From NCBI GenBank assembly GCA_030167145.1, contig CP126532.1:1890001-1922000 (forward strand): a stretch of DNA of 32,000 nt, read 5' to 3'. How positions within the stretch are numbered: position 1 is the first letter of the stretch; each line of letters begins with the position of its first letter. Below, one piece after another: positions 1-32,000 of this stretch. The position numbers and the translations under genes were made by a program. The notes beneath the pieces were generated by a model that saw nothing but the letters and a program-made list of their open reading frames with translations, was not told the origin of the DNA and did not search any database. This stretch comes from Ktedonobacterales bacterium (lineage in GTDB: Bacteria > Chloroflexota > Ktedonobacteria > Ktedonobacterales > JADMIN01).

Positions 1-69
1 GGGAGTTCCCAGCATGAATGCTGCGGCTAATCCCGATTGCAGGGGTGCGAACTGATTCGCCCACGCTGC

Positions 70-1779
70 TCAGGCATCCACGGCGTAGAGGTAGCTGTCA
101 CCTGAGCCGATATAGACCACATTGCCCGCTATGGTCGGTGCGGCGTAGACAGCGTTGTCCGCTTGGAAGCGCCAGCGCTGCGCGCCCGTGGTTGCATCGA
201 ATGCATAGACATAGCCGTCAAACGAGCCGGCATAGACGGCGCCATTAGCCGCCGCGGGCGCGCTCACAGCGCCGCCCGCCTGGAAACGCCAGATCTGTAC
301 GCCGGTCATCGCATCTACGGCGTAGAGGTAGTAGTCTTCGGAGCCGACATAAGCAGCGCCGTTCGCGACGGCGGGAGCGCTCACAATGTCACCCGTTTTG
401 AAGCGCCAAAGTTGTGTACCCTTCACCGCATCCACCGCGTAGAGGTAATGATCCTTTGAGCTGACATAAACCACGTCATTCGCCACCGCCAAAGATGAAG
501 ACGCGATGGCGCCGCCCGTTTTGAAGCGCCAGAGTTGCGTACCTTTTGTCGCGTCCACCGCGTAGAGATAGTGATCAAACGAGCCGACATAGACCACGCC
601 ATTCGCCACTATTGGCGAGGCGAAAACAACGTCACCCGTTTTGAAGCGCCAAAGTTGGTTGCCAGTTTTCGCGTCCACGGCATAGAGATAGTGATCAAAC
701 GAGCCAGCATAAACGATGCCGTTCACCACAGATGGAGAGGAGACCGCATTGTTGTTGGTTTGGAAGGTCCAAATCTGTGCCCCCGTGTTGGCGTCCACGG
801 CGTAGAGATAGCCATCTGTTGAGCTAAAATAGAGAATGCCATCCACAACCATTGGCGAGGAGTTCACAGGGCCACCTGTCTGGATACGCCATAGCTGTGT
901 ACCTGCACTCGCATCCACAGCATACAGATAGTGGTCATTTGAGCCGACATAGATCACGTCATACGCCACTGCGGGCGAGGAGTCCACAATGCCGCCCGTC
1001 TGGAAGCGCCAGCGCAGGTTACCCGGAATCGGAATCGGGGTTGAAGTCGGAGTGGGCGCGAGCGTCGCTGTGGGCATGGGCGTAGGTGTGGGTGTGCGGG
1101 ACAACTGCGTGTGCGCTGAAATCACATCATGTGATGCAACCAGCCAGGCTGAGCTTCCAATGGTCGCCAGGGCAGCCAAACTCACTCCGGTCCGTATGAG
1201 TAGCTTGCGTCTCGACACGACTGGCATGGGAGGCGTCGGATGAGAAGCAGGATACGGGCTGGATGTTGGGGTTGGCTGTATATGCCACGTCGGAGACGAA
1301 ACCGAGGGCGTCAACGGCATCGGGGGTGGAGGCGTGTTCGGCGTAAGGGGTTTCGGATCTATCAAGGTAGGGGTCTGCGTGGCGCTTACGGCAGCGACAA
1401 TACTATCTATGATCTGCTCAAAGGGTATCGCTAACGCATCAATCCAGAAGAAGGCGCTGAGCATCGGTGGCACTGTGCATGGACCGATGCGCACCGGCAG
1501 GAGCAGGCGCGTCGGATCATCCGGCATCAAGCCAAGCGCGGTCTGTATTTCGAGCTTGACCCAGAAGGAGTCGAGCGCATGCTGCGTCAGTAGCACAATG
1601 AAGGTTGGGCGCTGCTGGATCTCCCGCTCAATCATTGCGCCAAGTATCTGCCCGTTCTGCGCATTGTTTCGGTCGTACCATACATCGAGGCTACGTGCCC
1701 GCAGCGCCGCCACATACCGGTCGCACAGCTCATTATCGGCGTGCGAATGGCTCACGAAAACGGCGTGCGTAGTGTCCAT
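70..1779 (-). CDS. TIR domain / single transmembrane segment / 8-bladed PQQ-like beta-propeller protein
   Basis: ORF 70..1911, with the start set at ATG 1779 (MDTTHAVFVSHSH). The N-terminus FVSHSHAD...DVWYD...FIVLLTQHALDSFWVKLE fits a TIR (TIR_2-like) pattern and includes the conserved Glu. Pro/Thr-rich linkers flank one hydrophobic segment preceded by SRRK (SRRKLLIRTGVSLAALATIGSSAWLVA). The C-terminus is eight ~40-aa repeats D(H/G)YLYAVDAxTGxQLWRFxTGG, typical of PQQ-like propellers. Confidence 0.8.
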   Translation of the reverse strand: MDTTHAVFVSHSHADNELCDRYVAALRARSLDVWYDRNNAQNGQILGAMIEREIQQRPTFIVLLTQHALDSFWVKLEIQTALGLMPDDPTRLLLPVRIGPCTVPPMLSAFFWIDALAIPFEQIIDSIVAAVSATQTPTLIDPKPLTPNTPPPPMPLTPSVSSPTWHIQPTPTSSPYPASHPTPPMPVVSRRKLLIRTGVSLAALATIGSSAWLVASHDVISAHTQLSRTPTPTPMPTATLAPTPTSTPIPIPGNLRWRFQTGGIVDSSPAVAYDVIYVGSNDHYLYAVDASAGTQLWRIQTGGPVNSSPMVVDGILYFSSTDGYLYAVDANTGAQIWTFQTNNNAVSSPSVVNGIVYAGSFDHYLYAVDAKTGNQLWRFKTGDVVFASPIVANGVVYVGSFDHYLYAVDATKGTQLWRFKTGGAIASSSLAVANDVVYVSSKDHYLYAVDAVKGTQLWRFKTGDIVSAPAVANGAAYVGSEDYYLYAVDAMTGVQIWRFQAGGAVSAPAAANGAVYAGSFDGYVYAFDATTGAQRWRFQADNAVYAAPTIAGNVVYIGSGDSYLYAVDA

Positions 1780-2047
1780 TTCGCGCTTTCCCCTACACGG
1801 CACACACACGTGCAACACGCTCATTCGCTCTCCACGTGGAGCGCACGCTGCGTCTGTATCGTGCGAGCATTGTAGCACGGACCGTCTAGCGGCGCACGCC
1901 GGAGAGCGCACGGCGTGCGCCCCTACGGATGGGGTGGCAGGCAGACAGGAAGGGCCGCCTCGCCAGCGAGCGAGGGCAGACAGGAAGATCTACCCTACCG
2001 CCGAGGCCGGCGGGACGCCGGCGGTACAACGGATGCAGCGGCGAGCG

Positions 2048-2716
2048 CTAGCGCAGGATGGCCTGGCCGATGGCAGTGATGCGGTCGCCGATGTCCTTTA
2101 GATGCACGCCGACCAGTAGCAGCCGGTGCAGTGGCGCGCCAGGGGTGTTGGCGCTGATCGCCTGCTCGACGATGGCCTTGAAGGATAGATACAGCCGTCC
2201 AAGTTCGGCATCTTCCTGGAGCAGCCGCCGCGCCAGCGACTTGCGGCGGGTGGTGGTGAGGATGACCACGCCGCGCACCTCGATATACGTCTGGCGCACC
2301 ATCTGCGTGAGCAGCAGCGAGGCATCGGTGCCGACGCGCACCAGTTCCGCATCGCTCATCGCCCCCAGCCAGAGCGCATGCTCGGCGATGCGGCGGCCAT
2401 CCTCGGCGATACGCGCCAGTTCGCCCGCGATCTGCTGAAGCTCCACGACGCGCCGAATCTCATCGGCGCCGGGCTGATGCCAGGCGAGAATCGAGAGTCC
2501 TTTCTGATGGATGGCGGTATGCCGCTGCTCGCAGACGCGGGCCGTGTCAATCGCCATGCGCGCCACTTCGGCGGGCTGCTCGTAGAGCGCCGCCGCCGCA
2601 TTTTTGAAGATGTCCTCGGCAAAGAGGCCAAGCTCCGTCGTCTCATCGGCCAGGCTGCCGATCTCGTCCTCCAGGCGTCCCACTCGCTCTGCCATCTCCA
2701 CCACAAACTGCCCCAT
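2048..2716 (-). CDS. PhoU-domain protein (phosphate-uptake-regulator-like)
   Basis: 222-aa helical protein starting at ATG 2716. Two repeat segments (ELQQIAGELARIAEDGRRIAEHAL and HLKDIGDRITAIGQAI) resemble the PhoU ERIGDxxxNIAE signature. Confidence 0.65.
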   Translation of the reverse strand: MGQFVVEMAERVGRLEDEIGSLADETTELGLFAEDIFKNAAAALYEQPAEVARMAIDTARVCEQRHTAIHQKGLSILAWHQPGADEIRRVVELQQIAGELARIAEDGRRIAEHALWLGAMSDAELVRVGTDASLLLTQMVRQTYIEVRGVVILTTTRRKSLARRLLQEDAELGRLYLSFKAIVEQAISANTPGAPLHRLLLVGVHLKDIGDRITAIGQAILR

Positions 2717-2797
2717 CTTTATTCAGTGTCACCACCAGCTATAGGCATCCGCCGGTTGTTGCGCTTCTCCACTGCTACGCCCGCCAAACACTGCGGG

Positions 2798-3886
2798 TTA
2801 CGAAGTGCGCCCGAAAGGACGCAGGTGATCCCAGCCACGCGGCTCAAGCGCCTGCTCCGCGCCGTCAGGTAGACGCAGACGCATGCCGCGCTCCGGCTCG
2901 GTCAGTCGGCCAATGACGGTTGCGTCTGCGCCCACGGCGCGAACGGCATCCAGGGCAAGCGCAACCTGGTCGGGCGGCACGGCGAAGAGCAATTCGTAGT
3001 CTTCGCCGCCGGTGAGCGCGAGCGCGAGTGGATCGCGCCCAAACGCCCGCGCCACAGCCTCTGCCTCCGGCGCGACGGGAATGCTCTCTGCCGTCAACAG
3101 CGCGCCGGTGGCGCTGGCCGCGCAGAGGTGGCTGAGATCCGCCGCCAGCCCATCGCTCACGTCTAGCATAGCGTCTACCACACCTGTCGCGGCAAGAGCG
3201 CGCCCTTCGACAACCCGTGGGAAAGGCGCGACCATCGCCTGCCGCGCGCTCGCTCTCATATCAGCGAGAATCGTGCCAGTTTCCTGGCTGTCGCCGCTGG
3301 TCGCCAGCAAGACGCCAGCGGCGGCGGCGCCGAGGCGTCCCGTCACGAGGAGCACATCACCTGGCTTGCCGCCGGAGCGCCGCAGTTCCGCGCCACGCCG
3401 CACGCGGCCCAGCAGCGTCACATCCAGCGCGAACGGCCCATCGGTCGCCGCGACATTGCCGCCGACCACCGCGACAGCGAAACGCGCGGCCAGTTGGCGC
3501 ATACCAGCGTAGATGCCGTCGAGGGCGTCCACGGAGAGCGTCGGGGGCAGCAGCAGCGAGACGAGCGCCCAGAGCGGCTCCGCGCCCATCGCCGCGATGT
3601 CGCTGAGATTCACGGCGAGCGCCTTGTGCCCGATCTCTTCGGGCGTGGCGACACCCCAGAGAAAGTGCCGCCCCGCGACCTGGGCGTCGCAGGTCGCCAC
3701 CAGCAGCGCGTCTGGCCCCAGGTCGAGCAGTGCGGCGTCGTCACCCACCCCCAGCGCTACATCCGGGCGCGTGGCCAGGCCCGCCGTCAAGCGCGCGATC
3801 AGCCCGAACTCGCCCAGGTCGCGCGCCAGCATGCCTGGTTCGCCCGCAATCTGCGCGCAATCTCGTGCGCTGTCTGATGGCTCCAT
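2798..3886 (-). CDS. thiL: thiamine-monophosphate kinase
   Basis: The motif series GEFGLIARL, GDDAA, CDAQVAGRHF, IGHKALAVNLSDIAAMGAEP and TGGEDYELLF matches ThiL/AIR-synthase-related proteins. ATG 3886 with GAGG 6 nt upstream is preferred over the GTG at 3928. Confidence 0.85.
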   Translation of the reverse strand: MEPSDSARDCAQIAGEPGMLARDLGEFGLIARLTAGLATRPDVALGVGDDAALLDLGPDALLVATCDAQVAGRHFLWGVATPEEIGHKALAVNLSDIAAMGAEPLWALVSLLLPPTLSVDALDGIYAGMRQLAARFAVAVVGGNVAATDGPFALDVTLLGRVRRGAELRRSGGKPGDVLLVTGRLGAAAAGVLLATSGDSQETGTILADMRASARQAMVAPFPRVVEGRALAATGVVDAMLDVSDGLAADLSHLCAASATGALLTAESIPVAPEAEAVARAFGRDPLALALTGGEDYELLFAVPPDQVALALDAVRAVGADATVIGRLTEPERGMRLRLPDGAEQALEPRGWDHLRPFGRTS

Positions 3887-4116
3887 ATCCTGCCTCGCAA
3901 ATACCAGAGTAACCCGCCAAGTATACACAAAGGCTTATTATTTCGCAACGCGCGGTTGGCGGAAATCGCGCAACGGGCGTCCACCGGACGCCCCTACAGA
4001 GGATTTGGCGAAGCGTTTGGCACGCGAAGTGTAAGGCAACGCATGGTGATGCTGGCCTGTTTGCGCAGCGCATGGTGCGTGACCCATGTGCGGGATGAAG
4101 GGAGGACGCGCCCGCG

Positions 4117-5052
4117 ATGCTGATATCTGACCTGCTGCGCCGCCTGCGCGCGCTACCACCAAAGCGACAGGCCGGGCTACTCGCCGGATGCGCGGCACTG
4201 TGTTCGTTCGCGCTCACGCTCCTGCTGCCGATGGGGGCGCTGCTGCCCGCGCCGCGTTCGCTGCTGGGCGGCGACTATGGCGACACCACGGCAGGCGGTT
4301 CGGAGCAGGGGTGGTCATCAATCGTCATATTGACTCCCGATCCATCCACACCGACCGCTGTTCCCTGCCCCACGTATACGGGTGAGCGGCCGGACCGGGA
4401 TGAGGTGAGCCGCGCGTTGGAGCGCGCCGCCGACGCCTATCATCTGCCGCGCAATCTGCTGTTCGCCGTCGCGTGGCAAGAGAGTAGCTGGCGGCAGGAT
4501 GCGCGCTCGTGTGACGGCGGCGTCGGCCTGATGCAGATCCAGAACACCACGTGGGAATGGCTGAACGCGCAGCAGGCGCCCGCTTGCGCGCTGCGCCAGA
4601 CGAGCTACGACCCGACGACGCTGCAAGGCAACGCGGACCTCGGCGCGAAGTTCCTCGCCTGGCTGAGTTGCTACTACACGTATTGGGGCGGCAACGGTGG
4701 CGTATCGGTCAGCGCGCCTGGTAATATGACGGCTGCATGGTATTATCAGCAGGCGGGGCTGCGGCTGCCCGACACCAGGACAACCGATGGCTCGCCCAAT
4801 CCGGCGAGCCTCTGCGCCGCCGTCCTCGACGACCCGGCGTATCCCGAATATGAGGCGCTGCACACGGCATCCGCCGAGGTGTGGAGTTGCCCCTACGATG
4901 CGACCAGCGATGATCCGACGCTGCTCGATTTTGTGCTCAGCGCGTATAACCAGGGCGTCCACCGCACCAACGACAGCGGCATCCAAAACTGGGGCTATGT
5001 GCGAAGTGTGGAGGCGTATATTTCGCTGTTCGCTATTGGCGCGCTGCCATAG
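4117..5052 (+). CDS. secreted or membrane-anchored lytic transglycosylase (SLT domain)
   Basis: N-terminal hydrophobic segment (LLAGCAALCSFALTLLLPMGALL) followed by LLFAVAWQESSWRQDARSCDGGVGLMQI, the SLT catalytic Glu-Ser / GLMQ motif. GAAGGGAGGA lies upstream of the ATG. Confidence 0.78.
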   Translation: MLISDLLRRLRALPPKRQAGLLAGCAALCSFALTLLLPMGALLPAPRSLLGGDYGDTTAGGSEQGWSSIVILTPDPSTPTAVPCPTYTGERPDRDEVSRALERAADAYHLPRNLLFAVAWQESSWRQDARSCDGGVGLMQIQNTTWEWLNAQQAPACALRQTSYDPTTLQGNADLGAKFLAWLSCYYTYWGGNGGVSVSAPGNMTAAWYYQQAGLRLPDTRTTDGSPNPASLCAAVLDDPAYPEYEALHTASAEVWSCPYDATSDDPTLLDFVLSAYNQGVHRTNDSGIQNWGYVRSVEAYISLFAIGALP

Positions 5053-5063
5053 ACGCCGGGCGC

Positions 5064-6200
5064 TCAGGGCAGGATGAGGTGCAGGTCGCCGAACTCGTGC
5101 CAGAGGTAGCGTTCGCGCAGCGCCTCGGCGTAGGCGAGTTGCAGGTGCGCGCGCCCCGCCAGCGCTTCGAGCATCGCCAGATGCGACGCCTTCGGCTCGT
5201 GCAGGCCGGTCAGCAGGCCATCCACCACGCGGATGCCGCGCTCCGGCGTGACGATGAGCGGCGTCCAGCCTGCGCCGGGATGCGCCACGCCCGTTGTGTC
5301 TGCGACAGTCTCTAGCGCGCGAACGACGGTGGTGCCGACGGCGATCACATGCCGCCCGCCAGCGTGCGCCGCATTGACCAGCCGCGCCGTCTCCTCCGGC
5401 ACGCGGTAGTGCTCTTCATAGGGCGGCTCGTGCTCTTCGAGGCTGGCGACGCCGGTATGCAAGAGCAGCGGCGCGATCTGCACGCCCTGGGCCACCAACT
5501 GGGTGAGCAGCTCCGGCGTGAAGGCGCGGCCCGCGGATGGCATCTCAGCGCTGCCTAGCTCGGTCGCGTAGACGGTCTGGTAATAGCGCGAAGGCCAGGC
5601 GCGCGGCACATAAGCGTAGCGGATCGGATAGCCATAGCGCGTGAGGTAGTCGTGTAGTGGCGCGGGCAGGGCAAGCGTGGCGACCCAGAGCCGCACTGGC
5701 CCATCGGGCGGGAGCGCGGCGCGGTCGGTGGCATAGGGGGTGTGCAGCGTGGCACTGGCTCCGCCTGGCAGGCAGAGTGTCTCGCCGACGACGGCCTCGC
5801 GAAATGGGCGGGTACCATGTTCGCTGGGCAGCCGTAGCTCGACGGTCCAGAGGTCGCCGGGCAGGTGCGTGGAGAGGTGCAGCGCCAGCGGCGTGCCATC
5901 GGCGCGTAGCACGTCCAGGGCGGCGTTCATCGTGCCGCTGGTGTTGATGACCAGCACGTCACCGGCGCGCAAGAATTGCGTGATCTCGCGGAATTGTGTA
6001 TGGACGATGCAGTTGGACTCGCGATAGGAGACCATCAGCCGCACGCCGTCGCGGCCCAGGCCGCGCGCCTCTGGCGGTTCGCTCGCCTCTAGCTCCGGCG
6101 GCAGGGTGAAATCGAGCGCGTCGTGCGTGGCCTCGTCGGCCTCAGGCGGCGATGAAGAGCATGCCGTCGCATCGAGCGAATAGATGTGCTTGCGTGACAT
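5064..6200 (-). CDS. queA: S-adenosylmethionine:tRNA ribosyltransferase-isomerase
   Basis: LPPELEASEPPEARGLGRDGVRLMV, DVLVINTSGT and VIAVGTTVVRALE match QueA family landmarks (LPxELIAxxP...RDxSRL, VGTTxxRxLE). Confidence 0.8.
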   Translation of the reverse strand: MSRKHIYSLDATACSSSPPEADEATHDALDFTLPPELEASEPPEARGLGRDGVRLMVSYRESNCIVHTQFREITQFLRAGDVLVINTSGTMNAALDVLRADGTPLALHLSTHLPGDLWTVELRLPSEHGTRPFREAVVGETLCLPGGASATLHTPYATDRAALPPDGPVRLWVATLALPAPLHDYLTRYGYPIRYAYVPRAWPSRYYQTVYATELGSAEMPSAGRAFTPELLTQLVAQGVQIAPLLLHTGVASLEEHEPPYEEHYRVPEETARLVNAAHAGGRHVIAVGTTVVRALETVADTTGVAHPGAGWTPLIVTPERGIRVVDGLLTGLHEPKASHLAMLEALAGRAHLQLAYAEALRERYLWHEFGDLHLILP

Positions 6201-6255
6201 AGGGAAGCGACTTTCTCTGGGCTAGCAACGCAGCGTATGCGGGAGGCATCCCCGG

Positions 6256-7392
6256 CTAGCCCTCTGGTTCGGCCTCACCTTCGACGGGCGGATGGAAGAG
6301 CGTCAATTGCATGCCGTCCACGGCGCGCAGCCGCTGGCTGGGATTGCCCCAGGAGGAGGATACGGGCGGACCCTCTGCGGTCGCGCCGTGCGCGGCCAGC
6401 GCCGCCGCCGTCGCCGCGACATCGCCGACCGCGAACGCCAGCCGCACTGGACCGGATACGCGTCGTCCAGCTTCTATCTGGTCGGTGTAGGCGGAATCCG
6501 CTGAGTCGAGAAGCTCAAGCGTCGCGCGGCCCGCGTCCAGGAGCATCCCGCGCCCCTCTGGGGTGTTCCACTCCCGCGTGACGGGCAGCCCGAAGCCCTC
6601 GCGATACATCCGCGCGGCGGCATCGAAGTCTGGCACGGTGAGCGCGACGCGCAGTTCACATCCCGCGCCCGCCGCATCGGCAATTTCCGTCGCAGCGTTG
6701 AGCTCGCGGGCTTTGTAGCGTCCGCTGGGGAAATCGGTAGTGAGCAGGGCAAGGAGGCCGGGCACGCTCGTTTCTGGCAGTGGCCTATCGGAAATGTCCT
6801 CGCCAGGGAAGGCTTGCTGGTGAAGCGCGGTTCGCATATCACCCGGATCAACCCAGTACACGCGCCACTCAGGATGCTCGGCGGCGAGGATGTTGGTGAG
6901 TTGCTCTAGCGCGGCCTTGCTGGAGCCGTAGCCGCCCCAGCCTTCGTATGGTTCGATGGCGGCGTCGCTGGTAATGTTGAGGATGTGGGCGTTGGGTCGT
7001 AGATGCGTGCGAACGGCCTGGAGCAGCGCCAGCGGAGCGATGGTGTTGGCAAGATAGACTTGCGCAAGGACATCGAGGGGGTAATCGAGCAGCGCGGGTT
7101 GGGGGCTGGGGCCGAGGATGCTGGCATTGTTGATGACGGCATCGAGGCCGCCCAGATTGCGTGCAGTGGCGGCCAGCGCCTGGCGGTGCGCGGGATCGGT
7201 GACGTCGCCGGCAAGGGCGACGACGTGGGTGTGCGCGGCAAGTTCGCGGCGGGCGGCTTCGAGGGCGTCGGCGCCACGGGCATCCAGAATAAGTGTCCAG
7301 CCCTGCGCGGCAAGGGCGCGGGCGAGGGCGAGGCCCAGCCCACGTGAGGCGCCGGTGATGAGCGCGGTATGGGGAGATGTTGAGGTGGGCAT
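6256..7392 (-). CDS. short-chain dehydrogenase/reductase fused to a C-terminal glyoxalase/VOC-like domain
   Basis: TGASRGLG Rossmann motif and YGSSKAAL (YxxxK) of classical SDRs. The last ~125 aa (ELRVALTVPDFDAAARMYREGFGL...LTLFH) look VOC-like. Confidence 0.75.
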   Translation of the reverse strand: MPTSTSPHTALITGASRGLGLALARALAAQGWTLILDARGADALEAARRELAAHTHVVALAGDVTDPAHRQALAATARNLGGLDAVINNASILGPSPQPALLDYPLDVLAQVYLANTIAPLALLQAVRTHLRPNAHILNITSDAAIEPYEGWGGYGSSKAALEQLTNILAAEHPEWRVYWVDPGDMRTALHQQAFPGEDISDRPLPETSVPGLLALLTTDFPSGRYKARELNAATEIADAAGAGCELRVALTVPDFDAAARMYREGFGLPVTREWNTPEGRGMLLDAGRATLELLDSADSAYTDQIEAGRRVSGPVRLAFAVGDVAATAAALAAHGATAEGPPVSSSWGNPSQRLRAVDGMQLTLFHPPVEGEAEPEG

Positions 7393-7526
7393 TGCGTTTC
7401 CCTCTTTTCGCGAAGGGGCATAACATACCTTCTGAGGGTCATTCTATGCCGCCGCTTCACCATTCATCATCCCGCAAGAGGCCAGGTTTTGCCCCGTACA
7501 AAGGGACAGTGGCGAAGCAGGTGTGG

Positions 7527-9563
7527 TTAGTCTGCGTTGAGTGCTTTTATCGCGGCGGCGAGGGGTTCGCCGTAGAAGATGGGATCGACTTGCTCAACGA
7601 CATCAGCCGATACCTCTAAGAAGGAGCGCTTATTTTCGCTCGGGATCAGGGCGCGCCGAGCGCCGTTATCCATGGCAACCTGAAGTAGCTCAGCGAGTGA
7701 GCGCGGAGGCAGGATGTTGCCTTGAATGGTCAGATCGCCGATGACAACGAGTGCTGGACGTACTGAGCGTTCCTTGATGGCGGAGTAGAGCGCAATGAAG
7801 AATGCGATGCCAGCCTGGGCGCGCTGACCCGAACCGGTGAGGTCAACGGCTTGAACATGGTAATCGTAGCTGGCAAGATCACGATCTACCCCCAGTTCGC
7901 GGGCACGCGCACGCATGTAATCATAGGCGGTGGTCAGTGAGGCTTTGGTAGCAGTGTCAGGGCTGCCAGTAATCTTGAGTTTGCCGCTGCCGTTGCCAAT
8001 TTTGCCCACTTCGATGCGGTGGAGCGCGACCTTGTCTTCGTCAGTGAAGGTGGCGGAGTAGATGCTTCCGGGCGGAAGGGGGTCAGATGAGATGAGATCG
8101 CGGCCACCCTCCTCAGGTACACCGACAAAGTACTCTTGCATCGTTTCGTGGTCGATATACGAAAAGCTGGTCTGATAGTACTCGAAGGAGCCGAGCTTCT
8201 TCAGTTGCTCTTTGACCCGCCGGCGCCCTTCCAACGCGAACTCCAGATAGTCGCGCAGCTCGCCAGGCGTGACCTGACGGTCGGGATGAAGCAGTTTCAC
8301 CAGCCCCGAGACGGTCTTGCGGACGGCTTTGGCATCACGCGTATTGAGATGTGCGCCAAGGGAAAAATGGGTATCAATGATATCGGTAAAGTTTTGCTTG
8401 CGTAGCTCGCGGACGGCCTCGGCAAGATAGTCTACGACGAAGCCATAGCGTTCGGTTTGGAGGTGCGTTGCCATTTTCGGCATCTCCCAACCGGGCAGAT
8501 AGTAGTGAAGGCGATCAATGAACGCCATGTCGTCACGCATGGCGTCAGGCAATGGCGCGAAGAGATGCGACGTTCTGACAAGCACATCAATAGGTTGGTT
8601 GGTATTGCCCAGGAAGACCATTGAGGCATCGGCGCCTAATTCTTCGCGCCCACGGCTGAACGAACCGGATTCCATGTAATCTTTGAGGATCTGGATAGCG
8701 GATGTGTCGCTGAATTGGATACCAGCAACTTCGTCGAAGGCGACGACGTCCCAGAGGCCGACGAGTCCCATCTTGCCGGTGCCCATGTTGTAGAAGAGGT
8801 TGGCAACGGTGGTTTTGCCGCCGGAAACGAGAATGGCATAGGGAGTGGTTTCGCGGTAGATGAAGCTTTTGCCGGTGCCGCGCGGACCTAGCTCGATGAA
8901 GTTATAGTTGCGCTCGATCATCGGGATGAGGCGTGCGAGGAAGAGCAGCTTGAGGCGCCACTGCATGCCGTCAGGTTCGATGCCGATGCTGCGGAGTACG
9001 AGGTCGGCCCACTCGCTGGTGGTGAAGTGCTGGCGCGCTTCGACGTAGTCGGTGAGGGTGAAGCCCGCGAGTTGGATCGGCTTGAGATCGGTGACGTAGA
9101 AGGGATGGCTCTTGGGATCGTCATCTTTGTCGTCGCCGCGATAGTCGAGGTTGACCTGTGCCCAGATGCCGCCTTCGAGCAGGCGCGGATACTGGCGGAC
9201 GAGGTGGTCGGGGACATGGAGGTAGCGATTGCCGAAGTTGGCCATCTCGCCCCAGTCATCTTTCTCGGTGGAGCGCACGCGGATCTTGTCTATGTAGACG
9301 CCCTGGCCGCGGTCCTTGACGGCGAACATCGCTTTGTTGGCTTCGTCGGGGCGGATGAAGTTTTCGGAGAGGGTGAAATTGACGAGGCGCAGACCAGCTT
9401 GAATGGCGGCGGGGTCATCGGTCGCGCAGTATTTGCCCAGCAGGTATTCGAGGACATAGACCGGTACATTGGCACCGACTTTGACCGCGTGGACGAGGTC
9501 TTTGCGGACGACTTTGCCGGCGAAGATATCCGTGACTTTGCGGTCTAGCTCTGACGCGGACAT
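7527..9563 (-). CDS. brxL: BREX Lon-like protease/ATPase BrxL
   Basis: N-terminus DIFAGKVVRKDLV..VPVYVLEYLLGKYC, Walker A GPRGTGKS and a C-terminal Lon-protease-like region (VIGDLTIQGNILP). It is the last gene of the cluster, directly after pglZ. Confidence 0.9.
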   Translation of the reverse strand: MSASELDRKVTDIFAGKVVRKDLVHAVKVGANVPVYVLEYLLGKYCATDDPAAIQAGLRLVNFTLSENFIRPDEANKAMFAVKDRGQGVYIDKIRVRSTEKDDWGEMANFGNRYLHVPDHLVRQYPRLLEGGIWAQVNLDYRGDDKDDDPKSHPFYVTDLKPIQLAGFTLTDYVEARQHFTTSEWADLVLRSIGIEPDGMQWRLKLLFLARLIPMIERNYNFIELGPRGTGKSFIYRETTPYAILVSGGKTTVANLFYNMGTGKMGLVGLWDVVAFDEVAGIQFSDTSAIQILKDYMESGSFSRGREELGADASMVFLGNTNQPIDVLVRTSHLFAPLPDAMRDDMAFIDRLHYYLPGWEMPKMATHLQTERYGFVVDYLAEAVRELRKQNFTDIIDTHFSLGAHLNTRDAKAVRKTVSGLVKLLHPDRQVTPGELRDYLEFALEGRRRVKEQLKKLGSFEYYQTSFSYIDHETMQEYFVGVPEEGGRDLISSDPLPPGSIYSATFTDEDKVALHRIEVGKIGNGSGKLKITGSPDTATKASLTTAYDYMRARARELGVDRDLASYDYHVQAVDLTGSGQRAQAGIAFFIALYSAIKERSVRPALVVIGDLTIQGNILPPRSLAELLQVAMDNGARRALIPSENKRSFLEVSADVVEQVDPIFYGEPLAAAIKALNAD

Positions 9564-9592
9564 GGGCAGGTATCCTCTCTTCTCAGTGTCGT

Positions 9593-12208
9593 TTAGAATA
9601 GAATGTCCAGATCAATTTCGTCGAGACGTTGTAACTCGCGTCCGGTGGTGGCATCGAGCAGGTGGATGGAGACGCGCTGTGGCGGCAGGTGGTCGCGCTC
9701 GATATGCAGGATGGCGGTGTCGGGCGCTATGGTGAGCGGGTCATCATCCTGAAAGCGCGGTTGTATCTCACCAGTGGCTTCACTATAGCCGTAGTCTGCG
9801 GCAACCAGCCGGGAGATGATGTCGCTCCCCGCGCGAATCTCGACCCGCACGGGCGGGAGCGCGGTGTCGAATAAGCTGACGCGCTGCCCGGCGATCTGGA
9901 CGGAGCAGACACGGGAGGTGATTTTCTGCGAGCCAAGGGTGAGTCGCCATGCAATCTCGCGCCCCTCGCTGCTCGCGAGTGCTGCCGCGCGCGCCGTTGG
10001 GGTGATCACGACGACGGGAATCGCCATTTCTTGGGGGGATAGCCCGCCGTGGAAATAGGCGCGCGCGCCTCCGGGTAGTTTGAAGGCGCCAAAGCCCCAG
10101 GGTGTGGCAAGCTCCAGATCGGTGTCGTCCAGGTCGAAGGCGGCCAGCGGCGCGCGCAGATAGGCTTCGCTGGCAGCGCCACCACGCCCGATCCAGACAC
10201 GACGGTGCAGGTCGCAGGTGTGGCCGCCGGGTGGCTCAATTTTCATGTCGCTGCCGAGTTCATCACTGAAGAGAAAGCCGTGGTCGGCGGTGACGATGAT
10301 CTGTTTGCAGTGCAGCTCACTCAGTCGGCGGACGCCGCGCACCAGATTGGCGAGCAGTGCGTCCATGACGGTGTGCGCGAGGCTGATATTGTCCAACTCG
10401 CAAATGGCGTCAATTTCTTGTGAGGTAACGAGGATCAGGTCAGCGTCTTCGATGTTTTTCTTTACGGCATTTTGGGTTGTGAGCAGAGCATCAAGCGTGG
10501 TTGCAAATACGCGTGTCGGGCGGTGGGCGGTGGATGGGACCTGTTCTTTGAGCCATTTGATGCGGCTGTCGCGGTCGCGCAGGACGGTGTCACGCAGGTG
10601 CAGGGCAAGATTGCCATTGGGGGCGGGCACAACCTTCACCCCTTCTTCGGCGCCAGGGAGGAGCGCGGCCATACCAATGGGCGTGATGGTGGGTACGGTA
10701 CCTGCGGCAACGGCGAGGCGCGCGTCGTACCAGTCACCCAGGCTCTGGACGAAGATGCGCGCCATCTCATAGCGCAGGGCATCTACCAGGATGTATGCGG
10801 TTTTGCCAGCGCGCAGCGCTTCGGTGACATGGCGTGTGTAGATCTCGGTCTGGCGCTGGATGCCCGGAAGTTGGAAGCCTGCGTCCACCAGCGCATGGGT
10901 ATAGCGCACCGCAAGGGTATCGCCGACGCGCATGTACCGCTGGCGGGCGTGGGTGAGGAGCTGTTCGAGGGTGGGGTGGCGCGCGATGGACTCAAAGCGA
11001 CGGCTCTGTTGCTCTAGCTCGCGCTGGAGGGTATCTAGCTCGCACCAGGGGCGCTCGCCGTCGGTGTACGCATGCAGGATAGCGGCCGCCGAGAGGGTAG
11101 CGTGCTGGAGCGCGGCTTCGATCTCTGCCGCGCACAGCAGGAGGTTGCCCGCCGTGGCGCTGAGGGTCCAGCGGTCGTAGGCGTCAGGCAGGCGCTGCGC
11201 CCAATAGTCGCGCTTGCGCTGCTGGATGAGGTCGAGCAGTGTGGTGGATGGCGCGTCGCGTAGCGTGGTCTCCAGGGCGGTTTGGAGCGCGGTTTCGATG
11301 GCGGCGAAGGTTTCGCAGTCGCGTAGCTGCGCAAGGTCGAAGGGAATGCTGGACAGGCCAAGTTCGCGCTCGACGCGGTTGGCGTAGTCGGCATAGCTGT
11401 CGGCGAGGTCGCGCGTTTGGCGCCACCGCCGGACGAGCCGGAGGCACGCCTCACGCGGAGCCAGCTCCGTGGCAATGTTGACGGTGGCAAGCTGTGGAGG
11501 AACCGGCGGGTGAAGGCTGGCGAGAAGTTCAGTACACAGGAGGTGGCGCGCGAGACGCAGGCGCAACGTGGGGAGCGGCTCATCTGGCGGTAGCGGAATG
11601 CCGTAGGTTTCGCCAAGCAGCGCCGTGAGGTCGGGTTGAGCGTGTTTGGCGGCGATCTCGGTGTCGAATGTGTCGCCGGAGAGCAACTTGAGCGCCACTT
11701 CGTCGGGTATACCCGTGCCGAAGATGACGGCGATGACGCCGTGCGCTTCGGGGCTGCTGACGTGATCGCCGAGGCGATCCAGGTCGGCGAGGGAAAGCTG
11801 CCCTTCGTTGGCCTGCTTTTCGATGCGCTGAGCGTGTTCTACGCCGAGTACGTCTTTCAGCGCGGCCTTGGCGATGACTGAGAGGCGGGTGTTGCGCTGC
11901 CAGGGCTGCTGGCCGGGCTTGAGAACGACGCCAGCGGCGGTCAGTTCGATGAGCGCATCGTGGGTGTCGTCTTCAGCGAGGGGCACGTAGACGACGAGGC
12001 GCGGCGGCTGTTCGCCCTCCAGTAGCGGCGCGACATCGTGGCGGAGTTGAAAGAAGCTGCCTGCGTAGCGGGCGATGGTGGTATCGGGGAGGGTGAGCGC
12101 GGAGGCGAGGTCGCTATAGTGTCGTTCGGGGTCGAACCAGACGACGAGCCGCTTTTCGGTGACCTGTTTGGCGATCAGGTCGCGTAGATAGTCGCTGACG
12201 ATTCCCAT
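9593..12208 (-). CDS. pglZ: BREX alkaline-phosphatase-superfamily protein PglZ
   Basis: 871 aa with the PglZ core landmarks AYILVDALRYEMA and IIVTADHGF. It lies between pglX and brxL as in type-1 BREX. Confidence 0.9.
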   Translation of the reverse strand: MGIVSDYLRDLIAKQVTEKRLVVWFDPERHYSDLASALTLPDTTIARYAGSFFQLRHDVAPLLEGEQPPRLVVYVPLAEDDTHDALIELTAAGVVLKPGQQPWQRNTRLSVIAKAALKDVLGVEHAQRIEKQANEGQLSLADLDRLGDHVSSPEAHGVIAVIFGTGIPDEVALKLLSGDTFDTEIAAKHAQPDLTALLGETYGIPLPPDEPLPTLRLRLARHLLCTELLASLHPPVPPQLATVNIATELAPREACLRLVRRWRQTRDLADSYADYANRVERELGLSSIPFDLAQLRDCETFAAIETALQTALETTLRDAPSTTLLDLIQQRKRDYWAQRLPDAYDRWTLSATAGNLLLCAAEIEAALQHATLSAAAILHAYTDGERPWCELDTLQRELEQQSRRFESIARHPTLEQLLTHARQRYMRVGDTLAVRYTHALVDAGFQLPGIQRQTEIYTRHVTEALRAGKTAYILVDALRYEMARIFVQSLGDWYDARLAVAAGTVPTITPIGMAALLPGAEEGVKVVPAPNGNLALHLRDTVLRDRDSRIKWLKEQVPSTAHRPTRVFATTLDALLTTQNAVKKNIEDADLILVTSQEIDAICELDNISLAHTVMDALLANLVRGVRRLSELHCKQIIVTADHGFLFSDELGSDMKIEPPGGHTCDLHRRVWIGRGGAASEAYLRAPLAAFDLDDTDLELATPWGFGAFKLPGGARAYFHGGLSPQEMAIPVVVITPTARAAALASSEGREIAWRLTLGSQKITSRVCSVQIAGQRVSLFDTALPPVRVEIRAGSDIISRLVAADYGYSEATGEIQPRFQDDDPLTIAPDTAILHIERDHLPPQRVSIHLLDATTGRELQRLDEIDLDILF

Positions 12209-12261
12209 TGCTGTGCTGTTCCCTCTCGACTCACGTACTCGTTCACGCGGCGTTATGCGCG

Positions 12262-12291
12262 TTTATACGCGCGCGTATAAGTGCGTGTGAA
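12262..12291 (-). promoter_or_regulatory. candidate internal promoter for pglZ-brxL (TTCACA-N18-TATAAA)
   Basis: The minus strand reads TTCACA (12291..12286), an 18-nt spacer, then TATAAA (12267..12262). It sits in the 116-bp pglX-pglZ gap, about 55 nt upstream of the pglZ ATG. This is one of the few AT-rich patches in the locus. Confidence 0.4.
12263..12280. promoter_or_regulatory. perfect 18-bp palindrome TTATACGCGCGCGTATAA (operator-like) with flanking degenerate copies
   Basis: The self-complementarity was checked base by base. Related sites are TTATGCGCG at 12253-12261, TTATACGCGCGCTCATAA at 12295-12312 (16/18 match) and CGCTCATAA repeated at 12304 and 12314. Confidence 0.6.
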
Positions 12292-12324
12292 TGTTTATAC
12301 GCGCGCTCATAACCGCTCATAAGT

Positions 12325-14436
12325 CTATTTGCCCTTCACGTAGCCCTTCGCGCGCAGTTGCTGGCCGATGGAGGACCAGTCGTATTTGCCGGTAAGCAGT
12401 TGTTGCCATGCTGCTTTGGCTTCTTTCCATGGTATCACTTCGCAGAAGGGGGCGATGTTGAGGAGCACGCCGTCGTTGAGGTCGGGGGTGAGGTAGTGGC
12501 GGGCGGCGCGGTCGAGGGCGTCGTGAAATTCGCGCAGGTCGGCGAGCAGGGTTTCTTGGCGGTCCAGGGCCTGGGCGGCGCGCCGGGCTTCGGGGCCGGT
12601 GGGTCCGGCGGCGGCTTTGGCGGCGTGTAGTTCGTCGAGGCGCTGTTCTTCGAGCCGGATTTTGGGCAGGAGGTGGAGGGTGAGGGCTTTGAAGATGAGG
12701 TCGGCGTCGAGGCGGTGGTAGTAGAGCCAGATGGCGTAGTGGCGTTTGGGGGATTGCAGCAGCCAGTAGATGGGGGCTTTGCGGCGGCTCTTGGAGTAGC
12801 GCGAGATGTGGAAGTCGAAGAAGAGGCGCGGGTTGCGGAGATATTCGCGCAGGTCGCGCACGCCGAGCAGCGCGCAGGCTTCGGCTTCGATGGCGCTGGC
12901 GCGGTCGCCCCAGAGGTGATCGAGGACGAGGCGGATGCGGCGCAGGAGGTCGTTGGGGGCGTCGGGGTCGTCTACGAGGATGCCGTCCCAGGCGATACCT
13001 AACCCCCCGGCCCCCTTCCCTGCGAGGGAAGGGGGAGTGGAGGGGGCGTCGAGCGTGGTGGGGTCGGGGAGGGTGATGGCGTTGGGACGGGTGCGGAGCC
13101 AGGCTTCGCTGGCGATGTGGTCGCGGGTGGCGGGGAGGCCGTCGTGGCCGACCAGCGCGCCGGGGGCGCAGACGGGCAGCGGGGCGAAGGGGTCGGCAAG
13201 GCGCGGGGCGAGCGTGGGGTCGTGGGCGATACGCACGTCCCAGCGGCCAAAGGCGCAGCCGAGGGCGTACATGATGAGGTTGGCAGCTTCGGTGCGGGCG
13301 CGCTGAAGTCCGTTGCCGGCATTGGCGTTGGATTGAGCATCGCGCTCTTCGTCGCGGTCGTCGCCAGCTTCGTCGCCAGTCGCCACGGCTCCTACTTCCG
13401 CTGGCGGCGAAGATGCCTCGATATGGGCGCGATCATCGGGGGAGAAGCCGTAGAGGGCGTAGCAGCGGTCATCTATCTCGCGCTGGATGGTGGCGAGGCG
13501 CTGGACGCGGGCGGCGTCTGCGTTGGCGAGGAGGCTGAGGGCGGCGGCGAGGGTGGGCTGGGCGCGCAGGCGGACGAGCGCGGGGACGGTGAAGGGGTGG
13601 GTGACTTCGTCGTCGCGGTCAGATTCCCGCTTGCAGTCGTGGGCCTCGCGGGCGAGGGTGGCGAGGGTGTGCGCGTCATCGGCGCTGAGGTCGGGGACGG
13701 GGGTACGCTGGACGACACCGACTTCGTAGGAGCCGAACGCCATTTGCATCGAGAGCAGCGCGCCGAAAGAGGCTGAGTTGACCATGGCGAGCAACGCGAG
13801 GAGATCTGTCGGCTCGTCATCTGAGACGAATAGGGCCGGGCCTTTGTCGGCGAAGATGCAGCCAGCGGGCATGACGCGCACGCTGAAGCCGCCTTGCGTG
13901 CGGCGGGGGTAGGTGAGGCCGGGGCGGAAGTAGTAGTCGAGGGCCTCGGGGCGCTCTATCTCGCGACCGGGGCGTCCATAGAAGTTGCGGTAGGTGTGGC
14001 GCGATTCGTCCCAATCAGCAAGTAGGTGCATATCGTAGTAGAAGGGCGAATAGCTACCGCCTTTCGCAAATGTTGCCCATCTGATGTTCCAGCTAACTGT
14101 AATGGGTAATACCTCCCACCACGTTCGAACACGTTGGAAATCATCGCCAGTGCTTGAGCCTCGGCGCGCCTCACGTCCATCCCCTTCGAAGGGCGGGAGT
14201 TCGGTGAAGAGTCGGCGTACATCCTCGCTGACCCAGTAGGCGAAGGGGGAGCCGGGGATCTGGCGGAAGGAGGCGGGGTCGAGGGTGAAGAGACCTAACC
14301 CCCCCAGCCCCCCTTCCCTACGTGGGAAGGGGGGAGTGGTGGCGGCGCGGTGGGCGGCGGTGGCGGCGCGTAGGGCGGCGGGTTTGTCGTCGGCGGCGAG
14401 GAGGCGGATGAAGGTGGTGGTGTGGGGCATGGTCAT
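12325..14436 (-). CDS. pglX: PglX C-terminal half (post-methyltransferase / putative specificity region) as a separate ORF
   Basis: ATG 14436 with AGGA 7 nt upstream. IPGSPFAYW, TGDDFQRVRTWWEV, KAPIYWLLQSPKRHYAIWLYYHRL and YDWSS are colinear with the region after the MTase domain of the intact paralogue (IPGSPWVYQ, SGNSRFLRFWWEV, KRPIYWLLQSPKRGYGVYLF, YDWSR). No internal stops over 703 codons. Confidence 0.8.
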   Translation of the reverse strand: MTMPHTTTFIRLLAADDKPAALRAATAAHRAATTPPFPRREGGLGGLGLFTLDPASFRQIPGSPFAYWVSEDVRRLFTELPPFEGDGREARRGSSTGDDFQRVRTWWEVLPITVSWNIRWATFAKGGSYSPFYYDMHLLADWDESRHTYRNFYGRPGREIERPEALDYYFRPGLTYPRRTQGGFSVRVMPAGCIFADKGPALFVSDDEPTDLLALLAMVNSASFGALLSMQMAFGSYEVGVVQRTPVPDLSADDAHTLATLAREAHDCKRESDRDDEVTHPFTVPALVRLRAQPTLAAALSLLANADAARVQRLATIQREIDDRCYALYGFSPDDRAHIEASSPPAEVGAVATGDEAGDDRDEERDAQSNANAGNGLQRARTEAANLIMYALGCAFGRWDVRIAHDPTLAPRLADPFAPLPVCAPGALVGHDGLPATRDHIASEAWLRTRPNAITLPDPTTLDAPSTPPSLAGKGAGGLGIAWDGILVDDPDAPNDLLRRIRLVLDHLWGDRASAIEAEACALLGVRDLREYLRNPRLFFDFHISRYSKSRRKAPIYWLLQSPKRHYAIWLYYHRLDADLIFKALTLHLLPKIRLEEQRLDELHAAKAAAGPTGPEARRAAQALDRQETLLADLREFHDALDRAARHYLTPDLNDGVLLNIAPFCEVIPWKEAKAAWQQLLTGKYDWSSIGQQLRAKGYVKGK
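12997..13037. repeat. GC-hairpin repeat element, single copy, in frame in the pglX C-half
   Basis: ACCTAACCCCCCGG + CCCCCTTCCC-TGCGA-GGGAAGGGGG, translated as TPPSLAGKGAGGLG. Confidence 0.85.
14293..14336. repeat. GC-hairpin repeat element, single copy, in frame near the N-terminus of the pglX C-half
   Basis: ACCTAACCCCCCCAG + CCCCCCTTCCC-TACGT-GGGAAGGGGGG, translated as PPFPRREGGLGGLG. This is the long tract class (C7, C6/G6). Confidence 0.85.
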
Positions 14437-14458
14437 GGTGGTGTCCTGGTGTTAGAAT
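14430..14458 (+). promoter_or_regulatory. candidate antisense promoter TGGTCA-N17-TAGAAT
   Basis: -35-like TGGTCA at 14430-14435, a 17-nt spacer, then -10 TAGAAT at 14453-14458. It overlaps the start codon and SD of the pglX C-half on the opposite strand. Confidence 0.3.
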
Positions 14459-14502
14459 GAGCGCAATCCAGTGATCTAGAGGGGGAAGGTTGGAGCCTTC
14501 GG

Positions 14503-14531
14503 CGGCCCTGTATAGGGCCGTTTTTGTTTAT
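14503..14531 (+). terminator. intrinsic-terminator-like hairpin oriented on the plus strand
   Basis: CGGCCC-TGTATA-GGGCCG followed by TTTTTGTTTAT. It is preceded by a second small hairpin, GAAGG-TTGGAG-CCTTC (14485-14500). The T-tract is on the plus strand only, antisense to the operon. Confidence 0.45.
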
Positions 14532-14547
14532 GCGAGTTGTGACTGAT

Positions 14548-14970
14548 CTAGGGAATGTACCAGCCTCTACGCGAGCGGCGGCCTTTGCCATATTGCGCTG
14601 GGATGCCGATGCCTAGCTCGTCTTCGGTGCGGTGCGTGCGGTGGGTGCGGGTAATGTTGGTGTCGCGGTATTCGGTCTCCCAGTCGTGGTGTTTGTGGCG
14701 CGGTCGGTCAGGCTTTTTGCGCGTGCGCTTCGCCGGTGGTCGTGGCTGGGCGGGACGGGTGAACCAGTCGGTGATGCCTCGCGCGGGCTTGGTTTCGAGT
14801 CCGGCGGGCGTGGGCAGCCCAGGGCCGGTCACGTAGTAGAAGCAGTGTGTGCCTTTCGCTGGCTGCTGCCGGAGCTTGTCCGCGTGGGTGGTGGCTTCGG
14901 CGAGCGTCTTGAAGCTGGCGGCTAGCTTATGCTGGTCCCCGATGCGGCGGTAGACCGAGTATTTGCTCAT
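14548..14970 (-). CDS. hypothetical 140-aa protein with a basic R/K/H/P-rich tail, inside the pglX split
   Basis: ORF 14548..14979. ATG 14970 has GGAGAGG 9 nt upstream. The sequence is MSKYSVYRRIGDQHKLAASFKTLAEATTHADKLRQ... followed by PAKRTRKKPDRPRHKHH...GKGRRSRRGWYIP. I recognised no family. Confidence 0.45.
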   Translation of the reverse strand: MSKYSVYRRIGDQHKLAASFKTLAEATTHADKLRQQPAKGTHCFYYVTGPGLPTPAGLETKPARGITDWFTRPAQPRPPAKRTRKKPDRPRHKHHDWETEYRDTNITRTHRTHRTEDELGIGIPAQYGKGRRSRRGWYIP

Positions 14971-15048
14971 GGTACCCATCCTCTCCGCGAGTTCAAGGGC
15001 GAACGTCTGTCGCGATCATGCCAACAGTATGAGTATGGCGACGATAGT

Positions 15049-17409
15049 TCATGGGTTTTTCTCCAGAACGTAGGCGGCGGTTTCGACCATGGCGGTATCG
15101 AGGACGCCGTAGCCGAGGTCGGCGAGGGCGATGGGGCGGGCTTCGGTGAGCAGGATGTCTTCGCGCCACTTCTGGAACGAGGTGAGGAAGAAGCCGGTGC
15201 GCGAGGTAATGGCGCCGAGGCGTCCGCTGGGTTCGAGCAGGGCGAGGCCGCGTTCGACGAAGGCGGCGTAAAGATCATTTTTGGTGCGGGGATAGGTTTT
15301 CTCGATGTAGGGCTTGGCGGGGGCGCTGGGTTCGCCGAACGGGGGATTCATCAGTACGACGCTGTAGCACTTCTCCAGCAGTTCGATGAGCGCGAAGCCA
15401 CGGGCGGCGTCCTCGGCGAAGAGGTGGCGAGTGTAGTCGTCGTCGCTGGTGGTGGCGTCTTCGGCAAAGCGGCGCAAGGCGGCGAGGACGCGCGGCTCGG
15501 CCTCGGTTTCGTAGAAGCGCGCGTCGGAGACACCTTCGTAGTTGAGCGTCTGCTGTTGTGGTGGCTGCCCCTGCGCGAAGAGGGTAAGCTGGACGTTGCC
15601 ACCGCCGGTTCTGATCCACTCGCGTTTGGCGTTGGCGATCTCCTGGCGCAGGGCGACCTCGACCTGGAGCAGCGAGCCAGCCTCACCGGCGAGGCGCATC
15701 TCACCCCATATATCGCGGACAAAGGGGTCGAGCGCGGGCGGATCGAGGGTCTTGGTGAAGGCGTCGAGCAGGTCACGCTCGCCGGGCATTGGCTCGGCAT
15801 AGACGAGATTGGCGCGGCGGATGGGCGGGCGCTGGTCGCGCGGGAGGCTGAGCGCGGCGTATTCGCGCTGGGCGCGCAGCCAGAGGGCGAGCGCGGCGAT
15901 CTGGACGGCGCGGAGGTCAATATCTACGCCGTGCAGGTTGTGGCGTAAGATCAGGGCGGGAACGGCGGCTTGATACGCGGGGAAGTCGCTGGCGAACTCG
16001 CTCTGGAGCGCGGGGCCGAGGTCATCATCTGCCCAGGCTTCGTGATAGATGCGCACGAGCAGGTCGAAGCAGTAGAGCAGGAAGTGGCCGCTGCCGCAGG
16101 CGGGATCAAGGATACGTAGTTCGCGGGGGTCGCGCTTGGCGCGATGGGGGATGATTTCGACTTCGCGATTCCACGCCTCGCAGATGGCGCGATGGAGTGC
16201 CCGCCAGTAGTCCAGGTCTTTGCCCTCTGGCGTCTCGCCGAAGTGATGCCAGCGGCGCTGCTCAAAGAAGAGACAGAGGCGTAGCTCTTCGAAGCTGCCG
16301 TTGATATTGCCCGTCTCGACGTATTCTTGCTGCTTGTCGTTCGCAATGGAAGCGACCATATCGAAATCGCGCGCTTCCGCAGATGTATCGTGCGCCAGGT
16401 GTGTCTGGGCGTAGGCATAGCCGTCTACCGTGAGCGCATAGCGCATTATGGCGTCAACAGAGGTTGCGGCGGGATTGGGGCGGGTCCACAGCTCTCCACC
16501 ACCCTCGCCCGGCATCACCCACGCGTCCTGTTCGGCATTGAACATGAGCGGCTCGTGCTGACCACGGCGCAGCCAGATGGGGTGTGGGGTGATGAGCATC
16601 GTTTCACAGAGGGTGGCGAGGCTGGTGTGGCCGTGGGTCATCTCCCACCAGAGGCGCCCAAGCGTGTTATCTGCCAGGAATTCGACGACGTAGCGCGGGG
16701 TGTAGAACTGATTGCGGAAGGCTAACTCGTAGCTGTTGCGCGGGGCCTGGCTGGCTTTGCGCGCCTCGTCGCGTAGCTCTTTGGGGGTGAAGTACTGGTA
16801 AATCCAGCCGATGGTCTCGTCGGCGTCCCAGACGCTGGCTAGCTCGGCATCGTTGAGGAGGGCGAGCACGTCTTCGAGCACGCGCTGTGGCGGGAAGAGC
16901 CGGTTGGCGGGGTCGTGCGGCGAGAAGAGGGCGGGCAGCTCGCTGGCCAGGGTCTGCCCAGTCCATTCGAGGAAGTGGCGATAGGCGAGATCCTGGCGGC
17001 CAGCGGACCAGAGGGTTTCTTCGCCGGGATTGTCGGCGAGATAGAACTTGAAGCCGTTGCTGTTGAGGCTACGGGAGACGGTCTCGCGGATGAGCTTGCG
17101 GCGTTCGAGCAGCTTGTAGGCGCAGAGGCGATTGAGATGCGTGAAGGCGACTTCGCGGATAAGCTGAGCGACGGCATCGTGCGCGGAGAAGCGGCGGGCG
17201 CCGAGGTGGGCGAGATACCGCACGACCTGCGCGCGATAGGCGAGGTCGGCGGGGGAGAGGTGGGCCATGCGCGCGGCTGGCTCGACTGCGCCGTGGCGGT
17301 GGATGCCAAACTGGCCTTCGAGTAGCTCGGCGACGGTGTCTTCGAGCAGCTTGCGGCACTGTGTGACGGCGAGGCGCAGGGTGTTGCGGATAGATTTATC
17401 GAGTGTCAT
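15049..17409 (-). CDS. pglX: PglX N-terminal half (N6-adenine methyltransferase module) as a separate ORF
   Basis: ETIGWIYQYF, FYTPRYVV, motif I ILDPACGSGHF and motif IV VVLMNPPFG are present. It ends ...TAAYVLEKNP-TGA at 15049-15051. Its ATG overlaps the stop of the upstream gene (TGATG). Confidence 0.85.
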   Translation of the reverse strand: MTLDKSIRNTLRLAVTQCRKLLEDTVAELLEGQFGIHRHGAVEPAARMAHLSPADLAYRAQVVRYLAHLGARRFSAHDAVAQLIREVAFTHLNRLCAYKLLERRKLIRETVSRSLNSNGFKFYLADNPGEETLWSAGRQDLAYRHFLEWTGQTLASELPALFSPHDPANRLFPPQRVLEDVLALLNDAELASVWDADETIGWIYQYFTPKELRDEARKASQAPRNSYELAFRNQFYTPRYVVEFLADNTLGRLWWEMTHGHTSLATLCETMLITPHPIWLRRGQHEPLMFNAEQDAWVMPGEGGGELWTRPNPAATSVDAIMRYALTVDGYAYAQTHLAHDTSAEARDFDMVASIANDKQQEYVETGNINGSFEELRLCLFFEQRRWHHFGETPEGKDLDYWRALHRAICEAWNREVEIIPHRAKRDPRELRILDPACGSGHFLLYCFDLLVRIYHEAWADDDLGPALQSEFASDFPAYQAAVPALILRHNLHGVDIDLRAVQIAALALWLRAQREYAALSLPRDQRPPIRRANLVYAEPMPGERDLLDAFTKTLDPPALDPFVRDIWGEMRLAGEAGSLLQVEVALRQEIANAKREWIRTGGGNVQLTLFAQGQPPQQQTLNYEGVSDARFYETEAEPRVLAALRRFAEDATTSDDDYTRHLFAEDAARGFALIELLEKCYSVVLMNPPFGEPSAPAKPYIEKTYPRTKNDLYAAFVERGLALLEPSGRLGAITSRTGFFLTSFQKWREDILLTEARPIALADLGYGVLDTAMVETAAYVLEKNP

Positions 17410-18221
17410 CAGGAAACACCCCTCAGCGTGACGACGAGGTCGGCGTGTTGGGCGTGTTCGGCCACGAGTTCATCGAGGGCGAGGCAGATGTGCTTGATGG
17501 TATCCACGGATTGCGTGGCCCAGGAATAGCTGATCTCCTGCACCTTGCCGTCGGGGCTGGCTTGTGCGCGGTCGGCGCGGTGGACGATGTCGTTGCGGCG
17601 GCGAGTGGTTTCGTCAATGACGCTCATCAGCTCTTTCTTGTCGCGCTGGAGCTTGGCGGCGATCTGATCCCAGGGCTTTTCGAGGCTGAGCAGCGCGCCG
17701 ACAACATGCACACCCTTGCGCGAACTGAGGTATTTGAAGGAGGTCTGCGCGAGGATGCGGTTGGCGATGAAGAGCGGGGCGTCGGGATCGCCGAGCAGCC
17801 GGAGGGTCTCGGAGAGCGAGAAGGTGAGGTCTTTGAAATACTCTTCGATGCTGGGATCGGGTGGCAGGAAGTCGCGCCCGCGCGCGGCGATCACCTGGGG
17901 GAGATTGGCGCGGAGCACGGATGGCAAGTAGGCGTCGAGTGCGGTGCAAGCGGCGACGACCGATTGGCGCAGCAGGTTGGCGAGCGACTGGCGTCGCAGG
18001 GCGCTCTTGGGGATCTGGGCGCTCTCGCGGACGAGGCCGACGAAGATCTCGTTGTAGATCAGCATCAGGTCTTCGTCGTGCTGGGCATGGACGATGCCGG
18101 CCAGCGCGGTGACCAGCTCGCCATCGGTCTGGATGGTCTGGCAGTCGAGCAGGCGGTAGACGCGCAGCAGCAGTTCGGCGGGGCGCATGGTGTCTTCGAA
18201 TACCTGGCGTGGACTCGTCAC
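17409..18221 (-). CDS. HEPN-like (Rx4H) protein embedded between brxC and pglX
   Basis: GTG start at 18221 preceded by AAGGAGAAGGAGGG with a 6-nt spacer. The stop overlaps the pglX ATG by 1 nt. It is a helical 270-aa protein with ETTRRRNDIVHRAD near the C-terminus (RNDIVH = R-N-x3-H, 17580-17597). The family assignment is inferred only. Confidence 0.55.
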   Translation of the reverse strand: MTSPRQVFEDTMRPAELLLRVYRLLDCQTIQTDGELVTALAGIVHAQHDEDLMLIYNEIFVGLVRESAQIPKSALRRQSLANLLRQSVVAACTALDAYLPSVLRANLPQVIAARGRDFLPPDPSIEEYFKDLTFSLSETLRLLGDPDAPLFIANRILAQTSFKYLSSRKGVHVVGALLSLEKPWDQIAAKLQRDKKELMSVIDETTRRRNDIVHRADRAQASPDGKVQEISYSWATQSVDTIKHICLALDELVAEHAQHADLVVTLRGVS

Positions 18222-18244
18222 GTGTGGCCCTCCTTCTCCTTGTC

Positions 18245-21200
18245 CTATTCGACGATGATGCTGGCGCCCTGGGCGAGCAGCTTGAACAGTTCGTCGCGGA
18301 GCTTGTCGAGCGCGGCGTTCACGGCGGCTTCGGTGTCCAGGGAGTCGGGAAAGAATTCGGCGGCGCGCACGTGCGAGATGGCGCTCTGGCCGCGCTCCGC
18401 CGTATCGGGCGCAAGGGTCAGCTCCTGGATGCGCGCGAGCGCCTGGGATTTGAGGCCAGCGAGGGCGAGCAGGTCGGATTCGATTTGGCTGAGCGTCGCG
18501 TGGCAGTGCGGGCAGACGCTGGCCGTATCGTCGAGATGAAGACCTTCGATGCAGGCGCGCTGGGTCAGGGGATCGAGCAGCGCCGGACGGGAGGCTTCGG
18601 GCACATTGGGCCAGTTGGCGCTGCCCTTGATCGCGTCAATCGCGGCATCGAAGTGACTGTGCCGTTTCGCGTGCAGCCCCTCGTAGACATCGGCGTAGGC
18701 GGCGGCGAGCGCGCGGGTCATGTCGCGCAGGTGGGGCAAGCGCTCGTAGAGCGTGCTGTCACCGAGGATGTGCTGTATTTCCGCGGCTTTGTCGTCCAGC
18801 CCGTCGGTTGCGCCACGGGCTTGCAGGATGGGCCATTGCTGGTCGAGGACACGCCGGGCGTCGCGGACGGTGGCGACGATGTGCTGCTCGGTCAGCGCTT
18901 CGCGGATGCGCCGGGCCTGGGCGCGCAGCTCTTTGAGGGAGGTGCTTTCGCCGGCGAGGGTGCGCACGCAATCGTCTGAGGCGGCGTTCTGGATGGCGGT
19001 GAGGGACTGGTAGTAGTCGTCGAGCAGGTCCATGCCGGGGAGGTCGTTGGCGCGGACCTCGGCGCGGGCGGGCAGCAGGAGCGCAATCTCCGCGTTGGCC
19101 AGCTTCTTCAGGCTTTCGGCGATGGCGCCTTCTTCGACATCCACCTCATCGCCGGTGAGGGTCTCGAAGCCACGCACGGCGGCGGTGAGGGTGCGCAAAT
19201 CAATAGATTCGCGCGGGGTGAACGAGGCGCTGCGGAAGGCGGGGTTGGAGGTGAGCGGAGTGCGGCAGAGTGGGTCTTGCGCGTTGCGGTAGCGCCGGCC
19301 CTGATAGGTCACCTCGACGGCGCCCGCGCGCAGCAGCAGCGCCAGCACCAGCTTGATGACGTCGAGTTCCCAGCCGTAGGAAAGGCCGGTGAAGTGGGCC
19401 TCCAGCTCTTTGCCGGTGACGCGGTTGCCGTAGGAGTGCTCTTTCTTGAGATAGTCGAGCACCTCTTTGGCGATCTCGGCGTGGACATGGGGGACGAACT
19501 TCGCGCCCTCTTTGGTGACGAGGTTGAGGCCGTGCTCGCCACCGTAGAATACTTGCGGGAGCGCGTTGAGGTTGGCGGCTTTGAGCACTTCGTCGGCTTC
19601 GTTGCCAGTGAGGCCGGGGCGAGCGCCCATCTCGAGCTTGGGATAGAGGTCGGGGACGACGGCGTTGAAGAGATTTCGGAAGATTTCGGCGAGCGATCTG
19701 CCGAGGTCGGAGGCGTCTTTGGAGATGCCGCGAAAGATGCTCTGGCCGCGTGCGAGCGCCGCCTCCAGCTTCTCGCGCAGGCGACTCTGGTAGCGCGCTT
19801 GCTCGCGTTTCTCGGCATCGAGGAGGGGGGTAAGCTCGGCGGCACGCTCGCCCTGCGCGCCCGCCTGGCTATATTTGGCGATCATCTGGCTGGAGGCATG
19901 CACCTGATTGATCAAGGTGTCTAACTCGGCATCCAGGGCGAAGATCCAGTAGATGTCGTTGGTGTGGTCGCCCATGCGGCTCTCGCTGCGGGCGTCTTCC
20001 AACCGGCTGGCAAGCTCGGTCGGCGCGTCGGCGACGCGGAGGGTGAGCGGAATATCGCCCGTCGCAAGGCGCACGTCGTCCATGGTCAGTCCGACCTTGA
20101 AGGTGCGCTTGAGCGGGTGCTGGTAGGTGAGCAGTTTTTGGTCGGAGAAGATTTTTAGCAGGGACTCGCGTTGAATCTCGTTGCGCTCGCGGGGTTTGGG
20201 TTCGAGATACTGCTTGCGCTCGGTATCCCAGTTCTTCTCCTGGGCGGTGAGCAGTTTCCAGCCTTCTTCGGTATGGCGGACGAACTGCGCTTGCTCCAAC
20301 CTGCGGATCGCCGCTTGTACCTGCGGCAGCGGCGCGGACGCGCCCACCTGATCCACCAGCACGGCGGCGACGTTGGCGTCGGTGCGAGGCAGGTCGCGCA
20401 CGAATTCGAGCAGGCAGAGCGCCTTGGCGACGCGGGCGGCCCAGCCGGCATCGTCGCGGTCACTCTTGAAGCGTTCGGTGATGTCGCTGATGTCTTTCTG
20501 CTTCTCAGACGAGAGACTGCCCTCGACCAGCTCGTAGATCAGATCGAGGGTGACGAGCCGCCCGACGGGCTGCCGCGCGAGATCGGTGCGCGGCGCGGTG
20601 AGCATGGAGTGCGCTTGTTTGATGATGGTGCGGTTGCTGCCGCTGATGTGGCGCGGCGCGCCGGGTTGGGAGCGGATGCCAGTCATGATATCTATCGAGA
20701 GGTCAATGTAGTGCGGCAGGTAGGGGTAGAAGCGCACGAAGTCGTCTTCGCGCACCTCACTCTTGCGGCTGGTGCGCTCCAGATGGCAGGAGGTGTTGAG
20801 CTGGCCCTGCGCCTGGGCGAAGATCTGGCGCAGTTCGGGGACGGCGCTGGGCTTCTTATCGAGCACGCGCTTGGTGGCGACTTCGCTGATGTCGGCGGGG
20901 GTGAGGTCCACGCGATGGCGGAAGCGGTCCTGCACCATGGCGAGCTGCACGCGGCGCGAGTCGAGGGCGGAGACGACTTCTTCGAGTTTCTCCTGGCTGG
21001 TGACGATGATCCAGATGGGGGCGATGGCCTGGCGGGCGCGGATGCGGTTCTTGCTCTCCTGGCCGAAGTGTTCGACCACGGCGCGCAGATCGTTGAGCTT
21101 GTCGGCGCTCTGCGAGACATACTGGCCCACTTCGTCTACGATGAAGGTGAGCGCTTTGCCGGGGCGGCGGCGCGCCATTAGCTCGAAGGCGCGATCCACC

Positions 21201-21913
21201 AGCTTTTTCGTGTTGATGTCTGCGGTACGCCCAGCCAGTGACCGCGCCCAAGAGTCGGCGGCGGGGTAGGTGCGTGGGTCGAGTTCGTGCAGCGCGGCAC
21301 TGGCGCGATTCAGCTTCGTTGCGCCAGTGCGGACAACCTCCCAGGGTGGGCCGCCGTGCGCCTGAGCACAGGCGACGAATGCGTCGAGCTGGCCATCGCG
21401 CTCAAGCTCAATTTCTAGCTCGGCGATATCGAAGTCTTCGGCGTAACCCAGCGAGCGCAAGAGCTGGGCGTAGAGAAGCTCAGTGATGCGCTCGTTATTG
21501 GTACGTGCGGAACGCTCGACCATGACATCGAACATGATGACTTCGGTGGGGATGCGCGCGGTGATGAAGTCTACCAGTTGCGAGATGGCGGGGTCGTCAA
21601 GCTGCTGCTTAAAGAGGTCGGCGGCGCGGTGGCCGAGCACGGTGCGATTGGCGAGGACGTAGCCGAGGTTTTTGGCGAAGGAGGATTTGCCGGAGCCGAA
21701 GAAGCCAGAGATCCAGATGCCGACGCCTTCGGTGAGATCGGTGGGCGCGTCGGCCATGGCTTTGAGCAATCCGTGATAGTGTTCGCGGATGCGTTTGGTG
21801 GCGACGTATTCGGTGAGTTCACTGTAGACGGTCTTTTCGTCTTCCTGGGTCACCTTGATGATTTCTTCGATGTGCTGGTTCAGGTCGCGGCTGAGCAGGT
21901 CTTGTATGTGCAT
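18245..21913 (-). CDS. brxC: BREX P-loop ATPase BrxC
   Basis: 1222 aa. The N-terminal region is typical of BrxC (MHIQDLLSRDLNQHIEEIIKV...GIWISGFFGSGKSSFAKNLGYVL, Walker A). Confidence 0.9.
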   Translation of the reverse strand: MHIQDLLSRDLNQHIEEIIKVTQEDEKTVYSELTEYVATKRIREHYHGLLKAMADAPTDLTEGVGIWISGFFGSGKSSFAKNLGYVLANRTVLGHRAADLFKQQLDDPAISQLVDFITARIPTEVIMFDVMVERSARTNNERITELLYAQLLRSLGYAEDFDIAELEIELERDGQLDAFVACAQAHGGPPWEVVRTGATKLNRASAALHELDPRTYPAADSWARSLAGRTADINTKKLVDRAFELMARRRPGKALTFIVDEVGQYVSQSADKLNDLRAVVEHFGQESKNRIRARQAIAPIWIIVTSQEKLEEVVSALDSRRVQLAMVQDRFRHRVDLTPADISEVATKRVLDKKPSAVPELRQIFAQAQGQLNTSCHLERTSRKSEVREDDFVRFYPYLPHYIDLSIDIMTGIRSQPGAPRHISGSNRTIIKQAHSMLTAPRTDLARQPVGRLVTLDLIYELVEGSLSSEKQKDISDITERFKSDRDDAGWAARVAKALCLLEFVRDLPRTDANVAAVLVDQVGASAPLPQVQAAIRRLEQAQFVRHTEEGWKLLTAQEKNWDTERKQYLEPKPRERNEIQRESLLKIFSDQKLLTYQHPLKRTFKVGLTMDDVRLATGDIPLTLRVADAPTELASRLEDARSESRMGDHTNDIYWIFALDAELDTLINQVHASSQMIAKYSQAGAQGERAAELTPLLDAEKREQARYQSRLREKLEAALARGQSIFRGISKDASDLGRSLAEIFRNLFNAVVPDLYPKLEMGARPGLTGNEADEVLKAANLNALPQVFYGGEHGLNLVTKEGAKFVPHVHAEIAKEVLDYLKKEHSYGNRVTGKELEAHFTGLSYGWELDVIKLVLALLLRAGAVEVTYQGRRYRNAQDPLCRTPLTSNPAFRSASFTPRESIDLRTLTAAVRGFETLTGDEVDVEEGAIAESLKKLANAEIALLLPARAEVRANDLPGMDLLDDYYQSLTAIQNAASDDCVRTLAGESTSLKELRAQARRIREALTEQHIVATVRDARRVLDQQWPILQARGATDGLDDKAAEIQHILGDSTLYERLPHLRDMTRALAAAYADVYEGLHAKRHSHFDAAIDAIKGSANWPNVPEASRPALLDPLTQRACIEGLHLDDTASVCPHCHATLSQIESDLLALAGLKSQALARIQELTLAPDTAERGQSAISHVRAAEFFPDSLDTEAAVNAALDKLRDELFKLLAQGASIIVE

Positions 21914-22139
21914 ACCTATCCCCCTGGCCCCCTTCCCTACGAGGGAAGGGGGGAATGTACCTATCCCCCTGGCCCCCTTCCCTACGAGGGAAGGGGGAAG
22001 ACGGACCTATCCCCCTGGCCCCCTTCCCTACGAGGGAAGGGGGGAATGTACCTATCCCCCTGGCCCCCTTCCCTACGAGGGAAGGGGGAAGACGGACCTA
22101 TCCCCCTGGCCCCCTTCCCTACGAGGGAAGGGGGAAGTG
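21914..22139. repeat. tandem array of 5 GC-hairpin repeat units filling the DUF559-brxC spacer
   Basis: Units start at 21914, 21959, 22005, 22050 and 22096, so periods alternate 45/46 bp (a 91-bp higher-order unit). Each unit is ACCTATCCCCCTGG + CCCCCTTCCC-TACGA-GGGAAGGGGG. The spacers alternate between AATGT and AAGACGG. Confidence 0.95.
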
Positions 22140-22538
22140 TTAGTGTGCGGCGTCGGGCGCTGGTGGCGCTGATGTCCGACAGGCGGCGGCGATGCGTGCG
22201 AGAACGCTGGGCAGATCGCGCTGGATGTCGTGATTGGATATGCGCAGCACGCGCAATCCATGGCCGACGAGCACTTGATCTCTCTCTGTATCATACTCCA
22301 CCTGCTCGTTGTGAATGCTACCATCCACTTCGACGACAAGTGCGGCTGCGTGACAGTAGAAATCCACGATAAATCCGGCGATCACTTGCTGACGCCGGAA
22401 GTGAAGCCCTTGCAAGCGATTCGCGCGCAGCCAGTGCCAGAGCAGTTCTTCCTCCTCAGTCATCGCCGCCCGAAATGCCCTGGCTTGTTCCACCTTCACT
22501 GGCGCCACTCGCTGTCCACGGACGATCTTTCGTGCCAT
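22140..22538 (-). CDS. DUF559 (Vsr-like / PD-(D/E)xK fold) endonuclease-domain protein
   Basis: EEELLWHWLRANRLQGLHFRRQQVIAGFIVDFYCHAAALVVEVDGSIHN...DQVLVGHGLRVLRISNHDI matches the DUF559 pattern (LW..LR...FRRQ..ig.yivDF.c....lviElDG..H...D..Rd..L...G..vlRf). Confidence 0.85.
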   Translation of the reverse strand: MARKIVRGQRVAPVKVEQARAFRAAMTEEEELLWHWLRANRLQGLHFRRQQVIAGFIVDFYCHAAALVVEVDGSIHNEQVEYDTERDQVLVGHGLRVLRISNHDIQRDLPSVLARIAAACRTSAPPAPDAAH

Positions 22539-22554
22539 ATCGCTGTATTCCTCT

Positions 22555-22597
22555 CTTATACTGCCCTTATACCGCCCTTATACCGCCCTTATACTGG
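22555..22597. repeat. four direct repeats of CTTATAC(C/T)GCC with an exact 11-bp period, upstream of DUF559
   Basis: CTTATAC occurs at 22555, 22566, 22577 and 22588. On the coding strand each reads GTATAAG. The repeats lie 17-60 nt upstream of the DUF559 ATG (22538). Confidence 0.85.
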
Positions 22598-22620
22598 ATG
22601 GTCTTGACCTGTTTGGACTA

Positions 22621-22648
22621 GCGCATCGCAGCCTGTATCGGGATGCGC
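22621..22648 (-). other. hairpin immediately after the stop of the pglX paralogue
   Basis: GCGCATC (22621-22627) pairs with GATGCGC (22642-22648) around a 14-nt loop. No U-tract follows on the coding strand, so terminator function is doubtful. Confidence 0.3.
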
Positions 22649-25600
22649 TCACCTCTCCTCCCCCTTCCCTCCCAGGGAAGGGGGCTGGGGGGTTAGGTCC
22701 GTCTCCCCCTTCCCTCCCAGGGAAGGGGGCTGGGGGGTTAGGTCCGTCTCCCCCTTCCCTCCTAGGGAAGGGGGCTGGGGGGTTAGGTCCGTCTCCCCCT
22801 TCCCTCCTAGGGAAGGGGGCTGGGGGGTTAGGTTCTGCGCGATGGCGTAGCTCTGGTTCGCGCGGCAAGCGGCGAGGACGCGGTCGGGCCAGTAGCGCAT
22901 GGCGGTGCGGGACCAGTCGTAGTCGCCGCGCTCCAGCGCCTGCCAGCATTGCCGGGGTTCGGTGGACCAGGCGGGCATGAGGGTATGAAGCGGGGCGAGG
23001 TTGATGAGGATGCCGTCGTCTAGCTCTGGCGCCCAGCCGGTCGTCTCGCCGCGCGCGTTGGGCTGGGTGGTGACGGCGGCGAGGGCTTTGTCGAAGGCTT
23101 CGAGGTCGTTGAGGGTGGATTCGAGCGCTTCGAGGGCGCGTTCGGCGCGGCGGCGCTCGGCGCCCTGGGGCAGCGCGGGCAGGCGCTGGCGCTGCTCGGC
23201 GATGTCGCGCCGGACGGAGGCGATGCGGCCGCCCAGGTAACGGCTGCCGCGCAGCAGGTGCAGGGTGTCGCGGGTGACGCATTCGGCGAAGAGGTAGACG
23301 CCGTAGCCGCGCTTGGGCGATTGCAGCAACCAGTAGATGGGGCGCTTACGATAGCGTTTGTGGTGGTCTTTGAAGAAGTCTTTGGCGAGCCAGTCGTGCA
23401 GCGGGCGCCCGCCAGTGGCGGTGGCGAGCAGGCCCTCGACCTTATCGTCGCCGAGCAGGACTTCGAGCACGTGGGTGACGCGGGCGGCGAGGTCGTCGGG
23501 GTGGCCAGGATCGAGTACGGCGATGGGGGACCCCTCCCCCAGCCCCTCCCCCACAGGGAGAGGGGAGTTGAGAGTGAGGGGGGTAATGGCGAGGCTGGCG
23601 GCTGGGGGTGTGCCATCGGGCGCAGGGAGCGGTGCGACGCCGTTGCCAAGCGCGCCAAGGATGCCGGGGGAGAAGCGACCGAGGGCGATGCCGACGGCGT
23701 AGCTGACCCAGCGCGCGGCGAGGGATGACCTATCCCCCCCGGCCCCCCTTCCCTGGGAGGGAAGGGGGGAGAGAGAGGCATGCGCGCCGTTTGCGCAAGA
23801 TTCGCCATCTGCGCTATTGATGGCATCCGCGTCCGCGTCCGCTTCTTCGTATTTCTCCGCGTCACGATCATCGCCAGCCAGCGCCGCCGCCTCGTCTTCC
23901 TCCTCCCCCTCACGCGCCCCACCTGCTAGCGCCGCCGCCACCTCGTCTTCCTCCTCCCCCTTCCCTCCCAGGGAAGGGGGCTGGGGGGATAGGTCCGCTT
24001 CGATGGCGGCGCGGTCTGCGGGGCTGATGTCGTAGAGGCGGTAGACTTCTTCGTTTATTTCGCGCTCGATGGCGGCGAGCTCGGCGTGACGGGCGGCGAC
24101 GCGGGCCAGACCATCGGGCCAGGCGGGCGGGGCGACGAACTCGTAGGTGGTCTCGTCTTCGGCGCTGTCGGCGCGGGCGAGGGCTATCGCCCGCTCGACG
24201 AGGCCGCGCAGGGTGTCGCTGGACACGGTGGGGATGGGGAGACGCTTCAGATCGCCCAGGTAAAAGTGAAACGTTGGATTCAGCACCGCAAGTAAGTGAT
24301 TAGCAACTGACGAGTTCAATATGCCAAGCAGCTTATATAAAATGCTGCTCTGCTCAGAGAAAATACAGTTGCCTGCATGATCAAAGAGAAAGCCAGCAGG
24401 CATGTAGCGTATGCTTAAACCTTTGGATGTGAGATCAGTGAAAGTCAGTCCTTGGTGGAAATAGAGTTGTCTGCTTGGAAGTTTGTTGCCTCTTTCGGAA
24501 AGAATGCGGAAGTGGGGCAAGTCGTAAGCAATTACAAATTCTTGGTTACCCCACCAGCGTCGGAACTCACCGCCCTTCATATGTGGAAACCACCGCTTCC
24601 CTGTGTACCAGGCTTCCTCGGCAGATGTGCAACCGAATCCAATACTAGAAATGCCTACCTCCCACCAGAATCGCAAGAAACGCGAATTTCCTGATGTTGC
24701 CAGCCCTTGTCGCGGATTAGCACTATTGACAAGTTTAGGCAAATTAGCGAAGAGTGATCGTAGAGACGGGGTTATTTGGTAGACCCAGGGGGAGCCGGGG
24801 ATGGCATCGAAGTCGCGCTGGCGGTAGGCGTAGACGGCGGGGTCGGTTGCGCCAGCCTGGAAGGCGGCGACGGCACGCTCGAAGCCACGGCGCTTGGCTT
24901 CGGCGTCGGGTTCGCGGACGAGGCGGATATACCTGCCGGTGGCGTGGTCGCGGCGGGCGGCGTCGGGTTCGGCGCGGAGGACGAAGAGGGTAGTGTTGAC
25001 TATCTCGCCGTCGATCTCGGCAAAGGCGCGCGGGCCGACGTGGATCATCGTTTCGATGGCGGTCAGGTGGCGCAGCTTGTCGCGCAGCGCTTCGTAGCTG
25101 CTGATGAACATGAACGACTGCTGTGTAATCATCGCCAGCCGTCCGCCGGAGGCGAGCATCTGTGCGCAGCGGTCAATGAACGCGGCGTAGAGGTTGTCTT
25201 CGGATGCTGGAAATTCCACTTCCAGATATTTGCGCATGGTGGCTGACATGTTGTCGCTACCCATATAAGGCGGGTTGGCGGCGACGACATCGTAGCGGCG
25301 GAGCATCACGTCGAGCAGGCGCATGCCCTTGACGGCTTCGCCGGCGAAGTAGGCCTGGTCTATGCCTTCGCGGGCCTGCTGGCGGGCGAATTCGTCGAAG
25401 GCCTGGACGATCTGCGCTTCGAGGATGCCCCAGTATTCGTCGTCGTCGGCGTCTTCTTCGAAGAGCGTGCGCAGCTCGGGGAAGGGCAGGCGCCCCTGGC
25501 CTTCGAGGCGGAAACGCTGGCGTTCGGCCAGGATGATGGCGCGAATCTCGTCTTCGAGCCGCAGCAGCGAGCCAAGCTGGTTGGCGTCGCGCAGGCGCTG

Positions 25601-27004
25601 CCAGACGGCGCGAATCACGCGCTCGTAGATCGGGCGCGAGAACTTCGCCGTGTCAATAAACGCATCCAGACGCTTGCCGTTGAGCAGCAGCACATCGGCG
25701 CAGGCGAGGTTGCTGTGGCGGATGGTGACGTGAGGGTTAAGCGCGGCGGCTTTGAGATAGAGCGTCAGCGCGGAGAGCTGCACGGCGCGCAGGTCAATAT
25801 CTATGCCGAAGAGGTTGTGCTCGACGATGGCGGCGGGAATCTCACTGGCGTCGGGCACGGGTGGCGTCGCGGGCCAGCCTGGCTCACCGGCGCGCTCGAT
25901 CTCCTCCTGATACATCGCCGCGAAGAGATCGAAGGCGACCAACCCAAAGTGCATCGTGCCGCAGGCCGGATCCAGCAGCGTCATCTCCCGCACCGACCTC
26001 ATTCCCTCTCCCCCCTTCCCTCCTAGGGAAGGGGGGCTGGGGGGGTTAGGTTCCGCTCCCCCCTTCCCTCCTAGGGAAGGGGGGCTGGGGGGGTTAGGTT
26101 CCGCTCCCTCCTTCCCTCCCAGGGAAGGGGGGCTGGGGGGGTTAGGTTCCGGGACGAGCGAGGTGAGGGAGTCGCGCAGGCGGCTGTCGGGGTGCATCTG
26201 GAGCCAGAGGCGGCCAAGGGAGTTTTCGACCAGCGCGCGGACAATCCAGCGCGGGGTGAAGAGTTGGGTTGCGGCGGGAATCTCGCTGGCGGTGATCTTC
26301 GCGCCTTTGTTCAGCCGGGCAAAGACCTCGGCTTTCTCCTGCTCGTTGAAATACTGATAGATCCAGCCGATGGTTTCGTCGTCGGCCCAGGCGGGGGCAA
26401 CGTCGGCGGCGTTGACCAGCGCGAGCAGGCTGGCGAGGGCGCGGGGGCGCGGGCAGAGGCGGCTGGGGAGGTCGGTGGGGTCGAAGAGCGCGCGAATCTG
26501 GCTGGCCATGGCGGCGCAGAGGTGCAGCAGGTAGTGGCGATAGGCGGTGTCGCGCGGGCCTTCGCCGAGGGCATCGAGCGGCAGCGAGCCAGATTCATAG
26601 CGGGCGTAGTCGTCTTCGTGGCCCGGCTCGGTGAGCCAGAGCATGAAGCCGCCGGACTGCTGGCCCTTGCCGACGCTGGCCTTGATGAGCTTGCGGGCTT
26701 CGAGCATCTTGAACGCGGAGACGCGGTTGAGCCAGGTGTAGGCGACCTCTTTGGTGAGCTTGGCGACGGCCTCGCGCGGGGTGAGTCCGGCGGTCTTTTC
26801 GTCGGCCAGCAGACGTTCTAAGCGGGCACGGGTGTCGCGGGCGTCGGATAGCTGCTGGATGGCGGGGAGGGTATCGGCTGGCTCGAAGCGGCCATCGCGA
26901 TGCAGGCCATAGACGCCTTCGAGGAGGTCGGTTGTCTCGGTGGTGAGCAGGTGGCGGGCGTCGAGGGTGAGGTCGTGCAGGCGGGTGCGGAGCGTACTTT
27001 CCAT
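22649..27004 (-). CDS. second, intact PglX-like N6-adenine methyltransferase (1451 aa) between brxB and brxC
   Basis: The start is set at ATG 27004 (MESTLRTRLHDL...), because the 1640-aa ORF extension overlaps brxB. ETIGWIYQYF, FTPRWIV, motif I LLDPACGTMHF, motif IV VVAANPPYMG, IPGSPWVYQ, RFLRFWWEV, PIYWLLQSPKR and YDWSR are present. It contains 10 in-frame repeat copies, including a 4x C-terminal LTPQPPSLGGKGETD tail. Confidence 0.85.
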   Translation of the reverse strand: MESTLRTRLHDLTLDARHLLTTETTDLLEGVYGLHRDGRFEPADTLPAIQQLSDARDTRARLERLLADEKTAGLTPREAVAKLTKEVAYTWLNRVSAFKMLEARKLIKASVGKGQQSGGFMLWLTEPGHEDDYARYESGSLPLDALGEGPRDTAYRHYLLHLCAAMASQIRALFDPTDLPSRLCPRPRALASLLALVNAADVAPAWADDETIGWIYQYFNEQEKAEVFARLNKGAKITASEIPAATQLFTPRWIVRALVENSLGRLWLQMHPDSRLRDSLTSLVPEPNPPSPPSLGGKEGAEPNPPSPPSLGGKGGAEPNPPSPPSLGGKGGEGMRSVREMTLLDPACGTMHFGLVAFDLFAAMYQEEIERAGEPGWPATPPVPDASEIPAAIVEHNLFGIDIDLRAVQLSALTLYLKAAALNPHVTIRHSNLACADVLLLNGKRLDAFIDTAKFSRPIYERVIRAVWQRLRDANQLGSLLRLEDEIRAIILAERQRFRLEGQGRLPFPELRTLFEEDADDDEYWGILEAQIVQAFDEFARQQAREGIDQAYFAGEAVKGMRLLDVMLRRYDVVAANPPYMGSDNMSATMRKYLEVEFPASEDNLYAAFIDRCAQMLASGGRLAMITQQSFMFISSYEALRDKLRHLTAIETMIHVGPRAFAEIDGEIVNTTLFVLRAEPDAARRDHATGRYIRLVREPDAEAKRRGFERAVAAFQAGATDPAVYAYRQRDFDAIPGSPWVYQITPSLRSLFANLPKLVNSANPRQGLATSGNSRFLRFWWEVGISSIGFGCTSAEEAWYTGKRWFPHMKGGEFRRWWGNQEFVIAYDLPHFRILSERGNKLPSRQLYFHQGLTFTDLTSKGLSIRYMPAGFLFDHAGNCIFSEQSSILYKLLGILNSSVANHLLAVLNPTFHFYLGDLKRLPIPTVSSDTLRGLVERAIALARADSAEDETTYEFVAPPAWPDGLARVAARHAELAAIEREINEEVYRLYDISPADRAAIEADLSPQPPSLGGKGEEEDEVAAALAGGAREGEEEDEAAALAGDDRDAEKYEEADADADAINSADGESCANGAHASLSPLPSQGRGAGGDRSSLAARWVSYAVGIALGRFSPGILGALGNGVAPLPAPDGTPPAASLAITPLTLNSPLPVGEGLGEGSPIAVLDPGHPDDLAARVTHVLEVLLGDDKVEGLLATATGGRPLHDWLAKDFFKDHHKRYRKRPIYWLLQSPKRGYGVYLFAECVTRDTLHLLRGSRYLGGRIASVRRDIAEQRQRLPALPQGAERRRAERALEALESTLNDLEAFDKALAAVTTQPNARGETTGWAPELDDGILINLAPLHTLMPAWSTEPRQCWQALERGDYDWSRTAMRYWPDRVLAACRANQSYAIAQNLTPQPPSLGGKGETDLTPQPPSLGGKGETDLTPQPPSLGGKGETDLTPQPPSLGGKGEER
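22658..22833. repeat. tandem array of 4 GC-hairpin units (45-bp period), inverted relative to the 21914-22139 array, forming the C-terminal tail of the pglX paralogue
   Basis: Units start at 22658, 22703, 22748 and 22793. Each is CTCCCCCTTCCC-TCC(C/T)A-GGGAAGGGGG + CTGGGGGGTTAGGT. Two copies have loop TCCCA and two have TCCTA. 45 bp equals 15 codons. Confidence 0.95.
23529..23567. repeat. diverged variant of the hairpin element (CCCCTCCCCC-ACAG-GGGAGAGGGG), in frame
   Basis: GACCCCTCCCCCAG + CCCCTCCCCC ACAG GGAGAGGGGAG, translated as LNSPLPVGEGLGEGSP. It has the same tail-plus-hairpin layout and one stem mismatch. Confidence 0.6.
23728..23771. repeat. GC-hairpin repeat element, single copy, in frame
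   Basis: ACCTATCCCCCCCGG + CCCCCCTTCCC-TGGGA-GGGAAGGGGGG, translated as LSPLPSQGRGAGGDRS. Long tract class. Confidence 0.85.
23954..23994. repeat. GC-hairpin repeat element, single copy in the opposite orientation, in frame
   Basis: CTCCCCCTTCCC-TCCCA-GGGAAGGGGG + CTGGGGGGATAGGT, translated as DLSPQPPSLGGKGEEE. Confidence 0.85.
26008..26150. repeat. tandem array of 3 GC-hairpin units (48-bp period), in frame, directly upstream of MTase motif I of the pglX paralogue
   Basis: Units start at 26008, 26056 and 26104. They belong to the long tract class (C6/G6 stem, G7 tail). 48 bp equals 16 codons (PNPPSPPSLGGKGGAE). The third copy has one C>T change in the C-tract. Confidence 0.95.
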
Positions 27005-27108
27005 TGCGTGACGTGTCCTTCTCTTTCCAGTGTCGTACTCTCGTCGTTGTCTCGTGGTTTGCTCGTCGTACTCTCGCCGTTCATTTCTCAGCGAGCGCAT
27101 GATGACGA

Positions 27109-27690
27109 TCACCCGTAGACTTTGACGCGATAGTTGCCCATGGCCTCGCGGTTCTTGAGATCCATGAAGCGCAGGCCGACGGTACCCTCGAGTGTGCCGG
27201 GGTAGAAGAGGATGGCGGGGACGGCGGTGCGGCGCTGCATCTCGTCGAGTAGCCGCGACATCTGGTAGATGGAGGGCGCCATGGCTGAGGCGCGGGTGAG
27301 GAAGACGAGGTCGCGCTGCGGATCGAAGGGGCGCATGCGCTCGGCCAGGGTATCGGGCAGGGGCCGCCAGAAGGGATGGGAGAGATAGGTCGTCGCCTGC
27401 TCCTCGGCGGCGGCGAAACCACTCATGCGCTCTAGCTCTACCAGCGCATCCAGTCCTTCGGTCTGCGCGATGGTTTCCCAGAGCAGGCCAGCGAGCGAGA
27501 TGGTGTGAACGCGCTTGCCGGTCTGTGCGAGACTGTCGGCGAGCAGCCGGGCGCGGCGGCGCATATCCCACTCGGCCTCTGGCTCGTAGCGCAGGATGGC
27601 GAACGGGAGGTCGGTATGGTTGGCGATGCGCATCGGCGTGGCGGTGAGGTCGCGTTCGAGCAGGTCAAAGCGGTCTTTGAGTGAGAGCAT
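27109..27690 (-). CDS. brxB: BREX protein BrxB (DUF1788)
   Basis: 193 aa. MLSLKDRFDLLERDL...LPFAILRYEPEAEW...HTISLAGLLWETI resembles the DUF1788 family. GAGGAG lies 7 nt upstream of the ATG. It overlaps the brxA end by 26 nt and follows brxA as in BREX-1. Confidence 0.8.
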   Translation of the reverse strand: MLSLKDRFDLLERDLTATPMRIANHTDLPFAILRYEPEAEWDMRRRARLLADSLAQTGKRVHTISLAGLLWETIAQTEGLDALVELERMSGFAAAEEQATTYLSHPFWRPLPDTLAERMRPFDPQRDLVFLTRASAMAPSIYQMSRLLDEMQRRTAVPAILFYPGTLEGTVGLRFMDLKNREAMGNYRVKVYG

Positions 27691-28483
27691 GCGCGTACTC
27701 CTCTAGCGAACGGGTAGGAAACTCAACGCGGATGACCCGTCCAGCGGCTTGATAGGTGAGCAGGCGCTCCTGGTGCGCTTCGAAGAAGAGCAGTTCGACG
27801 GCGGGCTGCGCGAGGAAGAAAAGCTGCCAGGATGGGTCGTGCAGCAGCTTCGCGCCGGACGGCTGGTCGCGGCTGAGCAGCAAGGCGAGCAGGGCGAAGG
27901 CGGGTGGGGCAAGGTAGATGGGGCCGAGCCGCTTCGCGACCTTGCCTTGCAGGATGCCGAAGTCGCGCAGCGTTGCCAGCAGCCCGACTGCCAGGCGGCG
28001 GATGGTGACATCGGACCATGGGCGCTGTGTTTTGCCAGCGGCCATCTGTTCGTTGAGCCAGCGCACCACGTCTTCGGGTCGCACGAGGGTGTGCCCACGG
28101 GCGAGCATCGGCCCCAGCAGATCCAGCACCACATCGCGGAGCAGCGGGTCGGTGCGTGTCGCCAGCACGTACAAGATGGGGTCCAGGAGCGAACTGGGGG
28201 CACTAGAACTGGAACTGGCAAGGGTCACGAGCATCCGCAGGATCTCGGGGTCGGTGAGATAGCGCTCGCGGAAGATATCGAGCATCTCGGGGATGCGGGA
28301 ACGCGAGGCCTTGGCGAAGATGTTGTCGGCGCGCATGCGTTCCAAGTTGGCGGGCACAGTGGCGGAGAGATCCCAATGGGCGAGCATGAGTTTGGTATCG
28401 GGTAGGAGCGCGCCGACGTGATTGATGCGGGTGGAATAGCGTTGGGAGTGCTGGGAGTGCCCGGATTTAGCCGTGACTGCCAT
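27665..28483 (-). CDS. brxA: BREX protein BrxA (DUF1819-like), first gene of the locus
   Basis: 272 aa. YSTRINHVGALLPDTKLMLAHWDLS...NIFAKASRSRIPEMLDIFRERYL is consistent with DUF1819/BrxA. Its position immediately upstream of brxB supports the call. It is longer than I expect for BrxA. Confidence 0.7.
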   Translation of the reverse strand: MAVTAKSGHSQHSQRYSTRINHVGALLPDTKLMLAHWDLSATVPANLERMRADNIFAKASRSRIPEMLDIFRERYLTDPEILRMLVTLASSSSSAPSSLLDPILYVLATRTDPLLRDVVLDLLGPMLARGHTLVRPEDVVRWLNEQMAAGKTQRPWSDVTIRRLAVGLLATLRDFGILQGKVAKRLGPIYLAPPAFALLALLLSRDQPSGAKLLHDPSWQLFFLAQPAVELLFFEAHQERLLTYQAAGRVIRVEFPTRSLEEYAHALTQRPL

Positions 28484-28499
28484 GCGCCGCTTCTCTCTC

Positions 28500-28730
28500 G
28501 TGTTCTCGCTAGTGTTCTCGCGTTGCCCCGCCGGTATCGGTCGCCTATCTATAGCCTATCTGTCGCGCTAGCTTATGACGTGCAGGCGGAAGTATGCGAA
28601 AGATGGGCAGCGGGTACACATTCTATTATTAGCATACTATCTGAAAGAGCACTCGCGCGCAAGCGGAGAGGTATGGCATGGCGGGATAGAGCGGGCAATG
28701 GGGAACGAGATGGAGCGGGGAACGAGATGG
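28500..28730 (-). promoter_or_regulatory. brxA leader/promoter region with three unrelated short tandem duplications and one AT-rich patch
   Basis: GTGTTCTCGC x2 at 28500 and 28512. GCCTATCT x2 at 28543 and 28554 (11-bp period). GGGGAACGAGATGG x2 at 28700 and 28717. AT-rich 28617-28646 contains TAGAAT on the coding strand (28625..28620), but I found no good -35. Confidence 0.35.
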
Positions 28731-28806
28731 GGCCGGCAAGACAGAACGACGCGGCACACCTCGCTATGGAGGTATGCCGCGTCATGTCAGCGCGCGAATA
28801 GCACGA

Positions 28807-29565
28807 TTACGCGAGTTGGTCGGTGTCGCCGGGGCGACGGCTGCGCTCGAAGTGGTAGCAGACTTCGGTGAAGAGCGCAAAACGCGCTTTCTCCTCGTCG
28901 CCGCGCTGCTCGTAGCGCTTCGCGCGTTTGATCGCGTCGCGATAGTAGCGCTTGTCGGTCTTGTGATACTCTACCAGCTCCTGGCAGATGCCCGCGCGGG
29001 GTCCGCCGCTCACCACGCGCCAGATGCGGGTGAAGAAGCCCACCCGCGCTACCGGCTGCGTCGGCACGGTTTCGCGGTCGGGGAGCACTTCGTGGCGGAG
29101 GCGCAGAACCTGGCGCTCGACTTTGCGGCGTTCCAGCCACTTCGTCACGGACTGGCCGCGTTGGGCGGTGGCCATGCCGTAGAGCTTGAGCGCCTCATCG
29201 GCGTGACGGTAGCGCGCCCAGAGCAGCGCCCGCTGGGCGCTGGCCGCTTTGCCCTGGCGACGATAGCGCTTGGCCTCGCCGAGGCTGGAATGGCTGTTGT
29301 CATACTCACCACGCACAAGCCGCGCATAGTAGGCCGCGAAGGTCATGCCTTCGGGCAGCGTTTCGTCGGTCTCACCGCCGCCACGCAGCGCGGACTCCAC
29401 CCACTCGCGCGCTGTCGCAGCGCCCTCGCGCAGCCGCTGGGGCGCGCGCATCTGCACGGCGTATGGCCCGAACGCCTTCGCCATGCCAGCGATGCCGATT
29501 CCTGCCGCAATGGGCAGGATGCTCTTCTTTGTGAGACGCATTGTCTTGCCCTTTCTTCTCATCAT
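28807..29565 (-). CDS. hypothetical membrane-anchored or secreted protein
   Basis: The 252-aa ORF could start at ATG 29565, 29562 or 29541. It has an N-terminal hydrophobic segment (SILPIAAGIGIAGMAKAF) and a helical Arg/Lys-rich remainder with an internal AKRY(R/E)xxG repeat. I recognised no family. Confidence 0.5.
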   Translation of the reverse strand: MMRRKGKTMRLTKKSILPIAAGIGIAGMAKAFGPYAVQMRAPQRLREGAATAREWVESALRGGGETDETLPEGMTFAAYYARLVRGEYDNSHSSLGEAKRYRRQGKAASAQRALLWARYRHADEALKLYGMATAQRGQSVTKWLERRKVERQVLRLRHEVLPDRETVPTQPVARVGFFTRIWRVVSGGPRAGICQELVEYHKTDKRYYRDAIKRAKRYEQRGDEEKARFALFTEVCYHFERSRRPGDTDQLA

Positions 29566-29804
29566 CGGTCTAGATCACCGGTCTAGATCCCACCGCACTA
29601 CGTTCAGAAATCGTGCGCTGACGGACGCCCACCACGCGACCCGATCATGCGCACGATACTACGCGACCCCCTCCCCACCACTGCATCGTAAAACATTATC
29701 TTTGCGATTGTCAAGACTAGATACAAAACTGCATCAAATTCGATTTGCTGACGTTTTGACAGTGTGGCTCTGGCAGGTACGGAGACAAGCGATGGGGTTG
29801 GGCG

Positions 29805-30131
29805 CTATGGCTTGCAGACCAGTGTATTCGCGGGAAGGAAATAGGGCGCGAGCAGATACGTCACCTGACCAAATGGCTTTTGGTCGCGTGCGGGAAGCAC
29901 CACGAGCGCCAGTTTGCAGGCATCAATGAACGGCAGCCCGGCGGCCTGCGGATGGCCGAACGGCCAGAGGTCCATCTGTTCGAGGGTTTGCAGCCCGGCA
30001 GCCACCTTGCCGGCATCGCCCCACTGGTCGAATCCAGCGGCATAGAGGGCGTCACCCCATTCCTTGAGTGTCTTCCGTTGCAACGCACGCCAACCCGCAA
30101 GCTCCGCGCCCAGGCCCAGAATATATACCAT
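29805..30131 (-). CDS. hypothetical 108-aa protein
   Basis: ORF 29805..30197. ATG 30131 (MVYILGLGAELAGW...) has GGAGAAG 7 nt upstream. I recognised no family. Confidence 0.4.
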   Translation of the reverse strand: MVYILGLGAELAGWRALQRKTLKEWGDALYAAGFDQWGDAGKVAAGLQTLEQMDLWPFGHPQAAGLPFIDACKLALVVLPARDQKPFGQVTYLLAPYFLPANTLVCKP

Positions 30132-30283
30132 GTGGCGTCTTCTCCAGTGAGGGCCGCAGGATTGCGACCTGCTGGTGAAGAGCATACCGGACCGCAAGGC
30201 ATGGCGTCAAGCGTGATGGTGCGCGTGCGCTTTAGCTCGCGGCGTGTGGCTACCTGGGCGTGTAACACAGCGAGAGAGCGCCT

Positions 30284-30796
30284 TCACTGGCGAGGGTCCG
30301 CGTGGGACGACGCGAGCCGCAGCGCCTCCGCGCCGCGCGGAACCATGGCTGCCGCTAGCTCCGGCCCGGCATGGCGAGCCAGTAAGTCATAGGCGTATTG
30401 CTGCCGCAGCAGGACGCGGTATTTGTCTGCTGGGCCGATGGCGAGACATTGACTGATCGCGTCGAGGAAGATCTCTGGGTCTTTGGGGAGCGTCTTGCCG
30501 GATTCGAGCAGGCTGTAGGATCCACTGGTCATGCTGGGATAGCCGCAGTCGGTGAGACAATCTATCAATGAGAGCGCGGTGAGCGTAATTTTGGGGGCGC
30601 CAGGACGGTTCTGTCCGGTTCGTTCGCCATAGGTGACCCGCAGATAGCGTAAGAGTTCGCCAAAACTCTGAAAGTCTTCCTGGCCGACAAAGGGCGCCAA
30701 TGGTGTCGCATCGTTTGCTCTGCTGCTGGTTATGCCCCGTGTGTAGGTGCGCTTGTCTGATTCGGGCGCATTGGGGGGATGTCGCGGGGTAGCCAT
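30284..30796 (-). CDS. putative helix-turn-helix (XRE-like) regulator
   Basis: AGGAG lies 8 nt upstream of ATG 30796. FGELLRYLRVTYGE...ITLTALSLIDCLTDCGYPSMTSGSYSLLESGKTLP resembles an XRE-type HTH followed by a helical C-terminal part. Confidence 0.5.
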   Translation of the reverse strand: MATPRHPPNAPESDKRTYTRGITSSRANDATPLAPFVGQEDFQSFGELLRYLRVTYGERTGQNRPGAPKITLTALSLIDCLTDCGYPSMTSGSYSLLESGKTLPKDPEIFLDAISQCLAIGPADKYRVLLRQQYAYDLLARHAGPELAAAMVPRGAEALRLASSHADPRQ

Positions 30797-31214
30797 GGCT
30801 CATGCTCCTATGCTGTGTGTCGCGCGCGGCGACGGCAAAATGTGCGCTTGGATATCAGAGGGGTGATGTGAGTTCCGTTTGACTAGGGGTGGTGCGGAAG
30901 AGTCAAAAGGCGCATCGTTGGGGGATGAGCGTCGCGCCTGCTATTCGTCGTATTCGCTGCGCTCGCGTGTTCGTGCCAAACCGGATCTGAGCCGTCGCTT
31001 GTCTGCATACAACAGTGGTTGGCGCCACAGTGAAACCAGTGACGCAGTGGCAGCAGAGAGAGCGGGTGGCAACACGACACCCACCGCGCATGACATACTG
31101 ACCATAGCTGGCCTCCAAGGCACAAACACCGCGCATCCGCGCAACCGATAAACTCATCTCGCACGGTGGTATAGGCACGCACCACACGGAAGCTTCTCCG
31201 TCACCGTGAAGATG

Positions 31215-31232
31215 TCTTGACCACTGTCAAGA
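31215..31232. promoter_or_regulatory. operator-like inverted repeat TCTTGAC-CACT-GTCAAGA
   Basis: 7-bp arms with a 4-nt spacer, about 145 bp upstream of the HNH-like gene. TGTCAA..GATGT recurs at 31274-31285. Confidence 0.3.
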
Positions 31233-31376
31233 TGTTCTCATTGGTCAGAGTGTAAGCTATTCGGCCCATGGTTGTCAATAGATGTAATGAAAGTCTCCAA
31301 GACGATATGCAATTCGTGACGTGACGGTGACGCGCGCACAGATGATCGGCGGGGTGAAGAGAGGAGCGCCCGATTT

Positions 31377-31823
31377 ATGCCAGTACCCACGGACGAAACG
31401 CCTGCGCTGCGGCTGACCATCGAGCTGGTGCCCGCCACGTGCTGGGGCGCGAACGTTCGAGACGTGCTGCCGCGCGCCCGCTGGGACGCACTGCGGCGCG
31501 AGGTCTATGCTGCGTCGGGGCATCGCTGCGCTATCTGCGGCGCAGGCGGCAAGCTGCACTGCCATGAGGTGTGGGACTACGATGACGCAGCACACGTGCA
31601 GCGGTTGCGCGGCTTCCGCGCGCTCTGCGTGGAGTGTCATCACGTGAAGCACATCGGGCATGCGCGGTTGCTTGCCAGCCAGGGCAAGCTCGATTATGAG
31701 CGCATCGTCGCGCATTTTCTGCGCGTCAACGGCTGTGACCGCGCTACGTTCGCGCGCCACCGCGACGAGGCCTTCGCCCGCTTTGCGGAGCGTTCGCGCT
31801 ACGAGTGGCGCACGGAGTTCTGA
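31377..31823 (+). CDS. HNH-like zinc-finger nuclease-family protein
   Basis: CAICG(x6)HCHEVWDYDD...CVECHHVKH gives a CxxC...H-x-H-E...CxxCH arrangement, as in small HNH/His-Me finger proteins. GAGAGGAG lies upstream of the ATG. Confidence 0.55.
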   Translation: MPVPTDETPALRLTIELVPATCWGANVRDVLPRARWDALRREVYAASGHRCAICGAGGKLHCHEVWDYDDAAHVQRLRGFRALCVECHHVKHIGHARLLASQGKLDYERIVAHFLRVNGCDRATFARHRDEAFARFAERSRYEWRTEF

Positions 31824-31827
31824 ATTC

Positions 31828-32000
31828 TAGCGCAGCACGAGCGCGCCGGTATCCCGGCTCACAGGCGGCGACGGCATGCCCCAGAGCGCCGCTACGATCT
31901 CTGGCATATCGCGCAGGCGCTCGTGGATATTGCCGTTGAGCTGAAGACGCAGGGCAAACGGCGGACCCACCCGCAGCCCCAGATACGGCACGTCCCCCAA
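31828..32000 (-). CDS. C-terminal end of an unidentified ORF running off the window
   Basis: Hand translation gives an open frame ...GDVPYLGLRVGPPFALRLQLNGNIHERLRDMPEIVAALWGMPSPPVSRDTGALVLR-TAG with stop at 31828-31830. It is truncated by the window edge and no family was recognised. Confidence 0.3.

What the first reader, a model, noticed from the sequence alone, without database searches (positions are those of the whole stretch)
7527..28483. BREX type-1 backbone with a second, divergent PglX paralogue between brxB and brxC
Seen: the minus-strand order is brxA, brxB, pglX-like (22649-27004), DUF559, brxC, HEPN-like, pglX N-half, orf140, pglX C-half, pglZ, brxL. Established: the canonical type-1 order in the Goldfarb et al. 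2015 classification is brxA-brxB-brxC-pglX-pglZ-brxL, with a single methyltransferase. Both paralogues keep the PglX landmarks (ETIGWIYQYF, DPACG, NPP[YF], IPGSP[FW], R[FV]..WWEV, PIYWLLQSPKR, YDWS). They are strongly diverged elsewhere, so this is not a recent tandem duplication. Inference: three readings are possible. It could be a dual-specificity BREX in which two modification motifs share one BrxC/PglZ/BrxL machinery. It could be a replacement in progress, with the intact copy compensating for the split one. Or a PglX-like plus DUF559 module could be nested in BREX as its own R-M-like unit. I know of no described BREX subtype with two PglX genes.
Basis: partly seen in the sequence, partly recalled or inferred. 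Interest (0 to 1): 0.8.

Follow-up and report, generated by a model that had tools for sequence, protein, structure and literature searches.

The report
BREX locus with two PglX methyltransferases
This is a BREX anti-phage locus with two complete DNA-recognition methyltransferases (one a single gene, one naturally split into two genes), and the same pairing recurs in many related genomes, so it is a conserved design that probably lets one defence machine watch two DNA motifs.

Summary
On the minus strand the order is brxA, brxB, full-length pglX ("pglX2"), DUF559, brxC, HEPN, pglX N-half, orf143, pglX C-half, pglZ, brxL. The source is a Ktedonobacterales MAG.

The interpretation needs revising:
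- **The split PglX is not a broken gene.** The break sits at the MTase/TRD hinge. Stand-alone N-halves and C-halves are large families. Both halves are under purifying selection.
- **pglX2 is a classical PglX.** It belongs to the E. coli/Salmonella clade, and its orthologues are the only PglX in canonical BREX-1 loci.
- **The pairing recurs.** A fused classical PglX plus a split-clade PglX occurs on at least 10 independent contigs, in two gene orders. The two paralogue trees match each other.
- **A related design exists.** Anaerolinea-type loci carry one MTase half and two TRD halves. Those two halves differ in the TRD and are near-identical in the C-terminal part.
- **DUF559 and orf143 are variable cargo.** HEPN is a recurrent accessory gene.

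Best reading: a conserved dual-PglX BREX-1 variant with two specificity modules on one BrxA/B/C/PglZ/BrxL chassis. "Replacement in progress" and "nested R-M unit" are not supported. There are no methylome or expression data. Rating: new variant of a known kind.

The parts
27665..28483 (-). brxA
   Evidence: PADLOC BrxA 104 bits; Pfam BrxA 81.6 bits
27109..27690 (-). brxB
   Evidence: PADLOC BrxB 101 bits; Pfam BrxB 48.4 bits
22649..27004 (-). pglX2: full-length, fused PglX of the classical (E. coli BrxX / Salmonella PglX) clade. Motif I is DPACGTMHF and motif IV is NPPY. It carries in-frame REP insertions.
   Evidence: NF033452 802 bits against a cut-off of 500. PDB 9ewz/8zek/8c45 at E about 1e-105. 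Motif I is conserved across the clade, including loci with a single PglX. dN/dS 0.16.
26008..26151 (.). In-frame array of 3 x 48-nt REP-like palindromic units inside pglX2, between the N-terminal bundle and MTase motif I
   Evidence: Absent from the orthologues.
22658..22833 (.). Array of 3.9 x 45-nt REP-like units that forms a lineage-specific C-terminal tail of pglX2. It is the inverted partner of the 21913-22137 array.
22140..22538 (-). DUF559 (Vsr-like PD-(D/E)XK endonuclease fold) gene, bracketed by inverted REP arrays. Variable cargo, not a conserved BREX part.
   Evidence: Pfam DUF559 115.8 bits. Present at the same position only in L057, at 41% identity. Absent in L014, L017, L019, L056, L058, L061.
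21913..22137 (.). Array of 4.9 x 45/46-nt REP-like units that fills the whole DUF559-brxC spacer
18245..21913 (-). brxC
   Evidence: PADLOC BrxC 779 bits; NF033441 712 bits against a cut-off of 400
17409..18221 (-). HEPN (RiboL-PSP-like) accessory gene. Its stop overlaps the start of the PglX N-half.
   Evidence: Pfam 25.5 bits (cut-off 28.4); the A. thermolimosa homologue scores 29.5 bits. RRNDIVHR is invariant in 7 homologues. It recurs between brxC and the following pglX gene in L007, L014, L016, L017, L019, L021, L057, L058, L060, L061. dN/dS 0.13-0.16.
15049..17409 (-). PglX N-half: N-terminal helical bundle plus gamma-class N6-adenine MTase domain (DPACGSGHF, NPPF). The 'M-like' subunit of a naturally split PglX.
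   Evidence: PDLC02527 positions 1-659, 719 bits. NF033452 383 bits, ending at profile position 610. Aligns to 8c45 up to about residue 612. 107 of the 120 best homologues are 640-830 aa. dN/dS 0.18-0.20.
14548..14979 (-). orf143 (140 aa in the NCBI call): small basic protein of unknown function between the two PglX halves. Lineage-restricted cargo.
   Evidence: No Pfam, NCBIfam or PADLOC hit. Homologues occur only in L017 and L058, at the same position. dN/dS 0.23.
12325..14436 (-). PglX C-half: TRD plus helical spacer plus C-terminal domain. The 'S-like' subunit of the split PglX. It contains two in-frame REP units.
   Evidence: PDLC02532 418 bits; PDLC02527 positions 666-1264. NF033452 positions 656-1208. 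Aligns to 8c45 residues 649-866 and 1024-1211. About 70% of the best 150 cluster representatives are stand-alone proteins of 575-800 aa. dN/dS 0.21-0.23.
9593..12208 (-). pglZ
   Evidence: PADLOC PglZ 342 bits; Pfam PglZ 63.6 bits
7527..9563 (-). brxL
   Evidence: PADLOC BrxL 934 bits; TIGR02653 956 bits

Best explanation
The locus belongs to a recurrent, conserved variant of type-1 BREX. One BrxA/BrxB/BrxC/PglZ/BrxL chassis carries two complete PglX recognition-and-methylation modules from two deeply separated PglX clades.

- **Module 1, pglX2.** A fused, classical PglX placed between brxB and brxC.
- **Module 2, the split PglX.** It sits after brxC and HEPN. It is naturally divided at the MTase/TRD hinge into an MTase subunit (N-half) and a specificity subunit (C-half: TRD, spacer, C-terminal domain). 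This resembles the M and S subunits of a Type I system.

**Shown here:** gene identities, the position of the split, recurrence of the pairing, co-diversification of the two paralogues, and purifying selection on every piece.

**Inferred:** both modules dock on the shared BrxB/C/PglZ complex. Each methylates its own non-palindromic motif on host DNA, and each senses that motif when it is unmethylated on incoming DNA. The system would then watch two motifs, which makes it harder for a phage to escape by losing a motif or by partial methylation.

**Accessory genes.** HEPN is a recurrent accessory RNase-type gene. DUF559 and orf143 are variable cargo that landed in permissive gaps of the operon.
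For: **Identity of the parts**.

**The split maps to the hinge.**
- The N-half ends at about residue 612 of 8c45, and the C-half aligns from residue 649.
- On the NF033452 profile the N-half ends at position 610 and the C-half starts at 656.
- Published BrxX structure: MTD 211-650, hinge 638-675, TRD 651-837 (PMC11842806). The isolated PglX C-terminal domain resembles Type I specificity subunits (PMC11341690).

**The split form is a family, not decay**. PADLOC holds separate N-half-only and C-half-only models.

**pglX2 is a working-type PglX.**
- Its orthologues are the only PglX in canonical loci L001, L003, L004, L020, L023, L025.
- Its unusual motif I is conserved across the clade.

**The pairing recurs.**
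- Window-like order: L017, L019, L056, L057, L061.
- Window-like order, partial contigs: L014, L058.
- Decayed: L055.
- Alternative order (both copies after brxC): L022, L027, L060.
- Sources.
- Of 8 context look-ups seeded only with N-half homologues, 5 showed a second fused PglX, 1 showed a decayed one and 2 showed none.

**The two paralogues diversify together.** NJ trees of the two paralogues have matching topology.

**Purifying selection.** dN/dS is 0.16-0.23 for all PglX pieces, against 0.04-0.28 for the backbone.

**Multi-TRD use in the same lineage.** Anaerolinea thermolimosa-type loci have one N-half and two C-halves. The TRD parts are 22-59% identical and the C-terminal parts are 88-100% identical.

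**Published mechanism.** PglX/BrxX determines the motif for both methylation and defence, and needs the BrxBCXZ complex (PMC11842806, PMC11341690).
Against: - There is no methylome, expression or interaction data for this organism or any relative. 'Two motifs' and 'shared chassis' are inferences.
- TRD sequence cannot tell me the motifs. The two modules could in principle recognise the same or overlapping sites.
- pglX2 in this genome carries several REP-derived peptide insertions that might impair it, although all of them keep the reading frame.
- dS is about 1 or more (near saturation), so the dN/dS values are rough.
- The trees are simple NJ trees without support values.
- The census rests on about 60 loci, not on a systematic survey.
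Confidence: 0.6

Rival explanations
1. Division of labour rather than two equal specificities. One module (for example fused pglX2) does maintenance methylation and ordinary BREX sensing. The HEPN-coupled split PglX is a separate sensing arm that triggers an RNase-based abortive response, or acts as a back-up or decoy when a phage inhibitor disables the first PglX.
For: - HEPN always sits directly upstream of the PglX gene that follows brxC, and its stop overlaps the N-half start in the window.
- The two-clade pairing is conserved in two different gene orders. That suggests the two clades are not interchangeable.
- Auxiliary or back-up nucleases inside BREX loci are documented (PMC12839542).
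Against: - HEPN is absent from some two-PglX loci (L022, L056) and present next to a single fused PglX (L021).
- Both modules keep full catalytic motifs (NPPY/NPPF, motif I) and full TRD/CTD parts. Nothing marks either one as methylation-dead or sensing-only.
Confidence: 0.15
2. Replacement in progress or decay. One of the two PglX copies (the split one, or the REP-riddled pglX2) is non-functional and the other compensates.
For: - Individual loci do decay. In L055 pglX2 is broken into fragments next to an IS200-type transposase and the C-half is fragmented.
- The halves score below the NCBIfam cut-off individually and are annotated as hypothetical proteins.
- The literature often reads split pglX as 'truncated' (PMC9716671).
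Against: - Stand-alone halves are large families.
- In many relatives the two halves overlap or abut as coupled genes (L016, L057, L059, L060).
- dN/dS is 0.16-0.23 for every piece.
- The pair is retained across lineages that are only 47-55% identical.
- All REP insertions in coding sequence preserve the frame.
Confidence: 0.07
3. The second copy is a silent specificity cassette for phase variation or recombinational switching of PglX, as in the known pglX shufflons.
For: - PglX is strongly enriched among targets of programmed inversions, and partial pglX copies are known (PMC9881135).
- L047 shows many pglX fragments on both strands.
- In Anaerolinea-type loci the two C-halves share an 85-98% identical DNA segment that could support recombination.
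Against: In the window:
- both copies are complete and on the same strand;
- they are only 30-35% identical at protein level, and the longest shared DNA stretches are 57-165 nt at 73-77% identity;
- the only inverted repeats are REP units;
- no recombinase or integrase was found in the 32 kb.
Confidence: 0.04
4. pglX2 plus DUF559 is an independent R-M-like unit (methylase plus small nuclease) nested inside BREX.
For: - DUF559 has a Vsr-like endonuclease fold and intact family motifs.
- It recurs at the same position in L057.
- pglX2 also scores well against a PADLOC Type IIG model.
Against: - pglX2 orthologues are the only PglX of canonical BREX-1 loci.
- pglX2 has the PglX N-terminal bundle and no nuclease domain.
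- DUF559 is absent from L014, L017, L019, L056, L058, L061.
- In both genomes DUF559 is bracketed by that genome's own REP-like hairpins, as expected for a mobile cassette.
Confidence: 0.04

Closest known systems
Canonical type-1 BREX (Goldfarb et al. 2015; E. coli HS, Salmonella D23580, B. cereus systems)
   Same: - All six defining genes are present and recognisable.
- pglX2 belongs to the same clade as the structurally solved E. coli BrxX and Salmonella PglX.
- Everything is on one strand and tightly packed.
   Different: - There are two complete PglX modules instead of one.
- One PglX lies between brxB and brxC.
- The other is encoded as two genes, split at the MTase/TRD hinge.
- HEPN, DUF559 and orf143 are embedded in the operon.
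Phase-variable / shufflon-type pglX loci (L. rhamnosus GG, Brevibacterium casei; Milman et al. 2023, PMC9881135)
   Same: - More than one pglX-derived sequence occurs in one BREX-1 locus.
- B. casei also has PglX encoded as two proteins.
- The general theme is diversifying BREX specificity.
   Different: - No inverted partial copies, no recombinase, and no long inverted repeats between the copies.
- Both modules here are complete and only about 30% identical.
- The B. casei split is at the C-terminal end of the variable region, whereas this one is at the MTase/TRD hinge.
Type I R-M systems with separate HsdM and HsdS, including multi-hsdS loci
   Same: - The split PglX separates the methylase from the TRD-bearing part.
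- Anaerolinea-type relatives carry two TRD halves with variable TRDs and a constant part, like alternative hsdS genes.
- The PglX C-terminal domain is reported to resemble HsdS structurally (PMC11341690).
   Different: - There is no HsdR, and the proteins are PglX homologues, not HsdM/HsdS.
- The subunit interaction has not been demonstrated.
- This is a resemblance in logic, not family membership.
BREX loci with embedded accessory defence genes (BrxU/GmrSD in E. fergusonii, PARIS in Salmonella, auxiliary nucleases surveyed in PMC12839542)
   Same: HEPN, DUF559, TacAT, GmrSD and NB-ARC genes are embedded within these loci, as described for auxiliary or back-up effectors.
   Different: The embedded extra here is a second copy of the core specificity component itself. 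The gap between the two PglX halves also serves as a landing site for cargo.

Membership tests
BREX type 1 | Presence of brxA, brxB, brxC, pglX, pglZ and brxL in one cluster | tested here: met
   PADLOC, Pfam and NCBIfam hits for all six
BREX type 1 | Canonical order brxA-brxB-brxC-pglX-pglZ-brxL with a single pglX | tested here: not met
   The order is brxA-brxB-pglX2-DUF559-brxC-HEPN-pglXN-orf143-pglXC-pglZ-brxL. Gene order is descriptive rather than strictly defining.
BREX type 1 | PglX is a BREX-1-type gamma-class N6-adenine MTase passing the curated model NF033452 | tested here: met
   pglX2 scores 802 bits against a cut-off of 500. The split halves score 383 and 304 bits, each below the cut-off but jointly covering profile positions 1-610 and 656-1208.
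BREX type 1 | PglX-dependent m6A of a non-palindromic motif, and phage exclusion | not testable with these tools
   No methylome or phenotype data
Phase-variable pglX shufflon | Partial pglX copies in inverted orientation sharing inverted repeats, with an adjacent site-specific recombinase | tested here: not met
   Both copies are complete and on the same strand. The only inverted repeats are REP units. No recombinase or integrase Pfam hit in the flanks.
Type IIG/IIL R-M enzyme (MmeI-like) | N-terminal endonuclease domain fused to the MTase-TRD | tested here: not met
   The pglX2 N-terminus aligns to the BrxX helical NTD. Only MTase-type Pfam domains are found.
HEPN (RiboL-PSP-HEPN, PF18735) | Score above the Pfam gathering cut-off, and a conserved Rx4-6H motif | tested here: inconclusive
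   The window protein scores 25.5 bits (cut-off 28.4) and the A. thermolimosa homologue 29.5 bits. RRNDIVHR is invariant in 7 homologues.
DUF559 (PF04480, Vsr-like endonuclease fold) | Score above the Pfam gathering cut-off | tested here: met
   115.8 bits against a cut-off of 20.6
Type I R-M (HsdM/HsdS) | HsdM, HsdS and HsdR family proteins | tested here: not met
   There are only weak MTase-domain matches to Type I models and no HsdR. The analogy is functional only.

The most novel reading that the evidence does not exclude
The two PglX modules are not just two motif readers but two functionally different arms.
- The fused classical PglX would run ordinary BREX methylation and exclusion.
- The hinge-split PglX, translationally coupled to a HEPN RNase, would be a separable M+S-type sensor. 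Its specificity half can be exchanged or multiplied, as in the Anaerolinea-type loci with one MTase half and two TRD halves. It would fire an RNase-based back-up response.

This would make the locus a natural two-tier BREX with a modular, Type-I-like specificity subunit.
Probability: 0.15. Interest if true: 0.85.

Novelty: new variant of a known kind. Interest (0 to 1): 0.58.

Why it matters
PglX is the only specificity determinant of BREX. How it couples to the rest of the machine is still unclear.

- **A natural split at the hinge.** A natural, conserved form cuts PglX at its hinge into a methylase half and a recognition half. This shows the two 'jaws' can work as separate polypeptides, and it gives a ready-made system for swapping specificities.
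- **Multiplexing.** A conserved pair of divergent PglX modules on one chassis, and relatives with one methylase half and two recognition halves, suggest that BREX can handle several motifs at once. That would change how phage escape and the stoichiometry of the BREX complex are viewed.
- **Annotation.** Pipelines that call split halves 'hypothetical' or 'truncated' are likely to under-call functional BREX systems.

Tried and rejected
- **Goldfarb 2015 not available.** The paper (PMC4337064) is not in the held library. Its statement on pglX duplications is taken second-hand from PMC11842806 and PMC9122589.
- **Literature phrase searches.** Searches for 'second pglX', 'two pglX genes', 'pglX paralog' and similar found no description of this architecture. 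The 2026 BREX survey mentions no split, paralogous or double MTase. The library is incomplete, so this is weak evidence of novelty.
- **Promoter/terminator scan.** It gave no more sites than shuffled sequence, so I made no operon-break claims.
- **tRNA calls.** The three ARAGORN calls lie inside REP arrays and are artefacts.
- **Rfam.** No hits.
- **orf143.** No family hit, and only two database relatives. Its function is left open.
- **Upstream region 28.5-32 kb.** No Pfam-recognisable ORFs. No BrxR/WYL regulator and no recombinase.
- **TRD variability in the pglX2 clade.** The TRD region is only mildly more variable than the rest, so I did not use it as evidence.
- **First REP pattern.** My first search used the wrong loop length and found nothing. 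The corrected search is.
- **Assembly artefact and fusion of two BREX loci.** Both rejected. The order recurs in independent samples, and there are no remnants of a second brxC, pglZ or brxL.

Full report
**1. What is in the window**

The minus strand between 7527 and 28483 carries eleven tightly packed genes. PADLOC, Pfam and NCBIfam identify them as follows:

| Gene | Coordinates | Identification |
|---|---|---|
| brxA | 27665-28483 | BrxA |
| brxB | 27109-27690 | BrxB |
| pglX2 | 22649-27004 | Full-length PglX; NF033452 802 bits, cut-off 500 |
| DUF559 | 22140-22538 | DUF559 protein |
| brxC | 18245-21913 | BrxC |
| HEPN | 17409-18221 | 270-aa RiboL-PSP-HEPN-like protein |
| pglX N-half | 15049-17409 | PADLOC PglX profile PDLC02527, positions 1-659 |
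| orf143 | 14548-14979 | Small basic ORF |
| pglX C-half | 12325-14436 | PDLC02527, positions 666-1264 |
| pglZ | 9593-12208 | PglZ |
| brxL | 7527-9563 | BrxL |

- The two paralogues are 30-35% identical.
- An exact protein match places the window in a Ktedonobacterales (Chloroflexota) MAG with a 5.07-Mb contig.
- The flanks are ordinary genes: SDR/glyoxalase, queuosine synthesis, SLT, PhoU.
- No integrase, recombinase or BrxR-type regulator was found.

**2. The 'split' PglX is a natural two-gene PglX, not a broken gene**

*Where the break falls.*
- Against the solved Salmonella PglX (8c45), the N-half aligns up to about residue 612 and the C-half from residue 649.
- On the NCBIfam PglX profile the two pieces cover positions up to 610 and from 656.
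- In the E. coli BrxX structure the MTase domain is 211-650, the TRD is 651-837, and flexible hinge loops span 638-675 (PMC11842806).
- The cut therefore separates a methylase 'jaw' from a recognition 'jaw'.

*How common the split form is.*
- 107 of the 120 best database hits to the N-half are 640-830 aa.
- About 70% of the best 150 cluster representatives for the C-half are stand-alone proteins of 575-800 aa. There are 1241 representatives at E <= 1e-30.
- PADLOC holds separate half-length models, and these are among the best hits.
- In relatives the two halves often overlap or abut (L016, L057, L059, L060).

*Selection.* Against orthologues in L017 and L014, dN/dS is 0.18-0.20 for the N-half and 0.21-0.23 for the C-half. 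That is within the range of the backbone genes (0.04-0.28). dS is about 1 or more, so these values are rough.

**3. pglX2 is a classical, working-type PglX**

- It matches E. coli BrxX and Salmonella PglX at E about 1e-105. The split halves match them only at 1e-26 to 1e-30.
- Its 42-49% identical orthologues are the single PglX of canonical brxA-brxB-brxC-pglX-pglZ-brxL loci in Methanotrichaceae, Syntrophaceae and metagenomes.
- Its unusual motif I (DPACGTMHF instead of GSG) is conserved throughout that clade, including the single-PglX loci. It is a clade trait, not a lesion.
- It has no nuclease domain.
- dN/dS against L017 is 0.16.

**4. The pairing recurs and diversifies together**

| Arrangement | Loci |
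|---|---|
| Window order: brxA-brxB-fused PglX-brxC-(HEPN)-N-half-C-half-pglZ-brxL | L017, L019, L056, L057, L061 |
| Window order, truncated contigs (end of a pglX2 orthologue directly before brxC) | L014, L058 |
| Decayed copy | L055 |
| Second order: both modules between brxC and pglZ | L022, L027, L060 |

- Eight context look-ups were seeded only with N-half homologues. Five showed a second fused PglX, one showed a decayed one and two showed none.
- An NJ tree of the N-terminal and MTase regions shows two deep clades. The branching order of the pglX2-type copies mirrors that of their split-type partners: window with L017; L057 and L056; L019; L022 with L027.
- The two genes have therefore travelled together over a divergence down to about 47-55% identity.
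- This is hard to reconcile with a transient replacement.

**5. A related design points to multi-specificity**

In Anaerolinea thermolimosa IMO-1 and four or more metagenomic relatives the order is brxA, brxB, N-half, small ORFs, C-half, a 325-aa ORF, brxC, HEPN, a second C-half, pglZ. There is only one methylase half.

The two C-halves compare as follows:
- The TRD part is 22-59% identical.
- The C-terminal approximately 300 residues are 88-100% identical at protein level, and 85-98% at DNA level.

This is the pattern of alternative specificity subunits sharing a constant part. It implies that the halves associate in trans.

**6. Accessory genes**

*HEPN.*
- It recurs directly before the PglX gene that follows brxC, in at least ten loci.
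- It has an invariant RRNDIVHR (Rx4H) motif and dN/dS of 0.13-0.16.
- Stand-alone HEPN genes in BREX loci have been described as auxiliary effectors (PMC12839542).

*DUF559.*
- It is present at this position only in the window and in L057 (41% identity).
- It is absent from the closest relatives.
- In both genomes it is bracketed by that genome's own REP-like hairpins. In the window these are inverted arrays of 4.9 and 3.9 units.
- I read it as a mobile cassette.

*orf143.*
- Relatives occur only in L017 and L058, always just before the C-half.

*The gap between the two PglX halves.* It holds different cargo in different loci:
- TacAT in L014 and L058
- GmrSD in L033 and L034
- unknown ORFs in the Anaerolinea type

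**7. How it most likely works**

Published work shows that PglX/BrxX sets the motif for both methylation and defence. It also shows that both activities need a BrxB-BrxC-PglX-PglZ complex (PMC11842806, PMC11341690).

My inference has three steps:
1. The N-half and C-half assemble into a PglX-like heterodimer.
2. That heterodimer and the fused pglX2 each engage the shared chassis.
3. Each marks and monitors its own motif.

The advantage would be denser target coverage and harder escape for phages.

Confidence:
- About 0.9 that this is a conserved dual-PglX variant.
- About 0.6 that both modules are active with distinct motifs on a shared chassis.

Rivals are a functional division of labour (0.15), decay or replacement (0.07), a silent recombination cassette (0.04), and a nested R-M unit with DUF559 (0.04). 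The evidence for and against each is given in the rival entries.

**8. Comparison with what is known, and novelty**

- The locus passes the gene-content test for BREX type 1, but not the canonical order or the single-pglX description.
- It is not a shufflon-type phase-variable locus. There are no inverted partial copies and no recombinase.
- It is not a Type IIG enzyme, because there is no nuclease domain.
- Duplications, disruptions and phase variation of pglX have been noted before (PMC11842806 citing Goldfarb 2015; PMC9122589; PMC9881135). A PglX encoded as two proteins was reported for Brevibacterium casei (PMC9881135).
- I found no description of a conserved pair of complete PglX genes from two clades, no description of the hinge-split form as a family, and no description of loci with one methylase half and two recognition halves. 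The searchable library is incomplete.
- I rate it a new variant of a known kind, with interest 0.58.

**9. Limits**

- There are no functional data.
- dS is near saturation.
- The trees are simple NJ trees without support values.
- The census is a sample of about 60 loci.
- Motif specificities cannot be predicted from sequence with the tools available.

Noticed in passing
window 13013-26129 (units at 13013, 14311, 21930-22132 x5, 22662-22817 x4, 23746, 23958, 26013-26129 x3): There are sixteen 45-48-nt REP-like palindromic units. The core is CCCTTCCCT-NNN-AGGGAAGGG, and the DNA hairpin folds at -13 kcal/mol (z = -3.5). All sixteen lie inside the BREX locus and none in the other 16 kb of the window. 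Eleven are in frame inside pglX2 or the C-half, where they encode Pro/Gly-rich loops such as PPSLGGKGE. Coding arrays have periods of 45 or 48 nt (multiples of 3); the intergenic array alternates 45 and 46 nt. The unit is absent from all 58 related loci held at that point.
   Followed up: partly
window 21913-22833; L057 4800-5420: The DUF559 gene is bracketed by inverted REP arrays (159-nt arms, 72% complementary). In L057 an orthologous-position DUF559 is bracketed by that genome's own, different REP-like hairpins, which also occur inside its pglX2. This suggests a REP-associated mobile nuclease cassette. It may also explain why DUF559 genes score as 'programmed inversion targets' in PMC9881135.
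   Followed up: partly
window 22678-22804 and 26033-26121: ARAGORN calls three tRNA genes (Gly-CCC, Arg-CCT x2) that lie entirely inside the REP arrays within pglX2. They are artefacts of the palindromes.
   Followed up: yes
window 14437-15048; L014 7343-8390; L058 7822-9440; L033/L034; L007 12016-13340: The gap between the PglX N-half and C-half genes acts as a landing site for unrelated cargo:
- orf143: window, L017, L058
- TacA/TacT toxin-antitoxin: L014, L058
- a GmrSD type IV restriction enzyme: L033, L034
- two unknown ORFs: Anaerolinea type
   Followed up: partly
L017 21561-22649: The orf143 homologue in L017 is a 362-aa ORF with its small N-terminal domain duplicated in tandem. It keeps the same C-terminal motif (HHDWE...ELG.GIPAQ.GKGRRSR.G.YIP). 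This is a real but tiny protein family of unknown function.
   Followed up: partly
window 70-1911 (-), tandem repeat 306-729: A 613-aa protein combines an N-terminal TIR domain with a PQQ-like beta-propeller. The 120-nt tandem repeat corresponds to the propeller blades. It may be a separate defence-related gene about 5.6 kb from brxL.
   Followed up: no
window 22555-22594 and 27032-27082: Short 11-nt tandem repeats lie just upstream of the DUF559 start (GGCGGTATAAG x3.6 on the coding strand) and of the pglX2 start. Their function is unknown.
   Followed up: no
window 12253-12290: An AT-rich palindrome (TTATGCGCGTTTATACGCGCGCGTATAAG...) lies in the 116-nt spacer between the C-half and pglZ. It could be an operator or promoter for a pglZ-brxL transcription unit.
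   Followed up: no
L047 (OIYV01000013.1) 7669-20622: This locus has at least six pglX-derived fragments on both strands next to brxC and pglZ. It looks like the classic shufflon-type phase-variable pglX and makes a useful contrast to the window.
   Followed up: no
L027 6997-9960: A 987-aa NB-ARC/TPR (STAND NTPase, Avs-like) gene sits between the two full-length PglX genes of this locus.
   Followed up: no
window 28484-32000: About 3.5 kb upstream of brxA has several ORFs of 100-270 aa on both strands. None has a Pfam hit.
   Followed up: partly

Follow-up and report, generated by a model that had tools for sequence, protein, structure and literature searches.

The BREX locus described here raises the question of why its pglX occupies two open reading frames with another gene between them, and whether this reflects a recent insertion, a gene in decay or an enzyme that is naturally made as two polypeptides. 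In the phage-defence system BREX, PglX provides both specificity and methylation; the canonical enzyme modifies a non-palindromic 6-bp BREX site and is needed for defence. The window, by which we mean the whole 32,000-nucleotide stretch that was analysed, holds the type 1 set of BrxA, BrxB, BrxC, PglX (two genes, 12325-17409), PglZ and BrxL, arranged as follows.

7527-9563, minus strand: BrxL
9593-12208, minus strand: PglZ
12325-14436, minus strand: PglX-C, 703 aa, with a terminal methyltransferase segment (TTFIRLL), hinge, target-recognition domain and C-terminal domain
14444-14447, minus strand: AGGA, 7 nt 5′ of the first ATG of PglX-C
15049-17409, minus strand: PglX-N, 786 aa (open reading frame and translation), with an N-terminal helical domain and an N6-adenine methyltransferase domain
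17409-18221, minus strand: HEPN-like (RiboL-PSP) accessory gene between brxC and pglX-N, kept in L001, L084 and L086
18245-21913, minus strand: BrxC
22649 to about 27007, minus strand: fused PglX paralogue, the second PglX of the locus, about 1452 aa long and placed between brxB and brxC; the mechanical reading frame reaches 27571, overlapping brxB, and a start near 27007 is likely
27109-27690, minus strand: BrxB (PADLOC 1.7e-29)
27665-28483, minus strand: BrxA

The reading we favor, with a probability of roughly 0.8, is that this PglX is naturally a two-subunit enzyme whose split is old and selected, that the boundary between its genes serves as an accessory slot, and that a CCATGA hexamer repeated at the junctions is coincidental.

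Two halves of one methyltransferase

Both halves are homologous to PglX along their length. PglX-N has intact catalytic motifs (motif I ILDPACGSGHF; motif IV NPPF, within NPPFG), matches the Pfam families Eco57I (2e-18) and MmeI_Mtase (9e-8), and aligns to positions 1-659 of the 1332-position PADLOC PglX profile PDLC02527 (2e-216) as well as to the half-length model PDLC02526; its PDB matches are PglX and BrxX. PglX-C covers positions 666-1264 of the same profile, matches another half-length PglX model (PDLC02532, 1e-125), and aligns to PDB entry 8c45 over residues 649-866 and 1024-1211 (E=5e-30) and to 9ewz over 648-965. It contains all 59 of the 59 invariant columns of a 34-sequence family alignment. 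An Eco57I/MmeI-type gamma-class N6-adenine methyltransferase domain with SAM motif I and NPPY/F is thus present, and a target-recognition domain and a BrxX-specific C-terminal domain lie 3′ of it. The single polypeptide of about 1200 aa typical of PglX is not; because two open reading frames of 786 and 703 aa stand in its place, with 612 nt and another gene between them, the window PglX is filed as a two-gene variant and not as a canonical member.

PglX-N ends in ...TAAYVLEKNP, followed by TGA at 15049-15051, and PglX-C read from its first ATG begins MTMPHTTTFIRLL (MTMPHTTTF). Neither half has an internal stop. When aligned to the fused paralogue, PglX-N ends at residue 869 and PglX-C picks up at residue 878, with no PglX residues lost. 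The reading frame ends and starts, the AGGA, the CCATGA junctions and the completeness of PglX had all been reported in a preliminary description of this DNA, and each was upheld on re-reading. The dN/dS is 0.16-0.21 for PglX-N, compared with four relatives, and 0.18-0.21 for PglX-C, at dS of about 1-1.5, which indicates purifying selection on both halves.

The position of the break can be defined with reference to E. coli BrxX, in which the methyltransferase domain spans residues 211-650, the hinge spans 638-675, and two jaws are linked via flexible loops (PMC11842806). The alignment to an intact PglX across the junction that had been proposed earlier yields, for the concatenated halves, one HMMER stretch over BrxX residues 497-792 with no gap. 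The break maps to BrxX residues ~607-617. The preliminary description had placed it at the boundary between the methyltransferase and the C-terminal region; the split itself stands, but it lies within the last part of the methyltransferase domain, and the hinge begins about 30 residues further on. It would sit in the loop preceding the last segment of this domain, which is probably strand-like. Across the split loci surveyed below, the break always falls between ...AAYxLEK and xxFFRLL, and since the same loop recurs in dozens of genomes the split is far beyond chance.

Taken together with the BrxX jaws, this architecture suggests how the halves could work. PglX-N, with the N-terminal domain and the SAM-dependent adenine methyltransferase domain, would form the upper jaw, and PglX-C, with the last short methyltransferase segment, the hinge, the target-recognition domain and the C-terminal domain, would form the lower jaw or specificity part. 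The alignment to BrxX is the basis for proposing strand complementation, in which TTFIRLL of PglX-C probably completes the methyltransferase beta-sheet beside the AAYVLEK that ends PglX-N. The two polypeptides would reassemble and then recognize and methylate BREX sites like the single-chain enzyme.

Split and fused pglX across bacteria

The window proteins are singletons in sequence collections, with nearest relatives only about 70% identical, and the arrangement they represent is widespread. Nearly all of the best 120 of 1572 PglX-C homologues are stand-alone proteins of 627-761 aa, down to 44% identity. A survey of 80 PglX loci from reference genomes across phyla comprised 26 fused loci, 40 split loci and 14 without a visible N-half, nine of these 14 having a closed C-half reading frame. 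The halves are adjacent in 15 split loci and separated by 0.6-8 kb of cargo in 23; some of the adjacent calls in metagenome-assembled genomes (MAGs) may be frameshift errors, which the cargo-bearing cases and the isolates cannot be. Split pglX occurs in the isolates Sphingobium CECT 9361, Sorangium So ce388 and Lamprocystis DSM 4197, and on the complete plasmid pTHIMO01 of Thioflavicoccus mobilis.

Adjacent halves often overlap via ATGA, GTGA or TTGA. Overlaps of stop and start by 4 nt are found in L007, L034, L055, L080, L060, L081 and L031, and overlaps of 8 nt in L005, L012 and L015. The overlap in L007, a Ktedonobacterales locus that is the outgroup of the window's clade, is exactly ATGA. 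In a neighbor-joining tree the Chloroflexota-rich clade around the window is split throughout; the tree was built by this fast distance method without support values, which leaves both the count of fissions and fusions and their direction uncertain. In L010 a single N-half is accompanied by two C-halves. Their identity is 80-88% across the C-terminal domain but drops to 38-42% in the target-recognition part, and this concentration of differences in the target-recognition part is as expected of a specificity subunit. The earlier conjecture of a two-ORF, translationally coupled ancestor, consisting of a methyltransferase and a specificity subunit, is supported by the L007 overlap, at least nine other overlaps, a clade that is split throughout, and L010. 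Judging from these relatives, the ancestral form would have had a 4-nt overlap of the ATGA type with translational coupling, and the gene boundary would later have become a slot in which accessory genes were repeatedly placed or exchanged. Comparison of sequences shows the fission to be old, confined to one permissive loop and maintained by selection, and split PglX is an old, selected arrangement in many bacterial phyla and not as the scar of a recent insertion.

Two other accounts of the split bear on these data. The canonical pglX could be a decaying pseudogene, with the fused paralogue flanked by brxB and brxC doing the work; an intact fused PglX-like gene does lie in the same operon and could in principle supply methyltransferase function, and disrupted pglX has been reported elsewhere, for example in Halobacterium 91-R6 (PMC7002104). 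This account is unlikely given that both halves are full-length and free of internal stops, keep the catalytic motifs and every invariant residue, and have dN/dS near 0.2 over dS of about 1-1.5. The split moreover persists across phyla, with no second PglX-like match in loci for which 10 kb 5′ of the C-half were retrieved (e.g., L080 and L081), and the overlapping stop and start codons point to organized co-translation. An error of assembly or sequencing comes to mind since the source is a MAG (Ktedonobacterales bacterium), yet an indel error cannot yield a 612-nt spacer with a conserved gene and the same arrangement recurs in independent assemblies and in cultured isolates, which leaves this account a negligible share of the probability.

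The intervening segment and the CCATGA repeat

The question of a recent insertion turns on the spacer between the two PglX genes. Its features, with those at its edges, are given here.

14308-14334, no strand assigned: perfect palindrome CCCCCCTTCCC-N5-GGGAAGGGGGG, an in-frame insert in the N-terminal linker of PglX-C (PPFPRREGGLGG)
14433-14438, minus strand: CCATGA copy 3, holding the first ATG of PglX-C
14501-14522, no strand assigned: GC-rich hairpin GGCCCT-ATAC-AGGGCC directly after gene S
14548-14970, minus strand: gene S, 140 aa, with its own Shine-Dalgarno sequence; the mechanical reading frame starts at 14979
14971-15048, minus strand: 5′ part of the spacer, 78 nt, with the Shine-Dalgarno-like GGAGAGGA (14979-14986) at its end, 8 nt 5′ of the ATG at 14970
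15049-15054, minus strand: CCATGA copy 1, the Pro codon and TGA stop of PglX-N

Gene S, which the preliminary description had missed, fills most of the segment. Its product has a beta-beta-alpha-beta domain at residues 1-55, followed by a basic linker that is disordered and by a C-terminal motif, ELGIGIPAQxGKGRRSRRGWYIP, that is invariant among homologues in the alignments. The AF2 model has pLDDT >90 for residues 1-50 and is confident only for residues 1-55. The protein is without a Pfam or PADLOC match, and a Foldseek search of the PDB returned nothing below E=0.7. Its dN/dS is 0.30-0.33, and homologues (P0002-P0004) occupy the same slot in L001 and L002, at 36-45% identity, and in L086, at 38%. 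The family is rare, with about 30 clusters among 1.84 billion representatives and only two further short contigs in a metagenome scan. Classification of S as type II toxin-antitoxin cargo was rejected, as it is a lone gene with no Pfam, PADLOC or fold match. An S-family protein also precedes DUF499 ATPase genes in L091 and L092.

Gene S is very probably co-transcribed with the BREX operon, because it shares the operon's strand, is preceded by a Shine-Dalgarno sequence of its own and is followed by no terminator facing the minus strand. A promoter and terminator scan gave no minus-strand promoter, and the sole terminator-like site faces the plus strand. The hairpin after S has a T-run on the plus strand only and so should not terminate the minus-strand BREX transcript.

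The remaining alternative is a recent insertion of a mobile segment of about 610 bp into a pglX that was fused or ATGA-coupled, with duplication of CCATGA. The hexamer flanks the segment exactly, and excision of the segment with one copy restores an ATGA overlap like those of L007, L034, L055 and L080. A further copy at 14967-14972, overlooked earlier, lies at the start of gene S and makes the local density unusual, and a tandem ACCATGACCATG is present at 14428-14439. The preliminary description had put the chance of the hexamer match at about 1/256 and proposed either an insertion with a 6-bp target duplication into the coupled pair or an insertion that itself created the split. The repeat is no commoner than chance: a junction match of at least 6 nt occurs in one of 25 cargo-bearing split loci, that of the window, against 4.3% in a cross-locus control of unrelated pairings of junctions. 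Neither form of insertion fits a spacer that holds a conserved gene with homologues in the same slot of L001, L002 and L086. This implies an occupant far older than the window lineage, so that any target duplication should since have been lost; these relatives have no junction repeat. The PglX-C start common to relatives (MP.TTF) is the second ATG (14428-14430) and not the first, which lies inside CCATGA. A search of 14300-15200 for terminal or inverted repeats gave only short, noise-level matches, the spacer has no transposase or integrase, no clear shift in composition (its GC content resembles the flanks) and no second copy within the window, and nothing in the window qualifies it as a transposable element or MITE with target-site duplication. 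A recent insertion is accordingly very improbable, even more so than a decaying pseudogene. Under the two-subunit reading the repeat would be a coincidence of a TGA stop and two ATG-A starts in a C-rich context with no transposition footprint. Three gene boundaries within 620 nt each carry a copy, a coincidence that this reading leaves unexplained and that counts against it.

Cargo, known systems and consequences

The order brxC-HEPN-pglX-N-[cargo]-pglX-C-pglZ-brxL is common to L001, L002 and L084-L089, and the cargo among them varies from TacAT with S, TacAT, a 357-aa S-family protein and HigBA to S alone. Elsewhere in the survey the slot holds toxin-antitoxin, abortive-infection and further defence genes, OLD nucleases and STAND NTPases included; the cargo families are HicA/HicB, PemK/MazF, AbiEi/AbiEii with SIR2, SocA/Panacea, DUF4160/DUF2442, PIN, DUF3800, OLD-type AAA_15-TOPRIM, AAA_21 with DUF4435, NB-ARC-TPR, WD40, kinase-FHA/KAP and beta-CASP. 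BREX loci are known to nest toxin-antitoxin, abortive-infection and nuclease genes between core genes on the same strand (PMC11341690; PMC12839542). Such accessory genes have been called 'backup effectors'. BrxU and PARIS occupy the pglX-pglZ gap, whereas the slot described here lies within pglX, between its halves, and its occupant in the window, S, belongs to no described family. The window's relatives place genes in the pglX-C/pglZ gap too.

Single-chain type 1 PglX/BrxX (Salmonella 8C45/8Q56; E. coli 9EWZ) has the same position between brxC and pglZ and the same domain order and motifs, and both window halves are homologous to it; the window form differs in having two genes with a third between them and a total of 1489 aa versus ~1200-1225. 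No description of a two-gene PglX was found in the literature, of which journal coverage was partial, including structural papers and a 2026 comparative survey. Disrupted and phase-variable pglX alleles likewise are not one continuous open reading frame, but the window junction is without frameshifts, internal stops or repeat tracts, there is no recombinase, both parts are under purifying selection, and the split state is shared across phyla. A further parallel is Type I HsdM and HsdS, in which catalysis and specificity reside on separate polypeptides as in split PglX. The PglX C-terminal domain structurally resembles Type I specificity subunits (PMC11341690), the single methyltransferase half and two specificity halves of L010 can be compared with Type I loci that have several hsdS genes, and Type I operons can embed toxin or abortive-infection genes, such as PrrC in EcoprrI (PMC3710099; PMC5499597). 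Unlike HsdM and HsdS, the PglX halves are homologous to the Type IIL/BREX single-chain enzyme, HsdR is absent, and the break is inside the end of the methyltransferase domain and not between independent proteins; we infer the M+S-like mode of working.

A broader scenario, to which we would give slightly less than even odds as a whole, is that one permissive loop has been repeatedly split, re-fused or expanded by an 85-aa insert, that the boundary is a dedicated landing site exchanging toxin-antitoxin, abortive-infection and accessory genes, that the cargo may be expressed together with BREX and protect it in the way that PrrC does EcoprrI, and that S is a new accessory or regulatory factor common to BREX and BREX-related systems.

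A naturally two-polypeptide PglX would mean that catalytic and recognition jaws can be produced as separate chains, and would tie BREX methyltransferases to the M+S scheme of Type I enzymes. Went et al. report that they were unable to express the C-terminal domain of Salmonella PglX by itself (PMC11341690), and the natural halves may for this reason be a convenient starting point for reconstitution, for swapping subunits and for engineering specificity. The boundary would constitute an accessory-gene slot not described before, in which new toxin or defence genes could be sought. PADLOC already includes half-length PglX models. In the output of annotation pipelines the C-half is a 'hypothetical protein', as in NC_019941 and in the window MAG, and split-PglX BREX systems may consequently be scored as incomplete. 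The palindromic element in the linker of PglX-C has further copies at 21920-22140.

The BREX operon and the break in PglX

The window, which derives from a Ktedonobacterales MAG, carries a complete type 1 BREX operon on its minus strand as recognized by Pfam and PADLOC, with the methyltransferase PglX encoded by two genes, PglX-N and PglX-C, and a small gene, S, between them.

Genes of the BREX operon in the window
27665-28483, minus strand: BrxA (Pfam/PADLOC)
27109-27690, minus strand: BrxB (Pfam/PADLOC)
22649 to about 27007, minus strand: fused PglX-like paralogue, between brxB and brxC
22140-22538, minus strand: DUF559 (Vsr-like endonuclease) gene, between the PglX paralogue and brxC
18245-21913, minus strand: BrxC (Pfam/PADLOC)
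17409-18221, minus strand: HEPN-like (RiboL-PSP) gene, 270 aa, between brxC and pglX-N
15049-17409, minus strand: PglX-N, 786 codons, ending ...TAAYVLEKNP-TGA
14548-14970, minus strand: gene S, 140 aa, inside the 612-nt spacer
12325-14436, minus strand: PglX-C, 703 codons, starting MTMPHTTTFIRLL
9593-12208, minus strand: PglZ (Pfam/PADLOC)
7527-9563, minus strand: BrxL (Pfam/PADLOC)

Minus-strand reading confirmed the ends and lengths of both ORFs given in the preliminary description, including the AGGA 7 nt upstream of PglX-C. Its claim that no PglX sequence was lost also holds, as PglX-N ends at residue 869 of the fused paralogue and PglX-C restarts at 878. When the last 126 residues of PglX-N were joined to the first 207 of PglX-C and aligned with HMMER, the joined junction formed a single unbroken stretch on residues 497-792 of BrxX, the single-chain PglX of E. 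coli, with the junction opposite BrxX residues ~607-617 (...WVIKNNHSG-FYKPVFFRLV). The methyltransferase domain of BrxX comprises residues 211-650 and its flexible hinge residues 638-675 (Drobiazko et al., PMC11842806), which places the break in a loop within the end of the methyltransferase domain, ~30 residues ahead of the hinge. The site is constant in split loci, lying between ...AAYxLEK and xxFFRLL. The TTFIRLL segment that opens PglX-C may be the last strand of the methyltransferase domain, and the halves would be kept together by strand pairing between it and the AAYVLEK terminus of PglX-N. In the fused PglX of other loci (L014, L022, L026, L036, L042, L056, L065, L071 and L074) a conserved ~85-aa insert (…FS.PK.Q..R.GLKRHQA..EL…) occupies exactly the loop that is split in other genomes, indicating that the loop is permissive at the protein level too.

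The mechanical ORF of the paralogue (22649-27571, minus strand, 1640 aa) overlaps brxB, and PglX-N homology starts at its residue 190; the true protein is probably ~1452 aa with a start near 27007. L001, L012, L016, L017, L035 and L041 likewise carry a second PglX ahead of brxC, and a DUF559 domain is among the precomputed Pfam hits of one C-half homologue (P0015, 838 aa). The HEPN-like gene shares one base with the start of pglX-N and is kept in L001, L084 and L086 and absent in L088.

Distribution of the two-gene form

Among the best 120 of 1572 PglX-C homologues (E < 1e-10), which come from Chloroflexota, Planctomycetota and others, almost all are stand-alone proteins of 627-761 aa, with identity down to 44%. 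One genome per species was scanned, and the junctions were analyzed in 80 loci; these are the loci closest in sequence to the C-half of the window, and the proportions among them (26 fused, 40 split and 14 without an N-half in view, the C-half ORF being closed upstream in 9 of the 14) are not population estimates. The halves are adjacent in 15 of the 40 split loci and 0.6-8 kb apart in 23. Adjacent halves overlap as ATGA (L007, L034, L055, L080), GTGA (L060, L081) or TTGA (L031), or by 8 nt (L005, L012, L015). The split also occurs in cultured isolates, including Sphingobium CECT 9361, Sorangium So ce388, Lamprocystis DSM 4197 and Thioflavicoccus mobilis. In the last it lies on the complete RefSeq plasmid pTHIMO01 (L093, NC_019941.1), where the annotation of the halves reads 'DNA methyltransferase' and 'hypothetical protein', an ATPase (ATP-binding protein) and a DUF2290 gene stand between them, and a UPF0175/DUF3368 pair separates PglX-C from PglZ. 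In a rough neighbor-joining tree without support values the window falls in a clade of ~30 loci, all split, with L007 (ATGA overlap) as sister to its subclade; elsewhere split and fused forms are interleaved. Compared with the four nearest relatives, both halves of PglX in the window have dN/dS of 0.16-0.21. By these sequence comparisons the split is old, under selection and widespread.

Two structural studies (PMC11341690, PMC11842806) describe PglX/BrxX as a single-chain enzyme, as does a 2026 comparative BREX survey (PMC12839542), in which the word 'split' is absent. Our literature search, of incomplete coverage, found no description of a two-gene PglX, and databases hold the halves only implicitly, as half-length PADLOC 'PglX' models (PDLC02526, 640 positions; PDLC02532, 682 positions). 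A two-subunit PglX with an intragenic cargo slot thus appears undescribed. The window carries a variant of a known system rather than a new kind of system, and its allele is ordinary for its clade; the wider pattern to which it points is directly testable.

Gene S and the origin of the spacer

The 612-nt spacer encodes the 140-aa S on the same strand, with GGAGAGGA 8 nt ahead of its ATG. Homologues share a conserved ~55-residue N-terminal domain, a basic linker of varying length and an invariant C-terminal motif, ELG(I/L)GIPAQxGKGRRxR(R/K)GWYIP; dN/dS against two of them is 0.30-0.33. The family is rare (1.84 billion representatives include ~30 of its clusters at 50% identity), and S has no Pfam or PADLOC match. 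An AlphaFold model predicts a confident beta-beta-alpha-beta domain with a disordered tail, for which no matching solved fold was found. S also lies between the halves in L001, L002 and L086/L087, always 80-130 nt upstream of PglX-C, and L003 has a homologue in a differing context. Two further members (L091 477-1304, L092 529-1395) lie ~90-120 nt ahead of a gene that appears by eye to have the N-terminus of a BREX-related, DUF499-type ATPase; if so, the S family would extend beyond the PglX slot.

The preliminary description proposed either that a translationally coupled two-ORF ancestor (methyltransferase plus specificity part) was separated by an insertion with a 6-bp target duplication, or that the insertion itself created the split. 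CCATGA is indeed present at both junctions (15049-15054 and 14433-14438), as is the ACCATG doubling at 14428-14439. We judge the repeat to be chance, since several observations stand against a target duplication. In cargo-bearing relatives PglX-N stops with TAA, TAG or TGA in unrelated contexts, and the PglX-C start (MP.TTF) matches the second ATG of PglX-C in the window rather than the first, which lies within CCATGA. A junction match of at least 6 nt occurs in 1 of 25 cargo loci, the window only; junctions paired across different loci as a control match to this extent in 4.3%, so about 1 in 25 is expected. S copies in other lineages are only 36-45% identical, such that any target duplication should have decayed long ago, and no inverted repeats or transposase were found at the segment. 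The minus strand of the 32-kb window holds three copies of CCATGA, all within a 620-nt stretch and each at a gene boundary, an odd clustering for which start/stop constraints are the sole explanation we offer.

An insertion with target duplication is therefore not supported, and neither is an insertion that created the split; the spacer holds a conserved gene. The coupled two-ORF ancestor does find support. PglX-C starts read NTG-A in 16 of 25 and PglX-N TGA stops are preceded by A in 7 of 14, a weak hint that the ancestral junction may have been ATGA. A pseudogene is unlikely given intact motifs in the halves, purifying selection equal on both and conservation of the split across phyla, and the split PglX of the window is probably functional, although the fused paralogue of the same operon might do the methylating instead.

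Cargo and candidate specificity subunits

The nearest relatives differ in cargo, and cargo genes of farther loci are nearly all on the operon strand.

Cargo between the PglX halves
Window and L002: S alone
L001: TacA/TacT plus S
L084: TacA/TacT
L086: 357-aa S-family protein
L088: HigB/HigA
Farther loci: HicA/HicB; PemK/MazF; AbiEi/AbiEii plus SIR2 protein; SocA/Panacea
Farther loci (continued): DUF4160/DUF2442; PIN; DUF3800; AAA_21 plus DUF4435
Farther loci (concluded): OLD-type AAA_15-TOPRIM nuclease; NB-ARC-TPR and WD40 proteins; kinase-FHA/KAP proteins; beta-CASP nuclease

Accessory genes are likewise nested in the operon where BrxU and PARIS are embedded between pglX and pglZ in BREX (PMC11341690), and PrrC is embedded in a Type Ic system (PMC3710099); unlike in these cases, the slot here is inside pglX. 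A further recurrent C-half neighbor, a ~200-aa family without Pfam match, lies directly upstream of PglX-C in Anaerolineae-type loci (L016 9364-9966, L040 9294-9899, L066 9415-10014).

In locus L010 a single PglX-N is followed by two complete PglX-C genes (6312-8375 and 9992-12055), whose identity is 38-42% over the target-recognition part and 80-88% over the C-terminal domain, as would be expected of alternative specificity subunits. In L058 a 279-aa target-recognition-only fragment (9905-10744) precedes a full C-half. The L010 C-halves and this fragment may represent alternative specificity subunits, or ones that can be exchanged.

A palindrome, CCCCCTTCCC-N4-5-GGGAAGGGGG, forms five tandem ~60-bp units upstream of brxC (21920-22140), occurs in frame within PglX-C (14308-14334, PPFPRREGGLGG) and is repeated within the paralogue (22649-27007, PPSLGGKG motifs), which suggests a REP-like element that coding loops can tolerate. 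Beyond several housekeeping genes downstream of the operon, positions 70-1911 (minus strand) encode a protein of 613 aa that combines an N-terminal TIR domain with PQQ-type beta-propeller repeats.

Follow-up and report, generated by a model that had tools for sequence, protein, structure and literature searches.

Short tail-and-hairpin repeats inserted in frame in a BREX locus and clustered around a DUF559 endonuclease gene

RESULTS

The BREX locus and its DUF559 gene

The window, i.e. the whole stretch of 32,000 nt that we analysed (positions 1,890,001 to 1,922,000 of contig CP126532.1, from a Ktedonobacterales MAG), carries a Type 1 BREX locus, as indicated by Pfam matches to the BrxA, BrxB and BrxC domains, to Eco57I/N6_Mtase, to PglZ and to BrxL. 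The BREX adenine methyltransferase PglX#1 (22649–27004, minus strand; 1451 aa; Pfam Eco57I and N6_Mtase) is identical to NCBI protein OJF49_001790 (Ktedonobacterales bacterium) and matches the PglX/BrxX structures 8zek, 9ewz and 8c45; brxC (18245–21913) is on the same strand. The locus also has a HEPN-like gene and a second pglX, which is split into two ORFs: an N-terminal half at 15049–17409 and, beyond a small ORF (14548–14970), a C-terminal half of 703 aa (12325–14436, minus strand), 31% identical (E 5e-46) to the C-terminal part of PglX#1. Both repeat copies of this second gene are in its C-terminal half, a refinement of the initial annotation of this DNA. The repeat as cause of the split was considered and rejected, because a relative without repeats shows the identical layout, intervening ORF included.

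Between pglX1 and brxC is found the gene of a 132-aa DUF559 protein, a Vsr-like PD-(D/E)XK endonuclease (22140–22538, minus strand; Pfam PF04480, E 1.1e-33), which keeps all 32 positions invariant among 34 aligned homologues. Its AF2 model (pLDDT 77.8) matches 3hrl, a DUF559 crystal structure; the next best match is 3r3p_B, the catalytic domain of I-Bth0305I (E 8.6e-4, probability 1.00, target-normalised TM-score 0.78). To our knowledge, no function has been assigned to DUF559, a very large protein family. The 110-bp spacer upstream of the gene contains an 11-bp tandem repeat, CTTATACCGCC (22555–22594, 3.6 copies), which displays four TATAAG boxes on the coding strand of the gene; no sigma-70 consensus promoter was called in this repeat, and a scan of 21700–23000 called neither promoter nor terminator.

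A family of tail-and-hairpin modules

The initial annotation had reported a GC-hairpin repeat present 16 times, plus one diverged variant, between 12997 and 26150. A pattern search bore out the count and the interval: CCCCCTTCCC-N5-GGGAAGGGGG has 16 matches in the window (15 exact and one with one mismatch, for 0.00 expected from 100 shuffles), all of which bear the tail and fall in 12997–26151. When a profile made from these 16 copies was run against the window with nhmmer at maximum sensitivity, precisely the same copies were recovered (E <= 2e-13), and no diverged A-type copy was found elsewhere in the window. The reported absence from the remainder of the window therefore stands; it extends to 12.3 kb of extra flank, which makes 31.1 kb in all with 0 copies. 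Within the island itself, neither the pattern search nor nhmmer found a copy in brxC, pglZ, brxL, brxA or brxB. In terms of independent sites, there are 8 per 13.2 kb of window versus 0 per 31.1 kb of flank, the counts covering 44.3 kb of 5.07 Mb.

The module, hereafter A, reads ACCTAACCCCC-N3-CCCCCTTCCCT-N3-AGGGAAGGGGG, that is an 11-nt tail, a 3-nt spacer and a hairpin made of a pyrimidine arm and a purine arm. The tailed hairpin first described is thus confirmed, but its stem is of 11–12 bp with a 3-nt loop and not of 10–11 bp with N5. Units are 40–48 bp long, with a predicted DNA folding energy of -13 to -15 kcal/mol each, and the tag at the stem, ACCTA(A/T)CCCCC, is 2–5 nt away. These features (GC-rich hairpin, 11–12-bp stem, 3-nt loop, 16 copies) support the proposal that the repeat is of the REP-like palindromic kind. 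As to the diverged variant, a related module does exist at 23531–23570 (minus strand), but it represents a second type, B, whose minus-strand sequence is CCCCTCTCCC-TGT-GGGGGAGGGG, then CTG, then GGGGAGGGG; this anatomy is the same in other phyla.

Read on the plus strand, eight A copies are in the tail-to-hairpin order (at 12997, 14293, 21914, 21959, 22005, 22050, 22096 and 23728) and eight in the hairpin-to-tail order (at 22660, 22705, 22750, 22795, 23956, 26011, 26059 and 26107). Single modules and direct arrays have one tail apiece; the only inverted pair is formed by the two arrays that bracket the DUF559 gene, their tails facing outward. Three arrays were detected by Tandem Repeats Finder. 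Array 1 (21914–22137, plus strand, tail to hairpin) consists of five A modules (21914–21952, 21959–21997, 22005–22043, 22050–22088 and 22096–22134). It is non-coding, and its five copies fill exactly the gap from the DUF559 stop codon (22140) to the brxC ATG (21911–21913), a point that refines the earlier description; the stop codon itself (CAC TAA C) is part of a degenerate tail, the first hairpin being 5 nt away. The program gave 4.9 copies with a period of 46 (21913–22137), the real repeat being a 91-bp dimer (45 + 46 bp) at 100% identity. Array 2 (22658–22833, minus strand; hairpin to tail on the plus strand) has four A modules (3.9 copies, period 45) and makes a 60-aa C-terminal extension of PglX#1, (N/D)LTPQPPSLGGKGE four times over, in place of the usual final residues and stop codon. 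Array 3 (26008–26151, minus strand), with three A modules (3.0 copies, period 48 bp, i.e. 16 aa, EPNPPSPPSLGGKGG), occupies the loop that immediately precedes methyltransferase motif I (LDPACGTMHFG) in PglX#1. The repeats are real, since an array is also where each of two independent Logan contigs of short reads (SRR22113990) terminates: array 1 in one case (~21942), array 3 in the other (~26122). Copy numbers are given as assembled.

In-frame insertion into PglX

Ten modules are carried by PglX#1 and two by the C-terminal half of PglX#2. Besides arrays 2 and 3, PglX#1 has the B module, in frame as SPLPVGEGLGEG, and two single A modules, one in frame in an acidic variable linker (23728–23768, plus strand; SPLPSQGRGAGGDRS) and one in frame directly after the conserved DRAAIEA motif (23956–23994, minus strand; DLSPQPPSLGGKGE). 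The two of PglX#2 are also single and in frame: that at 12997–13035 (plus strand; PPSLAGKGAGGLG) matches in position the B module of PglX#1, and that at 14293–14333 (plus strand; PPFPRREGGLGGLG), near the N-terminus of the ORF, represents a net gain of 33 nt versus the relative. All 12 modules inside ORFs leave the frame open, as claimed at first for 12 of the 17 copies, except that the four copies of 22660–22833 constitute a C-terminal extension and are not internal. The period is 45 bp in one in-gene array and 48 bp in the other; in the intergenic one it alternates between 45 and 46 bp. Translation gave (D/N)LTPQPPSLGGKGE, EPNPPSPPSLGGKGG, SPLPSQGRGAGG, PPSLAGKGAGGLG and PPFPRREGGLGGLG, in agreement with the peptides previously listed for the in-frame copies.

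PglX#1 is longer than its homologues (1451 aa versus about 1270–1330 aa), and the extra length maps to the modules. Copies are missing from all 12 aligned PglX homologues, each of which shows a 41-column gap at array 3, and the 119 further PglX homologues retrieved contain no element-derived peptide. Of the seven in-ORF sites, six lengthen the protein relative to the homologues or to the orthologue; the exception is the B module, without added length versus the two closest homologues. In the homologue alignment the copies are in variable linkers or at the C-terminus, always with the frame kept, which supports the idea of insertion at, or tolerance in, the linkers of PglX.

The relative's syntenic BREX locus (L123) has the same unusual gene order but neither copies nor a DUF559 gene; its BrxC has 5 extra N-terminal codons. 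Blocks of blastn homology between the window and L123 break at array 3, on either side of it (26148/25995), and at 23991, 23524, 22836 and 21913. Homology begins precisely at 21913, on the brxC side of array 1, and ends at 22836 beside array 2; other blocks end at 23524, near the B module, and at 23991, in the 23956–23994 module. DNA homology thus breaks exactly at the repeats, and all copies are lineage-specific gains; their absence from both sets of PglX homologues and from L123 identifies them as genuine insertions. No target-site duplication is visible at the junctions, the comparator being only about 72% identical, so that neither a duplication nor a clean empty site can be defined.

The modules in other genomes

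Among the matches listed, the same tail, spacer and hairpin were found in 103 of 120 loci, with several loci per genome in other organisms. The module is nearly identical across Chloroflexota, Cyanobacteria, Planctomycetota, Desulfobacterota, Armatimonadota and other phyla. Of 63 adjacent pairs in metagenomes, about 40 form inverted doublets whose tails face outward; the modules are also found as direct arrays of 2–5 copies. Complete A+B elements and A/A' doublets have imperfect inverted ends based on the tail. The family is thus not specific to one genome. Members are also present inside kinase, peptidase and oxidoreductase ORFs, so that in-frame colonization is no special feature of PglX or BREX. 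Around the ~200 element loci listed, the only recurrent families are those that are abundant anyway (kinases, GAF/histidine kinases, ABC transporters and NACHT), and no transposase is among them. Carriage by phages was rejected: the hairpin is in only 15 stretches of 2.9 million viral contigs, and a DUF559 relative in one.

Association with DUF559 genes proved habitual. All 10 other DUF559 loci inspected are flanked by such modules: these lie 0–190 bp from the gene ends in nine of them (L072, L204, L206, L208, L211, L215, L216, L219 and L220), and L217 has 7–9 units at the gene and only 1 more in 20 kb. The flanking modules are inverted in the window and in L204, and direct in L072, L206, L211 and L215. 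The protein ends tell the same story: 64 of 119 close DUF559 homologues end in Thr because the last codon and the stop, ACC TAA, are the start of the module tail, and 18 more read through into tail- or B-type peptides; as a control, Thr is outside the eight commonest last residues of 119 PglX. The more distant DUF559 gene of Pseudanabaena is flanked by a different tail-and-hairpin family, its stop codon being again in the tail. Clustering at the gene is also local on two plasmids: all 11 hairpins of NZ_AP017561.1 (214.8 kb) are within 7.8 kb of its single DUF559 gene, and both pyrimidine/purine-arm hairpins of CP101712.1 (100 of 101.8 kb read) are within 1.4 kb of its own. In the converse test, a tblastn search for DUF559 found the gene within 8 kb of only 1 of the 120 element loci among the matches listed. 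Most copies elsewhere are therefore far from DUF559, which means that action in trans, or another mobilizer, must exist too. In the literature, we found no paper tying DUF559 to repeats.

Likeness to known systems

The closest parallel is with REP/REPIN sequences and their RAYT genes (REPtrons). Both have a short GC-rich palindrome with a conserved tag on a single side, occur as singlets and clusters and, for our modules mainly outside the window, as inverted doublets, and include a small nuclease-type gene flanked by repeats whose sequence changes with the lineage of that gene. They differ in that the gene flanked here encodes a DUF559/Vsr-like PD-(D/E)XK nuclease and not a Y1 HUH transposase, in the near-identity of the module from phylum to phylum, where a REP sequence is particular to a species or genus, and in the direct tandem arrays and the tail that mirrors the purine arm. 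As in our family, REP termini often supply stop codons and copies are occasionally in frame in genes; a REP palindrome, however, has on one side a conserved tetranucleotide, GTAG or CGTC (PMC3733652), and neither GTAG nor CGTC is next to the stems of the window. In the 44.3 kb covered, the search for a RAYT gene, as had been suggested, established no link: the one Y1 transposase gene there is part of an ordinary element of the IS605 type, a TnpA and TnpB pair 2–3 kb beyond the window, and the 9.8-kb extension has no hairpin, no tail and no perfect stem of at least 8 bp, so that a RAYT or IS200-IS605 origin was rejected.

Rickettsia palindromic elements are selfish palindromes found in frame in functional genes, at variable and likely surface positions (PMC3184786, PMC3733652). 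They resemble our modules in being non-disrupting, in-frame insertions that give extra peptide segments and C-terminal extensions. Theirs, however, are of 100–150 bp and restricted to Rickettsia, versus 40–48 bp and a Ktedonobacterales host here, and ours are tandemly amplified within a gene and tied to a neighbouring endonuclease gene. With IS/MITE pairs (ISNpu3 and Nezha of cyanobacteria), the present family appears to share an autonomous unit (inverted ends plus gene) accompanied by short gene-less derivatives with the same ends, stable folded structures, and filled versus empty sites between relatives; it departs from them by the lack of a recognized transposase and of a visible target-site duplication, and by 'ends' which are tail-and-hairpin modules, also found singly and in direct arrays. 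The predicted fold of the DUF559 protein, which matches the catalytic domain of I-Bth0305I, recalls free-standing homing endonuclease genes, as do presence or absence at one locus between relatives and a cassette boundary that trims the neighbouring gene; but the gene is here outside any intron or intein, and it is accompanied by dispersed short repeats absent from classical homing genes.

Two further candidates deserve mention. The Whalefall-1 RNA (RF01762), with its CUCUCC-UUGG-GGAGAG consensus, its second hairpin and then AGGGUGAGGAC, resembles the B-type module, and a match was obtained upstream of the DUF559 gene of Tolypothrix (37.7 bits versus a gathering threshold of 37). It is described, however, as an sRNA of unknown function and not as a mobile repeat, and the window copies do not match it. 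At gathering thresholds Rfam gave 0 matches on the window, and scans of the arrays and 8 related loci at E <= 10 returned only chance-level, miRNA-type matches apart from that of Tolypothrix. In integrons, the R''/R' boxes of attC sites (RYYYAAC ... GTTRRRY) flank cassette ORFs, with intI nearby. By eye ACCTAAC fits RYYYAAC, but an attC identity was rejected: the tandem units have no ORFs between them, most lack a second box, and the locus has no integrase.

DISCUSSION

How did the modules come to be concentrated in this BREX locus? One reading makes the DUF559 gene a hitch-hiker, i.e. a free-standing homing-type gene that inserts in or beside existing repeats. The spread of the repeats would then be due to something else, for instance a RAYT-like Y1 transposase or the replication and repair of the host. 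In favour of this, the gene has complete modules directly on either side and its stop codon inside the tail, as expected if it had homed into a junction of modules; the majority of element copies in other genomes are away from DUF559; and IS elements targeting REPs are known (PMC3184786). We nevertheless regard this as unlikely, given that hairpins on the two plasmids are only around the single DUF559 gene, that the orthologous locus devoid of DUF559 offers no repeat to home into, that the ~200 listed element loci are not enriched in any transposase family and that the nearby IS605 TnpA has no such hairpins. Still less probable, in our opinion, is recruitment by BREX, either of mRNA hairpins through which the brxC and pglX messages would be adjusted in stability or translation, or of arrays whose copy number would act as an in-frame switch altering the PglX linkers. 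Array 1 adjoins the brxC ATG, with a purine-rich stretch resembling an SD in its tail, each unit folds stably as DNA (see above), and the in-gene periods are multiples of 3; purifying selection, however, explains these periods equally well, the family occupies many unrelated genes elsewhere, and the PglX homologues and the orthologous locus, all free of the element, indicate that the same BREX architecture works without it.

We give similarly low credence to the absence of any local process, in which case the element would pepper the genome and the cluster would only reflect tolerated sites, or an island received horizontally from a donor rich in the element. It is true that our counts cover a limited part of the 5.07 Mb, that PglX has long variable linkers and that defence islands are often transferred horizontally. 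Against this, the surrounding 31.1 kb are free of copies even between genes, the five other BREX genes of the island named above are copy-free as well, and the cluster is centred on the DUF559 cassette, a pattern repeated on two plasmids. That the arrays could be assembly artefacts is hardly credible: near-identical units of 45–48 bp are hard to assemble, and the copy numbers are those of the assembly, but arrays 1 and 3 are precisely the points where contigs of an independent short-read assembly end, reading frames are intact, and many unrelated assemblies hold similar arrays.

We lean towards the view that a nuclease-associated, REPtron- or MITE-like element with a DUF559 cassette seeds its neighbourhood. 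Where the initial annotation hesitated between a locus-specific process and simple tolerance, the data speak for a source specific to this locus together with filtering by tolerance: the cassette is in the middle of the cluster, the relative without cassette is copy-free, 31 kb of flank are empty, and the two plasmids are alike. The home of the element would be the flanks of the small DUF559 endonuclease gene. The cassette, two outward-tailed arrays around the gene, would have entered the slot between pglX1 and brxC; its geometry is that of the gene-less inverted doublets, so that cassette and doublet would be to each other as IS to MITE or REPtron to REPIN. From there, single modules would have been copied to nearby sites, up to 9.5 kb away in one direction and 3.6 kb in the other. 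The only copies to survive selection would have been those between genes and those that keep the frame, either in linkers of variable length or at the C-terminus of the two PglX proteins, and arrays may have grown locally via slippage or unequal exchange.

The association makes DUF559 a candidate for an enzymatic role in module copying. The nuclease might nick or cut at or near the folded structure, repair then copying the module or the whole cassette into the break; such a homing-like, recombination-dependent route would favour nearby targets. The modules inside PglX would, in that case, probably be tolerated passengers and not functional parts. As auxiliary PD-(D/E)XK nucleases embedded in BREX operons were found in a recent survey (PMC12839542), the DUF559 gene could also serve the host. 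More tentatively, DUF559 proteins in general may be the nucleases of unrecognized minimal mobile elements, in which a gene is set between tail-and-hairpin modules, perhaps triplex-folding, that are copied mostly nearby and more rarely genome-wide, the cassette moving between phyla and routinely adding in-frame peptides to neighbouring genes, defence genes included. The RAYT-REP system would then have a second counterpart, based on another mechanism.

In-frame colonization of genes by palindromic repeats is already known, and the repeats first noticed in this locus are, taken alone, a new example of it. What goes beyond is that a DUF559 cassette in mid-cluster provides a candidate source that would explain the concentration of copies, that the module keeps nearly every base from one distant phylum to another, and that in every locus examined the DUF559 gene is embedded between modules whose sequence shifts with the DUF559 lineage. 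If the nuclease drives copying, a large orphan family would gain a function and REP-like DNA a new partner system; pglX and other defence genes would, moreover, have a way of gaining new linker and tail segments.

The hairpin repeat and the BREX genes

Sixteen hairpins of the form CCCCCTTCCC-N5-GGGAAGGGGG lie between 13011 and 26131, against none expected from shuffled sequences; all 16 carry the tail ACCTA(A/T)CCCCC 2-5 nt from the stem, and eight point one way and eight the other. The stem spans 11-12 bp and closes on a 3-nt loop, in place of the perfect 10-11-bp hairpin around N5 given by the initial annotation; the predicted DNA folding energy is -13 to -15 kcal/mol per unit. A profile made from the 16 copies recovered exactly these 16 and no diverged copy elsewhere in the window, so that pattern search and profile agree with the earlier count and with the confinement of the copies to one part of the window. 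The supposedly 'diverged' copy at 23531-23570 (minus strand) is a second type of the same family, module B (hairpin CCCCTCTCCC/GGGGGAGGGG, then CTG, then GGGGAGGGG), to be distinguished from module A (11-nt tail, 3-nt spacer, hairpin). Three arrays are present as assembled: array 1 (21914-22137) has five copies with periods alternating between 45 and 46 bp, i.e. a perfect 91-bp dimer repeat, array 2 (22658-22833) has four with a period of 45, and array 3 (26008-26151) has three with a period of 48. Another tandem repeat, at 306-729 within the ORF 70-1911 (120 bp, 3.5 copies, 71% match), is unrelated to the hairpin family.

The genes of the type 1 BREX locus are all on the minus strand: BrxA (27665-28483), BrxB (27109-27690), PglX#1 (22649-27004; protein OJF49_001790 of a Ktedonobacterales MAG, whose contig here measures 5.07 Mb), a Vsr-like endonuclease of the DUF559 family (22140-22538), BrxC (18245-21913), a HEPN-like gene (17409-18188), the N-half of PglX#2 (15049-17409, 786 aa), a small ORF (14548-14970), the C-half of PglX#2 (12325-14436, 703 aa), PglZ (9593-12208) and BrxL (7527-9563). 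This layout (7527-28483) is unusual in having two pglX genes, the second split around the small ORF, and a HEPN-like gene after brxC. The orthologous locus of a relative (L123, 8543-24002) has the same layout, split PglX#2 included, without the repeats, so the arrangement is a conserved variant of the locus rather than the result of damage.

As first noted, 12 of the 17 modules lie in open pglX frames without breaking them: PglX#1 contains 10 and the C-half of PglX#2 two; the other five occupy the gap from the DUF559 stop codon to the brxC ATG. At 21911-21935 this ATG immediately adjoins array 1, and the sole candidate ribosome-binding stretch of brxC is the tail of the element, which reads GGGGGATAGGT on the coding strand. 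Upstream of DUF559, an 11-bp tandem repeat at 22555-22594 (CTTATACCGCC, 3.6 copies) creates four TATAAG boxes on the coding strand; judged by its sequence it may be a home-made promoter, and a consensus promoter scan of this region gave no call.

Insertion of the copies into PglX

PglX#1 is 1451 aa long, versus about 1270-1330 aa for its homologues. When it was aligned with 12 of them (51-71% identity), array 3 appeared as a 41-column insertion in the loop immediately ahead of methyltransferase motif I, the single copies 23956 and 23728 (named by their starts) fell within the length-variable acidic linker following DRAAIEAEL, and array 2 took the place of the last residues and of the stop codon. 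The sites were also placed on the Salmonella PglX structure with the help of its published domain boundaries (PMC11341690) and by aligning PglX#1 with the experimentally determined chains 8zek and 8c45. Array 3 is there about 10-25 residues ahead of the GxG motif; by extrapolation, copies 23956 and 23728 would come after the spacer helices and array 2 would be at the extreme C-terminus. The initial annotation proposed surface linkers of PglX; in the alignment the sites are a variable linker and a loop, and array 2 forms the C-terminal end.

Both the element and the DUF559 gene are absent from the L123 locus. Its blastn blocks with the window stop at 26148/25995, 23991, 23524, 22836 and 21913, which are repeat boundaries, the two loci being too diverged for base-precise junctions. 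The pglX1-brxC segments are unrelated, and the relative's BrxC has five extra N-terminal codons, homology beginning exactly at the window ATG. Copy 14293 amounts to a net in-frame gain of 33 nt over the relative. The relative's empty site ACCCGCTCCCGACG (L123 about 22870-22890, versus 14293-14333 in the window) resembles the 5' hairpin arm CCCCCCTTCCCACG; there are hints in the sequences that insertion favours CCN-rich, proline-coding tracts via microhomology.

Element-derived peptides were found in none of 119 other PglX homologues. The frame is kept at all seven in-ORF sites, and the array periods are multiples of three in genes and not between them, which points to purifying selection for intact PglX genes.

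A repeat family associated with DUF559 genes

At least 120 genome stretches contain the window hairpin, their sources including Chloroflexota, Cyanobacteria, Planctomycetota, Desulfobacterota and Armatimonadota; among the matches listed, 103 of 120 stretches have the tail ACCTAACCCCC and 78 the 3-nt stem spacing. The full element of most genomes consists, in this order, of module A, 'AG' plus 5-15 nt and an inverted module B (CTCCCCTCTCC-N5-GGAGAGGGG-N3-GGGGAGAGGT); outside the window, family members are also found within long ORFs of ordinary genes. Adjacent hairpins, seen in 63 metagenome stretches, are of two kinds: inverted A/A' doublets with outward tails, REPIN-like, and direct arrays, in which 2-5 copies recur every 42-51 bp. 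The window arrays thus have precedents, and by sequence count their number is unusually high.

Within each module the tail mirrors the neighbouring purine arm, as seen for six or more different arm sequences, e.g. GGAGAGGGG-N3-GGGGAGAGG, AGGAGAGAGA-TTT-AGAGAGAGG and GGGAAGGGGG-N3-GGGGGTTAGG (loci L003-L122 and L141-L203, such as L011, L026, L046 and L072); over these loci, 307 of the 410 cases without a tie fit a mirror better than a direct repeat. An intramolecular purine-motif triplex would have this geometry, and tail and arm are candidates for forming one.

In the window, the 132-aa DUF559 gene is bracketed by arrays 1 and 2 with tails outward, as in the gene-less doublets. The starting set consisted of close DUF559 homologues (57-69% identity, several phyla; P0121-P0240), from which six loci were picked regardless of repeats: all six have A and/or B modules, often in arrays, 0-190 bp from the gene. 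Modules also flank DUF559 in Tolypothrix (L072) and in two more distant plasmid genes. The last residue is Thr in 64 of 119 DUF559 homologues because both the last codon and the stop come from the tail start, ACC TAA; in 18 others translation continues into PNPP..., DLTP or B-type peptides. The Pseudanabaena DUF559 (46% identity) has another tail and hairpin family at its flanks, GCCCCCCTAG plus CCCCCCAATTCTGGGGGG, its stop codon again being within the tail, so that element type, as far as these sequences go, covaries with DUF559 lineage. Our literature search found no paper linking DUF559 to repeats. Many close homologues are known solely from contigs of 0.5-2 kb, which fits assemblies broken at flanking repeats; DUF559 contexts are thus probably under-sampled in metagenome assemblies.

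At 5895-5952 of the Tolypothrix locus, upstream of the DUF559 gene, Rfam Whalefall-1 scores just over its gathering threshold. Its consensus resembles a B-type module with an extra hairpin, so this orphan 'sRNA' family may represent a variant form of the repeat.

Copies cluster around the gene. There are eight independent sites in 13.2 kb versus none in 31.1 kb of window remainder and readable flanks, the flanks (2.5 kb left, 9.8 kb right) being free of copies. Near another DUF559 gene, 20 kb (L217) contained module arrays at the gene and one outlier; at a further locus (L218) the modules were two flanking copies only. On the complete Pseudanabaena plasmid NZ_AP017561.1 (214,764 bp), all 11 cognate hairpins are within 181,846-189,628, a 7.8-kb cluster enclosing the single DUF559 gene (184,579-184,968), and some are within neighbouring CDSs (a DEAD/DEAH helicase gene and a 1459-aa ORF). 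On a Synechocystis plasmid (100 of 101.8 kb read), the only two pyrimidine/purine-arm hairpins are both at most 1.4 kb from the single DUF559 gene.

Relation to known systems and origin of the repeats

The system works in a manner like REPtron/REPIN and IS/MITE pairs, and its gene insertions resemble those of RPEs; other repeat families have earlier been described as inserting in frame or extending genes at the 3' end (PMC3733652; PMC3184786). The defining features of these families are absent: there is no GTAG or CGTC tag, no RAYT gene in the window and the readable flanks, no target-site duplication visible at the junctions and no associated transposase, and the window copies have no Rfam match.

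The account best supported is entry of a DUF559 cassette followed by local module copying. The chief alternative has another agent spread the repeats and DUF559 home into them. The window protein keeps all 32 invariant family positions. For its AF2 model (pLDDT 77.8) the top match is a DUF559 crystal structure, followed by the catalytic domain of I-Bth0305I, a homing endonuclease. An IS605-type pair, TnpA (Y1_Tnp, 128 aa) and TnpB (378 aa), lies about 2-3 kb past the right end of the window (L213, 11471-12997), and the 9.8-kb extension containing it has no family hairpin or tail. Host regulatory use of the hairpins and tolerance alone are weaker explanations. So is an assembly artefact, an objection raised by the initial annotation: two short-read contigs terminate inside arrays 1 and 3, which counters it.

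According to the cassette account, a DUF559 gene with its modules would have entered the slot between pglX1 and brxC, trimming five codons off brxC; modules would then have been copied to neighbouring sites and filtered by selection, and the arrays would have expanded through local duplication. From the association, the covariation, the predicted fold and the local clustering, we infer that DUF559 would be the enzyme that starts module copying.

Follow-up and report, generated by a model that had tools for sequence, protein, structure and literature searches.

HEPN domains bearing the Rx4-6H motif are typically metal-independent RNases. In the PrrC and RloC anticodon nucleases, a latent HEPN RNase is silenced by a type I restriction-modification (R-M) complex and is set free once a phage has knocked out that complex. 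The way in which BREX blocks phages is still unexplained, BrxC being one of the components whose role is least understood. HEPN genes embedded in Pgl/BREX operons were proposed as suicide or back-up effectors in the text of Anantharaman et al. (2013; PMC3710099), where RloC-family HEPN genes are also noted in Pgl operons, and the same proposal for BREX-embedded HEPN genes is found in the main text of Rakesh and Krishnan (NAR 2026; PMC12839542). BrxC-like DUF499 ATPases often have an N-terminal HEPN domain, with 1370 taxa reported in PMC12839542; this HEPN-DUF499 fusion is also described in PMC3710099. In type-3 BREX, BxaP defends E. coli against T4, and its domain, DUF4145, is a predicted member of the HEPN superfamily (PMC10799925). 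HEPN add-ons in BREX are already known from the 2013 and 2026 works, and the gene described here is a further example, so the gain is incremental. The main text of PMC12839542 names no HEPN family and describes no fixed slot after brxC, no co-phylogeny and no subclade with pglZ downstream.

The window (the whole stretch of 32,000 nt analysed, from contig CP126532.1 of a Ktedonobacterales bacterium) contains brxA, brxB, brxC, pglX, pglZ and brxL in one operon, which corresponds to type 1 BREX, and these six genes are all located on the minus strand between 28483 and 7527 (Table 1). The operon also includes a second pglX, a DUF559 gene, a 143-aa ORF and the HEPN gene. The first pglX probably starts at the ATG at 27004, according to a start-codon scan. 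An apparent inverted fragment of this gene upstream of brxC, of the kind expected from a shufflon, was discarded: what looked like pglX there is a 45-nt palindromic repeat whose copies had been translated. Neither a nucleotidyltransferase domain nor an MNT antitoxin was detected in the operon genes scanned (Pfam, PADLOC, NCBIfam), and the neighbours of the HEPN gene are brxC and pglX, an arrangement different from that of a HEPN-MNT toxin-antitoxin pair.

Table 1. Features of the BREX operon and of the HEPN gene (positions in the window).
Feature	Position	Strand	Basis
brxA	28483..27665	minus	Pfam BrxA
brxB	27690..27109	minus	49-67% identity to BrxB of related loci carrying PF08747
First, full-length pglX, between brxB and brxC	22649..27004	minus	NCBIfam NF033452, 801.7 bits, profile 3-1209
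brxC, 1222 aa	18245..21913	minus	NCBIfam NF033441 BREX_BrxC, 712 bits; PADLOC PDLC02476, 779 bits
Shine-Dalgarno of the HEPN gene, AAGGAGAAGGAGGG	18241..18228	minus	Read from the sequence
Predicted RiboL-PSP-type HEPN gene (GTG start, 270 aa, TGA stop)	18221..17409	minus	Translation; Pfam PF18735
Codons of R209-N-D-I-V-H214 (Rx4H motif defining HEPN RNase active sites)	17597..17580	minus	Alignments
Second pglX, N-terminal half (helical and methyltransferase), 786 aa	17409..15049	minus	PADLOC PDLC02527, 1-659 of 1332; Pfam Eco57I
Second pglX, C-terminal half (target recognition)	12325..14436	minus	PADLOC PDLC02527, 666-1264; NCBIfam BREX_1_MTaseX, 656-1208
pglZ	9593..12208	minus	Pfam PglZ; PADLOC PDLC02559
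brxL	7527..9563	minus	Pfam BrxL_N, BrxL_ATPase, Lon_C

The 270-aa ORF is a genuine gene, as the first-pass annotation had claimed and as its translation and homologues bear out. At E <= 1e-3 there are 700 homologues, the best 120 of which share 63-80% identity with the window protein; the named homologues and the related loci come from several phyla, and synteny around the gene is conserved in more than 100 loci. Conservation among the homologues begins at residue 3 (SPRQxFEDxxRPAELLL), for which reason the GTG start is correct and the public gene call P0001, which begins at an ATG in codon 12 and gives 259 aa, is too short. The spacer between the Shine-Dalgarno sequence and the GTG measures 6 nt (CCACAC), and the predicted duplex with the anti-Shine-Dalgarno sequence (-13.1 kcal/mol) is the strongest among 11 operon genes. 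G+C-rich DNA yields many long spurious ORFs, and the 32-kb window, in DNA of 64% G+C, holds 90 ORFs of at least 100 aa; nevertheless, the number, identity and phyletic spread of the homologues, the conserved N-terminus and motif, the synteny and a strong ribosome-binding site of its own refute the view of this ORF as a chance frame or as a mis-annotated extension of an adjacent gene, to which virtually no probability is given.

Several details of the first-pass annotation hold on this point: the ribosome-binding site, which it placed among the strongest in the window, has the strongest predicted duplex of the 11 operon genes, and the gap between the brxC TAG (18247..18245) and the GTG is indeed 23 nt. 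It had also noted a TGATG overlap with pglX. The TGA of the HEPN gene and the ATG of the next ORF do share TGATG at 17409, with the qualification that this ORF is the N-terminal half of a second, split pglX.

Sequence profiles support the gene product as a divergent member of the RiboL-PSP-HEPN family and a predicted HEPN-type RNase. This family (PF18735), the first of the candidates put forward in the HEPN call made from the sequence, is the sole Pfam match of the window protein; the match (E 1.4e-5) spans profile positions 22-189 of 191 and reaches 25.5 bits, below the Pfam gathering cut-off of 28.4 bits. All 33 aligned homologues match PF18735 as well (best E 3.4e-7), and many close homologues have it in precomputed Pfam matches. 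Homology to members above the cut-off was demonstrated by family profile search and by hhalign. The family profile finds more distant relatives with E values from about 1e-11 to about 1e-36 that pass the PF18735 cut-off with up to 51 bits; among them, P0184, P0261, P0270 and P0173 (E from about 1e-11 to 1e-34) score 40-51 bits; hhalign of the family alignment (A1) against PF18735 members above the cut-off (A5) gives a probability of 99.7% and E 3.7e-27 over 252 columns, lining up RRNxIxH. On the other hand, no PADLOC or NCBIfam model matches the HEPN protein, the hits up to E 10 being only weak ones to Csx1, Csm6 and PD-T4-2_B that are not counted as evidence, and a profile search of PDB sequences gave no match. 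Most of those weak matches fall on the motif region, both in the window protein and in its relatives.

The window protein contains ETTRRRNDIVHRAD, which includes R209-N-D-I-V-H214 and thus the conserved Rx4-6H that characterises the HEPN superfamily. The string RRRNDIVHR is unchanged in 33 of 33 homologues, and R208, R209, H214 and D217 are invariant in a 16-sequence alignment at 19-38% identity, as are R85 and W184 down to 19% identity. R-N-x3-H is kept across the family and its non-BREX relatives, with isolated substitutions at N only. Conservation of the R and H residues had been set beforehand as a check of the HEPN call, which passed it, R209 and H214 being invariant both in the 33 homologues and in the 16 divergent sequences. 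The all-helical character that had been noticed is reproduced by an AlphaFold2 model of the 270-aa protein, with a pLDDT of 80.6 for the whole protein and of 88.3 over residues 70-270. Foldseek returned only generic helical bundles, none below E 0.25, both when PDB and BFVD were searched with the full-length model and when PDB was searched with residues 70-270, and one HEPN toxin chain, 7ae8_D, came no higher than rank 32 (E 3.1). The HEPN call holds by profile (PF18735); Foldseek in PDB and BFVD gave it no HEPN match.

As for genomic position, the HEPN gene lies directly after brxC in one type-1 BREX lineage that extends over many bacterial phyla. Upstream DNA of 300 nt or more is available for 99 family members, and in 98 of them a brxC stop lies no more than 120 nt upstream, the gap being 1-5 nt in most loci, with a GGAG inside the final brxC codons; the sole exception still follows a pglX fragment. 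Other genes separate the HEPN gene from pglX in about one fifth of the loci, and in one subclade, which was covered by a metagenome scan with a four-sequence subclade alignment (A4), the gene order is pglX-brxC-HEPN-pglZ-brxL, which keeps the adjacency to brxC and loses that to pglX. The constant partner of the HEPN gene is therefore brxC and not pglX. The gene is found with brxC and pglX in other genomes, a check that had been proposed beforehand, and the argument that tight coupling means co-function stands in so far as the gene co-evolves with the BREX core and is no random passenger; however, it had been built on pglX, and the conserved coupling is that to brxC. For this reason the idea of a regulator of PglX is weakened and, given the variable adjacency (other genes, or pglZ in the subclade), was set aside. 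The same BREX loci hold other cargo slots, which are variable.

The HEPN gene is inherited together with the BREX core. Its pairwise distances correlate with those of BrxC and PglZ (Mantel r 0.89 in both cases) and with those of BrxA, BrxB and BrxL (r 0.74-0.82), always with p <= 0.003, and mean divergence is 0.38 for the HEPN protein and 0.415 for BrxC. These data bear on the view that the gene works on its own, as a one-gene abortive-infection or toxin system that is lodged in BREX operons and needs no BREX protein. Precedent can be found in BxaP, the DUF4145 protein of type-3 BREX that protects alone (PMC10799925); more distant PF18735 relatives exist outside BREX (L108 and L109), and the gene has been cleanly lost from some loci. 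Nevertheless, its position after brxC is fixed in those 98 loci despite the variable cargo slots, the Mantel correlation of 0.89 gives no sign of exchange between lineages, no family member scoring at least 140 bits was found away from BREX genes (the single exception being the one that follows the pglX fragment), and tblastn against PLSDB revealed no plasmid copy. Such autonomy is consequently considered improbable.

The presence of the gene is facultative. In a small, brxC-anchored sample of nine loci, it is intact in five, frameshifted in one and absent in three. The three BrxC proteins without it all nest among carriers, with 61-78% identity to their nearest carriers compared with a median of 53% among carriers, and their nearest HEPN-positive neighbours differ, which implies at least three losses. 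The HEPN-less loci retain all six BREX genes, with pglX in the vacated slot, and no difference was found in the C-terminal tail of BrxC between loci with and without the gene. An essential core subunit was thus set aside because of these independent losses. The first-pass statement that the gene lies outside the BREX-1 core set also proved right: no PADLOC or NCBIfam model exists for it and three of the nine relatives lack it. Since close loci without the gene look intact, it adds to BREX and is not needed for the core function.

The HEPN protein could also be a non-catalytic or regulatory BREX subunit and no toxic effector, in which a HEPN-like bundle binds nucleic acid or nucleotide. This is regarded as unlikely, and equally so the role that it would have, bridging BrxC to PglX or PglZ, or tuning the expression or processing of BREX mRNA. 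The protein evolves at the rate of BrxC and BrxB and mirrors their tree, translational coupling on both sides suits a stoichiometric assembly, no antitoxin partner is present among the neighbouring genes scanned, and non-catalytic HEPN domains such as MtlR are described in the text of PMC3710099. According to the same text, though, HEPN domains without catalysis are those without the R-N-x3-H motif, which here is invariant apart from the substitutions at N, also in non-BREX relatives; moreover, the gene-less loci, complete in their six BREX genes, indicate that a bridging subunit would be dispensable.

The most likely role of the HEPN gene is that of an optional RNA-cutting arm of BREX. More precisely, the protein is thought, with slightly more confidence than doubt, to be a BrxC-tethered latent RNase acting as accessory or back-up effector. 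We infer its RNase activity, its physical contact with BrxC, what triggers it and what it does to the cell. The protein is translated in step with BrxC; it would bind BrxC and be kept in an inactive state on it. Either the sensing of foreign DNA by BrxC or the disabling of BREX by a phage would then release or activate the RNase, which would cut RNA, providing BREX with an abortive or back-up arm. Two observations go against an effector: a constitutively expressed HEPN toxin would need restraint, and the scanned neighbours include no antitoxin; besides, the 63-80% identity (best 120 homologues) and the clock-like co-evolution with the core suit a structural subunit equally well. A stronger version, rated as quite doubtful, makes the HEPN protein the main executioner, a bound RNase which BrxC, on unmethylated foreign DNA, would switch on to cut RNA. 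If it were true, BREX of this lineage would stop phages through RNA cutting, offering a tractable natural system for the BREX block and a mechanistic tie between BREX and HEPN-DUF499 systems.

The gene, whose product is a predicted RNase, makes a clean genetic handle: it nearly always comes straight after brxC, is usually coupled to it in translation, co-evolves with it and can nonetheless be lost. Two carriers in culture open a way to experiments, Anaerolinea thermolimosa IMO-1 (locus L019, NZ_DF967965.1 924481-945287) and Planctomicrobium sp. SH527 (locus L029, NZ_CP195790.1 944832-965590). The gene suggests BrxC as the hub at which accessory effectors dock and are signalled to, a parallel to the related systems whose BrxC-like ATPases are fused to HEPN, and it allows a stably inherited module to be told apart from the truly variable cargo of the same loci.

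Compared with known systems, the closest family is RiboL-PSP-HEPN (PF18735; 'Ribo L-PSP-HEPN' in Anantharaman et al. 2013, PMC3710099), to which homology extends over about 250 residues (hhalign 99.7%), with R-N-x3-H, an LLR(Q) motif and the all-helical character in common. The members that gave it its name are fusions with endoRNase L-PSP or lie in operons with ParB, whereas the clade of the window protein is standalone, is nearly confined to the slot after brxC and contains an additional segment around residues 27-70. With the HEPN genes embedded in Pgl/BREX operons it shares being standalone inside the core operon, with BREX genes on both sides. The HEPN-DUF499 fusions (type-1 BREX-related, Hma; Ava_2192 type) likewise combine a HEPN domain and a BrxC-like ATPase of the STAND/ORC type within a defence system built on a methyltransferase, the HEPN being proposed as a last-resort RNase. 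However, in these fusions a HEPN of the Abi2/Swt1 group is covalently N-terminal to the ATPase, while that of the window is a separate gene past the 3' end of a true brxC, and none of the best 150 profile matches exceeds 374 aa. BxaP is also a small predicted-HEPN protein encoded among core BREX genes, and its phenotype resembles abortive infection, but it belongs to another HEPN family, occupies the slot between pglXI and brxHII, was shown to act alone, is rare, with 21 carriers in 7308 BREX-bearing MAGs, and is also present in type I R-M loci. Finally, PrrC and RloC, guarded by type I R-M, follow the same working model as the one proposed here; in both of them an ABC-type ATPase domain precedes the HEPN domain in one polypeptide, whereas the 270-aa window protein has no ATPase domain, its PF18735 match being the only one, and no sequence similarity to PrrC or RloC was detected.

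In the window, part of a Ktedonobacterales MAG, the 270-aa ORF placed between brxC and the second pglX of the BREX operon (from here on, the HEPN gene) is a real gene. A search of 5.8 billion proteins retrieved 700 homologues, the best 120 of which share 63-80% identity with the HEPN protein; the organism names, available for few homologues, are KSB1, Acidobacteria and Ktedonobacterales. The homologue alignment is conserved from residue 3 on (SPRQxFEDxxRPAELLL), so the GTG start proposed in the first-pass annotation is right and the public record of this protein, P0001 (259 aa), which begins at Met12 and drops 11 homologue-conserved residues (window 18189-18221, minus), is too short. The window sequence and a duplex calculation also confirmed the other features described in that annotation: the ORF, its ribosome-binding site, the 23-nt gap after brxC, the motif and the TGATG in which the HEPN stop codon TGA shares bases with the ATG of the next ORF. 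The Shine-Dalgarno/anti-Shine-Dalgarno duplex of the HEPN gene (-13.1 kcal/mol) is the strongest of 11 operon genes.

Table. Genes of the BREX operon, in gene order, and signals of the HEPN gene (window coordinates).
Feature	Position	Strand	Remarks
brxA	28483..27665	minus	
brxB	27690..27109	minus	
pglX1, full-length	about 27004..22649	minus	between brxB and DUF559 gene
DUF559/Vsr-like endonuclease gene	22538..22140	minus	132 aa; PF04480, E 1e-33; between pglX1 and brxC
brxC	21913..18245	minus	
brxC stop TAG	18247..18245	minus	23 nt ahead of HEPN start
Shine-Dalgarno AAGGAGAAGGAGGG	18241..18228	minus	followed by CCACAC, then GTG
HEPN gene	18221..17409	minus	GTG start, 270 aa, TGA stop
R209-N-D-I-V-H214 of motif ETTRRRNDIVHRAD	17597..17580	minus	present in translation
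pglX2, whole	17409..12325	minus	after HEPN gene
pglX2, N-terminal half	17409..15049	minus	786 aa
143-aa ORF	14979..14548	minus	no family match
pglX2, C-terminal half	14436..12325	minus	703 aa
pglZ	12208..9593	minus	
brxL	9563..7527	minus	

The sole Pfam match of the window protein is PF18735 (HEPN_RiboL-PSP; E 1.4e-5, profile positions 22-189 of 191), its 25.5 bits being slightly below the curated cut-off of 28.4 bits. The same model is matched individually by 33/33 aligned homologues (best E 3.4e-7). A search of 1.84 billion cluster representatives with the family profile yielded no more than 309 clusters (61 at <1e-30), which indicates a small and tight family; distant full-length matches of this profile exceed the PF18735 cut-off, up to 51 bits, and one distant relative also weakly matches the MAE_28990, Swt1 and Apea HEPN models. 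Comparison of the BREX clade with above-cut-off PF18735 members by hhalign gave 99.7% probability (E 3.7e-27, 252 columns), with the RRNxIxH motif aligned. Thanks to these homologue matches, the profile search and hhalign, assignment to the PF18735 HEPN family is firm at sequence level, which supports the HEPN call of the first-pass annotation. Conservation of the motif was also checked: R209 and H214, together with L83, L84, R85, W184, R208 and D217 (window numbering), are invariant in 16 sequences at 19-38% identity, N210 being kept in 14/16. A lack of R/H conservation among homologues, which the first-pass annotation had named as a refuting observation, was thus not seen.

The related loci compared with the window (L numbers) comprise 54 from GTDB species representatives, 57 metagenomic ones found with a distant-subclade query and several obtained by exact-protein look-up, and their genes were mapped by tblastn. 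Of the 99 family members for which 300 nt or more of upstream sequence is available, 98 have the end of brxC no more than 120 nt away, the sole exception being a HEPN gene preceded by a pglX fragment. In most loci 1-5 nt separate the brxC stop from the HEPN ATG, in the pattern CTGGAGTGAnnnATG, whose GGAG sits within the final brxC codons; this spacing is consistent with translational coupling. The downstream neighbour is less fixed: in loci with enough downstream DNA, pglX (52/75) or pglZ (6/75) starts within 150 nt, and neither does in 17/75, where gaps measure about 0.2-9 kb, one of them filled by a 424-aa AAA_22-like gene. In some loci (L002, 10851-12125; L123, 7503-8777) this P-loop gene separates the HEPN gene from pglX. 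In the subclade of the distant homologue P0184 (L062, L064-L067, L070) the genes are arranged pglX-brxC-HEPN-pglZ-brxL. It is thus brxC that is conserved as the partner, and not pglX, which the first-pass annotation had emphasised.

Carriers include Chloroflexota, Acidobacteriota, Planctomycetota, KSB1, Cyanobacteria, Proteobacteria, a Clostridia MAG and Binataceae; the gene was not found on PLSDB plasmids, and L108, L109 and other PF18735 proteins of greater distance lie outside BREX. The metagenomic locus L078 (11698-14034) has a second brxC after the downstream pglX (pglX-brxC-HEPN-pglX-brxC). A conserved 190-aa gene, without Pfam or PADLOC match and absent from the window, lies between pglX and pglZ in several BREX loci that carry the HEPN gene: L001 (15021-15593), L002 (16360-16932), L020, L029 and L036.

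Pairwise distances between HEPN proteins follow those of the BREX core, with Mantel r of 0.89 for BrxC (n=41) and PglZ (n=23), 0.82 for BrxB (n=31), 0.76 for BrxL (n=18) and 0.74 for BrxA (n=31), all at p <= 0.003. Mean divergence of the HEPN protein is 0.33-0.38 across comparisons (0.38 in the BrxC set), and that of BrxC, PglZ and BrxB is 0.415, 0.46 and 0.35, respectively. The gene has been passed on together with the operon instead of being shuffled, and this tracking, together with the fixed slot after brxC, supports the earlier argument for co-function. An autonomous Abi gene merely lodged in BREX is disfavoured by the same fixed slot and by the lack of exchange between lineages.

The two-pglX layout of the window also occurs in at least three fully mapped Chloroflexota loci (L019, L024, L055), and a PglX1-type match lies upstream of brxC in seven incomplete ones (L011, L012, L014, L016, L023, L026, L051). 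Variable cargo of these operons, such as the inserts of L051 and L011 and the DUF559 gene of the window, behaves unlike the co-inherited HEPN gene. In the window, pglX2 is cleanly split at about position 660 of the PADLOC profile PDLC02527, and the 143-aa ORF, with a homologue (72 bits) at the same site in the metagenome locus L091, occupies the split (14437-15048); in L051 the same site holds HicB, an AAA_21 ATPase and DUF4435, and in L011 it holds a 1222-aa WD40 protein. The DUF559 gene, flanked by 159-nt inverted repeats of tandem 45-nt units (21914-22072 and 22675-22833), resembles a small mobile cassette. A G+C-rich palindromic element (core CCCCTTCCCT-N4-GGGAAGGGG, unit about 45-48 nt) has 16 sites in window 13012-26130, with 0 expected by chance, and is confined to the BREX locus; tandem copies are spaced 45 or 48 nt apart, several copies lie within the reading frames of pglX1 and of the pglX2 C-terminal half, and four tandem ones code for roughly the last 60 residues of pglX1.

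Loci collected via the HEPN gene cannot show whether it is dispensable, so sampling was anchored on brxC. The IMG/VR locus L116, found with the BrxC C-terminus, has pglX 6 nt after brxC and no HEPN gene. In a further eight BrxC homologues (54-64% identity), picked at intervals along the match list, the gene is intact in five (L117, L118, L119, L121, L122), frameshifted in L123, beside the 424-aa AAA_22-like gene, and absent in two (L120, L124). BrxC identity among carriers has a median of 53% and a minimum of 38%; the three HEPN-less BrxC proteins have different nearest HEPN-positive neighbours (61-78% identity), which points to at least three independent losses. In these three loci pglX fills the post-brxC slot and the BrxC C-terminal tails are unchanged. 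The HEPN gene is thus typical of the clade yet facultative, and it is dispensable for retaining an intact-looking BREX operon. In the long-read MAG loci L056, L057 and L058 it is truncated or frameshifted, which could reflect assembly indels or true pseudogenes.

The name 'Ribo L-PSP-HEPN' goes back to the 2013 definition of the family, which was described there as occurring in fusions with endoRNase L-PSP or sharing operons with ParB, and as a distant relative of AbiD and AbiF (PMC3710099). The text of a 2026 survey counts standalone HEPN modules among the auxiliary or back-up effectors of BREX (PMC12839542). In the texts searched, that of the survey included, no description was found of this family in BREX, nor of its fixed post-brxC position, co-phylogeny or facultative loss.

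The observations show that the protein belongs to the HEPN family and has an intact Rx4H motif, and that its gene lies directly after brxC and shares the inheritance of the BREX core. A non-catalytic adaptor or regulator would fit the steady co-evolution with that core and the lack of an antitoxin gene among the neighbours scanned, but the catalytic motif is invariant and the gene has been lost cleanly, both of which speak against it. Most likely, the protein would be held on BrxC as a latent putative RNase; the sensing of invading DNA by BrxC, or a disabling of the complex, would trigger it, and its activation would provide an abortive or back-up arm. This BrxC-bound latent RNase leans on the precedents of HEPN-DUF499 fusions, HEPN genes in Pgl/BREX, BxaP and PrrC, the last being the classical case of a nuclease kept silent by an R-M partner. 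BrxC-like DUF499 ATPases frequently bear a fused N-terminal HEPN domain, and HEPN genes within Pgl/BREX operons have been interpreted as suicide or back-up effectors (PMC3710099; PMC12839542). BxaP, a DUF4145 protein inserted in type-3 BREX, confers abortive-like defence, and DUF4145 is a predicted HEPN-superfamily domain (PMC10799925).

Follow-up and report, generated by a model that had tools for sequence, protein, structure and literature searches.

The BREX locus and the block between pglX' and brxC

The window, a 32,000-nucleotide stretch of a Ktedonobacterales genome (GCA_030167145.1, CP126532.1:1890001-1922000), carries a complete BREX type 1 set: brxA, brxB, brxC, pglX, pglZ and brxL. 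Its gene order departs from the canonical brxA-brxB-brxC-pglX-pglZ-brxL in that a full-length pglX' and a DUF559 gene lie between brxB and brxC, while the pglX copy in the canonical position after brxC is split into parts of 786 and 703 aa. The pglX' gene (22649-27004, minus strand) encodes a BREX-1 PglX methyltransferase of 1451 aa as called (the maximal ORF has 1640 aa), which matches NF033452 with 802 bits over profile positions 3-1209 of 1210. The initial annotation had labelled it a pglX paralogue; the near-complete NF033452 match identifies it as the full-length PglX of this locus.

The DUF559 family is very large and, to our knowledge, has been assigned no role. The DUF559 gene of the window (22140-22538, minus strand; called on the source contig) encodes a Vsr-fold, endonuclease-like protein of 132 aa. 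It matches Pfam PF04480 (E=1e-33; score 115.8 bits, cut-off 20.6; profile 5-108 of 109) and PDB 3HRL, an "endonuclease-like protein" (E=5.6e-20). All invariant residues of the subfamily alignment are present in it, including D59, E70, H76 and D83; these four never vary across 36 homologues from several phyla, in which D72 reaches at least 90% conservation. The invariant residues are of putative catalytic type.

Together with the hairpin arrays on its two sides, the DUF559 segment forms a 922-bp block (21914-22835). The layout proposed initially is correct: five 45/46-bp units, the DUF559 gene and four 45-bp units follow one another, and the arrays are inverted to each other. On the plus strand, the left array reads tail-hairpin five times and the right array hairpin-tail four times, with the tails outermost; the inverted arms comprise 159 nt at 72% complementarity and 40 nt at 90%. 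A single unit consists of a 14-nt tail, ACCTAWCCCCCYRG, and a hairpin, CCCCCTTCCCT-N4-GGGAAGGGGG, with an 11-bp stem (-13.1 kcal/mol computed as DNA).

The downstream flank (21914-22139, minus strand; 45 and 46 bp alternating) contains, on the coding strand, five copies of the hairpin CCCCCTTCCCT-CGTA-GGGAAGGGGG followed by the tail CCAGGGGGATAGGT. It spans all the space from the TAA stop codon of DUF559 (22140-22142) to the ATG of brxC (21911-21913), and AGGGGGA from its final tail sits 6 nt 5' of this ATG, which is also the exact right-hand limit of the lineage-specific block (brxC, 18245-21913, minus strand). Tandem Repeats Finder reported 4.9 copies with period 46 at 21913-22137, and also 2.4 copies with period 91 that are 100% identical. 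The upstream flank (22649-22835, minus strand) has four 45-bp units, each a tail AACCTAACCCCCCAG plus hairpin, in an array at 22658-22833 (period 45, 3.9 copies, 99%). The array is followed by GAGAGGTGA, which supplies the TGA stop codon of pglX' at 22649-22651; the array itself ends at 22658, and the stop lies 7 nt further on, as stated earlier. GAGAGGTGA is similar to GAGAGGTCA, the outer tail of hairpin 2 in the canonical two-hairpin module described below.

The 5' region of DUF559 (22539-22648, minus strand) holds an 11-bp tandem repeat at 22555-22594 (TATAAGGGCGG, 3.6 copies) and an inverted repeat at 22621-22648 (GCGCATC...GATGCGC, 7-bp stem); a simple scan of this region found neither a sigma-70 consensus promoter nor an intrinsic terminator. 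Hairpins of the unit are not followed by a T-run and therefore are not classical terminators. Searching 21700-23000 against Rfam at permissive thresholds returned only chance matches below threshold, to microRNAs and other families of hairpins. A CGTC tag found 5' of some hairpins in the window was dropped as a candidate feature, being absent from other genomes.

Units within BREX genes and comparison with related loci

The upstream array is translated in frame as four copies of LTPQPPSLGGKGE(TD) at the end of PglX', confirming the initial reading. The protein ends with ...SYAIAQN followed by three copies of LTPQPPSLGGKGETD and a terminal LTPQPPSLGGKGEER, so that its final 60 residues are encoded by the four upstream-flank units. 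Relatives finish with ...AIAHG plus 1-15 residues and have no repeat peptide, in agreement with the proposal that the native C-terminus has been displaced. Overall, insertions of repeat units make PglX' longer than its relatives by about 150 aa. An internal in-frame array of pglX' (26008-26151, minus strand) has three 48-bp copies of the same unit, which encode PEPNPPSPPSLGGKxG three times. Three solo units are also in frame in this gene: one at 23958-23994 (minus strand; peptide LSPQPPSLGGKGE), one of opposite orientation at 23728-23766 (plus strand; SPLPSQGRGAGG), and one of a second hairpin type at 23527-23570 (minus strand; SPLPVGEGLGEGS), the latter composed of CTCCCCTCTCCC-TGT-GGGGGAGGGG and CTGGGGGAGGGGTC. 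The split pglX carries in-frame solo units as well, at 12997-13033 in its C-terminal half (plus strand; PPSLAGKGAGGLG) and at 14293-14333 near the start of the C-terminal fragment (plus strand; TPPFPRREGGLGGLG).

In the window there are 16 occurrences of the hairpin core, as against none in 100 shuffles. When 49.8 kb of the source genome were searched, all units fell within 12997-26151, about 13 kb around DUF559, and none was found in 37 kb of flanking genome. Alternatively, this local clustering could come from tolerance of BREX genes to insertions or from an acquired island and its history.

The closest related BREX locus (L202) has the matching layout, with neither DUF559 nor any unit; a different ORF of 106 aa occupies the position of the DUF559 gene, and the internal array of pglX' is missing too. 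Nucleotide homology to this locus stops at 22836 and resumes at 21913, which are the outer edges of the two arrays. The initial proposal of a mobile cassette made of DUF559 and its flanking repeats is thus supported in that these form a discrete block. A second case of presence and absence was seen at a junction of fdh genes, where two loci (L102 and L121) carry the cassette and five (L204-L208) lack both the gene and the repeats. Neighboring proteins of the compared relatives are 67-99% identical. In both the BREX and the fdh comparison the entire intergenic spacer differs between empty and filled sites, indicating replacement rather than clean insertion. The idea that the cassette splits an fdh gene was ruled out, as the gene is also split in relatives free of the cassette.

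DUF559 genes and hairpin repeats in other genomes

We examined the association of the gene with the repeats from both directions. At least 120 metagenome stretches were chosen by the repeat pattern alone; among the 120 listed, nine contain a DUF559 homologue, with a repeat within about 200 bp of the gene in eight of the nine and the gene bracketed by repeats in four. The protein-first sample consisted of the best-scoring 80 loci of the DUF559 subfamily (52-64% identity), which come from named genomes of several phyla. In this sample the tail motif is found no more than 250 nt upstream of the gene in 56 loci, on the stop codon or at the 3' end in 59, and at both sides in 43. It occurs 133 times in the 76.8 kb near DUF559 versus 35 times in 488 kb farther off, and the second tail 81 times near the gene versus nine farther off. 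Near-gene enrichment of the tails is thus 24-57 times, unit density falls with distance, and tail orientation is fixed (81 versus one reversed).

The initial annotation had raised the question whether DUF559 genes elsewhere are likewise flanked by repeats. A motif-free test shows this for most of the loci sampled: a repeat common to both flanks was detected in 56 of 77 loci (73%) and in 13 of 259 control intervals (5%), although the flanks elsewhere are mostly direct. Where the motif is missing, loci show the same layout, with hairpins that have diverged. Flanks within one locus are more alike (median 0.91) than those of different loci (0.76), and in some cases a dimer and the gene are tandemly repeated with a 564-bp period. 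Orientation and spacing of gene and repeat are fixed across at least five phyla, and repeat variants are lineage-specific. The cassette was recorded in Cyanobacteria, Chloroflexota, Latescibacterota, Bipolaricaulota and Bacillota; AP018269, AP018194, OZ244937 and JAOSJS010000001 are complete genomes in which it is found. Only one match (35% identity) to the DUF559 subfamily was found in 2.9 million viral contigs, ten of which contain the repeat unit; this near-absence of the subfamily led us to reject phages as the vector.

These data bear on the reading in which there is no cassette, and copies of a generic REP-like repeat found throughout the genome accumulated independently at two gene ends, with DUF559 simply located between them. 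Solo units do occur in many places and in metagenomes. Each array also has its own sequence variants, which argues for local expansion, as does the 100% identical 91-bp repeat; this part of the initial proposal of independent accumulation therefore stands. Its other part, the absence of a cassette, conflicts with the protein-first and motif-free tests and their controls, with the break of homology exactly at the outer array edges and with the lack of units in the flanking 37 kb, and we judge it highly improbable.

Repeat-flanked DUF559 genes are found in many unrelated contexts, which further supports the cassette. Upstream contexts are of 32 different kinds, and neighbors of DUF559 and repeat loci include fdh, hyp, acnB/ndhD and two-component operons. 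One syntenic site is shared by 32 cyanobacterial loci, pointing to long vertical inheritance at this site rather than to active hopping. Vsr enzymes pair with methyltransferases, and the position of the gene between pglX' and brxC, with which it is probably co-transcribed, had suggested that its product acts together with the PglX methyltransferase as a nuclease of Vsr or restriction type. However, none of about 200 other listed DUF559 or repeat loci contains BREX genes, the related BREX locus has a different ORF in this position, and PADLOC gave no BREX-accessory match for the protein. In addition, Vsr serves C5-cytosine methylation, while PglX is an N6-adenine enzyme; no C5-cytosine methyltransferase adjoins DUF559, whose neighbor here is PglX and whose neighbors in other copies are unrelated. 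A restriction-modification-like pairing is thus not supported by these data, and there is very little chance that DUF559 is a partner of BREX.

Comparison of copies defines the cassette as a single gene, for a Vsr-fold DUF559 nuclease of about 125 aa, between ends of the form GACCTAWCCCC ... GGGGWKAGGTC, with a G/C-rich hairpin just inside each end. Gene-less forms comprise single units and "dimers" of about 90 bp with two hairpins and ends GACCTAACCCC...GGGGWKAGGTC. Short and gene-bearing forms have terminal inverted repeats in common, and in ten loci DUF559 lies between hairpin 1 and hairpin 2 of one dimer; the dimers look like internally deleted versions of the cassette. Arrays within coding sequence have periods of 45 and 48 bp, against a period of 91 bp in non-coding sequence. 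Two hairpin pairs clearly covary; their number is low because similar copies from cyanobacteria prevail in the sample. Inspection of ten ends, none with a clean empty site, revealed no consistent target-site duplication. Copies of the cassette lie at gene junctions. The left end has stop codons in two frames (TGA CC TAA) and a ribosome-binding site follows the right end, so that operons stay readable; the third frame is open at the BREX locus, and PglX' therefore reads through four units.

Such ends recall integron cassettes, in which attC sites have the consensus RYYYAAC (inverse core) and GTTRRRY (core). The two-hairpin module would then be an attC-type site and the DUF559 ORF an insertion made by a tyrosine recombinase. 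The left box is always ACCTAAC, which fits the inverse core, and the right box GTTAGGT, seen in some copies, fits the core. The ORF is followed by an imperfect palindrome holding its stop codon within the first bases (ACC-TAA-C), as in many attC inverse cores, and the gene lies between two such palindromes of 50-92 bp in direct orientation. On the other hand, the right box is GAGAGGT in most copies and thus without the GTT required at the crossover, many copies are perfect palindromes that lack the bulged bases of attC, and the site is linked to one gene family, usually with two sites per 8 kb, rather than to an array of diverse cassettes. No integrase was found in the window or in 20 kb of extensions. 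An integron origin is accordingly very unlikely.

Flank layout also bears on inversion of the DUF559 segment, which the initial annotation had raised. As a programmed function, the arrays would flip this 518-bp segment and thereby switch DUF559, brxC or the tail of PglX'. Here the arrays are inverted and bracket the segment, and among predicted inversion targets "DUF559 domain-containing protein" shows a 14-fold enrichment (PMC9881135). Such enrichment is, however, the expected output of palindromic flanking repeats in an inverted-repeat screen. Direct flanks (FR on each side of the gene) are commonest elsewhere, with 21 loci versus ten that have F- on one side and -R on the other; no alternative product is evident, and the window encodes no invertase or recombinase. 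A programmed switch can be given hardly any weight.

A candidate family of nuclease-encoding cassettes

With a probability of roughly 0.55, we interpret the block 21914-22835 as one copy of a widespread family of small hairpin-ended cassettes that carry their own DUF559 nuclease and presumably spread by its action. The two inverted arrays would be a left-end half-unit (four copies) and a right-end half-unit (five copies) that were tandemly amplified after arrival, and gene-less forms would be to the gene-bearing cassette what miniature non-autonomous elements are to their parent. The DUF559 protein may nick or cut the hairpin ends, and repair that copies from another copy could carry the gene into gene-less sites. 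The same repair might seed new units nearby, including in-frame units in tolerant protein loops, and might cause both tandem expansions and deletions between direct repeats. This reading requires host repair, since a nuclease of 130 aa alone is unable to join DNA strands.

A different possibility is that an enzyme encoded elsewhere, such as a Y1 transposase of the IS200/IS605 or RAYT type, moves the element, with DUF559 as a passenger, e.g. a repair or defence nuclease. An IS200/IS605 element (Y1 TnpA of 128 aa and TnpB of 378 aa) is located 0.85-2.4 kb past the right end of the window, and its end hairpins, CCCCATCCCT-AA-AGGGAAGGGG, are similar to the unit stem, with the arm GGGAAGGGG in common. 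Y1 transposases recognise REPs by a hairpin and a short flanking tag (PMC3733652). The lack of consistent target-site duplications at the inspected ends is compatible with such movement, and in PADLOC the protein has a weak local match to DpdF, a hint of defence contexts. Nevertheless, about 200 other listed loci with the repeat or DUF559 (1.56 Mb) are all free of Y1 TnpA homologues, whereas eight of 120 listed pattern-selected loci have DUF559 adjoining the repeat; owing to this absence, the Y1 transposase was rejected as the repeat-associated gene. The unit has neither the GTAG nor the CGTC tag of Y1-associated REPs, and fixed orientation and spacing of gene and repeat across at least five phyla are unexpected for casual cargo. 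We consider the passenger model unlikely.

The closest likeness to the cassette family proposed here is offered by several known systems. Like REP/REPIN sequences and their RAYTs (REPtrons), the units are short G/C-rich palindromes with an unpaired tag, found singly, in inverted pairs and in clusters; they flank one small gene of nuclease type, which in cyanobacteria stays at one conserved, vertically inherited site (PMC3116915, PMC5581495). The differences are that the flanked gene is a Vsr-fold DUF559 and not an HUH/Y1 transposase, that the tag is ACCTAWC/GWTAGGT (ACCTAAC/GTTAGGT) and not GTAG or CGTC (PMC3733652), and that flanks are mostly direct, with units in frame in genes and in head-to-tail arrays. 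Miniature inverted-repeat elements and their parents, including IS200/IS605 and its palindrome-associated derivatives, share terminal inverted repeats, subterminal hairpins and many copies, and the dimer equals the two ends of a parent minus its middle. In contrast to those elements, no DDE, HUH or serine/tyrosine transposase is present, the sole protein being of about 125 aa, and no consistent target duplication was seen at the ten ends inspected.

Homing genes of the Vsr-like (EDxHD) type belong to the same nuclease superfamily group, and I-Bth0305I is a Vsr-fold enzyme proven to be a homing endonuclease (PMC3424549, PMC3239194). They resemble DUF559 as small, selfish-looking genes; DUF559 is present or absent at BREX and fdh sites, with spacers replaced and not cleanly interrupted. 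Unlike them, DUF559 lies outside introns and inteins, it is flanked by complete repeat copies and not by halves of a unique target, and its target would be a dispersed repeat. Finally, Rickettsia palindromic elements also are in-frame palindromic repeats within protein genes that are not destroyed, but they belong to another sequence family, occur in other phyla and have no associated gene.

A literature search found no published description of DUF559 with repeats, hairpins or mobility, nor of such repeats in Ktedonobacteria or Chloroflexi, and the cassette is apparently an undescribed selfish DNA element. More tentatively, and with less confidence than in the cassette family itself, we suggest a new class of mobile DNA reduced to a minimum: an element of about 0.5 kb, with hairpin-bearing inverted ends and a DUF559 of about 125 aa as sole protein, would spread itself and its gene-less derivatives of about 45-90 bp by nuclease-triggered copying, target gene junctions in operons and write peptides into proteins, as a counterpart of REPIN-RAYT built on another fold.

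The reproducible link to specific repeats gives DUF559 a testable function, the cutting of hairpin-ended repeats, and may account for the appearance of DUF559 among inversion targets when inverted repeats are screened (PMC9881135). If the proposal is true, the REPIN-RAYT paradigm, in which repeats persist together with a dedicated nuclease, would gain a second case with a different mechanism. It would also explain a class of unusual G/P-rich insertions and C-terminal extensions that annotated proteins of Chloroflexota and cyanobacteria contain. In the organism studied here, the main BREX methyltransferase bears about 150 repeat-derived residues and translation of brxC begins directly after five hairpins; either these residues or these hairpins could affect the defence system.

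Genes and repeat arrays of the BREX locus

The window spans 1,890,001-1,922,000 of the 5.07-Mb JGI contig Ga0494333_323 (sample 3300045419) of a Ktedonobacterales bacterium MAG. All relevant genes of the locus, DUF559 included, lie on the minus strand: brxA (27665-28483), brxB (27109-27690), pglX' (22649-27004, 1451 aa; NF033452, 802 bits, profile positions 3-1209 of 1210), the DUF559 gene (22140-22538, 132 aa), brxC (18245-21913), a HEPN-like gene (17409-18188, 259 aa), a second pglX in two pieces, pglZ (9593-12208) and brxL (7527-9563). This second copy, at the canonical position after brxC (12325-17409), consists of a 786-aa N-fragment (15049-17409) and a 703-aa C-fragment (12325-14436), between which lies orf143 (14548-14979), encoding a basic product of 143 aa that matches no family. 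The two PglX copies are just 30-35% identical. The same split layout (791, 357 and 689 aa) is seen in L202, the locus of the closest BREX relative, where a 271-aa gene takes the place of the HEPN-like gene; the HEPN (RiboL-PSP) match of the latter, located between brxC and the split pglX, is weak. The gene at 70-1911 encodes an N-terminal TIR domain (ThsB-like PADLOC matches) followed by a PQQ-type beta-propeller, and is possibly a further defence gene near BREX; a 120-bp tandem repeat (306-729) inside its propeller-encoding half may correspond to propeller blades.

As described in the initial annotation, the DUF559 gene lies between two mutually inverted arrays with their tails outermost. The left array (21914-22139) comprises five 45/46-bp units, in which a higher-order repeat of 91 bp is 100% identical, and the right array (22658-22833) has four 45-bp units (99% identical). 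Each unit consists of a tail, ACCTAWCCCCCYRG, and a hairpin, CCCCCTTCCCT-N4-GGGAAGGGGG, whose stem is 11 bp long (-13.1 kcal/mol as DNA). There are 16 copies of the hairpin core in the window, compared with none in 100 shuffles. The right array is read through by pglX', adding three copies of LTPQPPSLGGKGETD and one of LTPQPPSLGGKGEER after ...SYAIAQN, and the TGA follows 7 nt past the array. The same unit forms an in-frame array within pglX' (26008-26151, 3 x 48 bp) and occurs there as in-frame single copies at positions 23958 and 23728. A unit built on the second type of hairpin is found at 23527-23570, and the pglX C-fragment carries two further units. The period of the coding arrays is a multiple of three (45, 48), that of the non-coding array 91 bp.

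No separate spacer precedes the brxC gene: the brxC ATG immediately follows the last repeat tail (21914-21927), in which AGGGGGA is the only Shine-Dalgarno-like sequence before brxC, and the presumed transcript carries five stable hairpins ahead of the ATG. Just 5' of DUF559, an 11-bp tandem repeat (TATAAGGGCGG x3.6; 22555-22594) presents four evenly spaced TATAAG boxes, where a simple scan called no consensus promoter. Rfam, promoter and terminator searches gave no hits.

Linkage of DUF559 to the repeat in other genomes

Searching JGI metagenomes with the oriented unit pattern returned at least 120 stretches from many samples, and tblastn with the window's DUF559 protein found homologues (46-64% identity) in nine of the 120 listed. 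Among these listed matches, the repeat was located within ~200 bp of the gene in eight of the nine and bracketed it in four; five of the loci represent one orthologous fdh junction, so that four independent contexts remain in addition to the window.

In the opposite direction, an alignment of 36 DUF559 homologues was scanned against one genome per species and the best 80 loci were kept (cyanobacteria, Chloroflexota, Latescibacterota, Bipolaricaulota, Fraserbacteria and Bacillota). They occupy 32 upstream contexts, one of which, acnB-DUF29-[cassette]-ndhD, is common to 32 cyanobacterial loci. The 9-nt tail motif CCTAWCCCC (gene orientation) was found within 250 nt upstream in 56 of the 80 loci, at the gene 3' end in 59, in most cases overlying the stop codon (ACC-TAA), and at both places in 43. 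The majority of loci contain exactly two copies per 8 kb. Its density falls off with distance from DUF559 (133 in 76.8 kb near the gene versus 35 in 488 kb elsewhere), and the second tail, GGGGAGRGGTC, occurs 81 times near the gene versus nine elsewhere and only once in reverse orientation. Many annotated DUF559 homologues end in '...T*' or run into repeat-encoded peptides. Flanking repeats at other DUF559 genes were also recovered independently of any motif: the two 300-nt flanks of a locus have a repeat in common in 56 of 77 loci versus 13 of 259 control intervals from the same loci. Five motif-less loci have the same layout, with polypyrimidine/polypurine hairpins that have diverged. A DUF559-repeat link was not described in any paper found by literature searches.

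Anatomy of the cassette and its copy in the window

A two-hairpin module of ~85-92 bp makes up the canonical flank; it is ordered GACCTAACCCCC, hairpin 1 (CCCCCTTCCC..GGGAAGGGGG), spacer, hairpin 2 (CTCCCCTCYCC..GGRGAGGGG) and GGGGGAGAGGTCA, with ends that are inverted repeats of one another. Base changes in hairpin 2 are compensatory at two pairs (U-A/C-G at the one, G-C/U-A at the other), and flanks are more similar within a locus (median 0.91) than between loci (0.76). Ten loci have the gene placed between hairpins 1 and 2 of a single module. The arrays had also been read as an invertible switch, and DUF559 is 14-fold enriched among predicted inversion targets (PMC9881135); we found no support for this reading, since the window contains no recombinase or transposase and a full module stands on either side of the gene in direct orientation in 21 other loci. 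Gene-less forms comprise the full module, a single hairpin with both tails, an inverted pair and a tandem array. The outermost upstream tail overlies the stop of an ORF of at least 60 codons in 13 of 58 loci versus 2.4% at random positions.

In the window, the upstream flank comprises four left half-units and then GAGAGGTGA, which supplies the pglX' TGA and is similar to the outer tail of hairpin 2. The downstream flank begins with CACTAACAC, a possible left-tail remnant holding the DUF559 TAA, and continues with five right half-units, the final ...GGGGGATAGGT abutting the brxC ATG. The "inverted arrays" are thus two different ends of one cassette, tandemly amplified. Tandem duplication of the whole module together with DUF559 (564-bp period) is seen in Latescibacterota and Anaerolineae genomes (L195:3361-4489, L152, L172).

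Several related forms were observed. Arrays of longer repeat units adjoin DUF559 in two loci (L190, L191). In four AT-rich, probably cyanobacterial loci (L012, L019, L027, L032), the gene-less module lies inside a longer conserved repeat starting ...GACTTTTCACGTCATGTGGAAAAA, which points to a composite repeat family. The four loop bases vary among copies (window 21914-26151; L126, L132, L150), often as reverse complements (CCCA/TGGG, CCTA/TAGG; GCAA versus TTGT in two flanks of one locus), which suggests loop flipping via recombination inside the palindromic stem.

Sites without the cassette, local clustering and proposed function

PglX' relatives have 1270-1330 aa, terminate in ...AIAHG plus 1-15 residues and contain no repeat peptides. 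The closest (67% identical) belongs to L202, which has the same unusual BREX layout, neither DUF559 nor units, and a different 106-aa ORF between pglX' and brxC. Nucleotide homology with L202 (~80%) breaks off at 22836 and restarts at 21913; the intervening 922-bp block is therefore lineage-specific, and the last seven native pglX' codons have been removed, bearing out the proposal that the native stop was displaced. Similarly, contigs with a 99% identical protein upstream of the fdh junction have a plain spacer of ~105 nt there, with no cassette or units. A degenerate unit-like sequence in the relative's pglX' (L202:13020-13060; ACCTCACCCCTGGCCTCTCTCCCTCAGGAGAGGGGAG) lies in the same acidic linker as the window's solo unit at 23958; this site may have received insertions long ago or repeatedly.

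Across 49.8 kb of the source genome, all units fall within 12997-26151; by our rough estimate, eight independent unit sites within 27% of the sequence have P ~2e-5. Just past the right window end (equivalent to 32847-34373; L222:11471-12997) lies an IS200/IS605 element (Y1 TnpA, 128 aa; TnpB, 378 aa) whose end hairpins, CCCCATCCCT-AA-AGGGAAGGGG, have the arm GGGAAGGGG in common with the repeat unit. None of the other repeat/DUF559 loci compared contains a Y1 transposase homologue. A solo TnpB is found on the opposite side (L223:15931-17055).

A restriction-modification-like partnership of DUF559 with the adjoining methyltransferase, also raised in the initial annotation, gained no support, as the other repeat/DUF559 loci have no BREX genes. 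Viral contigs essentially lack the DUF559 subfamily. The cassette reading is supported: DUF559 and the hairpins flanking it form a discrete cassette that recurs across loci and can be either present or missing at any one site, and the window arrays are its amplified ends. DUF559 has been grouped with Vsr and the homing endonuclease I-Bth0305I (PMC3424549). We infer that the DUF559 nuclease works on the hairpin ends and drives the spread of both the cassette and the gene-less units.
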